DNA of 64,000 bases from Phallusia mammillata. Its lineage: Eukaryota. Positions 1 through 64,000 of the stretch are shown piece by piece. The stretch spans positions 1,054,001 through 1,118,000 of the forward strand of contig OZ281494.1 of NCBI GenBank assembly GCA_965637545.1. Reading direction: 5' to 3'. How positions within the stretch are numbered: the first letter of the stretch is position 1; each line of letters starts with the position of its first letter. The translations under genes were made by a program, and so were the position numbers. A model generated the notes under the pieces. That model made no database searches, was not told where the DNA came from, and saw only the letters and a program-made list of their open reading frames with translations.

Positions 1-32
1 CCTATGTGCTTCTGCAAACCGATCCTCTAACG

Positions 33-810
33 CAGTGGTTCCCAACCTATGGGTCGCGACCCAAAGTTGGGTCGCCTGAACATTCTGTTGGGTCGCTTGT
101 TTTAGTGACAATTACAGCATCTACTTTTTGACGCCTCGTAGCATTACTTTTATATTACCCAGGGCTTCAAATTGTTGCCCAATAATAACTTCATCACAAC
201 TTGTCGTGATAATGGTTAAAACTGTTTGTGACGTCATAAAGTGATGTGTTAGCTCACAGTAGAGCGTTGTCTGGCTAATAATGCCTCGATTCAGCTCCAA
301 GTTCGAAATAAATGGTCGTAAAAAACAATAGCGTTTGTTCGTTATAAGCAGGGTTGTCATCGACTTGAAACCAAAAATAAGGACAACCGAAAAATTAAAT
401 TTTTATGCGAAATAAAACAAACGTTTTTGAACAAACGCCGTGACATATCATATGCAATATTTTGGCAGAAACGATCTGTTCCAGCCACTCCTTGTTCGTA
501 AAAAATACTTCGTGCATCTCGCAACAGCTCAGATCTAGGTTTACTTTTACTTGTAGCAGGGATTTGACCAGTAATTGTTGAAAATAAGACAAAAGAAGGA
601 CTCAAGTCAAAAATAAGGACATTTCTTAGAAATAAGGACAATGAACTTTTCTAAGACATAGCCCTTCAAAATAAGGACAAATCTTAGAAATAAGGACGGT
701 ATGGCAACCCTGGTTATAAGGTTATTGATTTGCTAGCGTAGTAATTTTCAAAAAGCTTTCCTAACTTACAGACAAAAATGCAGCTAAAGTAGCATGTCCA
801 TGGGTCGCGA
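33..810. mobile_element. Charlie/Buster-type hAT non-autonomous element (left end clear, right end eroded), interrupted by a nested MITE
   Basis: Begins CAGTGGTTCCCAACCT at 33, a typical Charlie-family terminus, followed by repeated GGGTCGC subterminal motifs (50-96, again ~800). No matching right TIR seen. Confidence 0.5.
349..712. mobile_element. hAT MITE with 12-bp TIRs and perfect 8-bp TSD
   Basis: TIRs CAGGGTTGTCAT (349-360) and ATGGCAACCCTG (701-712, one mismatch). GTTATAAG at 341-348 and 713-720. AAATAAGGAC subterminal motif repeated about 5 times. Confidence 0.9.
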
Positions 811-1323
811 GAAATAATAACATTGTCAACCAATAGTTTAATATACTCTGAGATACCGCATTAATTCAGAACCGAACAGGTGTGGCGCCACACTCTCGGC
901 ACCCTACTATGTTTCTTGCTTAATCTTATCAACGCCAAGTGTGATTATACCACATTTTCCATTTCAGGCCCTAGTATGGCGAAACCATGTAAGACCCATA
1001 GAAACAAATATGGCGTATGCTATGTTAAGTATCGGCCGATCCTGGCATAAACAATAGATAAACCAGTGTTAGTCGAGCCCGGGCATTAGGTGTAGAAAAT
1101 GTTTGACTGGGCATCCCCAACGAACTTTGAGCAAACAATTGTATTATTTGTGTTTTCAACAACATGTACATATCGCAATTTTATCGCATGGCTTTGTTAG
1201 TTTTTGTTCGTCCAATTACTTAATCTAGTTGTACAAACATTATTCGATGAATGAACTCTCCCCAACGCGCTTGGTCGATCCAATTTGAGGGTCCTGGCAA
1301 TACAAACCAAGGAAATTAAGCCA

Positions 1324-1548
1324 ACGATTTCCGAGCGCACAGTGACATCAGTTTTGACTACGTCAAGCCCTTTGAGGGGCCTGACAAACACGATTGCCGA
1401 GCGCACAGTGACATCAGTTTTGACTACGTCAAGCCCTTTGAAGGGCCTGACAAACACGATTGCCGAGCGCACAGTGACGTCAGTTTTGACTACGTCAAGC
1501 CCTTTGAGGGGCCTGACAAACACAATTGGCGAGCGCACAGTGACGTCA
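1324..1548. repeat. 66-bp minisatellite, about 3.4 units
   Basis: GAGCGCACAGTGAC recurs at 1333, 1399, 1465 and 1531 (period 66) with few substitutions. Confidence 0.95.
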
Positions 1549-1744
1549 CAGAACGACCTGCAGGTTCCCATACAAGTGCCCTCAATAGCAATGCAATTCA
1601 GGAAACAATTTCCGCAAGCGCGGACAATGGTGAAATATAGCACACCACAAACGTAAAGATTATACCATCTTGGTGTAAGGATATTTGCCCTCTAGGGTTA
1701 TATCATTCTGGTTAAACAAACATAGAGTTATAAAAAAAAAATCA

Positions 1745-1996
1745 TTTAGGTTATAGTTACGGTTATTCAATCATCTATAGGGTTAGGGTTATTATCGTCA
1801 AAACTTAGGGTTATAGGGTTAGCGTCTCAACTCAGGGTTAGGGTTAGCATCAAAACTAAGGGTTATTAGCTCCTAAACTTAGGGTTAGCTCCTAAACTTA
1901 GGGTTAGCTCCTAAACTTAGGGTTAGCTTCTAAACTGAGGGTTAAGGTTAACGTTTAAACCTAGGGTTAGGGTTAACGTCTAAACCTAGGGTTAGA
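1745..1996 (+). repeat. Degenerate telomere-like (TTAGGG) tract including a 19-bp higher-order unit CTCCTAAACTTAGGGTTAG
   Basis: Many TTAGGG/TTAGGGTTAG words separated by spacers. The 19-mer repeats 3-4 times at ~1870-1940. Followed by CCGGAAG twice at 1997-2017. Confidence 0.85.
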
Positions 1997-2699
1997 CCGG
2001 AAGCAATACCGGAAGTAATTGTGCATACTTGGTGGGTCAAAGCCACAATATATACTACTCATACGTCTTTTGTAAACCGACCCTGCGATAAATTTCGTGC
2101 TGTCAAGGTTTTTTGCTGTGGTTTTACTGTAAGTGAGAAACTTAATAACTAAAAGCTTAACAATGCAATAACACCATGTCTACTAACCTCTGTGTTTAAA
2201 CATTGCTTACTTAGTCTGACTTTCCTTTAAGGCTGCAACTATATTTCCAGGTTCCAGTGCGACTACAACAAAGCGTAATAGTTAAACAATAGCAATACAG
2301 CTATTTACTGCCACCATACGTTAAAAGCATCGTCAAACAACACCAGAAAGTTAATCAGTTAGTAACGTACAACATTAACACAGTTTCAGAAAACAAAAAT
2401 ACCTAAACTAGCTGAAATGACTACTGCAGTTAGTAAACTTGACGCGTATATGTGAACATGAGTATAAGAATATGTCAGAATCAACCACAGAATTTTCGCT
2501 AGCTAAAATAAACATGTAAAATTTAACTGCTTAATTACTTCAGTATGTTCAAAGTAACAGGCAAAAAAAATCTATGTCACCAGTTTTGTTCAATGCCACA
2601 ACTGGGCCTGAACCGCAGAGAAAACTCAAATAAAACAATCCCGAGAAGGATAGAAGACATGACTTTAGATATAAAAGATCAAGTTATAGAGGAGATTAA

Positions 2700-2985
2700 G
2701 TCTGCTACATTTGGCTAATTTTCGATTCTACTGGATGAATCTACTGATGTGGCATCGTGTTCCCAGTTGATGGTATTTGATAAGTAAGCCCATTCAAACG
2801 TATTTAAAGCGAAGCTTCTTTTTTGTTCCTGTCTCGAAACAACTACGAAGGCTGTTGACGTATTTGAAAAGTTTCTTCTTTTTTTAAATCCGAAGATATT
2901 TTGTGGAAAAACTTATGTGGGTGTGGCACAGACGGAGCCCCAGCTATGTTAGGAAGTAAATCAGGATTTCAAGCTCATAGATTCC
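2700..2985 (+). pseudogene. hAT (Buster/Charlie, ZBED5/FAM200-like) transposase fragment, decayed
   Basis: Translates as FSILLDESTDVASCSQLMVF (from 2719) and LCGCGTDGAPAMLGSKSGFQA (~2912-2975), the first two catalytic Asp motifs, with stops and frameshifts between. Confidence 0.85.
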
Positions 2986-3157
2986 ATCCTGCAAATATTT
3001 GTAAGTGATATCCAAGACATGAAACGAAAAAGAGTTTGTATCATCGTTACGAAGTAAAAAACCTGACAAACCTAAACCATAAAGAGTAGAAAAAGGGTTT
3101 GGCTACAATATATTATTGTGATCCAACAAACGTTACTGAGGTAAGTGGAACTCCAAC

Positions 3158-4022
3158 CGTTCCAATTTCCTTTGTTGTCTAGCCCTTTACAATTGCTTCC
3201 AATGGTCACATTCCACTTTTCCATTCCGCAGTTTTTCGAAGTCTCGCAGACGTAAATTGGTTCCATCGCGTTTTCAAAATTCCTAATCAATATAAGTCGG
3301 TCTAATTAATAGTGACAAGTTTGTAATTAACTGTTTTTCACTTTTTGTACAAGTCGAAATACCATAGATGTCCAAGGCATTTTGTACTTTTCCAAAAATC
3401 CACTTCAGCCGATTTATTTGAGTGTTTGCATCGTTCATATGTGACGGGGTCATAAAAAATATAAACCCGCTGCAAATCTGAAACAACGGTTTGTTACATG
3501 CAGTTAATTTACACCAGTAGTTTTTTTCTATCCAGTTTATTTTCATTTATTTATATAAGGGTTGTTTTAAAAATATCACAGTTTTTACCAACTTGTTCTG
3601 TATTTGTTTGTCATTTGTTGAGCGGGAGTTGTGTTGATCTGTGGGTCAGCAGGCATTGCAAGATTTCCACCCAGCAAAGAACATTTTTCCTGTGCAGTGT
3701 TTGCATCCACATTATCGTCAGATAATATCAACACAATGTCCTTCACTGCTTGAAAAGTGTTGTTGCAACGTAGGTAATAACTTATAGTTAACTTCAAATA
3801 TTTCGCCAAACAAGTCTTCTATCGCATTTAACACGCATTGACACACAACTTTTAGTTCAAATGTAGAACTGAATAAGCTCACCTAGGATATAAACCAAAC
3901 AAACAAACAAGCGGACAATAACACTTCTAATAGTAGCAGAGAAACTTACATTTAGTTTGTGCGGTCATAAGATGAACCATCATGGAAATAACCACAATCT
4001 TGCTGATACAAGCCACAATCAT
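3158..4022 (-). pseudogene. Copy A: 5' fragment of CTLD-FN3 receptor (signal peptide + CTLD exons 2-4); downstream exons absent from window
   Basis: Exon 3950-4022 [24 protein letters not shown]. Exon 3593-3769 ...[18 protein letters not shown]. Exon ~3343-3475. Exon 3158-~3282 EPIYVCE...WNVTIGSNC...GNWN. The exon-2 acceptor reads AC instead of AG (3771-3770). No exon-5 homologue in 1-3157. Confidence 0.7.
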
Positions 4023-4859
4023 CACGTTTGGTTTGTCACAATAAACAAATATGGTCAGTTTTTTCTTTACTTGTCGTTACCATAAACTTTTAAACGCACA
4101 GTTGTATATGCATACGTGTTGTCATTAGCTGCACCGACGAGACCTTATCTGTCTGCAGCTTTCAACTGCAAACGTTTTAAATTGTATTATTCATAGTTGC
4201 ACTAAATCGTATTGTTTTTCTTCTCAATCACAATTGTTTTTCAGCTGTACCAGGCCTTTACTGTAGCCTACTTAAGCGTTATGACTAATGTAAGTCCATC
4301 TACAATAATACCACGCTGTATTGGATAAATGTTTTCCAGACAATGTGCTGTACAAAGCAATATATATAACACATTTACGCGAATCAACTTTTCCATGCTT
4401 CCAGTGTTAACCTTACAACAAGTATGACTACACACTGTACGTCAACTCAACCGACATCTGCGCAAGGTGCTGATTTGTCACATCTTGTAATAACAATCAG
4501 TTTCCTGTGTGTGTTGAAAGGAACACCGTCTCTAAAAGAAAGAGAGCAGATTGGGAAAGCATATCACAACGCTGCCTGTATCAAATGCATTCATTGCTTT
4601 GATTTTCCCAGAACATTTTGTCCTCTATACACTGTCTGACAAAAATAAAAATTCCATTTTAATGACTAATTTTAATGACTTCGCGTGTCAATACTTTTGT
4701 TGTGTAGTTAAGGAACTGATATAAACAGTATGTAAGGATTTACGATTTTAGTTTGTCACTTGTATTCGAAAAAAATTGTGATGCGAACGCATGAAAGAAA
4801 CCAACGAAACTTGCACGAACACAATCACTTTCTAATGTTACCCTTGTCTTTTGGAGACT

Positions 4860-6560
4860 TTGAGACACATGCGTCAGAATGGTCGACTGAAAGACCGCTG
4901 CAGTGCGGACATATAGGGTGAACTTAATGTGGAGAAATGCTTGCTCGCATAAACAATCGATCTAATAGCAGAAAGAAGAGCTTTCATGACTCTTTTCAAA
5001 CAGCTAAATTTATCTGGCAAGGATTCCCAACATTTTAAAAAAGGGTTTCAGATGTCTTTCCACTCGATTCTAACAACTTACGCAAATCGACACAGTAAAA
5101 AGTTGCATTAAAATCAATCAATCGCATTTAAAAGTTATTGATCTCCATCCATTCAAATGCAGATAAATCCAAATCGTCGCTGCTCTCTGGCTTAATAAAA
5201 AGGAAAACATTGGACCAAAATGTTTAAAATCCTGGAATCGATCGCAAAATTGAGACGTTAGCTCTGCATATACCCTTCAATTTCGACAGTGTCAAGTACA
5301 TGGTTGAATGAGTATTGCTGCAGGTGTTTAAAATAACGAAAAGTGACAGTTTGTATATCTCGTGAGTAGACATTTAATTTGGCTCCAAAGCTTTTCGTTT
5401 TCTAATTCAAGATAAGCCTCACCCTTACCTCGCAAAAAAATGTGATCTCGGCCAGGCATTCGACAAATCTTAACAGAACCTTACTACAACTAGTCATCTT
5501 ACATTGCAGTGCAGTTCGAGGCACATCTTGACAGCCACATTCGATATCTTGAAAAACTGAATTCGAAATCTTTGCACACAGATTTTCCTGGTGAACAATG
5601 CAATGAATCTTCATTACAAGGTGTTCAATTAAAATCAATTTTTTTAAAGCATGGGGAAAGGTATTTAATATATCCCTTCCTTTAGTAGTACAAGGCATTG
5701 GTTTCAAACGACATAGCTCATCATGTACCTTGACATTACAACAGCACCCACAATTGCAAGATGTAAAATGTCGTTTATATCCACACTTAGCCATACAAAA
5801 ACAACCGCATCTTTCAATGCAACAATCTGTGGCCATTTGTACTGTCCTGGCAGAAACAGACTTATTCCAAATCCTCGAAATAATGGGTTTTTGTTTGGTA
5901 AAACATCAAACACTATACAGGTGGTATATGTGAGAGTAATGCCAGTGGTTGCCGAGCCCTTCGTAAAATGTTTGATAAGTAAAGTCAATCTGGCCTTCTT
6001 ACAATGCACATAACTTTTTCCAACACGAATTATGTAAGTTTTGCTTTGCTTTAATCATATTCGTTGAAGATGAGAAACTGTTCTGCCTGCTGGAAGTTAT
6101 AAGCAAGATCAAAATTGGGGCACGAAATTTTAAGAAGATAATTTTTTTTACAATTGACATTTTATTTATTTGTGAGATTTAGAACATTTTTGCATCATAC
6201 GAAACATGTTTTGAAATTTCAAGAGAAGCATGTACCTCCTCTTGCCCCTATACGTTGCTATGAAATTGGCGCAAAGTTGTGTTGTGCAGAGAATTTTTTG
6301 TGTTTTTAACCAGTTGCTTGCACTTTTTAGTTTCTCTGTTTTGAAAGTAACTGGATTGTGGGATTTCCTTTCTTTGTTATCAAAAAATCCAAAAGTTGCA
6401 AAAAATGATTAAAAATTGTAAAGTTGCAAAACAATGATAAATTGATTAAAAGAAATGTTTTTTTACGCACTAGCGACGTTGCTACCACCTGTACTAAACC
6501 GACACATGACAGGTGCAAAATCCCAGCATTGGTTTTGGAACAAGTTGGATATTTTTTGTG
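4860..6560 (-). pseudogene. hAT SPIN/GTF2IRD2-like transposase fossil
   Basis: Frameshifted pieces SVDINDILHLAIV, VHDELCRLKPMPCTTKGRDI, IHCIVHQENLCAK (CxxH motif), ELTSQFCDRFQDF (~5250), LCEQAF (~4945, dimerisation domain). N-terminal NAG-like segment at ~6530. Confidence 0.85.
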
Positions 6561-7030
6561 CAAATTCAGAAAAAGAACAAAGACTTTATTTCGTCGCAAT
6601 AACTTGTGTTGGCAAAATAGGCATTGGAAAATAACGTGGAAATATAGGCGAAAATCATAAACCTCCACAGCTACGAAGCACTTATAGCGCAAAAAAAGTT
6701 CCATTGTTAAATATAGTTACATTGACTATTACAAACATACACAACGTATTTCATTGCTTACAACAATTATTACATAAACATATCACACAGTACCGACAAA
6801 CATCGGATAAATATGCAACATAATTTCACTAACAATTAAGCCTGATTCGGGCCTCGTCAAAAATAGGTTTGGCCCGGAATTCGGATAAGTACTTTGTGGT
6901 TTGGGTTTTTAGATCTCAGCTTCGGGTTTGCTTGCAGCATTTGAATTTATTACAGAAGTTGTTACTCAGGAACGAAAAGTTGAACGAATAACTGTTACTA
7001 AAGAGCGTACACAGATGCCGACAAAAAAAA

Positions 7031-7336
7031 GATGCTGTACAGGCGTTTTCGTCCACCAGGTTGCATATTTAACAAAAATGTCGTTCAACTGGTGTAATGG
7101 TAAACAAAAATACTAGTTGTTTCTGACCATAACTTGTATTTTCGCTAACGTTTCGCCCACCAGATCGGTAGGGCTTCATCAGATCGGTAGGGCTTCATGT
7201 TCATCAGTCACTCATTGCTCTGATGAAGCCCTACCGATCTGGTGGGCGAAACGTCAGCGAAAATACAAGTTATGGACAGAAACAACTAGTATTTTTGTGT
7301 AACATTACACCAGTTGAACGACATTTTTGTTAAAAA
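7031..7336. mobile_element. Penelope-like element (PLE) terminal remnant, inverted pair with ~115-bp arms and ~17-bp target duplication
   Basis: Arms ~7068-7182 and ~7219-7334 are reverse complements. AGATGCCGACAAAAAAA is directly repeated at 7013-7029 and 7337-7353. Contains CTGATGA...GAAAC hammerhead core. Confidence 0.75.
7216..7259 (+). ncRNA. Minimal type I hammerhead ribozyme motif (PLE-associated)
   Basis: TGCT-CTGATGA-A-GCCC TACC GATCT GGT GGGC-GAAA-CG-TC/AGCG: full core, stem II, palindromic ACGT stem III, GUC cleavage triplet, 4-bp stem I. Confidence 0.75.
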
Positions 7337-7490
7337 AGATGCCGACAAAAAAAGACGATGACAAAAATTACTGTCGGTAAAGTGCAGGAAATAATTTGCA
7401 AATAGTGTTGGACAGCAGTTGCGTGAGTGCAATTAAACCCGTTGGAAATTTATAATTCTTTTCAAAATTTGATTCGCTTTGGTGCTTAGT

Positions 7491-10400
7491 TTACTTGAAG
7501 TTTGAATAAGTGTCAAAATCGGACAGATATTGCATGACGACCGAGTAGCAGTATTTGTAGAGTTCCTGTAAAACCAGAACATTTAAAAATAAACACAGAA
7601 TTTGGTCTTGCTTGTTCAGAAGTCAGCAATATGAGACCAACTTCAGTATTCCTATTTTGTTAATTACATATACATCACCTTGTTGTCGACCATATTCGGT
7701 CTCATATCTCTCAGGTCTTTCACAGTTCGGAATACATCCACCCGCTTTTGTGCCTTCAAACTTTCGAGAATGTTTACCAGAGCGATGAAGGTCCCAGTTC
7801 TCGTTGATCCGTTACTGTAAATAAAGAAAGTTGATTGGATCCGGTTATTTTGAGAGTTCACATCAGACAAAACGCCTTTAGAAAAAAAAACGTTTCTGGA
7901 TAATGTCATACGTGTCTAAATTGATGTTGTTTGCAGGACTTTGTAATTTCGGGCATAAAGCAGTTTGACAATGATAAAGTCGTTTACTTAACCGAAATTA
8001 AATCTACTTTTCAGGTAGTTTGGTTTTAGAATTGATGCTGATATGCAGAAATAAATTACAATAGCAACTGCTTAATGAGGAAAACTAATTTGTTCGTTAC
8101 CTGCATCCCACCAACACACACTTGCAATTCTGTTTGGTCTTGAGTCGTTGCATTTCCTCGATAAGTTTGATGAAATCCATTTCTTTCGGAGGTCGTTCCA
8201 CGTCACTCCATACCTTGACTTGCAGAAGCATCAGTTGGTGGGCTGCCTAAAAGTACGGAATACAGAGTTTCAATCAGCATTGCTACCTAATACGGTATTT
8301 ACAGAGAGATTGTCGTATTTTACAACAAAACATAACAATTGGGTTGCTTACAAAAGCGTTGGTTGCAGACCAGACGTCGACAGTCATCAGATTTTGTTTG
8401 CTTTTATTTACGTCACATACAGAAACCGAAATGTCTTCATATTGTAAAGTTGCATCGATTGGAATCTGAAAACGATGTATGGTATATAATATAGAGTACG
8501 GCTATTATAGGAAAGTGCGAAACGTCAAATTTACTTGAATGCTGTCGTCCAAATCAACGACGAGTGAAGCTCCTCTCTCCACGATCATCTTCCAGAAGTT
8601 TTCTTCTTCTCCTGGAGCAGGATTTCTTGCTGCGATAAAAAATTCCGAAGAGCCATGTTCCTGCATGTTTATAAAGCAAAGAAATAGCATTTTTTTGAAA
8701 AGTTAACCGTATTGTATGTGAGAAAATGCATGTTAACGAGAAAATACATGTTAACTACCGTATTAAAAATAAGTAAGACACTTCGCGTAAAAGAGCTTGA
8801 ACCAATGTGAAAGCAAATTTTATTCTCGCCTGAATATATGAAGCATCCAACTGTTGAATGCTTTGGCTTTTATTGTCCCAAAGTTTGACCACCGTGTTCC
8901 TGTCTGTAAAATAAAGTTGGATGTAATTTGTTACCGGGTGAAATAATTTCAGTCACCTTTAAATATATTTATTCCGTATTTTTGCACTCGTAAAACGTTT
9001 GTTACTTAAAACACTGGGTTGCGTATCACTTGCTACACTGGTGCAAAATAAGGACGCCAGGTGGTACGCGGTGACGACGCGTAGCCTCAAAGTGGTACGC
9101 GACCACAGAAAGGTTAGGAATCACTGATCTACATATACATAAGCTTACATGTTCTCAGCTGTGGGTGATTTTCTTGCCATTCCTCGCCAAATCTCCACGA
9201 TGACAATACTTCAAATTCTTGTTCTTGCATTTTCTGGCTGTAACACAAGTTAAATACTGGGGTAACGTGTGAATTACAACAACAGCTCTTTTACGGTCTT
9301 GAATGACAGTCAAATTGCTGCAGTAGAAAAAAAAACCTTTTTAACGTTAAAAAAATAGAAAATGTGAATTGTGAACAGCAACACCAATTATGACGTACTA
9401 GCTTGTATAGATTTGGATCGAGTTAATGTACTACAACTGCTCACATTTCACTTGAAGTCATCGACTGTAGTTCGGTCACATCTTTATCTGTTTCCATTAA
9501 ACTCTCGCGCTCCATAAGTAGTTTGTAGACGTACATGTATTGATTCTGTAGAAAAACAGAATTAGTAAAAAAGATGTGATTAATTCGTTGCTAGACTTGG
9601 TCACAACATACACCCTCCACTAGAGAACCAAACGTGGATTGTAATTGAAAACCTATTTTTCTATTTGTTATTCGAGTCAGAATTTGTGCAACAACAGTTT
9701 ACCGCATTTTGAATCATGTCAATTCGATTCTCTCTCATTCTTAACACAGTTCGTGGCACATCAACTGTCCCTTTGTCGTCAAGTTCATGAAACAAAGAGT
9801 CCATCGCTATGTAAGTACCTGTGCGTCCCACTCCAGCACTGCATACAAACATATGCTTCATTTGAGTGATCAAATAAACATAGGGTTTGTCACGTCTTTA
9901 CCTGCAGTGCACGATGATTGGAGCATTTGCGTTTTGCAAATCATCGACCATGTTACGTAGGTGGATCATGTTGGATGTAGTTACTGGAATCCCATGATCG
10001 GGCCAAGTTGTAAACTGCAGCTGTGTTATGGTTCGTTGCTCCTAGAAAATGTAACAAGACTGTTGTGTGGAAAAAAATATTACAGTTTAATTTCGAATTT
10101 TAAACAGTAGTTATTGCAACATTGTTTTGTAATTTCTTCTGCGAAGAAACAAATTTGAATGCAACAAAAGGAAGGTTTAACCTGCAGTAAAAATTGAAAT
10201 TAAAATCAAGTATTGACGAAGTTACAAGTCATTATGCATTTAAAGTGTACATATAGAAGCCAAAATTGCCCAAACCCTTTGTTTGTTTTGTAGTTCACTC
10301 ACTGTTGTGGTGGATATGACAAACTGTCGTTGAACGATTCCACCGATGGTTGTTTCAAGTTGTGTTCGAACTGTGAAGTTTGGCAACAATTTCTTTTGAG

Positions 10401-13400
10401 ATTCAACGTCGGGCCAGTATTGTTCACACTTTGACTGCAGAAAAACAGGTTTTAAATAAAAACTGAAATCTCGAGTTAACTTTGTTTTAACAAAACATCG
10501 GTTGATAATTGGAAAGTGAGGCCTGCTATTTATGGCTGAATAGAGCTTGGATAAAGTGGTTTCAGTTTTGGTTGGAAATGAGTCAGCACACAAAGCTCTT
10601 TGTACGGAATAATTATTACCCAATCATAAATGTTTTGTGAAATAGGGGAATTTTTGTACTTTGTGACGAATAGATGTGGCGAGTAGAATGGTAAAGTGAC
10701 TAATAGCTATAAAATGTAGGCAGTATGAAAAGGTCGTCAAATACCGAACAAGAGTTTCGTCTACCATGTTGCATATTTAACAAATTTGTCATTTAACTGG
10801 TGTAATGGTAAACAAAATACTAGCTGTTTTTTTCAAGAACTTGTTTTTTGCTGACGTTTCGCCCACCAGAACGGTTTGGCTTCTTTAGAGCAATGATATA
10901 TTGCGAACACCAATTACCGTTCTGGTGGGCAAAACGTCAGCAAAAAACAAGTTCTTGAAAAAACAACCAATTATTGTTTAACATTACACCAGTTGAATGA
11001 CAAATTTGTTTGTTAAATATTATCTTTGTAACGAGTTTTGGCTGGTTAAGTTAGTAAGTAAACAAAGGCAACCTTTCCGTTTTCCACCAAGCCAGTAAGC
11101 ATTACGATGATGTTGGAGTTTTCCTGCCAAACCATCAACCAGAAATCGTTGATTGTCTCCTGCTTCGGACCCTGAGTGGCGATAAACTTCCTCTCGTTAT
11201 CGTAACCCGGTATATAAGCGGCGTTGATGTAATCGTTTACACCGCTTCCATGCAAAACCACTCGAGCATGATCGTCTATTGAATAAACACAAGTTATACA
11301 GGAAGTCAATTACACACGTATCAGTTACATTTTAATAAACACTCTCAGGGCAAAACTATCCATACATGACCACCTTTCATGCTTTCATTATGGTTTTAAT
11401 TGTTATCAGACCTTGGTGGCTCAATACTTATTTGTTTACTCTTATCGAAAATTTGCCATGTAAACAATTGATTTAAGTTATCGTAGCAAACCCTACACAA
11501 AAATTCCACTAAAACAGACTGAAATTAATAATATAAAATACAAGATAAAACGTACAATCATTGTGGTGGAAAATCAATGTATAAGTAATTATCTGACGCA
11601 GAAATGTTTGACTAGAAATGTAAACAAACACCGGTTTTTCTTGTGTGACGTAATAGTGCATGACCCACGTGAGTAACGAGTCTCATACCAGTTGTTACGT
11701 CATTACCTTTTAATGCCCGGTTCTCTTAGAGGACAGAAAAAGACGTTATGGGTTATTCCTTGGTCATTTTTACTACAATGAAATAGAAACTAAACAAAGG
11801 CAACTGTTTCGGATTTTATTCCGAGCTTGTTATGCACAAACCAGGATCTGTGCAACATTTAAAGTTCTTTGACACAATATTTTTGTATCAAGTTTAGTCG
11901 ATGTTGCTTACAACAAATTGTATCCAAACACAGAAGTTGAAGTTCTTTGTTGTGAAAATACTGTTTCTGCTTTTGGCTTGTAACTTTTTGGCTTTGATCC
12001 AAACATGTGAAGCTACTTTAAGTACATGTAACCCTCGTTTCAACTTTGTGTTTCAATACTTACAAGGGAAAATGTTCTTGTAGCGGTTTCTGACAGCATT
12101 TTGCGGCAACTGTGACACGTCCTTTGTTCTGTGGTTGTTTTTGCTTTGGTTTTCGACTTTCTGAAATGAAAGTTGGTACATCAAAAACAATAGAAGTAAA
12201 TGATTTCCCTTACTTGTGGCATTTGCTTCAAGAGTTAATTAATCGTGTTATGATAACTTGCACGTTGTGATTGTTTGTTAATTGAGGTTTTAACCCAGAA
12301 CTTGTTTTGATAAGGCATGATTAGAATCAAAAATTTTCATCTGAATAGGCCACAAAATACTAAATGACGTGATCACTACGTGGCATTTGACGTCACATCG
12401 GGTATAAATCCACGGTGTGTGTTGTATAAACAGTATTCAGACTTTCCCTTTACGCTTTTCCTTGAGACTTTTCCTTGCAGTTAACACAACAAACCTCAAA
12501 TTCGTTGGCAAAAAGAAATCCTGACTCAACATTCTTCTTGAACAACTTGAACAAGGTGTAATTCGACCTGGCTTCATGCGCTACGTTTTGGTAGACACTG
12601 TTTCCAACTTGAAAACCAGATTTTAAAGGCTTAGTCATTAACAATTGATACGACAACCTATTGATATACATAGGTGCTAAAACTTAAATAGAGGAAGGGC
12701 GAGTTTTTTGAAAGAAACCAATAAATGCTTTTTTTGTCGTGTTTTCTGAACATCTCATTAATGAAAAAGGTTTATTTCTGCGGACAAATTACCCTTCCAC
12801 ACCGTTTGGTACCTATGCCTACGTATGCACTTTTTGTAGTAACAGGTCCGCTATTTTACCCTCGTATCTACCTTGCGGTGACCCTAAAGATTGATGATTG
12901 GAATCTTCCACTTGTGGAGGTTGATCCTTGCTTGGCCTGTAAATACAATAGAATGTTAGTTTCAGTTCAGTATTTGAACAAAGGTACTTGCTAATATTTA
13001 GATATCCATTGCGAGTTAACTTAATTTATATAAGGTTAAATGACTAAGCGGGTTTCGCTTTCTCTTTTTGGACGAATGACTTACAACAAACGACCGTTAA
13101 CTTTCGAGGAAGTTAAAATCACGATGGTACTTTTGATAACAGTTTGTCATATCATTGACAAAAGCTACAATGCGAATTCGCCTTGAGCCAAATCAATTCA
13201 AAACAAACCTATGTCTTCGACGTATAAACATGACCCCCAGCCCAACAATGACAAGTACCAGAAGCAAAAGCCCGATCACCAGACCAGCAATCATTCCAAT
13301 ACTCGTTGCAGGATTGGACGTGTTGTCTCCCGGAAAACAGTTTGAGGGCGGATTACCCGGAGTTGTTACTGTTAGATTGGATATGACGTTTGCGTTGATT

Positions 13401-15372
13401 GAACCAGTGACAACTACTATAATCTGGAATATAAAATATGGTTGATTCATTATTTGCAGTCAACTACAGCATTGTGCAAATTTCAGCCTTATTGTAAAAT
13501 ATGCTTACCAGAATATCATACGATGTAGTGTGATTAAGACCTTCTATTAAAAGTGATTGAACCGAGTACGGAACGGAGATTGTTTGATTGAAACTCTGGA
13601 CTTGAATCTCAACCTGTATGTATTCGCATGTAAATGAAACATTAGTTGATTTCATTATTTGGTGGATTTAACGCAAATAATAAACACCAAAACTTGTATT
13701 TCGACCTGTGCTGTTAAATTGTTGTTGATGATAAATTGATCAAGTCCAGTCCAATTGACCAGCACAGTTGATGCGTTGCATGGAAATTTTGTCACAGAAG
13801 GTTTAACTAAAAGTGATTCCTGACGTTATAGCAAATCATAAAGAAAATTTGGTCACAAATTTGTCGAGTAGCTTTCCCATAAGACAAGAAAATCAGAAAC
13901 ATTGAAGAGCATTTAAAAAACATATGTATTTTTAATCCGTTTTGAAACGATGTGATTACTCACATCGTACTTGGCAAGCGTAGTAAGCCGGTTTCTTACT
14001 GCAGTTCATGCTTGACTGCACCCATCCGATCCCATAATGCAACGCTCCTTGTTGGCAAGTTGTAATCTTAGAAACGGGAAAGTTTGCCGGAGATCCGTCG
14101 CTCCAATACCAACCATTCAATGACGTGTTGTAGCGAGCTCCAATAAAAACTTTGATATCTAAAAATTATTTGTGTTTTTGCATCCAAACCGACGGTTTGT
14201 ATTTTTGTGGATTTATTCAAACACTCACTTGGTGCCAGAAATGATCCTCTGTACACCGAGAAGTTTCCGAACGTTTCATTCACACTGCGCAACTTGTCCG
14301 AATTTATGGCGTCACTTTTGTAGTTGTATATTTTCTTTTGTAGTTTTTGAGTTTTGGAAAACAATGAAAATCTTACTTCCCATCCTGAAAGTTATAAGGC
14401 ACGGTTTTGCCGCTATTTCCTATAAATTCTTTCATTAACTAGCTGTGTGGCACAAACCATTCCAATTTCCTGTTTCGTCATTGAATCTACAGCTTGTTCC
14501 AATGGTTACACCCCACTTGTCTTTGCCCTGGTTTACCCAACCCGGGGCATTGCAGAAGTAAATTTCCACCATCGTGTTTTCATATTTGCTGAAAAAACAT
14601 AAAGCTTTGAAAGAAAAATCACAAGTAAACAAATTTTGTTACTATCTTGTTTTCACCTTTTATACAAATCGAAATACCACAAATGTCCAAGAGATTTTGT
14701 ACTTTTCCAAAAATCCATTTCAGCCGAATGTTTTGAGTATTTGCATCGTTCGTATTTTTTAGATTGATCATAAAAAATATAAACCCGCTGCAAATCTGAA
14801 ACAAAGTTTTGTTTAAACATTTCAAAAAATATATACTGGCTTCAAATCTAAAAAAAATATGCTGAGTGCATTCAACATCTAATTTATAACACTATCAAGT
14901 TTAGAACTGTTTGTTTTCCACAACACAAACCTGTTGTGTATTTGTCTGTCATGAGTTGAGTGAGAGTTGTGTTGATCTGTGGGTCATCAGTCATTGCAAG
15001 ATTTCCACCCAGCAAAGAACATTTCTCCTGTGCAGTGTTTGCATCCACAAGATCGTCAGATAATATCAACACACGGTCTTTCACTGCTTGCATGTTTTTG
15101 TTAAAACCTGGCAAACAACATGTTGTTAAGTGCAAATATTTCGCCAAATAAGTTGTTAAACGCAATTAATTGCCAAAAAAAGCAAAGTTAAATACACCTA
15201 ATAACAAATATTAACAGTTTTGTTGATAGTTGACTCACCAGGGTTAAAAACCAAGCAATCAGATATTAACTTTTTTGATAGTAAACGTGACACACTTACG
15301 TTTAATTTGTGCGGTTATTACATGAACCATCATGGAAATAACCACAACCTTGCTGATACAAGCCACAATCAT
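7491..15372 (-). CDS. Copy B: receptor-type protein tyrosine phosphatase, SP-CTLDx2-FN3x1-TM-PTP D1-PTP D2 (about 24 exons, apparently intact)
   Basis: SP 15300-15372. CTLD exons 14931-15107, ~14657-14793, ~14459-14588, ~14230-14385, ~13963-14158 (GWYWSDG...C...YYAC). FN3 ~13706-13807, ~13508-13612. TM exon ~13208-13422 ([24 protein letters not shown]). D1 motifs [45 protein letters not shown]2 ends TYSNFK* with TAA at 7491-7493. Intron phases are consistent throughout. Confidence 0.9.
10765..11017. mobile_element. Older, degenerate copy of the same palindromic PLE remnant in a copy-B intron
   Basis: Inverted arms TTTAACAAATTTGTCATTTAACTGGTGTAATG...CATTACACCAGTTGAATGACAAATTTG, with GCTGACGTTTCGCCCACCAG / CTGGTGGGCAAAACGTCAGC. 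Hammerhead core is mutated. Confidence 0.7.
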
Positions 15373-16807
15373 CACGTCTGGTTTGTCACAATGAACAAAT
15401 ATATGGTCACTTTCTACTTGTCATTACTATTCGCTTCCGATTTAAAGAAAGTGTTTGTTGCTTTGTTTGTTGTAAGACAAGCTGCGTTTCAAACACTACA
15501 ATTATAACATAAACATCGTGCAGTTGGGCTGTGGGTATTTCGGCCTGTAACTCCTGACAAACTAGTGTACCGAAATCTGGCTATACTAACATACACGGCC
15601 TACATATTGTCACGAGCTGCACTGTTAAGACCACATCAGCTTTCGTTTTAAATTAAACAGTATGGTCACTATATTATACTTGTACTGCTCGCGATATTGC
15701 TTTGCTTCTGGACCACGATTATTTCACAATTAAACTGGGCCTTATCTGTGCTAAAGCTTTGTAACTAATATTAGTTTGTTCACAGCAGTCTAGCTTAAAT
15801 GTACAACACTCTATTTGATAAATGTACCTTGCAATGTGCTGTACAAAATAACATACACCAACCGTCTTTTTACGCGACGCTTGTTTGCACATTTTTTATC
15901 AATCTTTTACGTGACTCAAGTTTATGTAAACAGGTGTAACTGATGGGGCCTCTCATATCACTGATGATGACATAAGCATTTAGTATTTTTCGCCTGTTTG
16001 GGTCGTTATTTTCATCATTGGGTATACAACACATGTACACTTCCTCATGCTTCAAGATGTTAACCTTACATCAGGTATGACTACACACTGCACATCTGCA
16101 CAACCGACGGTACTGACTCATAACACATTGTTGATTAGCTTCAATGGAATTTTCTGTATGTTGTAGAAATTAACACAATGGTTAAAAGAAAGAGCGCTGT
16201 GTCGCAAAGCATGACTGAACGTTGTCTGCCTGTATATCTCATCATCTATTTGTTTATTTAATTCCTATAACCTACAGGAGCGGTTAACGTAAAGAAAACA
16301 CCAAGCATGGAAGTGGGCCTTTAAAGTAATCAACCCGTCTACCACGTATTTCCGTGAGGTAAACGTAGGTAGTTAATCTGACGTACTGTGATTTGTCTTG
16401 GAGCGTCGTTATTGTGAGCACACGTAAGCGCTATGGGAAAATTCCTAGTCAGAAATACATGCGATACCCGATGAATAAAGTCCACCTGGCAAAATCCAAT
16501 TGTACATAACTTTTTGCAACACTAAATGTGCCTTTTTAAAGGGAATTTTGCTTCCTTTCAATAGAATATCGGTTGCTATTTGCGTAGTCAGGCTTGCTAC
16601 CTATAGATGAATAGAACTTATACAGCATTGTATCAGTTTTGGTTGTAATAACAAAGACAAAAGACTGTACTTTGGACTAGGTCGTAGCCTAACACGGAAG
16701 TAAAACACAAAAGTTGAAATTCTTTGTTTAAAATGCTGTTTCTGATTTTGGCCTGACAAAATCTTCGAACCAAATATTTAAAGCTACGTTTAAGCCCCCA
16801 CTTAAGA

Positions 16808-16980
16808 CTTTGTGTTTCAATACTTACAAGGGAAAATATTCTTCTATCGGTTTCTCACAGCATTTTCAGGCAAGTGTGACACGTCCCTTGTTCTGGTTGT
16901 GTTTGGTTTGTTTTTCGATTTTCCGAATTTAATGTGGTAAATCACTAGCAATAGAAGTAAGTGTTTGTGGCATTTGCATT
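16808..16980 (-). pseudogene. Orphan pseudo-exon of PTP D1 (NRY exon) between copies B and C
   Basis: Close copy of 12045-12230 including intron flanks. Reads AGA AAC CGA TAG AAG AAT ATT TTC CCT, so the NRY Tyr is a stop (16844-16846). No neighbouring PTP exons. Confidence 0.85.
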
Positions 16981-18669
16981 CAATTTGATTTGATTTGAAA
17001 CGGAATTTGAAGGACAAGAAATTAATTTCTGTACAAAACCATCTTCAATTTGGGGCGGGAACTTGGCCGAATGGCCTGGCGCGCCTGACCCATATACACC
17101 TGATCGGGATTCGTCAGCATATGGGATGATTTAAACGGTGTTTTTTAATCTTTTTGGTGCAGTTTCCCACTAAAGAAAATAATTAAATTCGAATTTCCTC
17201 GCGTCATTTTCATAGAATCATGAACTTAGATTATCGAGCCTAACTGACAGCACTAATTCATAAATTTTGGTTGAGTAAATATTTTCAATGCAGTTTCTGA
17301 TAGATTGTCAAACTTCACCACTTTGCCTTTCCCCTGCTTTGGAGCGGGATCGTAGTGGGGACCCGAACTACAAGCCCGAAACAAAGCCTGATCCCTAATT
17401 AAATGGTTTGACGCCAAAAGTTAGAAATTCAACGTATGACACCTGAATAAAATCAGGACACTTGAATCAGACTTCAACCCTATAAGCGCGGCCTATATGT
17501 TTAACAGAAAAAGCTTGACACAACTCATAACTCTGCTTTTAACTCATTTGGAAACAAACAATGCGAAGGGTATTTTTTGGCAAAGGGTGATGGCAAGTAT
17601 TTGCAGTTAACACAACTGGACTCAAATCACCCTCTGACGCCACCTACTGTCCTTGCAACTTACAAATACGAATGTTCAAGTTCTTCAAATCGCAAACATG
17701 TATTGCACATCACGCATGCGATTTGCTCTCCTGTGTTTGTGAATCCCAACAATACATGCTCACAAAAATCAACATCTTAAATTAGACAATACCACTTTAA
17801 ACTCTTAAAACAATTAATAGTGTAATTGAGCATAAGTGTAGTATACGTAGTTGAGATGACAATGCATAAACGATTTACTTCGGTTTGTAAATATTTTTTA
17901 CCTTTTATCTTTATGCAATAAATTTGACCGGACATCGTGATTTTTTGACCCACTTCCTGATATATCCTGACAAGTTTTCTTTTCAACAGCAAAACTTTTG
18001 AATGTTTGTTAAAAAAGATCAAAAATATTTTTTAAAAATAATATATGGTCGTAAAGGAGCAGTTTTAATTTTGGATTGGCCGTAGCAACTATTATACCGA
18101 TCTGATTTATATGTTTGTAAACCATATCGTGTGCGCATATACTGTGAATAGATGAAAATCTTTTCGATTCCTTGTACACTAAAAATAATGATAATATATG
18201 GGAAATGGGCTTTATTTCCATTCTGGCCAAAATACCTGCAAGTACCATACATTATGAAACATACAAGAAATCTTAGTTTATTTACAATTTTATGTATTTG
18301 TGTATACATTAGTGCACAAGCATAAATCTAAAAATTCAAAATAACTAAAACAGCGATAAAACATAAATGTAAAGAGGTTGACGCTTTATTCCACAGCAGT
18401 TCAATATCAAAAAACTGTCCGAAACAAAAGCTCGCTTTTGTACAGTTTGAAAAGGACAGAAAATAAAAATAAAAACGCACGACACACGCTAATGCAAACA
18501 TACAAGATAGCTCTACACAAGTATTTCGTTTCAAGTTAAAAAAAAAGCTTATTAGTTTGTGACAAAGCAAATTACTTGTATAAAAATTAACATTGAAATC
18601 GTTATGTTTAAAATACATCTAATTGCTGGTAACATATTTCTAGTAGATTGAACTTCAGTTGATTAAAGT

Positions 18670-21600
18670 TCATTTGTAGTTTGAATAAGTGTCGAAATCG
18701 GACAGATATTGCATGATGACCGAGTAGCAGTATTTGTAGAGTTCCTGTACACACATAAACATTACATAAATGTGCAGTGTTTGTTGTATACCAACCATAC
18801 GCAAAAACGTTACCTTGTTGTCGACCATATTCGGTGTCATATCTCTCAGGTCTTTCACAGTTCGAAATACATCCACCCGCTTTTGTGCCTTCAAACGTTC
18901 GAGAATGTTCACCAGAGCGATGAAGGTCCCAGTTCTTGTTGACCCGTTACTGGAAACATGTCAGGAACATTTTATCTTGTTATCTGATTGATGAGTTTTA
19001 GCAACTCTTATTTGCTTTGAGAGGCTGATGTCACTTTTAAACATTGACATAACAACAAGTAATTTTATGAAATAAAAGGTTGTTGTATTGAATCTTCATG
19101 TTTTGCCAAAAAAAATGTAAACAAATTGTTACCTGCATGTTACCAACACATATTGGCAATTCCGTCTGGTCTTTAGCCGTTGCATTTCCTCAATAATTTT
19201 AATAAAATCCCTTTCTTTCGGTGGCCGTTCCACGTCATTCCATCCCTTGACTTGCAACAGCATCAATTGAAAATCAGCCTGAAAACAATTAAATCAAATT
19301 TTGATTATGCAACGCTTTAAAACCGGTCTTAAATAGCAAAAAATACGAGATTTGAATAAATAGCTATGTTGTTCTATTTGTTTTAGGACGTTTTCATTAT
19401 TTACTGCAAAATGGTTTACACATACTAGACCACAATCAAACCTTAATTGTAGGTAGTCATGTGTTTAAAGTTTTCAACTTACAAAGGCCTTAGTTGCAGA
19501 CCAGACGTCAACAGTTATAAGATTGTGCACGTTAGTTTCATTCATATCGCATACAGAAGCCGAAATGTCTTCAATTTGGAAATCTGCATTTACTGGAATC
19601 TTAATACAATTTCATGTTTTAATAAAGGATGCGGCAACGTAAAGTAACTCACTGTTTCAAATAAGACAAACTTACTTCTATGCCATTCTCCAAATCAACG
19701 ACAACCAAAGCTTTCTTCTCTACAATCATCTTCCAGAAATTATCCTTTTCTCCTGCTGCAGGATTTCGCGCAGCGATAAAACATTCCGAAGATCCTTGTT
19801 CCTGTATTTAAAACTAAATTAAACTAGACCAGACAAATAAGGTCACAAACAATGTCACTTCACAAAGGTCAAAGTGCAAGTAAATGTTTGTCAAACCACA
19901 AAAACATACTTGATTCGACTTTAAACTAATTAGAAGACAATAATGCTACATACGCATAAGTTTAGATGTGATGGCATATTTGCTGTTTATATTATCACCT
20001 GAATATATGAAGCATCCAACTGCTGCATCAGCTCAAGTTTGTCGCTCCAAACTTTCACTGCCGTGTTGTTGTCTAAAAACAATTAAGAGTGTGAAATGTA
20101 TGTACAATATTCTCAGATATTTAGTTACATGTTCTTAGCTGTGGGCGATTTTCCAGCCATTCCTCACCAAATCTCCAAGATGACAACGTGTTGAATTCTT
20201 GCTCTTGCATTTCGTTACTGTAAAACAAAAGCTTTGATGTCGTGGGAATAAAATTTAAAAGGCAGTTTATTGTAAATAGCACAACATAGTGACAACTTTA
20301 ACAAAAATGTCGTTCAACCGGTGTAATGTTAAACAAAAATACTAGTTGTTTCTGTCCATAACTTGTATTTTCGCTGACGTTTCGCCCACCAGATCGGTAG
20401 GGCTTCATCAGAGCATTGAATGACGAATGCAAGCAACAAGCGAAAAGCGCAAGAACAGCGTGATACCATGAAAAATAATTATATTATAACAAAGGCCATC
20501 CGAAAAGAGTAGCGTCCGTTGTAAAACGATGAAGCGGCACTAATGTCCGAAATTTGATGGATCGGTTGGGCGTCTTGGGTGGATTCCTTTTCAAACCGTT
20601 GGTACATCGAGCTATCCCCTAGGAGCGATTGAGCCTAAGTTCGTAATGTAGTCTATCCAAATCTGATGTGGCCATATTCTTTTTTGATGGTACCGAAATT
20701 TTGGACATTAGTGCCTTCATCGTTTTGCAACGGACGCTACTCTTTTCGGATAGCCTTTGTTATAATATAATTATTTTACATGGTATCACGCTGTTCTTGC
20801 GCCTTTCGCTTGTTGCTTGCATTCGTCATTCATTGCTCTGATGAAGCCCTACCGATCTGGTGGGCGAAACGTCAGCGAAAATACAAGTTATGGATAGAAA
20901 CAACTAGTATTTTTGTTTAACATTACACCGGTTGAACGACATTTTTGTTAAATATGCAACCTGGTGGACGAAAACGCCTGTACAGCATAGTGACAACTTT
21001 CAAATACGTTTTAAGTTTACAAAGCTCTTCTGGCAAATGTATTTCTATGCACTGCACTGTACTAGTAGCATTCGGTTTTATTTACCCTGATGAAGACGAC
21101 CTGCATAGGACGTCGAAACGTCGGAACAAAAATACGTTTGCCAGAAGAGCTCTATAAAATTGATACTATGCCTGGCAGCAATAGCTTTTTTATTCTAATA
21201 TTTCCGTTGTAAAAAAAGCGTTTGAAACGAAATTCTGTTACTCCCACAAACCCGATTGTAGTGTTTGTGTACGATTAGTTTATATAATGCTAGATTGTTT
21301 ACATCGCAAAGCAAAAAGATTTGTATAATGGCGAACAAAATATGTGATTTGACAAAACAAAATACAATTGCTCACATTTCACTTAAAGTCATCGATTGTA
21401 GTTCCGAAGCATCTTTATCTGTTTCCTTTAAATTTTCACGCTCGGTAAGAAGTTTGTAGACGTACATGTATTGTTTCTGTAGAAATGCAAATTAAGTAAT
21501 ACAAATATGATTTCAATTCGTTGCTTGTCCTAATTACATGTGCTCCTTTTTAGAAGCATTTTTTTGAATTTTATGCTAAATTCCTTCTGTCTTTTGTTTT

Positions 21601-24600
21601 TACGTTGTCAGATCAACATTTGTAACTGGTTTACCAAGTTTTGAATCATGTCTGTTCGGTTTTCTCTCATTCTTAACACAGTTCGTGGAACATCAACTGT
21701 TCCTTTGTCGTCAAGTTCATGAAACAAAGTGTCCATCGCCATGTAAGTACCTGTGCGTCCCACTCCAGCACTGAATTTAAATGTGTAATTGATTGTTCGA
21801 AATAACACAGGGTTTGTGAAGTCTTTACCTGCAGTGCACAATAATTGGAGCATTTGTGTTTTGCAAATCATCGACCATGTTACGCAGGTGGATCATGTTG
21901 GATGTAGTTACTGGAATTCCATGATCGGGCCAAGTTGTAAACTGCAACTGTGTTATGGTTCGTTGCTCCTAAGGATAAAAAATATGTGATCATAATTTCC
22001 TTCATGAAATTTTGCATGACAAAACCCTAATGATAGTCAAGGTACTTAGAAAAGTAGGTTTGTTTTTTGTTATTGCTACAAAAACTCAAGAAAATATTGT
22101 GTAATTTTCTACCTGTTATTGTTGTTGTCCAATCTCATGCCAGTTTTATTTTGCATGAAAACTTTATACGATACCGTTTGAGTATGACAAATATCTGTTA
22201 GACATTCACGTTTTTAAATAAGTTTACATACCTTGGTTGAAGACAAAACGATCTGTCGTTGAACGATGCCACCGATGGTTACTTCATGTTGTGTTCGAAC
22301 TTCCAAATTCGACATCTTAATTTCGGATTCATTGTCAGGCCAATACTGTTCACACTTTGACTGCATGTAAAACACGTTGAAAAAGGGATAACTGTTTGTT
22401 TCTGAGTTGGAATACATTCAAACCCGACATTTTAACACGAAATCAATGCCGATAATTACCTTTCCGTTTTCCACCAAGCCAGTTAGCATTACGATGATGT
22501 TGGAGTTTTCCTGCCAAACCATCAACCAGAAATCGTTGATTGTCTCCTTCTTCGGACCCTGAGTGGCGATGAACTTCCTCTCGTTATCGTAACCCGGTAT
22601 ATAAGCGGCGTTGATGTAATCGTTTCCACCGCTTCCTTGCAAAACCACTCGAGCATGATCGTCTATTGAACAAACACAAGTTAAATCGACAAAATAACCT
22701 TTTCCCCCGCAATTTTGATGAATGGAAAAAATCAGCCAATTTCACAAACTCATTTATGTAACTACTTTGCATTTCGTGTTTCGCTACTTACAAGGGAAAA
22801 TATTCTTGTAGCGGTTTCTCACAGCATTTTGCGGCAACTGTGACACGCCATTTGTTCGCTGGTTATTTATGATTTGTGCTTCAATCCCCTGGAAATAAAA
22901 AAAGAATGGAATAAAAGGTATTAGGTTACTTTAGTTTATTTAACTTAACTTTGCATGTATATTTTCGCCATTGTTTTAACTCTAACCTCAAACTCGTTGG
23001 CAAACAGAATTCCTGACTCAACATTTTTCTTGTACACTTCAAACAAGTTGGTGACTTTACAGTTTCTAGATGCACCAGCAGAAGGAGATAGGTTTTCGTA
23101 TGTCACGTTTCTTGTTTAAACCGTAAAGTGTGTATAATGAATAGTAGTGTATATCGCTATGTATATATGCTAATTTAATGTACACAATTCCAATACAAGC
23201 CAGTTAATGATTGAAAACTTTACCTGTGTGAGATGCAGCGGTAAAATTGTTTACTTGTGGATATTGATCTTTTCTCATTCTATAAAAGCAATTAAACATT
23301 ACGTATTGGTTCTTTAATTGTTTTCCCTCCCTATTTGTATTTCAATTGCCTGAATTGTCGTATCAGATTTTTAGTAAATTGCCTAGAAGCGTGAATCACT
23401 GCTATTATTAATGCAATGATTTGTCTTACATTAATATGACTCAACACGAATTCAATTTATAGCTTTTATCTGTGTTGATTGAGAGGGAGGAATAAACTGA
23501 GTGTTTGTCCGATAACTTTTCGCTTAAAATCCCTTTCAAAAAAACTTTCTTTTTAGTGCGAAATCACGATGGCACTTTCAATTTATTCCTCCCTCTCAAT
23601 CAACATGGATAAAAGCTACAAAGTGAATTTGCGTTGACTCATATCAATATGAGACAAACCACAGCATCGATTAATGCTGCAACGTAAACTTTTAACACGC
23701 CAAGAGCATCATACACAAACCTTTGTCTTCGACGTATAAACATAATCACAAGCCCACCAATAACAAGTACCAGAAGCAACAGTCCGATCACCAGACCAAC
23801 AATCATTCCATGAGTCATTGGAGGCTTGGCCGTGTTATCTCGTAAACAACTTGGTGAGGGTTTATCCGGAGTTGCTACTGTTACATTGGATGTGATGTTT
23901 GTGTTTATGGAGCCAGTAACAATCACTGTGATCTATAATATCAAAATAAGAGTGTTTGGGCGCACCAAATTATAAGAACTGTGCTTACCAGGATTTCATA
24001 CGAAGTAGAGTGAATGATATCTAGGATTGCGATGGAATTATCATAATATGGGACTAAGATGGTTTGGTTCAAACTCTGGCCCTGAATCTCAACCTGCATT
24101 TTGATATTGGCAAAGAGAAGTTTAACGTGGTTTTGTTTGACAACAACAAAACAACTTTTATCTTCACCTGTGCAATAAGATTGTTATTGCTGATGAATTG
24201 ATCAAGTCCAGTCCAACTGATAAGCACAGTTGAAGCGTTGCATGGAAATGTCTCAGCAGTCATGTTTACTGCAATGTAAGTAAGAAAACTCTACTGTATT
24301 TGGTTTACAATATGGGCGGGTTGTCAAAAATTTTACTCGTTTCTTGGAAACTATATTCACTATAAAGTGATAAACATTAGGTTTATTTTTACACAACTTA
24401 AGTGCAAGATTGAGCCACATAACGTTTAATTTTACCTTTAGGGTAACAGCTTTGAGGAGGATTACCCGGAGTTGTTACTGTCAGATTGGATGTGATGTTT
24501 GTGTTGATTGAACCGGTGACAATCACTGTGATCTGCGATGTATCAAAAAATATGTTTCGTGTCCTGGTTGTTTTGATGTATTGCTATGAAAAACGAAGTT

Positions 24601-27597
24601 TATTACCTGAATTTCATACAAAGTAGAGTGAATGAGATCTTCTATTGTCGCTTTGTCAGAATACGGAACAGAGATTGTTTGGTGTGAACCATGGACTTGA
24701 ACCACAACCTGCATGTGTTTGGGATTCAAAAACAATTCAACAAAACACAAACTTTGTTTTAAACCTGTGCAATAAGATTGTTGTTGATGATGAACTGATC
24801 AAGTCCAGTCCAACTGACAAGCACAGTTGAAGCGTTGCATGGAAATGTCTCTGCAGTCGTGTTTACTAAAAATAGTCATAGATAAGTTATAAAACATCAA
24901 GATTATCAAAATTATAAACACGATCGCTTACCTGGAGGATAGCAACTCGATGGGGGATTTCCAAAAGTTGTTACTAGTTTGGATGTCGAGACGTTGGCGT
25001 TTATGCATCCCATAAGCATTGCAGTGATCTGTGAATTTTAAATTTGTTTGAATTTTTTATTTGTCAGGGCTTCCAGTACAAACAGTTAAGTTCTGATAAA
25101 GCAAATTGTTATTGCATTCAGTGATTATTTTTGCACTACTTATAGTGATGCTATAAGCATATCTTTAGTTTAGTCACATGTTGAAAATGAGACAATCATT
25201 TGGAGGCCAATATAATCCAACAAAGCTTTAATGCAACTTAATAAGAGTTTTGGTAAGCCGTAGTATTTTATTTGTGATCGGTCCAAACTTGACGCTTTAA
25301 GCACTACTTACAGTGATCTTATATTCTGTTTCAAAACTTAGGTTTTCAATAATTGCGTTTTGATCTGCATACGGTGTTACAGTCCTCTTGTTTATTCCCA
25401 CAACATAAATTTCAACCTGAATACAGCATTTGTGAAAAGACGTAACACCCACATGTCAAACAAACTTTATAACAATACCTTTGCTTCGAGATTGTTCTTC
25501 GTGATGAATGGGTTAATTCCAGTCCAACTGACAAACACAGTTGATGCGTTGCATTTGGATTTCTCCACAACAGCCTTGACTAAAAGTGGGTCAAAAGTTT
25601 AAATGGAAGTGACTGCAGATGAATCACTAAACGTTGTAATATTTTGCAAGAAACCTCACGACAAAGTCATGCACTGTATCATTGAAACACAAATCATCAA
25701 ATTGCAAAAAAAAAATTAGGACCTAATCTGTAATTTGCACACAATTATATTTTTTGGATAGTTAAGTACAAAAACGAATCAAAAATTTAAACAAATACTT
25801 ATGAATTTTTATCTATCGTTTACCTGGTCTAAATAATTTTGTTTTATAATTGCTTACATTTAGATTGGCAAGCGTAGTAAGCCGGCTCCCCACTGCATTT
25901 CATACTTGACTGCTCCCATCCGATCCCATAATGCAATGCTCCCTGCTGGCAAGTTGTAACGTTGGAAACGGGAAAGTTTGCCGGAGATCCGTCGCTCCAA
26001 TACCAACCATTCAAGGACGTGTTATAACGAGATCCAATCAGAATTTTAATGTCTAGACAAAATTTGCGAATGTTATTCAAAAATATAAATTACAAGGTCG
26101 AAACCTTTTGTCTTTGTATTTTTTCAAACCAAACACTTACTTCGTGCCAGAAACGATCCTTCATATTTGGTAAAAGTTTTATACGTCTCATTGACACTTC
26201 GTAACTTGCTTGAAATTGGCTGTGTATATCTTCCATAGGTAAATATTTCTTTTTGGCGCCCCAGGGTGTTAATTTCGGAGAACAAGAAATACCGTAATTG
26301 CCATCCTGAAAACAGGGCAGATTTGGTTGCAGGTCAACATTACGTAAAACGGTTTTTGTTTGACTACAATAATAAAGATGAAGGTAAGCACGTATTGGTT
26401 AAAACGGGATAACAAGATAGTAACATAATAGTATTATTCTTGGAAAACTACACGGTTCAAATAAAACAGTCTAAACAGCATTTTTCCGTTATTGAATACT
26501 TTTGGATTGGTTGCTGTTGGAGACTTTTCAGACCATAGTGTGTTTGTTTTAATGCGTAATGTTTTTTTTGTAAATTTGGGCATCAATATGAACAGTTCAC
26601 ATAAAATTTTGGCATTTTTGTGTAAAATTTTAGTGCCATCATTTTGTTTCGGAACGTTAGTAATTACTAAGTTGAGAGAAACGCCTACCTTGGACCCCAC
26701 AGTTTCTTCCAATGGTCACATTCCACCTCTCCGAGTCACCTCTGATTTCATAATAGCAGAAGTAAATTTCTTGGCTATGAATTCCAGGATTGCTGTTGGA
26801 CAATAGTTTGTAGAACTAATTTGTATCAATTGGTTACTATTGAAAATTATCACCTTTTGTACAAGTCGAAATACCACAGATGTCCGAGAGATTTTGAACT
26901 ATTCCAACCCACTTCAGTCGGATTCTTTGAGTATTTATATCGCTTAAGTTTTTTGGGATTGTAATAAACATAAATTCGCACTAAATCTGAAAAATGTTAC
27001 GATTACTTGCCCTTTCTCTAATGTATTGGCAATAATGATGTACAATGTGTTCATTTAAAGGTATGTTCATGCAGAACTATGTACAGAACACAGTATGTGT
27101 GTTGGACTATATACCATATCTACATATTCATTATTTTGCATTCATGAAACCTGTTGTGTATTTGTCTGTCATGAGTTGAGTGAGAGTTCTGTTGATCTGT
27201 GGGTTATCAGTCATTGCAAGATTTCCACCCAGCAATAAACATTTCTCCTGTGCAGTGTTTGCATCCACAAGATCGTCAGATAATATCAACACACTGTCCT
27301 TCACTGCTTGCAGTGTCTTGTTGCAAACTGAAAAATAAAGATTACGCGTTTTCTAGAGATTGGTGTGTGTTTAAGCTTTTAGTTTAAATTACAAAAATAA
27401 CATGAGCAAAATTTGCAACATGCACAAGAGCAACACCTTGCAATAATCGATCAGTGATTTTGCTCCATTACCTTTTGTTTTATTACTTGTACCTACAATG
27501 CTGTTAGTTATTGTTGGAACTACTTACTTTTGCCTTGTCCTGTTGAATACTGAATCAAAACCAAAACCAAAATATTGCTTAGATAATCTCCCTTCAT
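18670..27597 (-). CDS. Copy C: receptor PTP, SP-CTLDx2-FN3x3-TM-D1-D2 (apparently intact)
   Basis: SP 27528-27597 [27 protein letters not shown] exons ~27150-25850. Three FN3 exon triplets (~25600-24930, ~24870-24440, ~24270-23720 including TM). D1 exons ~22890-21375 with [21 protein letters not shown]2 exons ~20220-18670 ending TYSNYK*. Confidence 0.9.
20372..20415 (-). ncRNA. Minimal type I hammerhead ribozyme motif, sense to copy-C pre-mRNA
   Basis: Reverse complement reads TGCT-CTGATGA-AGCCCTACCGATCTGGTGGGC-GAAA-CGTC-AGCG, identical to the 7216 motif. Confidence 0.75.
20834..20877 (+). ncRNA. Minimal type I hammerhead ribozyme motif
   Basis: TGCT-CTGATGA-AGCCCTACCGATCTGGTGGGC-GAAA-CGTC-AGCG. 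Confidence 0.75.
21021..21152. mobile_element. Second-family mini element: ~22-bp inverted repeats enclosing a different hammerhead
   Basis: AAGCTCTTCTGGCAAATGTATTT (~21022) versus AAATACGTTTGCCAGAAGAGCT (~21130). Confidence 0.55.
21083..21126 (+). ncRNA. Minimal type I hammerhead ribozyme motif, distinct stem II
   Basis: TACC-CTGATGA-A-GACG A CCT GCAT AGG A CGTC-GAAA-CG-TC/GGAA: core intact, stem II differs from the other copies, stem I weak. Confidence 0.6.
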
Positions 27598-28856
27598 TGC
27601 TGCGCCTGTTTCTGTATCTACGAGAATCAATATACAAACGATGCTTACACTGGTAAGAAATCTGTTTTATGATTATGCTTGTCGATAAACTCCATCATAT
27701 TACGAACACTAAACTTACTTCCTGCAAATCTTGGCCTAACTTTACAATAGACTTACAAAACAGCCTCTATACGTTTGCTTGCTCGGGATTTGTGACTAAC
27801 AAACACTTGTTGCTTTCCCTCTGACTAATTGTCTTTAATTCAGTTCTTTGTACATAATAGAAATGATTCACTGCATCGAATGCATCAAGATACCACTGAC
27901 TGTAATTTGAACTCGTTACCAGGGTTAGCTCTGGAGCAGTTCAGCAGAGCAACGATTTCGTCATACGCGTCATATTTCCTTATGTATAAATCACAGTGCG
28001 CAAGCTTGCACAATCTTCAAACTGAATCTTTCGGTTTCTTGTAACATGATTTAGACGAGAAAACTTTGCAGTAGCGGCTGTAATTCGAATATTACCAATC
28101 AGTAGCGACTTATTCACCCTGTACCGGTTAATTATGCAGGATGTCTACTTTGTGAAAGGTTGTACCTGCAACGGAAAATATTTAAGACTAGTGAGATTAA
28201 CACGCAAACAGTAAACTTGTGTTACTCCCATTTCTTTCTTTTCTGTTTTTACCGTTCAAAAAGCTGTATTAAATGTATAGCACCGAAAAAACGCACAGCG
28301 GTTTATTGGTTGTGTCTTCCAAGCCTTCAAGCTTTGCATTATGTAATGAATTTTCACTGATGTATTGAAGTTAAATAATTATTACGTCACACACACTCTA
28401 TGGCGCCCTTAGTGTTGTAATATCTTGAACTTCGATTTTTAAACGTGGCAGTTTCGAGCAGCTTGACATTGGTCTTGTGAAGGTCACACGTAATTTTTCT
28501 GATGCTTTTAATAACCGTAAGCGAAACTTGTCATTCAATTGGCTTCATTCTTAAATATGCAATGTTTCATTCTGTCTTTCAAAGTCATTGTTGTACGTTG
28601 TTGTTTTCGTTACACGTCAAAACAGTTTGTCTTTTTAGTTACAAAGATGAAATAGCATCCTCCGTTACGACAAAGTACGGGTATAGACACCTTTATTTTG
28701 ATGTTGCAAATTACATGTCATTTGCCAAGCTGTACAAATACAACACGAAGTCTAGTCCAATACAGGTGATTGAAAGATAAACATTCAACACAACCTTTAC
28801 TTATATACACAAGTTAATTATAAAACTATTACAAACAGATAGTGAACATAGATGAA

Positions 28857-31800
28857 TTATGTTGGTATTTCGTAAACATGTCCGTCTTCAATGTTTTCAT
28901 ATTCGTGCTCCACGTCATTCAATTCAATTCAATTCAATTCAATTCTTTTATTTGTCACGCATTAGACGAAAGTACACAATAATAATAGGAAAATTTGCAT
29001 TCTTGCCAGAAGAGGGCGCTGAAACAAAATTTAGTAAAATTACTTGATGAGCTTTTTTCTGTTAGTTCTTTCTTACCTTTCTGATTCACTTGTGGCAACT
29101 TTGTGCGTGTGTATCGTTTCTCACGTGATTTATCACTTGTTGGCCTGTGAGAAACATAATAAGCTCAATTTAAATTCAACTAACTTACTCTCCCTAATCT
29201 TAGTATCAACCTAAGAATTGAAATTGCGACATAGTTTAAAAATGCTTTGAAACAAAATGACAGATGATCACCTCTCAAAATTGATATGTGACAAATACTT
29301 CACTGTTATACAAAAATATTTATCTTAAACTTTAAATAAAAACACTGACCTGTGTCTTCGACGTATAAACATAACCACCAGCCCAACAATGACAAGTACC
29401 AGAAGCAACAGCCCGATCACCAGACCAGCAATCATTCCAACACTCGTTGCAGGATTGGCCGTGTTATCTCCAGGAAAACAGCTTGGAGGGGGATTACCCG
29501 GAGTTGCAACTGTCAGATTGGATGTGATGTTTGTGTTGATTGAACCAGTAACAATGACTGTGAACTATGATATCAAAAGACTTGTTTGCTTGTATTTGTG
29601 TGTGAGCGCACCAAATTATAAGGACTGTTCTTACCACGAATTCATACGAAGTAGAGTGAATGACATCTTTTATTACAGTGGAATTATCATAATACGGGAC
29701 CGAGATGGTTTGGTTTGAACCCTGGACATGAATCTCAACCTGCATGTTGATGTTGGCAAGAAAAGTTTAACGTGGGTTTGTTTGACAACAATAAAACAAC
29801 TTTTATTATCTTCACCTGTGCAATAAGATTGTTATTGCTGATGAATTGATCAAGTCCAATCCAACTGACAAGCACAGTTGAAGGGTTGCATAGAAATATC
29901 TTTGCAGTCGCGTTTACTAAGAAAATCATGGATATGTTAAGACACACAACGATTGACAAAATTATAAACACGTTCGCTTGCCTGGAGGATAGCAACTCGA
30001 TGAAGGGTTTCCATAAGTTGTCACTGTCTTGGATGTTGAAACGTTGGCGTTTATGCAACCAATAAGCATCGCAGTGATCTGTGAATATCGAAGTTGTTTA
30101 AAGTTGTTAAATATGAAGGGTTCCAGTACAAACAAATAGATTTAGATGAAGGAAACCGTTTACGGCATGCTTTTTTTTCTGGTTGAATCATTCGGTAAAT
30201 AAAATGTTTGATTGGTGACCTCTCGAATACAATTCTGCCATCAAGCAACATTAATGTCAATAGCAACTGGATGTCTGTCGTTGATTGTATTTGATTCAAT
30301 TTGATTTGTTCAGTGATTTTTTTGCACTACATACCATGATGGTGTACTCTGTTTCAAAGCTTAGGTTTCCGATGGTTTTGCTTTGATCTGCATACGGTGC
30401 GAAAATTCTCTTGTTTATTTCCACAACATAAATTTCAACCTAAATACTACATTTGTATAAGGACGTAACACCCACATGCCAAAAACTTGATAACAATACC
30501 TTTGCTTCGGGATTGTTATTCTTGATGAATTGATTAAGTCCAGTCCAACTGACAAACACTGTTGAAGCGTTGCATTTGGATTTCTTCACAACAGCCTTGA
30601 CTAAGAGAGGATGTATATGACAACAGAGGAATCACACCACGCGTAATAAATTGCAAGCAACGTCACAACATGCACTGTACGTCATACACTGTACCATTGA
30701 AAAACAAATTATCAAATCGCAAAATAAATAAGAATCATATTCTGTAATTTGTACGCAACTATGTTGTTTGAATAATTAAATACAAAAACGAATCAAAAAT
30801 TTAGAGAAATGTTTTATGAAGTTCTGTCTATCGTTTACCTCACCTAAATAATTTTGTTTTAAAATTACTCACGTTTCACTTGGCAAGCGTAGTAAGCCGG
30901 TTCCCCACTGCTGGTTATGCTTGACTGCTCCCATCCGATTCCATAATGCAACGCGCCCTGGTGGCAAGTTGTAACGTTGGAAACGGGAAAGTTTGCTGGA
31001 GATCCGTCGCTCCAATACCAACCATGCAACGACGTATTGTAATGAGCTCCAATCAGAATGATAATGTCTAGAAATAAATTTGCGAAGGTTATTTGAAAAC
31101 AAAAGTAACAAGATTGACACTTTTTGTGTTTTTGTGTTATTAAAACAAACGCTCACCTGGTGCCAGGAACGATTCGTCATAATTGTTGAAGGTTTTATAC
31201 GATTCGTTGACACTTCGCAACTTGCTACAACGTGGGCTTCTGTCGCCATAGTTAAATATTTCTTTTCGTCGTCTTTTGGTGTTACTTTCGGAAAACATAG
31301 AATACCGAAATCTCCATCCTGCAAACAGTACGATTTATGGTTGCAGGTCAACCTTATGTTAAAAGGTCTTAGTTTGACCACAGTAACAAAGATGAAAGGA
31401 AGAACGTATGAGTTTAAACAAGATGAATAGCGAGATAGTAACGACAAAGTGTAAGATAGTTAAACAGAACAAACGATTTTTATTGGAAACCAGGTTCAAT
31501 TTAACAGGCTAAACATCATTGTGCAATTTTTAATTATTTTTGGTTGTTGCTGAGGCAATATATGCCAAAATGTTTTTGTAAACCTTACAAGCAAATTTAG
31601 GCATCAATACGAACATTTAATGCAAAAGTTTGGCATCTGGAGAAAAATTGTAGCAACAACATTTTTGTTGTGAAACGTTAATAGTTACTAAGCTGAGGGA
31701 AACGCAAACCTTGCACCCCACAGTATCTTCCAATGGTCACATTCCACCTCTCTATGGCACCCCTTGACACGAAAGAACAGAAGTAAATTTCCTGACTGTT

Positions 31801-32750
31801 ACTCCCGGGAGTGCTGCTGGATAATATTCTGTTTAACTATTTCTATCAATTGGTTTGTAAGTTATTTAAAATTGTCACCTTTTGTACAAGTCGAAATACC
31901 ACAGATGCCCAAGAGATTTTGTGCTAGTCCAGCCCACTTCAGTCGGATTCTTTGAGTATTTGTATCGTTTAGGATGGGCAAGATTGTAAAAAATATAAAC
32001 TCTCTCTAAATCTAAAAGAAGTTACTATTATCTCGCTTTTCTCTTTTCTTTTAGGAACAATGATGCACAGTACAATTTGTTCATTTAAAGCTAAGTGCAT
32101 GTCTAGCTATAATAGTCTATTTTGGAACTATAAACTACCATATTTACAGTATCGTTATTTCGTATTCACGCAAACCTGTCGTGTATCTGTCTGACATGAG
32201 TTGAGTGAGAGTTGTGTTGATCTGTGGGTCATCACTCATTGCAAGATTTCCACCCAGCAAAGAACATTTCTCCTGTGCAGTGTTTGCATCCACAAGATCG
32301 TCAGATAAGATCAACAAACGGTCTTTCACTGCTTTCAGTGTCATGTTGCAACCTGAAAATCGAATTACGCGTTTTCTAGAGATTGGTGTGTGTTTGTCAT
32401 TGTTTTGCGAATTTGTTGTAGCATAAAACATGTTTAATTTAGTTTGATGGAAAATTCATACCATTGCACCTAGATGTTTGGGAACTAATCGTTTGGTCCG
32501 TACCTTAGCTTTAAATTTCACATCTTGAGCTTTTAGTTTAAATTACACAAAACATAAGCAAATTTTGCAACATTCACAAGAGCATCACTCTTCAATGATC
32601 AATCTGCAATTTTGCTCAATTATCTTTTGTTTTACCAATTTGTACCTACATTGTTGTTGGTTAATGTTGGACCTACTTACTGTTGCCTTGTCCCGTCGAA
32701 TACCGAATTAAAACCAAAACCAAAATATTGCTCAGATAATTTCGCTTCAT
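28857..32750 (-). CDS. Copy D: PTP-less receptor, SP-CTLDx2-FN3x2-TM-short tail; last exon interrupted by an 82-bp insertion
   Basis: SP 32681-32750 [27 protein letters not shown] exons ~32353-30870. Two FN3 triplets. TM exon ~29350-29560. Exon ~29077-29145 RPTSDKSREKRYTRTKLPQVNQK. Terminal exon from 29018. No PTP exon before copy C begins. Confidence 0.8.
28921..29002 (-). mobile_element. 82-bp retroposon-like insertion ending in AATAAA + (GAATT)n, with 5-bp duplication
   Basis: CATTC at 28916-28920 and 28998-29002. (AATTC)x5 at 28921-28945 followed by TTTTATT on the plus strand. Confidence 0.6.
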
Positions 32751-34746
32751 TGCTGCGTCTGTTTCTGTATCTACGAAAAATAATAAACATAGGATGTTTA
32801 AACAGGTAAACGAGTTGTTTTATAATTATTCGTGTTGATACTTCATCTTAATAAAAACACGACTTCGGAAACATCCTGGCATAACGTTACAATAGGCTCA
32901 CGAAACAGCCTTCACTTTTGCTTGCTCGGGATTTGTAATTAAAGAAGACTTGTTGCTTTTCCCTTTTCCCTGACTAATTGTCGTTAATTCAGTTTCATGT
33001 ACATAATAGAAATGATTCACTGCATCGAATGCATCACGATACCACTGACTGTAATTTAAACTCGTTACCAGGGTTAGCCCTGGAGCAGTTCTACAGAGTA
33101 ACAATTTTTTCATACGCGTCATATTTTCTCATGCATGCATCACAATACGCACGCTTGCACAATCTTCAAACTGAATCACGCAGTTTCTTTTAATATGACC
33201 TAGACGAGAAAACTTTTCAGTTGCCTCTGTAATTCGAATATTACCAATCAGTAGCAACTTACTTACCATACACATTGGAATCCCTTTTGCATGGAAATAT
33301 ACAAACCGTAAGTTGTGTCGTTTAATTACCGTATAATTGAGTAAGATGTCTACTTTGTGAAAGGTTGTACCTGTAACAGAAGATATTTAAGACTACTGAG
33401 ATTAACACGCAAAGCAGTAAACTTATCTGACCCGATTTTTTTTTTCTGTGTTTATACGCGTTCAGAATTCACATGCGGTTTGTGCACTTGTTCAAAGCCT
33501 TCAAGCTTTTCATAATGCAACGAATTGTCACTGAAGTATTGAAGTTAAATATGCATTTTTTTTAATATGTCTGTTTGAAATCATTTGAGTACGTTGTTGT
33601 TTCGTTGCATTCGAAAAAAAAAACATTTTACTTCTGCTTGTTGTTACCATTTGCTAAAGGATGCACTTTGTTTCAAAAAGCACACATGTAACATAAACAT
33701 TGAACAGTTATGTAGAGACTTTTTTAGCCTGTTTCATCTGACAGTTTGCCGAAGTCTGGCTATATAATTATCACCAGCTGCGTTGATGAGACCTTATCTG
33801 TCTGCAGCTTTCAACCGCAAACATTTGAATCTGTATAGTAACTATATGTCCCCCTCGCCGTACTGCTTTTGTTCCTGAGCCAGAGTTACTTTGGAAGTGA
33901 ACTGGGCCTTTTCTGTTCATTGACTTTGTAACTACATTCTGTCGTTTGTAATAGTCTAGATATAACTTGATAAGTGTTTACCAGACAGTGTGCTGGGATT
34001 TATTCGCAGTAAGTCTAATTTGATTGATTTTGCTTCTGTTTACTATGCCTCAAAATTTTAAGCTTGCAACAGATTAAAACATCCACGATTACACATTGCT
34101 CACTTGCCTTAACGACCCTACTGATTCACAACACATTGTTGCTTTACTTCAGTAGAGGCATGCGTGTGATTAAAATAAACAACTTTTACTGAAAGAAAAA
34201 CCGCTGCGTGGAAACAAAGCTAAATCTGTCTCAACATCTATTTGCTCTGGTTAAAATCCGGTAACATGTAAGAAGCGTTAAACGTATACAGGCCAGTCTC
34301 CCTGTCACTTCCGGGTGGTAAACGTAGATATTGGATTTGACGTAGTTAACAACCTTAAAAAACTAAACGTATATCTAAATCAGTGGGAAATAAGCAATGT
34401 GAGTAGGATTTTTTGGCCAAGCAACGCAACCGGTCACAAATGACCCTCTTACGCCACCTACTGTCCTTGCAAGTTAGAGAAAAGCATTTCAAAATCTTAA
34501 AACGAGTAATTGAGCAGCAGTGTAATTTACATAGACCCCATGACAAGTGATTACTAAATATATGAATTGTGGACAATTTGCTTGGGTTTCTAAACACTTT
34601 TATCTTAATATTCTATCTTAATACAATAAAATAGACAAAAAAATTTCAACACGAATGTAACATGCTAAGGAGGTCGCCACAAGTAGTTTGTTTCACGAAA
34701 AAAAACTGTTCAACTCATAACTCACTTTGCTCATTTTGTAGAATAA

Positions 34747-34885
34747 NNNNNNNNNNNNNNNNNNNNNNNNNNNNNNNNNNNNNNNNNNNNNNNNNNNNNN
34801 NNNNNNNNNNNNNNNNNNNNNNNNNNNNNNNNNNNNNNNNNNNNNNNNNNNNNNNNNNNNNNNNNNNNNNNNNNNNNNNNNNNNN
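34747..34885. other. Assembly gap (139 N)
   Basis: Run of N just downstream of the copy-E stop codon. Confidence 1.
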
Positions 34886-34922
34886 TAACATATTTCTACA
34901 ATAGTTAACTTCAATTTAAAGT

Positions 34923-37900
34923 TCATTTGAAGTTTGAATAAGTGTCGAAATCCGACAGATATTGCATGACGACAGCGTAGCAGTATTTGTAGAGTTCCTG
35001 TAATAACATAAACATTATTAAAAGAGGATATATGTAAATACAAACCTTACTTGAATTACCTTGTTGTCGACCATATTCGGTCTCATATCTCTCAGGTCTT
35101 TCACAGTTCGAAATACATCCACCCGCTTTTGTGCCTTCAAACGTTCGAGAATGTTCACCAGAGCGATGAAGGTCCCAGTTCTGGTTGATCCGTTACTGCG
35201 ACATTACACGAAAGAATTTAGTAAGTTTAATTTAAGTGAATAAAACTCGAACGAATTTGATTAATGTAGTTTTCAATGTAGAGCTAATAGTAAAAATGAC
35301 ATTGTATGAAGCGTTTTATTAATTTAAGACATTTAATGAAGGTCGGTTGATTTTGAACCTAATATAATAAATTGTTTTTCACCTGCATCCCACCAACACA
35401 CACTTGCAATTCTGTTTTTGCCGTTGCATTTCCTCGATAATTTTGATGAAATCCATTACTTTCGGAGGTCGTTCCACGTCACTCCATCCCTTTACCTGCA
35501 GAAGCTTCAATTGTTGGGCTGCCTGACAAGAAAATAAAGGTTGTATTCAACATGCGAGAACAAGAACTATCGCAACTGCTTTGTTTTTATTATAGGTAAA
35601 CTAAACTCACAAAGGCGTTGGTTGCAGACCAGACGTCGAGAGTTATCATATTGTAAACGTTGCTTTCATTCACATCACGAACTGATACCGAAATGTCCTC
35701 ATATTGTAAAGCTGCATTAAGTGGAATCTAAAATGGGTAACATGTTTTAAAAGTATAAAACCATTTTCGGCAAAATTGTTGACAAACTTACATCAATGCT
35801 GCTCTCCAAATCAACAACAACCAAAGCTTTCTTCTCCACAATCATCTTCCAGAAATTTTCATGTTCTCCAGCTGCAGGATTTCTTGCCGCGATGAAGTCT
35901 GAAGACCCATGGATCTGTATGTTAAAAGAAATACATAGTGTTTTATGGAAATGTCGAAAACAGTTTTCATTGATCATTATAAGCAAATGTTAGTAATTTC
36001 ACCTGAATGTATGAAGCATCCAACTCCTGAATGTTATGACTTTTGTTGTCCCAAAGTTTGACCGACGTGTTCTTATCTAAATTCATTTTTTACAGGATAA
36101 TTATATGTCTAACATTGTAAGACATTTATTTACATGTTCTCAACTGTGGGTGATTTTCCTGCCATTTCTCACCAAATCTCCAAGATAACAATGTTTTGAA
36201 TTCTTGTTTCAGCATTTCCTCTCTGTAATTATACTTTCAATATAAGATGCCAGTTGTACATTGCAAGATCAACAACTATCAGTTATCGTGTTATTCGCAT
36301 CCATCACTATATTGTGAGTTGACATTGTGAACTATTTAACTTCTTATTAGCTGGTTTTACAATTAAGTCAATGCTAGAAACGTCATAGGATTGCTCACAT
36401 TTTCACTCGAAGTCATTGATCGTCGTAGCATCTTTATCTGTTTCCTTTAGACTCTCGCGCTCCATAAGCAGTTTGTAGACGTACATGTATTGTTTCTGTA
36501 ACAATATTATCTTTTACAATTTGAACCCCTGCTGCAAAAGTACATCCATTCAGCATTCTTTGCTTTACTTACAAAGCAACTTACATTTAAATAATTTTGA
36601 ATATCAAGGAAAATGTAACAAAAGCCGACATAGTTTGTCAAGCTCACCGAATTTTGAACCATGTCTATTCGATTCTCTCTCATTTTCAGAACAGTTCTTG
36701 GCACATCAACTGTTCTTTTGTCGTCAAGTTCATGAAACAAAGTGTCCATTGCTATGTAAGTACCGGTGCGTCCCACTCCAGCACTGCATATAAGACATAT
36801 GTGTTATTGATTATTCAAAATAACATAGGGTTTGTCAAGTCTTTACCTGCAGTGCACGATGATAGGAGCATTTGTGTTTTGCAAATTATCGACCATGTTA
36901 CGTAAGTGGATCATGTTGGATGTAGTTACTGGAATCCCATGATCAGGCCAAGTTGTACACTGCAACTGTGTTATGGTACGTTGTTCCTGGCAAACGAAAC
37001 AATTGTTCATTTTTCAAGGTTAAATGTATTTCTTTTTATATTTGCAATGTTGTATATGGGATCATATGCGTGAATTTGTGCATTTCCAATTAGCAGCCTC
37101 ATGTGTTTGCACCTTGCTAACCAGTTAAACAGTGTCTGCATTTAAACATGAATACCTGCAAGTAACATTGTGCTTCTAATTATTTCTAATGTTTAAGGAA
37201 ACAGAATCATCAAAAACGACCGTATTATCAACCAACTGACTAGAACCTATTCGTTACAAACATTTTACTTACTGTTGTCGTGAATATGAGGAACTATCGT
37301 TGAACGATTTCACCAATAGTTATTTCCAGTTGTGTTTGAACTGTAAGGCCAGCGGTCAAATTCCTTTGAGATTCGACCTCGGGCCAGTATTGTTCACATT
37401 TTGGCTGCAGGAAAACAGGTTTTGCAACACCAACAAAAGTTAGTAAACCATTAGACTATTATGTTTACCGAAACATGGTTTACAATTGAAACTTGTGCAG
37501 TCACGTAAGACCATTTTGATAAATTATTTACTTTTTAAATTGAACTAAGTGGAATGGAGTTGAATATTTGTTAAATAAACAAAAGTGCAATCATGTTGCC
37601 TTTAGGTAAAGGTTAATTTTCTGCTTTAGGTCGCTCTGTTTTAGCAGTTAAAAATAACCTTTCCGTTTTCCACCAAGCCAGTGAGCATTACGATGATGTT
37701 GGAGTTTTCCTGCCAAACCATCAACCAGAAATCGTTGATTGTTTCCTTCTTCGGACCCTGAGTGGCGATGAACTTCCTCTCGTTATCGTAACCCGGTATA
37801 TAAGCGGCGTTGATGTAATCGTTTCCACCGCTTCCTTGCAAAATCACTCGAGCATGATCGTCTATTGAACAACCACAAGTTGTGCAGAAAGTCAATTGTA

Positions 37901-40900
37901 CACGTATCAGTTGCATTGTAATAAACGGCTAGTACAGGAAAGTAATAACCTCTTAATGCTGGCCGTTCGTACACTTTTAGATTTTCGTTTTGGCTTGTGT
38001 TTCTTGAAAAACATGTTGTGACTTTCACAATCAGATAGTTAATTGACTTGTCTCCAGCACAAATTAAACAAAAAAGAACAAACGTCTGATATAACCACCT
38101 TTGGGTTGCCTATTAATTCCTGATTTAAACTAGAAAACTATAAGAATGCAAAAAGCAGTGCACTGTTTATATATTATGAGTTATACCGTCAGATCTATTT
38201 AAATTTCATGTGTTTGCAGGAAGAAGTAGAAATAAAATGAAACACTGTCAAAACATCTGTCTGTTCCAATAAAAGTCTGTCTTTAACACAGGTATGTTTG
38301 AGCGCAAGTGCAATGCAAACAACATCGATTGATTGTTTGTCCTTCTTGTTTGGAAATCGGGTATCTATTAAACTGACAATATTGACCTTTTCACTATATT
38401 TACACAATGTGTTTAAAGCATTCGTTGTAATCCAGCCTTCAGCCATTTATTTGCTGATCGATAACAAAACATACACGTTTAGAATTTCTGTACTGGAATA
38501 ATGTACAAGACATAATCCGCGAAACTTTATTATTGCCATTGTGTGCAATAAAATTGTGACAAAATACTCTCGCATGTAATGTTGGGTACAGTTGCTTACA
38601 AATAACCGTGAAATTGAACAATTTTTTGTCATAAAAGTTGCTTAGACCCAAGTTGCTGTGAGACCAATTTACTGATTATTGTTATTCGACTTTACCAACT
38701 TTAATACTTACACGGGAAAATATTCTTGTAGCGGTTTCTCGCAGCGTTTTTTGGCAAATGTGACACGTCCCTTGTTCTCTGGTTGTTTTTGCATTGGTTT
38801 TGGATTTTCTAGATTAAAAATAAGTATTGTGTAAATGATAACATACCAAAATATCGGTTTTATTTTACGGCATCTTAAATTTTACGAAAATAACGAAATT
38901 AACCTAGGAAAAAAATTATCGGCGAAAGCGAAACCACCATGACATGTTATATAGCCTACACAGTACGTAACATGTTGGCATTGATTTGCATCAAAACAAA
39001 CCTCAAATTCGTTGGCAAAAAGAAATCCCGACTCAACATTTTTCTTGAACAACCCGAACAAGGTCGAATTCGACCTGGCTTCATGCGCTACGTTTTGGTA
39101 GGCATCGTTTCCAACTTAAAACAAGTTTTGTTTAATATTCGCAAAGAAACGACTCTATCCCTATGATTTAAACATTTGCACGATTGTAAGAAATAAAAAC
39201 CCACAGTATCTGCACATTTTTGTGCGTGAAAGTGTTTAGCAATTTACAAGTTAAAGCAGTTTTTATGTTTTTTTATTGTTGGTAGCACACAGGAAGAAAT
39301 CGTCAAGTAAGAATGTAAGTAGCTACCTGGTGGTAATCGTGAAGAATGATGATTAGAAACTTCTGCTTGTAAAGGTTGATCCTTGCTTGGTCTGTAAACG
39401 CAATAGAACAGTTTCACTTACTATAAAGAGTTTTTATTTCCAATGAAAATCCCATGCAAAAGTTTCCATTTTTTAACCACACATTGTTTTATCTTTCTGT
39501 TGGTGCGTGAGGATCATTGGATAACAGTATATCATGCATCGACTGAAGCTATTACCCAAATGCGTGGTGAGCCAAATCAATTGTTGACAAACCTTTGTCT
39601 TCGACGAATGAACATGACCACCAGCCCAACAATGACAAGTACCAGAAGCAACAGCCCGATCACCAAACCAGCAATCAATGCCACATTCGTTGCAGGATTG
39701 GTCGTGTTATCTCCAGTAAAAAAGCTTGAAGGGGGATTACCCGGAGTTGTTACTGTCAGATTGGATGTGATGTTTGTGTTGATTGAACCAGCGACAATCA
39801 CTGCAATCTAGAATACAAAGAGTACAACAGCAAATTGACAATTACTGTGACCTGCGGTACAAAACATGGTTGGTTTAGTATTTATGATTTGTTTTGTTAG
39901 CTTAATACTGAAAGAAAACTAGACTTACCTGAAATTCATACAAAGTAGAATGAACGAGATTTCCTATTTCTGTAGATTTATTGAAATATGGAACAGAGGT
40001 TGTTTGATTCAGTTCATGGACATAAATCTCAACCTGTATGTGGTTTCAGAGGTTCAAGTCAAATTATGACAGATTGTAACAAAACTTTGTTTAATGTTTA
40101 AATGCACAAGAATTAAACATCAACACAAACGTTCTTGCACCTGAGCTGTTAAATTGTTTCTGTGGATCAACTCATCAAGTCCAGTCCAACTGACAATCAC
40201 AGTTGAAGCGTTGCATGGGAAAATCTGTGCAGTCGCGGTTACTACAAAAGTCGTTGCATTGAAAATGTTAATATTATTTGGAAATTTACATGAACGATCA
40301 CAGTACGCCAGGCCCATTAAAGGCATCATACCGAATTAGCCGGTCACCAAGCATTCACCACCATATGGCAAGGCGTGGGCTAGAAAAATCTAGCCTGCGG
40401 TCAGATTCGAACGATTTATGTTTTGCTCTTCATCGTTTATGTCTGGTATATGCGTTTGGATTACAATGTATTAAAGCAATACCGCTCAAATTTCTTGCTC
40501 AGAAATACTAGAATAATCAGGACAAGGTTAGAACCGACAACTTTGTGAGCACTGACCAATCAGCCATCAAGTAAACACTTTACTCGCTGCTCAGAAAGAA
40601 ATATTACCCGGATATTTAACCGGTTTTATTTCCGTAAAGAAAAGGAGATTTACCTTTAGGATAGCAGCTTTGAGGGGGATTACCCGGAGTTGTTATTGTC
40701 AGATTGGATGTGATGTTTGTGTTGATTGAACCATTGACAACCACTGTGATCTTAGTAAAAAAAACAGTAAAAAATAAACTTTATGTTCCACATTCTTTTT
40801 AATAGACAATAAGTTATTTTTCTGTTTAACCACTTCTAAAGTAGCTGACCTGGAATTTATAGAACGTGGAGTAAGTAAGATCTTCTATATACGTGGAATT

Positions 40901-43081
40901 GTCTGAATAAAGAACAGATATTGCCAAATTAAAATCCCTGACGCAAATCTCGACCTGCATGTTTGTGACATATTTTTCATTTGATAAGAAACAACGACAA
41001 AAATGTATGTTTTACTACCTGAGCTGTTAGATTGTTAATGTTGATGAATTGATCAAGTCCAGTCCAACTGACAAGCACAGTTGAAGCGTTACATAGAAAT
41101 GTCTTTGCAGTCGTGTTTACTATAAACAACGTTGTTAAAGGTGAAGGTAGTAAATGGTTGCTTATGAATGATTGGAATTGAATATACAACATAACACGTT
41201 GGCTTGCACACGTTTAATAAAATATATTTTTTTAGCATATTAGGCCTACTAATTTTAAACGAAACTTGAATCGACAACAGTAATAGAAAAACCACAATCC
41301 AAGCAGCGTAGTGAGCGATTACTGGTTTTGTTGTTTTATAATTACTCACATTTTACTTGACAAGCGTAGTAAGCCACTTCCCTATTGCAGTTTATGCTTG
41401 ACTGCTCCCATCCGATCCCATAATGCAACGCCCCCTGCTGGCAAGTTGTAACGTTGGAAACGGAAAAGTTTGCTTGAGATCCGTCGCCCCAATACCAACC
41501 ATTTAACGACGTGTTGTAACGAGCTCCAATTAGAACATTGATATCTTAAAAATGCTTGTGTTGGTGTACCCAAATCATCATGGTTGTTTTTTGCGTTTCT
41601 TTTAAAATACAATCGCTTACTTGGTGTCAGAAACGATCCTTTGTAAATGTTAAAACTTTCATATGAGCATTAACACTTCGCAATTTATACGAATTTATGC
41701 CACCGTTGAAGTTAAATATTTCTTTTTGGCGTTTCCTCTTGGTAGTGTCGGAAAACAAAGAAAACTGTAATGTCCATCCTGCAAATATCACATATTGTAA
41801 CAAATGTGTCTGTTGTTGCTGACTAAATGAAACAGCTAAAACTATTAATTTGCAATGGGCTTCTTTGCGATATCTAAAGTAACTGATTTGTTTCAACACA
41901 CACCGTTCCAATTTCCATCAAGATCCAGCCCTTCACATGTTGTCCCAATGTCTACTCTCCACTTGTAATTCGGTTCTGTCCAAGCATCGCAGAAATAAAT
42001 GGATTCCATCGTATTTTTGACATTACTGTTGGACAAAAGTGGTTGTGTTAATTTTGACAAACAAATTTGAAACATTATTTGTCGTCAAATAATCTGATAA
42101 AGTTTTTAACCTTTCATACAAATCGAAATACCACAGATGTCCAAGAGATTTTGTACTTTTCCAAGGATACACTTGAGTCAAATTATACGAGTATTTGTAT
42201 CGCCTATTTTCGTCTTCGTAAAAAATATAAACCCGCTGTAAATCTGAAACAAATATTTATTTAATATATTAAAAATTACAATTAAAATTGTTTTTTTATT
42301 TATGAAAAGCCACCACAAACCTGTTGTGTATTTGTCCGTCATGAGTTTAGTGAGAGTTGTGTTGATCTGTGGGTCATCAGTCATTGCAAGATTTCCACCC
42401 AGCAAAGAACATTTCTCCTGTGCAGTGTTTGCATCCACAAGATCGTCAGATAATATCAACACACTGTCCTTCACTGCCTCCATTGTGTTATTGTAAGCTA
42501 AAAATTCATTTCGCGGTTAGAACTTAATTTACATTTTTCCTAAGTAATGATTATGTTCTTTGTAATCCAGAGTGATTACGCTCTGAAGCAAAAACACAAA
42601 CAATATTTATGGTTTTTACTGTTATTAAGCAGGACGAACGTGACTTTGAACAACATTAACATGGTCCATCCCAAACTGTAATTCGAAAGCAAGATACTTC
42701 AGATGCTTTTGTATTTGTTTCATGACCAAAATGCGTAACGTTTGTTTCGTGAGCAAAACGATTCTTTGTCGACCAAGTTAAATGTCCGATGTCTCTTTTC
42801 ATAACTTGCTTTTCTTTAGTTTGTTTAGAGCTCAAACAAGGCTCGGTTACGAAACTACCGTACGATGATTTATAACAAGGATGATTTTAACAGATGTAAC
42901 CAGCTGAACTTATTATTAAAACACTATTTTTGTACAGTAAAAAACTTCAAAAAACCTTTATTTCATGTATTTTTAAAACAACGCTAATAGGCTACTTACT
43001 GTTTGCTTGTCCCATCGAATACTGAATAAAAGTTAAAACCAAAAATGTCCTCACGTCATTACTCTTTATGGCTGAGAGCAT
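34923..43081 (-). pseudogene. Copy E: receptor PTP pseudogene, SP-CTLDx2-FN3x2-TM-D1-D2
   Basis: All exons are present, but there is a 1-nt deletion in exon 5 (stop at 41627-41629), CAG>TAG in D1 (37294-37296), a net -4-nt frameshift in the D1-D2 linker exon (stop at 36403-36405), and a transposon immediately upstream of the ATG. Confidence 0.85.
40290..40415 (-). mobile_element. Possible tRNA-derived SINE fragment in an FN3 intron of copy E
   Basis: GC-richer insert. The minus strand starts with B-box-like GTTCGAATC followed by the hairpin GGCTAGATTTTTCTAGCC. No A box seen. Confidence 0.3.
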
Positions 43082-43083
43082 TT

Positions 43084-45427
43084 CTGCCGTCTTTTGGAAA
43101 AACCTAGTAAGCGACATATTTTTCAAAATGCGTTTTTTTAGTGGAATGGTTACTTAATGTTGGCTAGTTTTCTGTGTTAAAATTTGGAATTTGAAAGATA
43201 TATAGTTATTGATATATTTACGGTTAAAAAACCCTAGTAAGTGAAACACAACGCTAAAAGTATTTGGCAAAACCTAGTATTGCTGTTTGACCAATCATGA
43301 CGGTCGAGTTCGTCACGTGACAACTTTTTTCTGACAGCTGCGTGTTGTCGCCTTGTTTACATATCTATTGGCGTTGTGATTTAGTTTTGTTTGCTATTAA
43401 GTAAATACCGGTATTTTAAGTTTGTTTAGCTGTAACTATACCATCCAGTTTCAGTGTTTGTTTAATATGGCTACCACAAGAGGAAAACTAATCTTGGCCC
43501 TTCAAAGAAAAACAAAGAATGAAGCTCCAGTTTCCAGGTAGTTTGGATTAAGAAACTTGCTTGCCAGGTTACACTTCTGAAGGCATTAAGGTAGAAATTT
43601 AAGTTGAGATGAGAAACACATTGTTAATGTCCAAGAGAATAAAAGTTTGAAATATTATAGTTCATGTAAGTACACTTTGATTTCAGCATCATAGCCATAA
43701 GCAAAAAATAACACATAGATTTGGCTCAGAATCAGACTCAGAAACAGGTTATTGTGCTGAAATTAAAACCGCAAGTGTGGATGATATTAATCATAACGTG
43801 AGTAGTTGTTGTCATTTGTAGTCTTATCTGACATGACTACTGAGCATCATTTAACTCATCAAATGATCAGGATTCAAAACTATTTCAGCTCCAAAATGAC
43901 AGTTCTTGGTTAGGAAGAATTGTGCCACTGGACCAAGATTCAGATAGTTTAACCAAAGAAAATCCATATGTTATAATTTCATCTAAGCTTGAAAGTTTAC
44001 ATGCTGAACCTATTAAAGGTATTTTTCTTTCACGCTTGAAACCTTGCATGATGTTAATTTATGTTGTTAAAGGTTAATGATGATTTTTAGCTTATAAAAT
44101 ATAAATGTTCACAAACAAATAAACATAATTGTTTAAGTTTGCTCATCTCAAAGTTAACCATTCCAATGTTTTATTAATATTGATAAGTTTTCATGTCTAA
44201 AAATATTATAAAAACTGCTGGTCGCAGGACTTTGCTGGAAGAAGGAAATATATGAAGGGCACTATTCATAAAACTGCAATGTTGGAGCAAAGATATCCTG
44301 CTGCTGTCTGAACTGCCTGGTTGCTGTGGTGCCAAGCTCACAGTTTGCAAAGTGTTTTATATAAACAAATTTGGGAATAAAAACTGATTGTTTATAACTG
44401 AACATACGAAATGGTGCAAATCTGGATTGATAGTGTATTTTTCCTCTCTTTTTGACTAGTTTTGTAAATATATGACAATTTAACAATGAAAAAAGAATAT
44501 TGACAAAACCTTTTTAAGGCAAACAAGCCTTTTTTCCAAAATTACTGAAAGCTGCATGGAGCTTTATTCTTTTTTTTCTTTCTTTAAAAGGTCCAAGATT
44601 AACTTTCCTTGTGTGGTAGCCATATTAAACAAACAATGAAACTAGATTTTGTAGTTTAACAAACTATATTTACCAGTTTTGCGACAACATGCTGTTGTAA
44701 GAAAAAATGACATGTGTTTAGTAAATCTGTAAATAAAACATACATAAAGAAGCTACCTTTCTAGATGTTATATGTTTTTATTTGTTATGTAAAAGCATCT
44801 TTTTGGGTGCCAATCAATTGATGGTTAAACTGCTTGATGTTTTCATGTTAGACTTTTGTAGCATGGTAAGTTAACCACATCAAGAACTCACAAAAGTTTA
44901 TGACATGTTTTGTAAAAGTATCTTTGCCATGTGCTTGTGATGTTGTTGAACAAATATACTTTTTATTGGTCCTCAGCACTAGCATGTTGCTATTGCTAAT
45001 AAAAGGTTTTTGACTGAACATTTGTACTCCAGCATTCTTCAAACAGCTTGAAAATTGGTGACTTAAATGTAATAACACAGTTTATGAAAAAAATAAAAAG
45101 CTTCTGTTTGATTTGTGAAGGTGATAAAGCAAAAAAAATCCATCTATTGTTCTGAGCCTAGACTTTTCCAAATTATATTTTAGTTAGTTTTGCATTTCTT
45201 ATCCGGTAAAACCTAGTATATCGTTTTTTCATGGATAATAAACAAACTAACAATATGTCGTGAACTGTAGGTATGGCAAAAAATTTTTACTGTAACATGT
45301 TTGTGAAAAACACCAAACAGGTAGACAAAAAAAATATTTTTGGATGCTAACCAACATCAAACGCGTTTTGTGCTTTTTCTCGAAAACTTGAAAATTGCAG
45401 TTACTAGGTTTTACCAAACGACGGCAG
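43084..45427. mobile_element. Non-autonomous DNA transposon, Sola1-like (27-bp TIRs, ATTT TSD)
   Basis: CTGCCGTCTTTTGGAAAAACCTAGTAA (43084-43110) versus TTACTAGGTTTTACCAAACGACGGCAG (45401-45427), 2 mismatches. ATTT at 43080-43083 and 45428-45431 (AWWT is the Sola1 TSD). AAAACCTAGTA subterminal repeats. Confidence 0.75.
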
Positions 45428-46951
45428 ATTTTATTCAATTTTCTGGTAAACAAGATGTTTGAAAAACAACTTTGCGTAAATCCAAACAAACATCGTTTTA
45501 CGACAGATGACAAGTATTTATTTCTTTTAGAAGAATAGGTTATTCCTAAAATCGCCTGAAATCTTTTTCACCTTCCAATAGTCTTACTTAGCTGTCCCCA
45601 TACACTGCACATATGCAAGTTTGCTACGCCTAATTAGCAATGCCTTGTTGCTTTGCCTCTGATTCATCGTCTACATAGCAGTTTCCTGTGCCTAGTTGAA
45701 ATCATCTAGTTGCGTTGCACAAGCGCTGCGTGGAAAACATGACATAATGCTGCCTTTATATCCAAACATTTATCAATCATTAACTTCGAAATGAATTTAT
45801 TACTTATGCTGTAAAACTGCATTGTTAAGCACAGTTTAGTGTATACTGGTGAAGACATCACAACCAAACAAGTGAACTTCGTATTTCCTACGTATTTCGG
45901 TGCAGCAACATCGCATAGTGTGCTTTATGACAAGCTTACTTTTATAGTCTGTAGGTTGCGCAACTATGTCCTGCTTGGTATTTTTTTTTCTGTAAAACTG
46001 TTCTTCCACCTTTTTTACCAACAGAAATAATGCAAACTAAACTCAATCTACTAATCCCACTATCCCACAATCTACTACTCCAAGTCGAGTTTCACTAAAT
46101 TCTCTCCTATGCAAGATTCCGTCATATAACTCATTGTAACGACGATGTTGCTTAAACAAATCCTGAATTTTATCAACTACCCTTAGTTTATCTCTTCCCA
46201 ATACGTCATCTCTCTTATTAATACGTCTGTTGTCCAGATCTGCGGTTACAGGTGTTAAAATGATTTTATGTGTGACAAAATCGATTAGACAAAGCCGTTT
46301 ATTTGCTCACAAAATGAAAGTGATTACAAAACAATTCTTACCATCTGCGGTGTCTTCTAACAAACTAGTTAAAAATATCAGAAAATTGAAAGTGACAGTG
46401 ATTATAAGACTCGGCCGCTCATCATATAAACCGATTTGATATAATAATGATACATAGGATCAAACACAGAAGGAAACATCAATGTGATTACATCTTTTTC
46501 ATGTTTTTTGTTTATAATTTGAGAGAGTGGCGACTTTTGAAAAGACTTGTTGTAAATTTATACGAGACTTTACTTAGATACAAACAACGATCAGTATTTA
46601 TATATTTGTAAGCAATTGATCGACACTCTGGCGTGGAGAATTATATATCAACCTTTACTTTCGCAAATGTGCAAATGTTATACCTTTGGCATCCAGCAAA
46701 GCAAACACAATCATAATTTTAAGCAATTCATTTCGCTTCATTTCTCTTGAAACTTTACGACCTTTTTTGGCTGCACTTGTAAAATAAATTGCGTTATATA
46801 CGAGTTTCTTTTACCGGTGACATTTTATAATTGCGTTAAAGCAGAGTCTAATTACAAAAATCTTAGGTTACGTTTGTAAGCGCGTTAAACCTGCAATTCT
46901 TATGAAAAATAAAGAAAATAAAAACTACAAGTGGGTACAGCCGATGACTAG

Positions 46952-49900
46952 TTATGTTATTGTTTCGTATGTAGGGTTTTCATTTGTTGATTTATAATTT
47001 TCGTATTCATGTTGATCTGTAGTTTTGTCGTCAGAGTTTGCTGCAAAACAGATGGTAAATCCCATTGTTAACAGTTTAAAGGTTTTAACTCATAGAATAA
47101 GTTATTGGATGTGTAATGTGCTGGGTTCAAACTTTGTACGATAAACTTGAGTCATTGCAGTAGAAATATTCCTTACCTTCATTGCTCTGATGCGGAAACT
47201 GTTCCTTAGTCGCTTGTTTTCCAGATGCTTTCTTATTTGAAGTTCTGTGGAAAGAAATTTTGCTTATTATGTTGCTCTGTGGGAAAAACGAGTGTTTGGA
47301 ATTGAAATTAAGTTGGGACAGCAATCGGACCTAGAGTTTGTGGTTCTAATCTCTAACTGTTTCGAGTTTAAACAAAGTAAACAAATTGCTCAGCTGGTGG
47401 AACAAAGGTAATTAAAACAGCTGCGATTGCAGGCACCTGCGTCTTCGGCGAATAAACATAACTATTAGCCCAACAGTGACAAGAAGCAGAAGCAAGAGGC
47501 CGATCGCCAAACCAGCAATCATTCCAACACTCGTTGCAGGTAAACCGCACGAAAGGGCATTACTTAAAGTGGTTACTGTCAGATTGGATGTGATGTTTGT
47601 GTTGATTGAACCAGTGACAATCACTGTGACCTGGAATACAAAGATGTTTTGTTGTTGTAAGTGATAAACTATAATGGCATGTGTCAAAAACCGATGGATT
47701 ATAATTCTACAAAAAGTTACTTACAACAATATGGTATGAAATAGAAAGCTGGAGATCTTGTATTATTGTCGTGTTATCTGAATACGGGACGGAGGTAGTT
47801 TTATTCAAACTCATGACAACAATCTGAACCTGCAGCAAGGTATAAGTTTGTTTCAACAATTTATGTTTGTCGACTAGAAATCAAACCAAAAGCAACACAC
47901 AATATATTTTGTACCCGTGCTGTTAAATTGTTGTTGTAGATGAGTTGGTCAAGTCCAGTCCAACGAACAAGCACAGTTGAAACGTTGCATGGAAATGTCT
48001 CCGCAGTCGCGTTTACTGCAAAAATCGTTGTTAAGGTTTGGACACGGTAAATGTTTCCCAACTCTTGGAATTTAATATACCACACAGCACGTAGAACGCT
48101 TGCTTACCTGGTGGATAGCAACTTGATGGGGGGTTTCCATAAGTTGTTACTGTTTTCGATGTTGAGACGTTAGTGTTCAAGCATCCGGTAAGCATTGTAG
48201 TGATCTGAAACGTTAAAGCTGTATCACTTAAATTATGCCTTCAATTGAAGCATTTAAAATTAATAATCAAGGTCTGGACTTTTAATTTTTTAATTTTTTT
48301 ATAGGCACTGATATGATGCTCTAACATGACAAATAATTTGTACTGCTACTATACATTGCTTACGGTAATGTAGTAATTAGTTGCTAAACTTAGGTTTTCG
48401 ATGGTTGTCGACAGAATAGCATATGGTGCAATGAATTTTCTGTTCATTTCCAAGACATAAATTTCAACCTAAACGAAACATTTGTTAAAATCAAGAAGTT
48501 AACGGACGTATATAAACTGTATGTCACTTCTGCATAAAGTTTGTTGTTGCGGATGAATTGATCAAGTCCAGTCCAACTGACCAACACAGTTGAAGCGTTG
48601 CATGGAGTTGTATCCATAGTCGCTTTAACTAGAAACAAGTTTAAATTAAATATTCATGAAAAGCATATTGTCTAGCGACACGATATAAAAGTATGTGCAA
48701 ACATATTTGCAAAAAGATCATTGGAACACAAAGTAATGTCAAGAAGACATTTACTTGTTTTTGCTGACTGATTTACTTGAAATTACTCACATTTCACTTG
48801 ACAAGCGTAGTAAGCCGATTCACCACTGCAGTTCATGCTTGACTGCTCCCATCCGATCCCATAATGCAACGCTCCCTGTTGACAAGTTGTAACGTTGGAA
48901 ACGGGAAAGTTTGCCGGAGATCCATCGCTCCAAAACCAACCATGCAACGAAGTGTTGTAACCAGCTCCAATTAAAACGTTAACGTCTGTAAAAGAAATAG
49001 CAAATACTATTTATGCACAACGTTAGGTTTTGCCTGTCTGGTAACAAAATGTTGTTGGGCACTCACTTTCCGCCAAGAACGATCCCTCATATATGGTGAA
49101 GTTTTGAAACGTTTCGTTGACACTTCGTAACTTGCTTGAACGTTTTGGTTTTCCGCTTCTATAGTTAAATACTTTTTTTCGGGTTTTTCTGGTGTTAGTG
49201 TCGGAAAACAAGAAAAACTGTAATGTCCATTCTGTAAACAAACATAAATTAATCAAATAACAATAAATGAGCCTGAGAACTTTTTCATTGACATGGTAAT
49301 AGAGTAAAAATCAAGGTGTAAAACATGGCAGTTACGTTTTGTATTGAGTTTTTGTTCTTTGTGAATGGCTGTATATACAAACCCACTTTTTACGTACCAG
49401 TTTGTTATTTTGGTTTTAAACAAAAAAATGTTACACACAAATTTTGGGTTATTTTTTCATACACACATTTTTTTAAATATAATTGATATGTTTGACATCT
49501 GCCTTATATAACGGTCAACTAAGTTACTAAGTTTATTCACACTAACGGTTCCAATTTCCATTGGGCGCGAGGCCACTGCAATTTCTTCCAATAGTGACAT
49601 TCCACCGCTCATTGACAGTGTTTGTCCCATAGTCGCAAAAATAAATTGGTTGACTTTGGTTTTTAGGATTGCTGTTAAAAAAATAAAGTAAATATATGTA
49701 TATCTATTTACATATGTATGGTTACGATTTCCCTGGTTGCTGTTAAATGTGTTTACCTGATTAGCAGATCGAAATACCACAGATGTCCGAGAGATATTGT
49801 ACTTTTCCATAAATCCTCTTCAGCCGAATTGTTTGAGTATTTGTATCGTTCATGTTTGTCTTCGTAAAAGATATAAACCCGGTGCAAATCTGAGAAGTTT

Positions 49901-50343
49901 TTTTTTGCAATGGAGTTAAACATGAGCATTTTTCAACATAGGGTAACTACTCATTTACAGCTATTCACGGTTTTTAGTGCCGTTGAAGTATATCTGTCTG
50001 CTCACAAACGGAATAAACGTAAGTACAAACCTGTCTTATATTTGTCTGTCATGAGTTGAGTGAGAGTTGTGTTGATCTGTGGGTCATCAGTCATTGCAAG
50101 ATTTCCACCCAGCAAACAACATTTCTCCTGTGCAGTGTTTGCATCCACAAGATCGTCAGATAATATCAAGACACTGTCCTTCACGGCGTTCAGTGTCTTT
50201 GTGCAACCTGTCAATAAGTTTTACATGTTTTCTTTGTATTTCTTTTCAAAATATAGTTGGTTTCGATGGAACTTACTGTTGTGTTGCGTGAGTGAGCAGT
50301 GAACAAGAAACAACAACACCACAACCTTGTGACCAGAGATCAT
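46952..50343 (-). CDS. Copy F: PTP-less receptor, SP-CTLDx2-FN3x2-TM-short dual-tyrosine tail (apparently intact)
   Basis: SP 50277-50343 MISGHKVVVLLFLVHCSLTQHN. All checked CTLD and FN3 exons are open. TM exon 47437-47630. Exon 47177-47244 RTSNKKASGKQATKEQFPHQSNE. Terminal exon 46952-47040 ANSDDKTTDQHEYENYKSTNENPTYETIT*. Confidence 0.85.
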
Positions 50344-50712
50344 GACTAACATTGACAGACCAAAATATCAATAAATGACTTTTAGGTTTTAAATTAAGCA
50401 ATCTATTCTTCAATCATAAAGCTTTTTGTTAGGCACACTTTGATTATAATTTTACAAATAAATACAAATTAAAAAAGTTTAAACGCTGTCTTGCTTCTGA
50501 ACTTGAAACACTGAAAAGCGTTGCTCAATTTGCACTGACAGAAGAAACGAAAGTCCTTGTGTTTCTTAAGAATCGTCCGACACTTGGGTGTTTACCAACT
50601 CGTTAAAGCGCTTTTATGTTTTACTGCAAACATTGGCACCTTCACCTTTATTGAAGTCTTAAAGCATTGTCAAGTCAAGTGATTTTTTGGCATAGGCACT
50701 TTATGATAACAG

Positions 50713-50874
50713 TGTAGCGCTGTTTATTTGCGCGAGTTCAAATATCGAATGACACAAGACAGAAAGGGCGAGACAAAACACGTTGCAAATAGAAAAAGGC
50801 ACGTGACGTATTGTGCGGTTCGGTTACGCATGACTGGTTAACGCAGTTGGGGAAAACACCCAGTTGTCGCCACA
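50713..50874 (-). repeat. 3' LTR
   Basis: Direct repeat of 54668-54829. Confidence 0.97.
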
Positions 50875-53800
50875 CAGCCCCCCCCCAGAATCGTACAATG
50901 CGCGACAATAATGATTGCAATGGTTGACGTCTGGTCGCATTCTCGCGAAGGCATTGCATGCGTTTTTCTTCGGGGGCCGTCCTCTTCTTGGAGGTTGTGC
51001 AACCTGAACAGGCATAGTTAAATGGACCTGTGCTGGTTTGAGTCTGTCAACCGAAACGGTTTGTGGTCGCCCACCCAAATCCACTATGAAAGACTTTGCG
51101 CCGGTCTCAATGACTTTGTAGGGACCCTCATATGGCGGCGTTAATGGCGGACGATGGGAATCTTTTCTGATAAACACAAACTTTGTTGTTGACAAATTAG
51201 CTGGAATAGCTGACTTTTTAAGACCATGGCGGGACATACGGATCGGAGCCTGCTTTAAAATGGTGTCTTCTAGAGTAGGGAGAAGTGTTGCTAAATCCGA
51301 CGAAGGATTCTTCAGTGGAACGATGTCTCCCGGTATCCGTATCGGCGCACCATATACAAGCTGAGCGGACGATGCTTGTAAATCTTCTTTAGGTATGGTT
51401 CTAATTCCTAGAAGTACCCATGGTAACTCATCAAGCCAATTTGAACTGCTCATACGGGCCATGAGAGCACTTTTTAAGTGTCTATGAAATCGTTCCACGA
51501 GGCCGTTTGCTTGCGCGTGGAAAGCCGTGGTTTTATGAAGCTTAATGCCTAAAAGCTGATTCATCATTGACCACAGTTCTGAAGTAAATTGCGCCCCACG
51601 ATCTGAAGAAATATCTGCTGGAATGCCAAATCGGGCAATCCAGTTGCTAATGAAGGCTCTAGCACATGTCATTGTCGTTTGATCCTTCATCGGTATGGCT
51701 TCTGGCCATCGAGTAACACGGTCGACAATTGTAAGGAGATAGGTATATCCTTGTGATTGCGGCAGCGGTCCTACTATATCTATATTCAAGTGACTGAAAC
51801 GTGTCGCTGTGGGTGGATATTCAGCCAATGGAGCGCGAATGTGTTGCTGAATTTTCGCCCTTTGACACGACAAGCATTGCTTTGCCCATGTACTAACATC
51901 TCTTCGCATTCCATGCCACACAAACTTTGATGCAACTAAGTTGCTTGTGGCCCGTATGGAGGGGTGTGACAGTCCGTGGATTGCATGAAAAACGCGTTTT
52001 CGCCAAGCTTGAGGAACTAATGGTCGAGGATTCCTGCCAGAAATATCACAGAGAATAATAGTTTCTTCGTGGTCGTAAGCAATATCTTTGAACTTCAGCT
52101 TAGTAATAGAGGTGCGGTAAGCTTGCATCTCGTCATGAGCTTCTTGTTGGGCTGCAGCCAATAACTTGTAATCAAAATTAACACAGTCAGAAACACTTGC
52201 GAGCAAGGACCTGGAGAGTGCATCAGCAACAGGATTGTTTTTACCATCGATATGTTTAATATCAGTGGTAAACTCTGAAACGTATGAAAGGTGTCGTTGC
52301 TGACGTGCTGACCACGGATCTGTAGCTTTATTAATGGCAAATGTGAGTGGTTTATGGTCCGTGTACGCTGTGAAAGATCTTCCTTCCAAAAAATATTTAA
52401 AATGGCGGACAGCCAAATACAATGCCAACAGCTCGCGGTCAAAGGTGCTGTACTTAAGCTCAGCTGGCCGTAGGCATTTGCTAAAAAACGCCAAAGGTCT
52501 CCATTGACTGTCGATTTGCTGCTCCAAAACTGCGCCAACAGCAAACTGGGAAGCGTCCACAGTTAAAGCGGTTTTTGCCTCGAGCCCTGGGTGGTTAAGT
52601 AGCGTAGCATTTGCAAGTGCGTCTTTAGCTTCATCAAAAGCGGTCTGAAGGCTTTCTGTCCACGTTAAATCCTTTGGCTTATTAGACAGAGCTTGTATAT
52701 GGGTAACATTATGGTAGCAGCTGATGGTATGAATCGATGATAAAAATTTATCATACCACTAAATTGCTGTAAACCTGCAATTGTTGTTGGGCGTTTGAAT
52801 CTTCGTATTGCCTCCACTTTTTCCGGCAAGGGCTTGGCCCCATGGACATTAACTTGATGTCCAAGAAAATCAATTTGTGTCTGCCCGAACCTGCACTTCG
52901 CAGTGTTAATAATAAGACCATGGCTGTCTAATCTTTTGAACAGTTGTCGCAGATGGTCAATATGCTCACTTGAAGTTTTGCTTGCCACAAGAATATCGTC
53001 AAGATAAACAAAAGCAAAAGGTAAATTTGTGCAAACGGAATCCATTAAACGCTGGAAAGCTTGTGCTGCGTTTTTTAATCCAAATGGCATACGCAAGAAT
53101 TCGAACAAACCGAATGGGGTAATTACAGCAGTCTTTGGTACATCAACTGGCGCAACAGGCACTTGGTGATAACCACGAACCAAGTCTATTTTTGAAAAAA
53201 TTGTGGCACCTGTTAAATGCGCAGAAAAGTCCTGGATGTGGGGAATAGAATATCGATCCGCTTCAGTGATCGCGTTCAAACGCCTGTAGTCACCACAGGG
53301 CCTCCAACCGCCGGATGCTTTGGGCACCATGTGTAAAGGCGATGACCAGGGACTCGAAGAACGCCGCACGATTCCTAGGTCAAGCAAATGTTGAAATTCC
53401 TGTTTGGCAATCTTCAATTTTTCAGGGGGCAGACGCCTTGCCCTAGCATGGACTGGTGGCCCATGTGTGATAATAAAGTGCTCTACCTGATGCTTGGGTT
53501 GTGAGTCAGAAAAGCTACTTTTGGTCAGATTGGGGAATTCTGAAAGTAGTTTGGTGTAAGTTGGTTGTGCTGCAAAAGACATTATGTCACGCGGTGAATT
53601 CGCTGTCTTAGAAGAATTCACATTATCTGCAGAATTCGGATGCCACAGTCGATGGCGCTTGAAGTCGACAAGCAACCCATTTGCATGCAAAAAATCGATG
53701 CCCAGCAGAGGCCGAGATACATCGGCTATTACAAATTTCCAAGCAAATCTACCAATGGAAAGATGTAAAGTTAAAACTTTGAAGCCGTACGTACGTATAA

Positions 53801-53996
53801 TAGTTCCATTGGCTGCTTTAAGTGAAACACCAGGTCTGTTTGAGCGACGATCCCGTCCAGTTGCAGGTAGCACACTTACTTCAGCACCACTGTCGATTAA
53901 GAAGTTGGCTCCTGTGTTGCAGTCTGACACGAAAAAGAGTCGGTTTTGCCTGCCGGCCGTCGCAGCCAATCTGGGCGGCCGGCTGGCTCGTTTCCC
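50824..53996 (-). pseudogene. pol: Gypsy Pol (PR-RT-RNaseH-IN), broken by a 1-nt deletion near 52695
   Basis: [26 protein letters not shown]. RNase H DASQFAVG. IN HGLSH...C..CQR, DIVGPL, SDRG, ERFH. The frame switches at TAC AA|GCT CTG TCT AAT AAG between the 464-aa and 578-aa ORFs. Confidence 0.93.
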
Positions 53997-54631
53997 TGAC
54001 AAATACATGGTCGGCGGCAACGACGTGCCTTGGGCCCAAAGCGCTGATGAAAAAAACAAAGGCCGTCTCCACGTGGATCAAAAGCAGACTTGTTGCTTTG
54101 ACTCTGCACTTTTGAAACAATAAAATTTGGGTCGCGCCTTGCTTGCCATAAAACATCTGCTCTCTTGGCGAAACTTCGAAGGTCGTCGATGTTCTCTTTT
54201 GCCAAAATAATTCTGATGTCTTCAGGCATTTGTTGTAAAAATAGATGCTCAAAAAGGAAACACGGCTTGTGATCGCCTAACAAAGCCAGCATTTCATCCA
54301 TTAGGGCTGAAGGTTTTCGGTCTCCTATCAAATCATTTATCAAATCAGGCAAATTTAAAAGACGAGCGGCTCTCTCTTGCTTTGAAAGAGAATATGTGTC
54401 CAACAGTTGCTGCTTAAGCGCTTCATATTTTCCTTCTGCAGGCGGATGTTCCAACAAATCAATTAGACGTAGTGCTGCGGTTTGATCCAATGCAGAAACC
54501 ACATAATAAAACTTTGTTTTGTCGTCAATTATCTTCCGCAAAGCAAACTGTGCTTCTGCTTGATTAAACCAAACACGCGGTTGCGCGGTCCAAAATGTCG
54601 GCAACTTTAAAGACACTGCATGCTCTTCCAT
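53897..54631 (-). CDS. gag: Gypsy Gag
   Basis: SLKLPTFW...WFNQAEAQF...TKFYYVV and [18 protein letters not shown] (CHCC). Confidence 0.95.
53990..53996 (-). promoter_or_regulatory. -1 ribosomal frameshift slippery heptamer G GGA AAC at the gag/pol overlap
   Basis: Gag reads CAG GGA AAC GAG while Pol reads TCA GGG AAA CGA (-1 frame). A GC-rich stretch follows. Confidence 0.8.
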
Positions 54632-54667
54632 CCTGAGAAATTCGTTCTCAGGTTACGGGGTCACCAC

Positions 54668-54829
54668 TGTAGCGCTGTTTATTTGCGCGAGTTCAAATAT
54701 CGAATGACACAAGACAGAAAGGGCGAGACAAAACACGTTGCAAATAGAAAATAGCACGTGACGTATTGTGCGGTTCGGTTACGCATGACTGGTTAACGCA
54801 GTTGGGGAAAACACCCAGTTGTCGCCACA
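54668..54829 (-). repeat. 5' LTR
   Basis: Direct repeat of 50713-50874, followed on the minus strand by the PBS. Confidence 0.97.
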
Positions 54830-55369
54830 ACAGTTCCGTTTTTGTTAAACAGATACGGAAAAGGCAAGGACACCGAAAGAATCCATATATTTCCGAGTCA
54901 AGTGTTGGTTAAATTTGGTTTTCTGGGTATGTCGTACCGTAGAATCGCAACCGACCGCACGATCCTGGCGGGGTACGTCCGGTTGCATAAGACGGTAGTT
55001 GAACTCGCGAGTTTTGTTGGTCCAATGAAACCCGCCTTAACAGGAAACACCACCTCGAAACGTTTCCTGTGATCCTGTAAACAGGCCTGGGTGCACGAGG
55101 ACATCCTTTAGCACGATGAAAATGTTGCCATCGAACATATATTCCCCAGGGTTTCTAGAATCGACGGCGAGGATCTAGTTCATTGTTATAATACAAACGA
55201 GTAAAAAGAATAAAAGTGAAAGAACGCTAAGATAAAACTAAAACAGACATAAAAAACAGAAAAGGTAGCTAAAACTAGGGTAATTTTTGGTATAGAAGAT
55301 CAAGCTGTATTATATGTATTCTGGTATAAGCGATGGCACAGAGGTTTTTTAGTTATTGAGTGGTCATAT

Positions 55370-55690
55370 TGCCTCAATAAATGCAAGCAATACTTTGTGT
55401 TTTGAAAGAGGACGAACGTGGCCGAGACTTTATGTCGTGTGGTAATTCTTTCCATACTTTTGGACCTCGATGGCAAATTAATCGTTTGATAGACGTGGTG
55501 TTAATGAAAGTAATTCTGGCTTTCAGCCCTTTGTGTGTTGTAATACTGTACTGACTCAATAGGTGTGAAAAGGGTGTTGTATGAGAAAGGCAGTGTACAA
55601 GAATGACAGTCGTGTAATAGTTTGGCTACCTTAAGCTTGTAAAAGTCTTTAAAAATTAGAACACGCAAGTCACGATATCGTAGGGTAGCG
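55370..55690 (-). mobile_element. 5'-truncated LINE (L2/CR1-group) ORF2 3' end
   Basis: Frameshifted RDLRVLIFKDFYKLKVAKLLH...LPFSYNTLFTPI...YNT and RLICHRGPKVWKELPHDIKS resemble the C-terminus of L2/CR1-group RTs. Confidence 0.6.
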
Positions 55691-56282
55691 CGACAACGGC
55701 AAGTGCTGTGAGTAATTCGCCGCGACGGCGTATCGCAGATAGGAATACGCAAAGGAGTAGTAAATAATACGGAGAAACTTTTGTCCAAAGTAGTCACGCA
55801 ACTTACGGTTATCATGAGCTTGTGACAGAAGGTTTGTCCGACCCTCAACATTTTACAGCAAGTTTTACTGCATGGAAACCGACTCAACAGAAAATGCTTC
55901 ACTGTCGTTGTGTTGGCTGCTTGTTTTGTAGATTCTTTTTTACTACTTTACTTAACAACTGAATAACACCTGTTTAAATATCTCAGATATTTAACTTGAA
56001 TTTAGCAACTAACGACAAGCATAGATTTTAGTGGGTTTATTATTGTATAGGCCTATCTTTCAAATAGCGCTAACGCAGAAATGATTTAAGAAAAAATTCT
56101 GGGAATTAAAGTTTCAACAAATCTTACACATATAATTATTTTCGGAAAACGGGGCAACACACAAGCAGCAGATTGCAGATCAGCATGATCAAACAACAAA
56201 TGTTTCAAAAATGACAGAAAATCTATTAACGGACAAAAGCAAACGCTCAGATTTCTTAATAATGCCGTTGTCTGTTTGCAGA

Positions 56283-59200
56283 TCATTGGAAGTTTGAATA
56301 AGTGTCGAAATCAGACAGATATTGCATGACGACCGAGTAGCAGTATTTGTACAGTTCCTGTCAAAAAAAACTTTATTTAAAGAGATGTCTACTTTTCTCG
56401 CCTTAGCCCAAAGAAAAACGTTACCTTATTGTCGACCATATTCGGCCTCATATCTCTCAGGTCTTTTACAGTTCGGAATACATCCACCCGCTTTTGTGCC
56501 TTCAAACGTTCGAGAATGTTCACCAAAGCGATAAAGGTTCCAGTTCTTGTCGATCCGTTGCTGGGAACATATCAATATTATTTTGTCTTGAGAACATGTT
56601 TATGATTTTTAGAATTTTGTTGGCAAATTGGCTTGATATCAATTTGTTGTAGCAGATCTCCTTGTTTTGTGTGTAAAATGCAAACAATACATTACCTGCA
56701 GACAACCAGCACATATTGACAATTCTGTTTGGCCTTTAGCCGTTGCATTTCCTCGATAATTTTGATGAAATCCATTTCTTTCGGGGGCCGTTCCACGTCA
56801 TTCCATCCCTTGACTTGCAGAAGCATCAATTGAGTATCAGCCTGAAAACAATTAAAGCTAAATTTCATTATACACGTTATAAAACTGGTGTTTAAATGTT
56901 AAAAGTCGGTATGTTGATCCGAGCAGTTACGCAAATTTTGAAATAATGCTATGTTGTATGGTATTTTTGGGTTGTTTTTTGATAGATTATGTACTGATTT
57001 ATTTTTCATACACTAGACCACAACAAACTTTGTAGCTTAGAAGCAATGCTGTTTTAAAGTTTTCAACTTACAAAAGCGTTGGTTGTTGACCAAACGTCAA
57101 CAGTTGTCAGATTGTGGACATTGCTTTCATTTACATCACATACAGAAACCGAAATATCTTCGTATTGTAAAGCTGCATTCACTGGAATCTAAAAACAATT
57201 TTATGTTTTAATACGTAAAGAAATTGTGATTTGAAAAAATGACAGTCTTACATCAATGCTATTCTCCAAATCAATGACAACCATAGCTTTTTTCTCCACA
57301 ACCATCTTCCAGAAATTTTCTTTTTCTCCAGCAGCAGGATTTTTTGCAGCGATGAAACATTCTGAAGATCCTTGTTCCTGTATTTGAAACTGGATTAAAG
57401 TAGACTAAAAAAATCAGCTAATAACAATGTTTTGTCACAAGTGTAAAGATCGTTTACATTCTCACTTGAATGTACATCATTAAAACTTGTTGACATTGTA
57501 CCTGAACGGTTTGCTACTGATCTATGAGTGTAAAAGTATTAATACAATACATACGCCACCAATTGTAATTGAAACCGTGATGTGATTTGAAACATTGTAT
57601 TTTGTAATATCACCTGAATATACGAGGCATCCAGTTGCTGTATAATCTCAAGTTTTTTGTTCCAAATTTTTACTGCCGTGTTCTTATCTGAACACAATAT
57701 TTCATGTGTCTAAGGTCAAACATTATTTTGAGAATAAACTTACATGTTCTCAGCTGTGGGTGATTTTCCTGCCATTCCTCGCCATATCGCCACATTGACA
57801 ATGTTTCAAATTCTTGCTCTTGCATCTTTGTGCTGCAAAACAAAAGCTTAATGCGCGCTCACGTGTGAAAGCTATTAGCGCTTCAAACAATAATCTCAAC
57901 AATGTGACAACTACCAATGTGGTACACCAACAAAATGCTTGCAGGGAATTAAAATTGTATACTAGAAATGAGCCATGTGTTGTGATTAATGACAAATGTG
58001 TTACATTTCACTTGAGGTCATCGATTGTAGTTCTGTCACATCTTTATCTGTTTCAATTAAATTCTCACGCTCCATGAGAAGTTTGTAGACGTACATGTAT
58101 TGTTTCTGAAGAAAAACAAATTTAGAAAAAAAACACATGATTGGCGTTAGTCTTAGTTGCATCATATGGCCCCCTATAGAGCAGTTAACATGTGGAATTT
58201 GTGCCGAATTCCTTCTTGTCGTTTTTTTATAGTTAAGTTAACATTTGCAGCACATTACCGAGTTTTGAATCATGTCTGTTCGGTTTTCTCTCATTCTTAA
58301 CACAGTTTGTGGAACATCAACTGTTCCTTTGTCGTCAAGTTCATGAAACAAAGTGTCCATTGCTATGTAAGTACCTGTGCGTCCCACTCCAGCACTGCAT
58401 TTAAACATTGGGTTTACTGATTGGTCAAAATAACACAGGGTTTGTCAAGTCTTTACCTGCAGTGCACAATGATTGGAGCATTTGTGTTTTGCAAATCATT
58501 GACCATGTTACGTAGGTGGATCATGTTGGATGTAGTTACTGGAATCCCATGATCGGGCCAAGTTGTAAACTGCAACTGTGTTATGAAACGTTGCTCCTGA
58601 TAACGAAAACACGTAATTGCATCAATTATTACGTCATTTTTACTGAAAAAGGAACGTGTCACCCACACGCCGTGCAATGTGTGAGTCAAGAAAACATTAG
58701 GCAACGAAATTTTAGGAAGACAAATACTAGTTTGTTGGTCATTTACGTTTCATGGTTACATTTTCGTTATTTACACAAACCCTGGTTGTGGATAATTCGA
58801 ACTGTCGATATGTGATTCCTCCGAGACTTGTCTCATGTTGTGTTCGAACTTCCAGATTCGACGACAATTTGATTTTGGAGTCCATATCAGGCCAATATTT
58901 TTCACACTTTGTCTGCAGTTAAAATATATTTTGTTATTTCTAGACCAGTGGTTCTCAAGCCGTTTCAGGCCATGGACCACCGACGCAGCAAAAACAATAT
59001 CGTGGACCATTACATTTTTAAGCAAGATTGAAGTAGGCCTATAAAATAATCATGTTTGCAACCTATTTACAATAACATAAATGTTATTGTCCACGATCAC
59101 TGAGTCAAAACTTATTCACTAAATAAATAATTAGGAAGCAAATGCTTTTGACTCAAATCCAGTAGACACTGAAAAGAAGTGAGATTAAATAACTGACAAC

Positions 59201-62200
59201 AAACACGCTGACCGTTTTTCAAAATACAATATGCGAAAAACAGTTTTTCACCAAGCTTATTGGATGTCCTGTGGACCACCAAAAAGTCTTCATGAACCTC
59301 TAGTGGCCCAAGGAACACCAGTTAAGAAACACTGCTTTAGACAACAAATAACTCGTTTTCTATTCACTCCTTGGGAGAAATGATTTGGCCAATCAAAGAG
59401 TAGTTGCCACAAAAAAAACTCAACTCTTCCTTTTTCCACTAAGCCAGTGAGCATGACGATGATGTTGGAGTTTTTCTGCCAAACCATCAACCAGAAATCG
59501 TTGATTGTCTCCTTCTTCGGACCCTGAGTGGCGATGAACTTCCTCTCGTTATCGTAACCCGGTATATAAGCGGCGTTGATGTAATCGTTTCCACCGCTTC
59601 CTTGCAAAACTACTCGGGCATGATCGTCTATTGAATAAACGCCATTAATACTGAGATTTTATCACACGTGCAGAAGTGTTACAACAAATATCCACTGTAG
59701 CCAATAGTGTAATATTTACCTAATACTAGTAAAATAGCAAAACCAACTATCTTAATAAAAATAATAAAAATAAAACAATACTGAGGATTTGAATTATGTT
59801 ATGTGGCGGAAACAAATGTGCAACAACTATGCCAGTAATAAATCAAGGGATTTACAACACAACAAAGTGACTTTTCCCGAAACTTTGATGAATAGGAAAA
59901 ATCAACCGTTTAATACTCACAAGGAAAAATATTCTTATAGCGGTTTCTCACAGCATTTTGTGGCAATTGTGACACGTCCCTTGTTCTCTGGTTGTTTTTG
60001 CTTTGGTTTTCGACTTCCTGAAAAATGGTTAATACGGAGTTTTTAAGGTTTGGTTGTTTTCTTCTCGAATTGCTTGGACGTAAATGTTTATTATAACTTA
60101 GTTTTCTCTAACCTTAAATTCGTTGACAAATAGAAGTCCTGACTCAACATTTTTCTTGAACACCTCATACAATTTGGTGACTCTGCAGTTTTTTGAGGGG
60201 ACAACAGAAGGAGATAGGTTTTCGTATATCACGGGTCCTGTTAAAACCATGATGTATATTTCAGCATGGCTCTATGGTATTGTTTTCATCAATTTTGTGA
60301 AACTCTATTAGTTAATTAGCAATTTTCGATAGTAAAAGTTACCTGCGGGTGACATTTGCGATGAAAATTCCACATGTGAAGGCGGATCTTTATTATTTCT
60401 GCAAAAACAGAACAGCTTTGAGTTAAACGTTTTTAGTTGGTCATGTTTCTATTTAATTGTACGTGAGTGTTTAATCTTTGCTTTAATAAAAAAAACAAGT
60501 TTGAATATTTATTCGTGATCTAAATTTCAGTCGGTGGTAAAAATCTGGTTACCGGGCATCATGAGCAGAAGATTTTGTCCAAAATGTTTTGATCAAAAAT
60601 ATCAAAAATATATTTATGTTTTGTGAGCCAAATCAGTTAGTGACAAACCTGTTTCGACGTTTAATCATAACCACCAGCACAGCAATGACAAGTACCAGAA
60701 GCAACAGTCCGATCACCAGACCAGCAATCATTCCAACACTACTCGCAGGATTTGTTCCAGGATAACAGTTTGGAGGTGGATTTCCCAGAGTTGTTACTGT
60801 CAGATTGGATGTGATGTTTGTGTTGATTGAACCAGTGACTATGGATGTAATCTTTGATACAAAAATATACTTTCAGTTTAATTTTCAACAAAACGATTTT
60901 TAAGATTTTTTTCCTTTTATTTTTGCTTGGTCAAATATGAAAGAGAACAAGTCCTTACCAATATTTCATACAAAGTAGAGTGAAGGAGATCTTCTATCAT
61001 AGTTGATTTATTGCAATAAGGAACAGAGATTGTTTGATTCAAACCCTGGCTTTCAATTTCAACCTGTATGTAATTTGGATGCAATGATGAATATAGTTTT
61101 TTTTTCAGCAAAATTGTCACACTTTCAGGTTCGTTTATCAAACAATGAAGACTCAAAAAACAACAACAAAGAGTTTCCAATAGACCTGCGCTAACAGATC
61201 GTTGTTGATGAGAAATTGATCAAGTCCAGTCCACCTGACAAGCACATTTGAAGCGTTGCATGGAAATGTCTCTGCAGTCGAGTTTACTGGAATAAAAAAT
61301 TTACTGTTTCTGTTTTACAAAACTTGCAGTAATTCAACAAATATTGCAGGCGTTTTAAATATCGTGTTTGTTAATCACTTGTCTGCATTTCATATGTCTG
61401 TTTAATTTTACGAAAAATGTTACCTTCAGGATAGCAGCTTTGCGGGGGATTACCCGGAGTTGTTACTGTCACATTAGATGTGATGTTTGTGTTGATTGAT
61501 CCAGTGACAATTACTGTGACCTGAAAGACATCAAACACGTAACTAGTCTTGTAGGTTTCACCTTAAATGTGTTAAATCAACTCTCAATGGAAAAAAATTC
61601 ACCTGAATCTCGTACAACGTTGAGTGACTGAGATCTTCTATTAAGGCCGAATCGCTAAAGTACGGAACTGAAGTTGATTGGTTTAAACCCTCGATGTTTA
61701 TCTCAACCTGCATGTAGTTTGGTTACAAATATTTGTTTGAGAAACACACAAACTTGCTGTCAACCTGCGCCACGAGCTCGTTGTTGTTGATGAATTGATC
61801 AAGTCCAGTCCAACTGACAAGCACAGTTGAAGCGTTGCATGGAAATGTCACTGCAGTCGTAATTACTGCAATACATAATAATAAGCCACTGATTATGGAT
61901 TGCAAAGTTAGAGAAACACTTTGCCTGTTTCTTACGAATTGGGGTCGCTAAATACTTAAAAAATTGCATCAGTGTTTACCTTCAGGGTAACAACTTGAAG
62001 GGGGATTACCCGGTGTTGTTACTGTTGCATTGGATGTGATGTTTGTGTTGATTGAACCAGTAACAATCACTATGACCTGAAATCACAAACATACCTTTTG
62101 TTTATGTACATGTTACGTTCCGGTTTCCGGAAAAGTTTATTAACGTTATTTTTCTGCTAAAACAGTGATTACTCAATTAACAAAAACACAGGCGACAGGC

Positions 62201-63683
62201 TCTTACCTCAATGACATACGAAGTAGAGTGAGTGAGATCTTGTATTGTTGTGGAGTAGTCGAAATATGGAACAGAGACTGTTTGATTCAAACCGTCCACT
62301 TGAATTTCAACCTGCATGTATATTGACATCAAATAACTGTTTAGCCACATACAAACTTGGTTTATACCTGAGCTGTTAGATTGTTGTTGTTGATGAATTG
62401 ATCAAGTCCAGTCCAACTGACAAGCACAGTTGAAGCGTTGCATGGAAAAGTCTCGGCAGTCGTGTTTACTGTAATGCAAATAGGAAAGAAACATTGTGTC
62501 AGGTTTTTAAAGTTTGTGTTTGCTAACATAGGTTGCTCGCTTCTTCGGAATTGTTCTTGCGAAACACTGGTATGAACTATGATTATTTTCCATACCTTCA
62601 GTGCAACACTAAACCAAATTACGTTTGGTTTCTGCGACAATTTTTACCTTTAGGGTAACAACTTTGGGGGGGATTGCCCGGAGTTGTTACTGTCAGATTG
62701 GATGTGATGTTTGTGTTGATTGAACCAGTGATAATTACTGTGACCTGAAATACTCAAATTACTTAAATGCATTCCGATAAAAAAGTAGTTGATTGTAAAT
62801 AAAAGGTGTCCTGCAACTACTTCGATTAACTCAAATAGGAAAAAAGTGTTTTCACCTGAATTTCATAGAATGTTGAATACTCTAGATCTTCTATTAAAGT
62901 CGAATTGTCAGAATATGGAACAGAGATTGTCTCACTTAAACTCTCGACTTGAATCACAACCTGTTTTAGTTTCGTTTTAAATGGTGGTTTAACAAACACA
63001 AACTCGGTTTAAACCTGCGCTGTTAGATTGTTTTCGTTGATGAATTGATCAAGTCCAGTCCAGCTGACAAGTACAGTTGAAGCGTTGCATGAAAATGTCT
63101 CTGCAGTCGCGTTTACTACAAAAAGGTGTTGTTAAAATTTAAAATTCAAATTTCACAGGTGACTTGTTTGCTTACATGGAGGATAGCAACTTGATGGGGG
63201 ATTTCCATACGTTGTTACTGATGTGGAAGTTGAGACGTTGGAGTTTAAACATCCAGTGAGCATTGTAGTAACCTGTTTTTATGTTTTCTAGTTAAGCTAT
63301 CTTTGTTTAAATATATTTGAAACTGTTTTCGTATCCGTTATTTCCTGGGTAAATTAGAAAACTACGTTGTAGTCCAATAACTTGATTCATATTTAAGCAT
63401 ACTATTTACAGGTTAGAACATTTTGTGCAAATATAATAGTTCAATAGCACTTGTCGAAGCGTAATCATGTTTTGTACAAAAATTCTGGCTCTGATTTTTT
63501 TTGTTATTGAACTGACCATTCATACTCCCCAATTAAATTTCAATAAATTGTGTTCAAATACTTTCAAACACACTTCACCTCAAAACTATATTGTGTTGCA
63601 AAACTTAGGTTTCCAATGGTTGTTGATAGATTTGCATACGGTGCCATAATTCTTCGGTTGAGCTCCAAAACATAAATCTCAAC
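56283..63683 (-). CDS. Copy G (5'-partial): receptor PTP with at least 5 FN3 repeats-TM-D1-D2; lectin exons lie beyond the right edge
   Basis: FN3 triplets at ~63683-63176, ~63115-62648, ~62470-61980, ~61860-61425, and ~61290-60650 (with [26 protein letters not shown]). D1 [27 protein letters not shown]. Ends TYSNFQ* at 56283-56285. Confidence 0.9.
58946..59334. mobile_element. Charlie-type hAT MITE in a copy-G PTP intron
   Basis: CAGTGGTTCTCAA ... TTAAGAAACACTG termini. Flanks TTCTAGAC and CTTTAGAC (6/8 match; nTCTAGAn-type target). Confidence 0.8.
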
Positions 63684-64000
63684 CTAAATACAACATTTAC
63701 AAAATGTTCAAATCGGGGATATTAGAAAAACGATTGCGGTTTTGCAACTCTACAGAACAGTGATTGTCGAAGGCCTCTGGATTGTGCCATTCTTCCTCAT
63801 AGCTGATGTACTATCTCCATTCTCGAAGATTTGTTTCAGTATTGAAGCGATATTTAAGAATAAATTAACATGTAGTTCCGAGTGCATTAAAATAGAGCAT
63901 TTGTTTATTCGCAGGAACTTGCTTTAGCCTCGCTTGACCCCTCCAAACACAGCTCCTATCGTAGTTGTGGACAAAACTTACGTAATTTAAATTGGGTAAA

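Follow-up and report, generated by a model that had tools for sequence, protein, structure and literature searches.

A tandem array of lectin-like/FN3 receptor genes with phosphatase and short two-tyrosine tails in the tunicate Phallusia mammillata

Seven related receptor genes (A–G), all on the minus strand and 66–89% identical in pairwise DNA comparisons, form a tandem array in the stretch of 64,000 nucleotides analysed here (the window). The array is real: its members are lectin-like/FN3 receptors with two kinds of tail, and it bears the marks of birth-and-death evolution, including pseudogenes. We consider it probable that these are lineage-expanded type-I receptors descended from an ancestral receptor tyrosine phosphatase (RPTP), with gene F a catalytically silent sister, and we infer their functions on this basis. 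The ancestral form would have combined R4-like catalysis with two divergent CTLDs carried on one to at least five FN3 cassettes. Lectin-headed RPTPs have previously appeared only as 'uncharacterized' predictions from Styela clava; here they are expanded into an array whose members vary in stalk length and are homogenized exon by exon, with one putative ligand-binding exon diverging fast; at least one sister gene that lacks the phosphatase is transcribed. The array thereby offers a testable case of how recognition at the cell surface may be diversified, and linked to phosphotyrosine signalling, in invertebrate chordates, and a natural experiment on the role of PTP-alpha-type C-terminal docking tyrosines once the enzyme has been removed. 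Exon families were located by tblastn across the 64-kb window, and the FN3 and splice chains were checked for each gene; the resulting exon map agrees with the tandem paralogue cluster described in an earlier note on this DNA. The features are as follows.

56283–63683, minus strand: gene G, 5' end beyond the window, at least five FN3 cassettes (tblastn exon map, splice chains)
60851–60649, minus strand: TM exon of G, followed by a juxtamembrane exon and tandem PTP D1 and D2
56285–56283, minus strand: stop codon of G, protein end ...DFDTYSNFQ
50704–54908, minus strand: Ty3/Gypsy-type LTR retrotransposon between G and F (repeated ends and Pfam)
46955–50352, minus strand: gene F, phosphatase-less and intact, 14 exons, 575 aa, open reading frame
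50352–50277, minus strand: signal peptide of F
50207–50031, 49889–49757 and 49671–49547, minus strand: CTLD1 exons of F
49231–49067 and 48985–48791, minus strand: CTLD2 exons of F
48628–47725, minus strand: two FN3 cassettes of F
47630–47437, minus strand: FNc/TM exon of F
46955–47244, minus strand: tail exons of F, T1 (47244–47177) and T2 (47040–46955), splicing predicted (paralogue alignment)
34923–43081, minus strand: gene E, phosphatase-type pseudogene, with signal peptide (43081–43000), two cassettes and PTP exons
34925–34923, minus strand: stop codon of E (TGA)
34747–34885, unstranded: assembly gap (N) in the E 3'UTR, starting 37 nt past the TGA stop
28860–32750, minus strand: gene D, short-tail type, open from the signal peptide (32750–32681) to T1 (29144–29077), 549 aa
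28921–28945, minus strand: (GAATT)5 microsatellite at the D T2 acceptor site, with stops in all three frames
28916–28860, minus strand: D tail remnant DVEHEYENIEDGHVYEIPT and stop, a tail exon without an in-frame AG acceptor
18670–27597, minus strand: gene C, intact receptor phosphatase, three FN3 cassettes
27597–27528, 23932–23721 and 18672–18670, minus strand: signal peptide, TM exon (followed by D1 and D2) and stop of C
16829–16903, minus strand: stray relic of a PTP D1 first exon between C and B (tblastn, 76% identity to B exon P1a, E 1.5e-9)
7491–15372, minus strand: gene B, intact receptor phosphatase, one FN3 cassette
15372–15300, 15107–14458, 14384–13964 and 13806–13209, minus strand: signal peptide, CTLD1, CTLD2 and cassette/TM of B
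7493–7491, minus strand: stop codon of B after D2
3158–4022, minus strand: gene A, 5' fragment, signal peptide (4022–3950) and three CTLD1 exons only

The exons follow a common order: a signal-peptide exon, three exons for CTLD1 (L1a, L1b and L1c), two for CTLD2 (L2a and L2b) and a run of FN3 cassettes, each of three exons in phases 1-0-0-1, the final cassette being fused to the TM. One or more juxtamembrane exons come next, and then either the tandem PTP exons or a single short terminal exon. The full ectodomain plan, attributed earlier to all seven genes, is present within the window in B to F, but not in A, a 5' fragment, or in G, a phosphatase-type gene like B and C whose lectin exons lie beyond the window. 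The variation in FN3 number reported earlier is evident from the cassette counts (one in B, three in C, two each in D, E and F, and at least five in G). The 13 cassette units are 99–100 aa long, all 13 tested read open throughout, and in an hhalign comparison with 290 RPTP FN3 domains they matched, with the strands in correct register, at a probability of 79.5% (P 1.5e-5). Since the cassettes are phase-symmetric, their number may change by unequal exchange.

An assembly artefact from collapsed or duplicated haplotypes, which the earlier note had set against its own reading, is exceedingly unlikely. One N gap does lie inside the array, and non-canonical joints between cassette exons occur in a DNA-like run. 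The paralogues, however, differ from one another by 11–34% in DNA and are therefore not assembly duplicates; they differ also in cassette number, lesions and tails, and independent contigs from the DNA-like run fit the unique parts of F with few or no differences and at even depth. In that run large depth peaks stand over conserved exons, the T2 exon reaching approximately six times baseline, although contig depth does not equal copy number. The N gap, beginning 37 nt past the E stop, lies in the 3'UTR and is crossed by no reading frame, and it is bordered on both sides by sequence that aligns collinearly with the region 3' of C (18630 and 17609–17850).

The lectin-like head was previously proposed to consist of CTLDs, and profile comparison bears this out. 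Aligned by hhalign with 61 canonical CTLDs, CTLD2 gave a probability of 92.6% (P 4.6e-7) and CTLD1 81.9% (P 1.1e-5), and nine of the ten spliced CTLDs scored above all 200 shuffles in hmmsearch. The best PDB profile matches were KLRG1 and Dectin-1 for CTLD2 and SP-A for CTLD1, and the nearest Atlas clusters were Lectin_C in 97/100 and at least 90/100 cases. CTLD2 contains a WIGL-like LIGA, a W-x-W-S-D-G motif and three Cys; CTLD1 is without the usual last Cys, and no assignment covers the C-terminal half of this domain. A CTLD fold is thus predicted from the profile match, single ectodomain exons being too short to give a match in Pfam. CTLD2, which reads ...GWEQSS..., has no EPN, QPD or WND of the calcium-dependent sugar site; the sequence thus gives no reason to assume that sugar is bound, and we prefer the more cautious 'lectin-like'. 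The head would bind an extracellular ligand that need not be a sugar.

Divergence is unevenly spread over these exons. L1c is the most divergent (median amino-acid identity 49%, versus 83% for L1a), and median dS is 0.14 in L1a versus 0.34–1.0 in the other exons, with a median omega of 0.26–0.6. This exon-wise contrast in dS upholds the mosaicism described before, and the exons probably evolve as a mosaic, L1a staying near-identical among copies and L1c being far more diverged. By its position L1c would encode the loop region with which canonical CTLDs bind their ligands. Its omega is about 0.5 with a high dS, so that the 'hypervariable lectin exon' of the earlier note stands as the most diverged exon but not as a positively selected one; by these estimates L1c is old or unconverted divergence, not demonstrated positive selection.

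Tandem PTP domains had been assigned to B, C, G and the dead gene E, and Pfam and the splice chains confirm this. The D1 and D2 exons match PF00102 (E 1e-11 to 1e-26), and the spliced models of B, C and G show one TM and, following it, two PTP domains in tandem. In all three, D1 keeps the WPD loop (TTWPDHGIP) and the HC(X)5R signature, motifs from which it is predicted to be competent for catalysis. The C-terminus, DFDTYSNFK here versus DIFSDYANFK in PTP-epsilon, contains a Y-x-N-F docking tyrosine equivalent to Tyr789 of PTP-alpha. PTP-epsilon and 'PTPRA' are among the best named relatives of the catalytic exons; the best catalytic-domain matches are Styela clava proteins with Lectin_C and PTP domains (LOC120336018, LOC120336141 and LOC120336013; XP_039259559.1, XP_077976615.1 and paralogues), which are 45–46% identical over 275 aa to D1 of C, versus 36–43% for amphioxus, crinoid and vertebrate relatives. 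An HMMER library search with a D1 exon returned a top identity of just 55–58%, and none of the 150 matches listed had the ectodomain in common. The vertebrate R4 members PTPRA and PTPRE likewise have tandem D1/D2 and a C-terminal Y-x-N-F-K with the tyrosine at −5. R4 ectodomains, however, are short and without folded domains (PMC10815196). The arrayed genes, unlike PTPRA and PTPRE, have two CTLD-like domains and one to at least five FN3 cassettes, and the R4 (PTP-alpha/epsilon)-like assignment covers the catalytic part only. D1 together with the YSNF tyrosine may tune Src-family/Grb2-type phosphotyrosine signalling, as in PTP-alpha.

Gene F lacks this phosphatase. It has a complete 575-aa reading frame over 14 exons with canonical GT/AG at every junction, and RNA contigs from three runs join 50205|50275, 49889|50031, 49671|49757, 49231|49547, 48985|49067 and 48628|48791, matching the model exactly. 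The six introns so confirmed all lie in the 5' half; the contigs stop short of the 3' half and the tail. F is therefore transcribed and spliced over its 5' half, and the suggestion that it might be untranscribed, raised earlier as a way in which the reading could fail, is contradicted by six exact GT-AG joints. F and D had both been described as ending in a tail of approximately 50 aa with two tyrosines. This holds for F, whose 57-aa tail is intact with predicted splicing, but not for D, which has no usable acceptor, and F is the only intact short-tail gene in the window.

The F tail contains HEYENY (YxN) and NPTYETI (NPxY and YxxI) and ends in HEYENY-x8-YETIT and a stop, with a tyrosine at −5 from the C-terminus. 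The D tail reads YENI-x5-YEIP; it has HEYEN and the −5 tyrosine in common with F and is otherwise diverged, the DNA similarity of the two T2 exons not exceeding shuffled controls. Neither tail is a canonical ITAM, the first motif of F having Y at +3 in place of L/I, and the F TM has no charged residue; as a query in a homologous-protein search the F TM exon gave no match. The juxtamembrane exon of C encodes VTYENL, and derivation of T2 from this YENL-bearing exon or from the last PTP exon was considered; it is unsupported, the DNA similarity of T2 to either lying no higher than in shuffled controls. No T2-like alternative terminal exon was found inside the PTP-type genes, by motif or by blastn.

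The lectin-headed Styela proteins end, after D2, in comparable pairs (NLYETI..NLYENI, NLYEYI..SLYENI and NLYANF..NLYANI). The motifs there are on the same chain as the phosphatase, and would therefore act with the enzyme and not against it. From its motifs, the short tail looks like a phosphatase docking tail without the enzyme and not like an opposite, ITAM module; the likeness to Styela amounts to four to five residues and could be convergent. We propose that D and F arose through loss of the PTP exons: what they retain is the TM with the first juxtamembrane exon, together with a short terminal exon that encodes tyrosines in YxN and NPxY/YxxI motifs. F may bind similar ligands while presenting docking or sorting tyrosines only, and so act as a competitor, scaffold or internalizing receptor. 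A catalytically silent sister is most likely; an ITAM-type activator is less likely.

Three other accounts of the short-tail genes bear on this view. They might be functionless by-products of array turnover, truncated and heading for loss. Pseudogenes, as claimed before, are certainly present. E is dead, with an in-frame TAG (37296–37294) in the D1 exon, a 1-nt deletion in L2a near 41667 and several failing junctions. In A the canonical L1a acceptor is destroyed (CAG to TAC), and CTLD2, FN3 and TM exons are absent from the 3.1 kb below it. D is probably decaying: the (GAATT)5 run stands directly upstream of its tail exon, where the acceptor has been lost, and its CTLD2 is missing a conserved Cys (MNCSGE to ITSSGE). 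The stray PTP exon, and the lower end (50704) of the LTR element only approximately 350 bp upstream of the F ATG, fit the same picture. Against it stand the open frame, canonical sites and correct splicing of F, the retention of HEYEN and the −5 tyrosine in both D and F despite the divergence of their tails, and the raised T2 depth in the DNA-like run (at least 95% likeness), which suggests further copies even if depth is not copy number. We judge this account unlikely.

An equally doubtful proposal is that F is an endocytic lectin-like receptor, with NPTY (NPxY) and YETI (YxxI) serving as clathrin sorting signals, as in receptors of the mannose-receptor/LDLR types, and not for signalling. Both motifs are directly legible in the F tail, and NPxY and Yxx-hydrophobic are established internalization signals that are common in CTLD receptors. 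However, the second motif of D, YEIP, misfits YxxI, the conserved HEYEN is a YxN motif of the Grb2 SH2 type, and similar motifs follow the phosphatase in the Styela proteins, where docking of the PTP-alpha Tyr789 kind is more natural. It is very improbable, finally, that D and F are not separate genes at all and that the next gene downstream (C or E) supplies the juxtamembrane and PTP exons to which their TM exons splice, giving one phosphatase extra ectodomain choices. Every TM exon ends in phase 2, which is also the phase accepted by the juxtamembrane exons downstream, the tail exon of D is unusable, and D and C adjoin with 1.3 kb between them. F, though, has terminal exons of its own, in frame and with acceptor and donor sites that are good, E downstream of it is dead, and the whole ectodomain of the next gene, 6–8 kb, would need to be skipped. 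The RNA contigs, which cover the 5' half of F, contain no joint of this kind.

The earlier note had gone further and inferred a paired immune receptor system, in which PTP and two-tyrosine members recognize the same or similar ligands and send opposite signals, as in KIR, Ly49 and SIRP, with the phosphatase replacing ITIM/SHP recruitment. The anatomy of two tails in a clustered birth-and-death family with pseudogenes stands. The neighbours C (PTP) and D (short tail) have the most similar lectin regions (76.5% identity), share a deletion of 7 aa in L1c and are alike in their 5' flanks, the divergent exon sits where CTLDs bind ligand, and F is transcribed. Tunicates also employ ITIM/hemITAM receptor pairs in allorecognition (PMC12582321). 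It is the opposition of the tails that is weakened: they are not canonical ITAMs, the F TM is uncharged, motifs of these types accompany the phosphatase in the Styela relatives, and a single short-tail gene is intact. R4-class phosphatases are known mainly as positive regulators, activating Src-family kinases, and from an R4-like phosphatase it does not follow that phosphatase means inhibitory. Classical paired receptors have near-identical ectodomains; the lectin regions here are 65–77% identical between tail types, C and D forming the closest pair. The inhibitory/activating reading is thus weakened and unproven, and we regard it as rather unlikely.

More speculatively, and with still less likelihood, the array may be one part of a very large family of germline genes for lectin-like receptors in this tunicate, which could number tens to hundreds and be spread over several arrays. 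In such a family PTP and docking-tail members with common heads would compete for Src/Grb2-type machinery, and self/non-self or microbe recognition would rest on an R4 phosphatase in place of ITIM/SHP, having evolved independently of vertebrate paired receptors and of Botryllus Fester/FcoR.

To our knowledge, the vertebrate R1–R8 scheme contains no RPTP with a lectin-type head. A 2006 survey of Strongylocentrotus purpuratus phosphatases reportedly described sea-urchin receptor phosphatases with C-type lectin domains, possibly the same idea. We searched the literature on ascidians, Ciona and sea urchin for lectin-RPTPs and found nothing relevant, and the earlier statement that this is not a described family stands for the literature searched, but not for public annotation, where the architecture is present under 'uncharacterized protein' (Styela clava). 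The Styela proteins likewise combine, in a tunicate, a lectin-type ectodomain with tandem PTP domains (Pfam Lectin_C three times and Y_phosphatase twice, LOC120336013 also having fn3), and resemble F in their two C-terminal YETI/YENI-type tyrosine motifs. They differ in being far longer (1634–2184 aa) and in having canonical CTLDs, which Pfam matches strongly (LOC120336018 shows an EPN motif in its first one), with EGF and Ig domains after them; the tyrosine pair of the Styela proteins lies after D2 on the phosphatase chain, whereas here it is found on a phosphatase-less paralogue. Searched with profiles of the array CTLDs (hmmsearch), the Styela proteins gave no significant match, no direct CTLD sequence similarity was detectable, and a homologous-protein search with a Styela CTLD gave no match; the CTLD match reported above was obtained by profile–profile comparison with a broader CTLD set. 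Two Branchiostoma lanceolatum 'PTPRA' proteins (CAH1242919.1 and CAH1243821.1) similarly join PTP-alpha/epsilon-like catalysis to a lineage-specific ectodomain with FN3, but theirs contains fibrinogen, Ig, EGF, PAN and Sushi domains and no CTLDs.

KIR, Ly49, LILR and SIRP, and Botryllus Fester/FcoR (PMC12582321), resemble the array in being multigene clusters with copy-number change, pseudogenes and differing cytoplasmic tyrosine motifs. Paired-receptor clusters use ITIM, ITAM, hemITAM or charged-TM adaptors and Ig or NK-type CTLD heads, whereas in the array one class of members has an R4-type phosphatase built in and the other has non-canonical YxN and NPxY/YxxI motifs.

An Rfam scan of the window returned no RNA family. 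The LTR retrotransposon between G and F has repeated ends at about 50704–51046 and 54611–54908 and Pfam matches to RVT_1, RT_RNaseH, Integrase_H2C2, rve and DUF7041, and its GC content is 42–45%, versus 36% in the surroundings.

The AT-rich window (~36% GC) holds long paralogous segments of 66–89% DNA identity, every one coding on the minus strand, as revealed by six-frame ORF comparison and self-blastn. At these identities the copies are genuine diverged duplicates and assembly copies are ruled out, so that the tandem array of the earlier note is borne out. Exon models were derived from paralogue DNA alignments with conserved AG and GT sites, a phase-aware junction finder and tblastn searches using curated exon peptides. 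The shared plan opens with a signal-peptide exon whose end is in phase 1, followed by three exons (L1a, L1b and L1c) for the first lectin-like domain (CTLD1), two (L2a and L2b) for the second (CTLD2), a variable number of phase-symmetric three-exon FN3 cassettes of 99–100 amino acids each, with the transmembrane (TM) segment fused to the last cassette exon, one or two juxtamembrane exons and either ~13 tandem-PTP exons (domains D1 and D2) or a single short terminal exon. The first, signal-peptide-like exon carries a gtaagt donor in all copies A to F. The claim that seven paralogues share one ectodomain plan holds in full within the window only for B to F; A is a 5′ fragment and the lectin exons of G lie beyond the window.

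Genes and relics of the array (window coordinates)
4022–3158, minus strand: gene A, 5′ fragment limited to the signal-peptide and CTLD1 exons
15372–7491, minus strand: gene B, intact, one cassette, open from signal peptide through to stop
16903–16829, minus strand: lone PTP exon relic, found by tblastn
27597–18670, minus strand: gene C, intact, three cassettes, open from signal peptide through to stop
32750–28860, minus strand: gene D, short-tail type, open for 549 amino acids through the first tail exon
43081–34923, minus strand: gene E, pseudogene
50352–46955, minus strand: gene F, intact, phosphatase-less, 14 exons, 575 amino acids, no phosphatase exon
50704–54908, minus strand: Ty3/Gypsy-type LTR retrotransposon between G and F; its ends are repeated and its ORFs encode gag-like DUF7041, RT, RNase H and integrase
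63683–56283, minus strand: gene G, phosphatase type, at least five cassettes, leaving the window before the lectin exons; the visible part chains cleanly

Single ectodomain exons are too short for Pfam and gave no match, and profile methods were therefore used for the lectin-like domains. The exon-alignment profiles of L2b (KLRG1 and Dectin-1) and L1a (surfactant protein A) found their top PDB matches in the correct register, with marginal E-values (0.03–0.06 for the best match of each). Of the 100 nearest named clusters in a language-model atlas, 97 for L2b and at least 90 for L1a belong to Lectin_C. Against a profile of 61 canonical CTLDs, hhalign gave a probability of 92.6% (P = 4.6e-7) for CTLD2 and 81.9% (P = 1.1e-5) for CTLD1, and nine of the ten spliced lectin-like domains scored above all 200 shuffled controls. 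These results support two divergent CTLD-like domains. CTLD2 lacks EPN/QPD and WND on motif inspection and CTLD1 lacks the last cysteine; the term lectin-like is therefore justified, whereas sugar binding is not implied. The cassette aligns with an FN3 profile from 290 RPTP FN3 domains (hhalign probability 79.5%, P = 1.5e-5), which upholds the FN3 assignment, and the proposed variation in FN3 number is likewise real, as the cassette counts of B, C and G demonstrate.

The exons of the heads have evolved unequally.

Exon-wise divergence (Nei–Gojobori, medians over array copies)
L1a: amino-acid identity 83%, dS 0.14, omega 0.6
L1b: amino-acid identity 65%, dS 0.51, omega 0.36
L1c: amino-acid identity 49%, dS about 1.0, omega about 0.5
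L2a: amino-acid identity 53.5%, dS 0.6, omega 0.45
L2b: amino-acid identity 82%, dS 0.34, omega 0.26

The 'hypervariable' lectin exon is real and corresponds to L1c, but its divergence is deep and unhomogenized, and positive selection is not demonstrated by these values. At the nucleotide level, L1a looks either homogenized or constrained. When the two lectin domains are taken together, the copies are 65–77% identical, and the closest pair (76.5%) comprises the neighbours C, with a PTP tail, and D, with a short tail.

The PTP exons match Pfam PF00102, and with the spliced models of B, C and G this bears out tandem PTP domains in these genes; the dead gene E is likewise of the phosphatase type. 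D1 carries WPD and a further motif of ten residues and is predicted from these motifs to be catalytically competent; D2 retains C(X)5R, with WSD in place of WPD. Among named proteins, the catalytic exons are related to PTP-epsilon and 'PTPRA'-type proteins, and the C-terminal residues DFDTYSNFK agree with DYANFK, the hallmark of R4. By these sequence criteria the phosphatase is R4-like in its catalytic part. D1 of gene C best matches Styela clava LOC120336018 and LOC120336141 (45–46% over 275 amino acids), which by Pfam contain three Lectin_C, Ig and two PTP domains; LOC120336013 combines Lectin_C, Ig, fn3 and PTP. Each of these loci is annotated 'uncharacterized'; public annotation thus already contains lectin-headed R4-like RPTPs as a tunicate theme. 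The heads described here show no detectable direct sequence similarity to those of Styela. In amphioxus relatives, a catalytic part of this kind is combined with fibrinogen, EGF, PAN or Sushi modules. The juxtamembrane exon structure varies among the paralogues: C encodes VTYENL (23100–23083), which fits both the ITIM-like I/V-x-Y-x-x-L and YxN, G holds VIYENL (60226–60209) out of frame under the homologous acceptor, so that the predicted exon is shorter and starts at 60182, and the corresponding residues in B and E are YQNV.

The earlier note had D and F ending in a tail of ~50 amino acids with two tyrosine motifs. This holds for F, whose predicted cytoplasmic part of 57 amino acids contains HEYENY (YxN) and NPTYETI (an NPxY and an overlapping YxxI); the final tyrosine of this tail lies at position −5 from the C-terminus. 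The remnant in D reads HEYENI ... VYEIPT followed by a stop, but its last exon (28916–28860) has no in-frame acceptor, and a (GAATT)5 run that holds stops in all three frames sits just upstream of it. D also lacks a conserved cysteine in its second lectin domain and is probably decaying. A canonical ITAM is absent from both tails, the F TM segment contains no charged residue, and DNA homology of the terminal short-tail exon T2 to the juxtamembrane exon or the last PTP exon was not demonstrated. In the three Styela lectin-RPTPs a motif pair follows D2 (NLYETI..NLYENI, NLYEYI..SLYENI and NLYANF..NLYANI), the first of each pair lying at the position of PTP-alpha Tyr789; the tyrosine pair of the nearest relatives thus belongs to the phosphatase chain itself. 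Judging from motifs of four to five residues, the D/F tail probably represents the part for docking or sorting, with the enzyme missing; that F is specifically an endocytic receptor seems rather improbable.

Contigs from three RNA-type runs holding the F lectin exons were aligned to 45700–50650. They contain six GT–AG joints exactly at the predicted borders, starting with the signal-peptide exon and reaching as far as the first FN3 exon. F is therefore transcribed and spliced over six introns, in its 5′ half; the RNA contigs leave the 3′ half uncovered, and the tail exons are accordingly predicted only. That the short-tail copies are silent decay products is rather doubtful: the probable decay of D speaks for this reading, the intact and transcribed F against it. 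Splicing of D and F onward to the PTP exons of a neighbour is phase-compatible and very improbable. One contig (RNA run X17) departs from F inside the first FNa exon at 48552 and continues for 186 nt resembling a different family member (...KNNNLSAVVE); it may stem from a paralogue transcribed outside the window or be chimeric.

The proposal that the phosphatase is inhibitory and the two tyrosines activating, as in paired immune receptors, is not supported, because R4 (PTP-alpha/epsilon) phosphatases are known mainly to activate Src-family kinases and because of the tail motif anatomy, the Styela comparison and the single intact short-tail gene in the window. A paired-receptor system in this array is unlikely. 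The tunicate paired-receptor system that has been described consists of Ig receptors with ITIM/hemITAM partners (PMC12582321).

A fourth run is DNA-like, with an even depth of ~400–500 over introns and intergenic DNA. Summed contig depth, which is no copy number, reached about 185,000 (about 400× the local baseline) at L1a (50016–50181), about 108,000 (about 240×) at the cassette/TM exon (47526–47691), 25,000–32,000 at L2b and about 6× baseline at T2. The high-depth contigs bear the paralogue consensus letter, not that of F. These peaks fit a much larger family and, together with the low dS of L1a, suggest a very large one with one nearly invariant exon. Another contig of this run, at about single-copy depth, joins the FNc/TM exon start to the first FNa exon (47637 to 48552), skipping 914 nt with non-splice ends (AC..CG); it could be a cassette-number variant, a paralogue or a graph artefact of repeated cassettes.

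A 2006 survey reportedly named sea-urchin lectin-RPTPs. The earlier note did not recognize the family as described; no paper describing lectin-headed RPTPs was found in the literature searched, but the architecture is public in the Styela proteins. In a review of RPTP ectodomains, lectin domains are not discussed among their components (PMC10815196).

E is confirmed as dead: a TAG interrupts a D1 exon at 37296–37294, L2a carries a 1-nt deletion near 41667 and several junctions are broken. The assembly gap (34747–34885) starts 37 nt past the E stop codon, within the 3′ UTR, and both its flanks are collinear with the C 3′ flank, so that no coding frame depends on it. In the last intron of D (29020–28951), a strong acceptor (ttttgtttcag) would lead to a different ending in frame, ...PIIIVYFRLMRDK plus stop; this predicted ending carries I-V-Y-F-R-L, which fits the ITIM pattern and may well be chance. 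The LTR element, with its pol region broken into separate ORFs, has a GC content of 42–45% versus 36% around it, and its lower end lies ~350 bp upstream of the F start codon. In A, the L1a acceptor has changed from CAG to TAC and repeat-rich DNA lies below the gene; there, at 1324–1995, a 66-bp tandem repeat (3.4 copies, 96% matches) adjoins interstitial TTAGGG-like repeats and may be a trace of the rearrangement that cost A its 3′ part.

What the first reader, a model, noticed from the sequence alone, without database searches (positions are those of the whole stretch)
46952..47437. Copy F ends in an intact short ITAM-like tail (HEYENY-x8-YETIT*) instead of a phosphatase
Clean splice path: TM exon, phase 2, 47177-47244, phase 1, 46952-47040, TAA. 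The tail is YENY-KSTNENPT-YETI. The 8-residue spacing and second half fit the ITAM consensus (YxxL/I-x6-8-YxxL/I), but the first half does not. YEN fits the Grb2-SH2 pYxN motif. The TM has no charged residue, so any signalling would be intrinsic. The ORF track misses this exon.
Basis: partly seen in the sequence, partly recalled or inferred. Interest (0 to 1): 0.8.

Follow-up and report, generated by a model that had tools for sequence, protein, structure and literature searches.

The report
Phosphatase-less receptor copy with docking-tyrosine tail
One sea-squirt receptor gene in a row of lectin-like tyrosine-phosphatase receptors has lost the phosphatase and appears to end in a short tail that keeps the family's conserved Y-x-N docking tyrosine; this is a Grb2-type motif rather than a true ITAM, and use of the tail exons in RNA has not yet been seen.

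Summary
On the minus strand, the TM exon (47630-47437), a 68-nt exon (47244-47177) and an 89-nt exon (47040-46952, TAA) join through GT-AG sites in phases 2 and 1. The product ends ...HEYENY-x8-YETIT*. Copy F as a whole is an intact 14-exon, 576-codon gene.

RNA-like contigs from four runs of one study confirm 9 of its 13 splice junctions. None of them covers the TM exon or the two tail exons, so use of the tail is still inferred.

The ITAM reading is not supported. The first half-site fails (YENY), and the +3 residue is not conserved in relatives. What is conserved is Y-x-N:
- The four phosphatase-bearing paralogues carry VIYENL, VTYENL, SVYQNV or DAYQNV at the start of the matching juxtamembrane exon.
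- Copy D has HEYENI.
- A Clavelina lepadiformis homologue of the same build, annotated by two pipelines, ends ...IYEN-x7-YQNTY-x-K*.

The tail is therefore best read as the family's juxtamembrane segment cut short after a Grb2-type (pYxNx, "ITT-like") site. In copy F it also has a C-terminal NPTY/YETI.

The scan has already noted this receptor family several times elsewhere in this genome. Interest is moderate.

The parts
50277..50352 (-). Copy F exon 1: ATG and signal peptide
   Evidence: Gene model. The junction to exon 2 is seen in RNA-like contigs (joint 50205/50275, cut +2).
48791..50207 (-). Copy F exons 2-6 (50207-50031, 49889-49757, 49671-49547, 49231-49067, 48985-48791): lectin-like head
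   Evidence: All four internal junctions are seen in spliced contigs. Exons 2 and 6 are 76-91% identical in protein to the paralogues. dN/dS is 0.17-0.6. The CTLD assignment is weak: W-x-W-x-DG...C...C pattern, KLRG1 E 0.058 and CLEC9A E 0.58, and no Pfam hit.
47725..48628 (-). Copy F exons 7-11 (48628-48528, 48468-48364, 48204-48108, 48015-47915, 47829-47725): two FN3-like cassettes with linker
   Evidence: Junctions 6|7, 7|8, 9|10 and 10|11 are seen in contigs. Junction 8|9 is not. Paralogous exons are listed.
47437..47630 (-). Copy F exon 12: stalk, uncharged TM helix (47528-47451), RRRR stop-transfer; donor in phase 2
   Evidence: The donor position is conserved in all six TM exons of the window. 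No RNA contig covers it. 31-mers at 47572-47618 are shared with 4-6 paralogous exons.
47177..47244 (-). Copy F exon 13 (68 nt, phase 2 to 1): first juxtamembrane exon
   Evidence: Copy D has an exon of the same length and phases (29144-29077). The PTP copies have 56-65-nt exons with the same phases and a shared P-x-Q/H-V/S-N patch. No RNA evidence.
46952..47040 (-). Copy F exon 14 (89 nt, phase 1, TAA): YENY 47005-46994, NPTY 46978-46967, YETI 46969-46958
   Evidence: The Y-x-N matches the start of the second juxtamembrane exon of the PTP copies and the tails of copy D and Clavelina. No RNA evidence.
28857..29144 (-). Comparator, copy D tail: 68-nt exon 29144-29077; last exon from 29018 meets a stop; HEYENIEDGHVYEIPT* (28928-28857) is out of frame
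60215..60232 (-). Comparator: VIYENL at the start of the second juxtamembrane exon of a PTP copy. Equivalents: VTYENL 23106-23089, SVYQNV 12599-12582, DAYQNV 39106-39089
   Evidence: A PTP domain is confirmed in the paralogue exon 11309-11049 (Pfam Y_phosphatase, E 9.6e-27).

Best explanation
Copy F is an intact, transcribed gene for a type I membrane protein. It has a signal peptide, a lectin-like head, two FN3-like cassettes and an uncharged TM helix. It belongs to a tandem family in which most members continue into tyrosine-phosphatase domains.

Its cytoplasmic part is a 56-residue, very hydrophilic tail made from the same two juxtamembrane exons that the phosphatase copies have. It stops 24 codons after the family-wide juxtamembrane tyrosine. 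It is therefore a phosphatase-less paralogue that keeps the docking tyrosine.

Inferred mechanism:
- When the ectodomain is clustered, a Src-type kinase phosphorylates Y in YENY.
- This pYxNx site, as in the 'ITT-like' pYVNY of DNAM-1, recruits a Grb2-type SH2 adaptor.
- The last tyrosine (NPTYETI) gives a second SH2/PTB site or an internalisation signal.
- Because the ectodomain is shared with the phosphatase copies, the two forms could see the same ligand with different outputs.

Shown here: the gene structure, transcription and splicing of exons 1-11, homology of the tail exons to juxtamembrane exons, and conservation of Y-x-N.

Inferred only: use of exons 12-14 in mRNA, phosphorylation, and adaptor binding.
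For: - The 14-exon ORF is intact and every junction is GT-AG.
- 9 of 13 junctions appear in spliced contigs at 99% or higher identity, from four runs of one study.
- The conserved ectodomain exons are under purifying selection.
- The tail exons have a strongly non-random hydrophilic make-up.
- Exon 13 has the same length and phases as in copy D and the same phases as the first juxtamembrane exon of the PTP copies.
- Y-x-N is found at the matching place in all four PTP copies, in copy D, and in the Clavelina short form and PTP form.
- Two Clavelina alleles differ at three tail residues but keep all three tyrosines and both Asn+2.
- The Clavelina short form is collinear with copy F from signal peptide to TM (26% identity, E 2e-35). 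It is annotated independently as CAK8679940.1 and XP_076817574.1.
- pYxNx is the Grb2 SH2 consensus, and pYVNY is the working motif of DNAM-1 (PMC4647266).
Against: - No RNA contig covers the TM exon or either tail exon in any of the four runs, although about half of exons 1-11 is covered in each. Depth is only 3-6, and a paralogue-shared 47-nt stretch breaks assembly inside the TM exon. Even so, 292 nt of unique downstream exon sequence is also missing.
- The word-index protein search found no transcript-derived fragment carrying the TM exon.
- The only other tail copy in the window (D) is broken, and earlier notes say many copies in this genome are broken.
- Tail sequence between copies F and D is barely alignable outside the motifs.
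- No canonical AATAAA lies within 600 nt of the stop; the nearest variants are TATAAA at +123 and AGTAAA at +293.
- Phosphorylation and binding are untested.
Confidence: 0.5

Rival explanations
1. The tail is an endocytic or sorting signal. NPTY (NPxY) and YETI (YxxPhi) near the C-terminus would bind PTB-type adaptors or the AP-2 mu subunit. Copy F would then be a lectin-like cargo or clearance receptor rather than a signalling one.
For: Both core motifs are present and overlap on the last tyrosine. NPxY occurs in only 0.3% of random ORF ends here. Many lectin-type receptors with short tails are endocytic (general knowledge). Draper/CED-1 uses NPxY for engulfment beside a tyrosine signalling motif (PMC4503800).
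Against: Neither motif is conserved. Copy D has HVYEIPT (no NPxY, +3 is Pro), and Clavelina has YQNT and Y-x-K*. The usual aromatic or hydrophobic residue at -5 of NPxY is missing here (N-E-N-P-T-Y).
Confidence: 0.2
2. The tail exons are not used, or the gene is a decaying truncated duplicate. The mRNA would then end elsewhere, as a secreted form after exon 11 or a tail-less TM form, and the two-tyrosine ending would be a relic of the juxtamembrane exons.
For: No contig lies on 46500-47678 in four runs, while exons 1-11 are covered. Copy D's equivalent tail is disrupted. An LTR retroelement sits 358 bp upstream of the ATG. There is no nearby canonical poly(A) signal.
Against: All 14 exons are open with good splice sites. 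The hydrophilic composition of both tail exons is very unlikely for drifting sequence. The Clavelina homologue keeps a short tyrosine tail as a stand-alone annotated gene. Contigs at depth 3-6 cannot show absence.
Confidence: 0.2
3. The tail works as a degenerate ITAM. The doubly phosphorylated YENY-x8-YETI would recruit a Syk/ZAP-70-type tandem-SH2 kinase.
For: The 8-residue spacer and the second half-site (YETI) fit the consensus. Tunicates have ITAM-pathway components and ITAM-bearing receptors (PMC5465252; PMC12582321).
Against: The first half-site has Tyr at +3. The alternative register (YKST) also fails. Relatives do not keep L/I at +3 of either tyrosine, and the spacing varies (x5 in D, x6 in Clavelina). 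The first tyrosine is shared with the phosphatase-bearing paralogues.
Confidence: 0.07

Closest known systems
ITT / ITT-like motif (pYxNx) of DNAM-1 (CD226) and other Grb2-docking sites
   Same: Y-x-N-Y lies in the short cytoplasmic tail of a type I receptor with an uncharged TM. DNAM-1's working site is pYVNY, where Asn+2 is essential and Tyr+3 is dispensable (PMC4647266). Asn+2 is the conserved position here too.
   Different: The ectodomain is unrelated (lectin-like/FN3 against Ig). Here the motif is inherited from the juxtamembrane region of a receptor phosphatase family. Phosphorylation and Grb2 binding are untested.
ITAM receptors (for example Halocynthia roretzi A74 with two ITAMs; Draper-I)
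   Same: Two tyrosines lie 12 residues apart, the second is YxxI, and the protein is an invertebrate or tunicate membrane protein (PMC5465252; PMC4503800).
   Different: The first half-site is not YxxL/I, and neither the +3 residue nor the spacing is conserved in relatives. By the defining motif it is not an ITAM.
Botryllus FcoR receptors with ITIM, hemITAM and 'core' YxxI/L/V motifs
   Same: This is a tunicate multigene receptor family whose members differ in their tyrosine motifs. YETI fits their 'core-1' YxxI/L/V (PMC12582321).
   Different: FcoR are Ig-superfamily proteins with no phosphatase-bearing paralogues. That paper reports that YxNM-type ITT motifs are absent from FcoR.
Clavelina lepadiformis LOC143463089 (XP_076817574.1 / CAK8679940.1), uncharacterised
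   Same: The overall architecture and collinear homology are the same (E 2e-35). The tail is short and ends in YEN plus further tyrosines. A PTP-bearing relative (XP_076817985.1) lies on the same chromosome-scale contig.
   Different: Identity is only 26%. There are three small exons after the TM instead of two. Its second site is YQN, not NPTY/YETI. It is a stand-alone gene, not part of a tandem array.
Catalytically truncated receptor isoforms that keep a juxtamembrane docking tyrosine (for example the TrkB-T-Shc isoform; recalled from memory, not checked here)
   Same: The same ectodomain and TM are kept, the enzyme domain is lost, and the juxtamembrane phosphotyrosine docking site is retained.
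   Different: Those arise by alternative splicing of one kinase gene. Here it is a separate paralogous gene of a phosphatase family.

Membership tests
ITAM | Two half-sites, each YxxL/I | tested here: not met
   Only YETI fits. The first is YENY, and the alternative register is YKST.
ITAM | Spacer of 6-8 residues between the half-sites | tested here: met
   The spacer is 8 residues (KSTNENPT). Relatives differ: x5 in copy D, x6 in Clavelina.
ITAM | Binding of the doubly phosphorylated motif to Syk-family tandem SH2 domains | not testable with these tools
   Needs a peptide binding assay.
hemITAM | Acidic triad followed by x-YxxL | tested here: not met
   No match in the tail. YETI is preceded by NENPT.
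ITIM / ITSM | [S/I/V/L]xYxx[I/V/L] or TxYxx[V/I] | tested here: not met
   No match in copy F. The PTP paralogues do match, with VIYENL, VTYENL and SVYQNV.
ITT-like / Grb2 SH2 site (pYxNx) | Tyr with Asn at +2 in the cytoplasmic tail | tested here: met
   YENY lies at 47005-46994. Y-x-N is conserved in copy D, in four PTP copies, and in the Clavelina short and PTP forms.
ITT-like / Grb2 SH2 site (pYxNx) | Phosphorylation by a Src-family kinase and Asn-dependent Grb2 binding | not testable with these tools
   Needs biochemistry.
NPxY PTB / endocytosis signal | NPxY core with an aromatic or hydrophobic residue at -5 | tested here: inconclusive
   The core NPTY is present, but -5 is Asn. The motif is absent from copy D and Clavelina.
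YxxPhi sorting signal | Yxx[LIMFV] accessible in the cytosolic tail | tested here: met
   YETI lies two residues from the C-terminus. It is not conserved: YEIP in copy D.
Lectin-like/FN3 receptor family of ascidians (PTP or short tail) | Collinear homology of the ectodomain and TM with family members | tested here: met
   Exon-by-exon matches to the window paralogues. E 2e-35 to Clavelina P0014 across signal peptide to TM.
Lectin-like/FN3 receptor family of ascidians (PTP or short tail) | Head is a C-type lectin-like domain | tested here: inconclusive
   No Pfam Lectin_C hit for exons or for the Clavelina proteins. PDB sequence hits are weak: KLRG1 E 0.058, CLEC9A E 0.58. The AF2 model was too poor to search (pLDDT 49). 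UniRef names P0014 a C-type lectin domain protein.
Receptor protein tyrosine phosphatase | Cytoplasmic PTP domain | tested here: not met
   tblastx of a paralogue's PTP region finds nothing in 42500-47436. The paralogue exon 11309-11049 scores Y_phosphatase E 9.6e-27.

The most novel reading that the evidence does not exclude
A non-vertebrate chordate runs a paired-receptor system built on one lectin-like ectodomain. Some paralogues carry tandem phosphatase domains. Others, such as copy F, carry only the family's juxtamembrane pYxN docking tyrosine and act as Grb2-coupled activating partners. Their docking site could itself be a substrate of the sister phosphatases, which would make an on/off pair evolved independently of the ITAM/ITIM logic.
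Probability: 0.12. Interest if true: 0.75.

Novelty: new variant of a known kind. Interest (0 to 1): 0.4.

Why it matters
If the tail is used, copy F is a natural "enzyme-deleted" version of a receptor phosphatase that keeps only a Grb2-type docking tyrosine. It sits beside full-length sisters with nearly the same ectodomain. That offers a simple test, in the closest invertebrate relatives of vertebrates, of how receptor families split into opposing outputs without ITAM/ITIM motifs. It also corrects the ITAM label: the feature worth testing is Y-x-N. No paper found here describes the family. Searches returned nothing on lectin-type receptor phosphatases in tunicates.

Tried and rejected
- **Word-index protein search.** A search with the TM-exon ORF found nothing. 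The window's species seems absent from the protein libraries, so this says little.
- **Search seeded with the Clavelina protein.** Using P0014 as query returned only itself.
- **Metagenome-borne ascidian contigs.** L002-L009, fetched through short CTLD-exon hits, hold family head exons. No TM or tail exon could be recognised by tblastn or by hydrophobicity scans. I dropped this line.
- **DNA alignment of the F and D tails.** It gave only the last 18 nt. Homology therefore rests on exon length, phase and motifs.
- **Pfam on single exons.** No lectin or FN3 hit.
- **AF2 of the Clavelina head.** Too poor to use (pLDDT 49), so I ran no fold search.
- **Searches not run.** The third large protein search was not spent on the 51-aa tail.
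- Each allowed one call, and I spent it on the whole gene. The runs were held only as contigs, so exon usage at 46952-47630 could not be settled.
- **Rejected: hemITAM, ITIM and ITSM readings** of copy F.

Full report
**What is in the sequence.** The window is AT-rich animal DNA. It carries a tandem row of paralogous receptor genes on the minus strand.
- TM-exon copies lie at 60.8k, 47.6k, 39.8k, 29.5k, 23.9k and 13.4k.
- Four of them are followed by several kilobases of exons that are similar between copies. These exons include a tyrosine-phosphatase domain (exon 11309-11049, Pfam Y_phosphatase, E 9.6e-27).
tblastx of a paralogue's phosphatase region finds nothing between their TM exons and the next gene.

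**The observation.** The splice path is exactly as described.
- The TM exon 47630-47437 ends in phase 2.
- A 68-nt exon, 47244-47177, leaves phase 1.
- An 89-nt exon, 47040-46952, ends in TAA.
- All sites are GT-AG, with pyrimidine-rich acceptors and a near-consensus AAG|gtaagg donor.
- The protein ends HEYENY, eight residues, then YETIT. The TM helix has no charged residue.

**The whole gene.** I built the full model from RNA-supported junctions. It has 14 exons and 576 codons, with no stop or frameshift.
- Four runs from one study hold contigs at 99% or higher identity to the window. They skip introns with CT..AC ends, so they come from spliced minus-strand RNA.
- They confirm 9 of the 13 junctions, from exon 1|2 to exon 10|11 except 8|9.
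- Conserved head exons show dN/dS of 0.17-0.38 (exon 6) and 0.5-0.6 (exon 2, copy F against the other copies).
- Copy F is therefore a live, spliced gene at least through exon 11.

**What is not shown.** No contig lies on 46500-47678 in any of the four runs, so the TM exon and both tail exons lack RNA support.
- Part of this is technical. Depth is 3-6, the contigs are 160-400 nt, and 31-mers at 47572-47618 are shared with four to six paralogous exons, which breaks de Bruijn assemblies.
- Even so, about 290 nt of unique exon sequence downstream is also missing. I count this as mild evidence against the tail, not as neutral.
- The reads tools allowed one call each, and only contigs were on offer.

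**Is the tail coding sequence?** Independent of RNA, three things say yes.
- Each tail exon peptide has at most one hydrophobic residue. This is true of 0.26% and 0.15% of stop-free windows of the same length in this DNA.
- Copy D has a 68-nt exon with the same phases at the same place (29144-29077). Its last exon is disrupted: it meets a stop, and HEYENIEDGHVYEIPT* lies out of frame.
- The phosphatase copies have a first juxtamembrane exon of 56-65 nt with the same phases and a shared P-x-Q/H-V/S-N patch. Their next exon, in phase 1, opens with VIYENL (60232-60215), VTYENL (23106-23089), SVYQNV (12599-12582) or DAYQNV (39106-39089) before running into the phosphatase domain.

The two tail exons of copy F are thus the family's two juxtamembrane exons. 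The second is cut short 24 codons after the conserved tyrosine.

**Relatives elsewhere.** A profile of the most conserved head exon, searched against 1.84 billion representative proteins, found only 17 hits. Two are full-length, and both come from the sea squirt Clavelina lepadiformis.
- One has 1090 aa and two phosphatase domains. Its juxtamembrane segment contains SVYVNT.
- The other has 592 aa and is collinear with copy F from signal peptide to TM (26% identity, E 2e-35). After three small exons it ends NAIYEN-x7-YQNTY-x-K*.
- The short form is annotated independently as CAK8679940.1 and XP_076817574.1. The two alleles differ at three tail residues but keep every tyrosine and both Asn+2.
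- It is a stand-alone gene between unrelated neighbours.
- No protein of the window's own species is in the libraries.

**Reading the motifs.**
- Copy F's tail matches no ITAM, hemITAM, ITIM or ITSM pattern.
- Across copy F, copy D, Clavelina and the phosphatase copies, the residue at +3 of the first tyrosine is Y, I, C/D, L, V or T. The Y-to-Y distance is 12, 9 or 10.
- The invariant feature is Y-x-N. This is the Grb2 SH2 consensus pYxNx.
- The activating NK receptor DNAM-1 signals through pYVNY. There Asn+2 is essential and Tyr+3 is dispensable (PMC4647266).
- Copy F's YENY has the same form.
- The last tyrosine of copy F sits in NPTY overlapping YETI. Neither is conserved in copy D or Clavelina.

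**Verdict on mechanism.**
- Most likely (0.5): copy F is a phosphatase-less paralogue whose tail keeps the family's docking tyrosine and works as a Grb2-type (ITT-like) phosphotyrosine site. A copy-specific second tyrosine may add SH2/PTB docking or internalisation.
- Rival (0.2): a purely endocytic tail.
- Rival (0.2): unused or decaying tail exons.
- Rival (0.07): a working degenerate ITAM.

**Context and novelty.**
- Earlier notes of this scan describe the same family (lectin-like/FN3 head with phosphatase or tyrosine tail) in this window, next to it, and on other pieces of this genome. Two follow-ups reached a 'docking tail' reading.
- My contributions are the homology of the tail to the juxtamembrane exons of the phosphatase copies, and Y-x-N as the conserved element.
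- Literature searches found tunicate receptors with ITAM, ITIM, hemITAM and 'core' tyrosine motifs (PMC5465252, PMC12582321). They found nothing on this family.
- I rate it a new variant of a known kind and of moderate interest. The ITAM headline does not hold, and tail usage is unproven.

Noticed in passing
window 50710-54829 (minus strand): An LTR retroelement with 165-bp LTRs (50710-50874 and 54665-54829, 98% identical). Its ORFs hit reverse transcriptase, RNase H, integrase and DUF7041. The proximal LTR ends 358 bp upstream of the copy F start codon, so it may have displaced or now supply the promoter.
   Followed up: partly
window 60215-60232, 23089-23106, 12582-12599, 39089-39106 (minus strand): The phosphatase-bearing copies carry VIYENL, VTYENL, SVYQNV or DAYQNV just before the first PTP domain. 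Three of the four fit the ITIM pattern as well as pYxN. A receptor phosphatase with a conserved juxtamembrane docking tyrosine may be worth its own look.
   Followed up: partly
window 23089-23125 (minus strand): In the 23.9k phosphatase copy, the only AG acceptor before the VTYENL exon leaves the wrong phase relative to the preceding 56-nt exon. This copy may be broken at that junction.
   Followed up: no
window 47535-47560 (minus strand): Copy F's stalk is 6-7 residues shorter than in the other TM exons and has lost their PGNPP-x-C-x-PGDNT patch (TLSNALSCGLPATS against TPGNPPPSCFPGDNTANPATS).
   Followed up: no
window 20297-20555 / 20696-20952, and 7032-7183: A 259-bp inverted repeat pair (96.5%) lies inside the phosphatase part of one copy. 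A 152-bp relative (96.7%) lies in another copy. This looks like a small foldback or MITE-like element.
   Followed up: no
window 48552-48583, run X3: One RNA contig matches 32 nt of copy F exon 7 and then continues for 186 nt in sequence not in the stretch. The end reads like a paralogue's ...NNNLSAVVE. It is probably a transcript of another family member, so other copies are expressed too.
   Followed up: no
L008 2180-10378 (ENA metagenome contig k141_7093): Assembled metagenomes hold 12-35 kb contigs of another ascidian with two tandem genes of the same lectin-like family. Host DNA in these metagenomes could serve for comparative work.
   Followed up: partly
window 34747-34885: A run of 139 N (assembly gap or masked) lies inside the phosphatase part of the 39.8k copy. 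I left it untouched.
   Followed up: no
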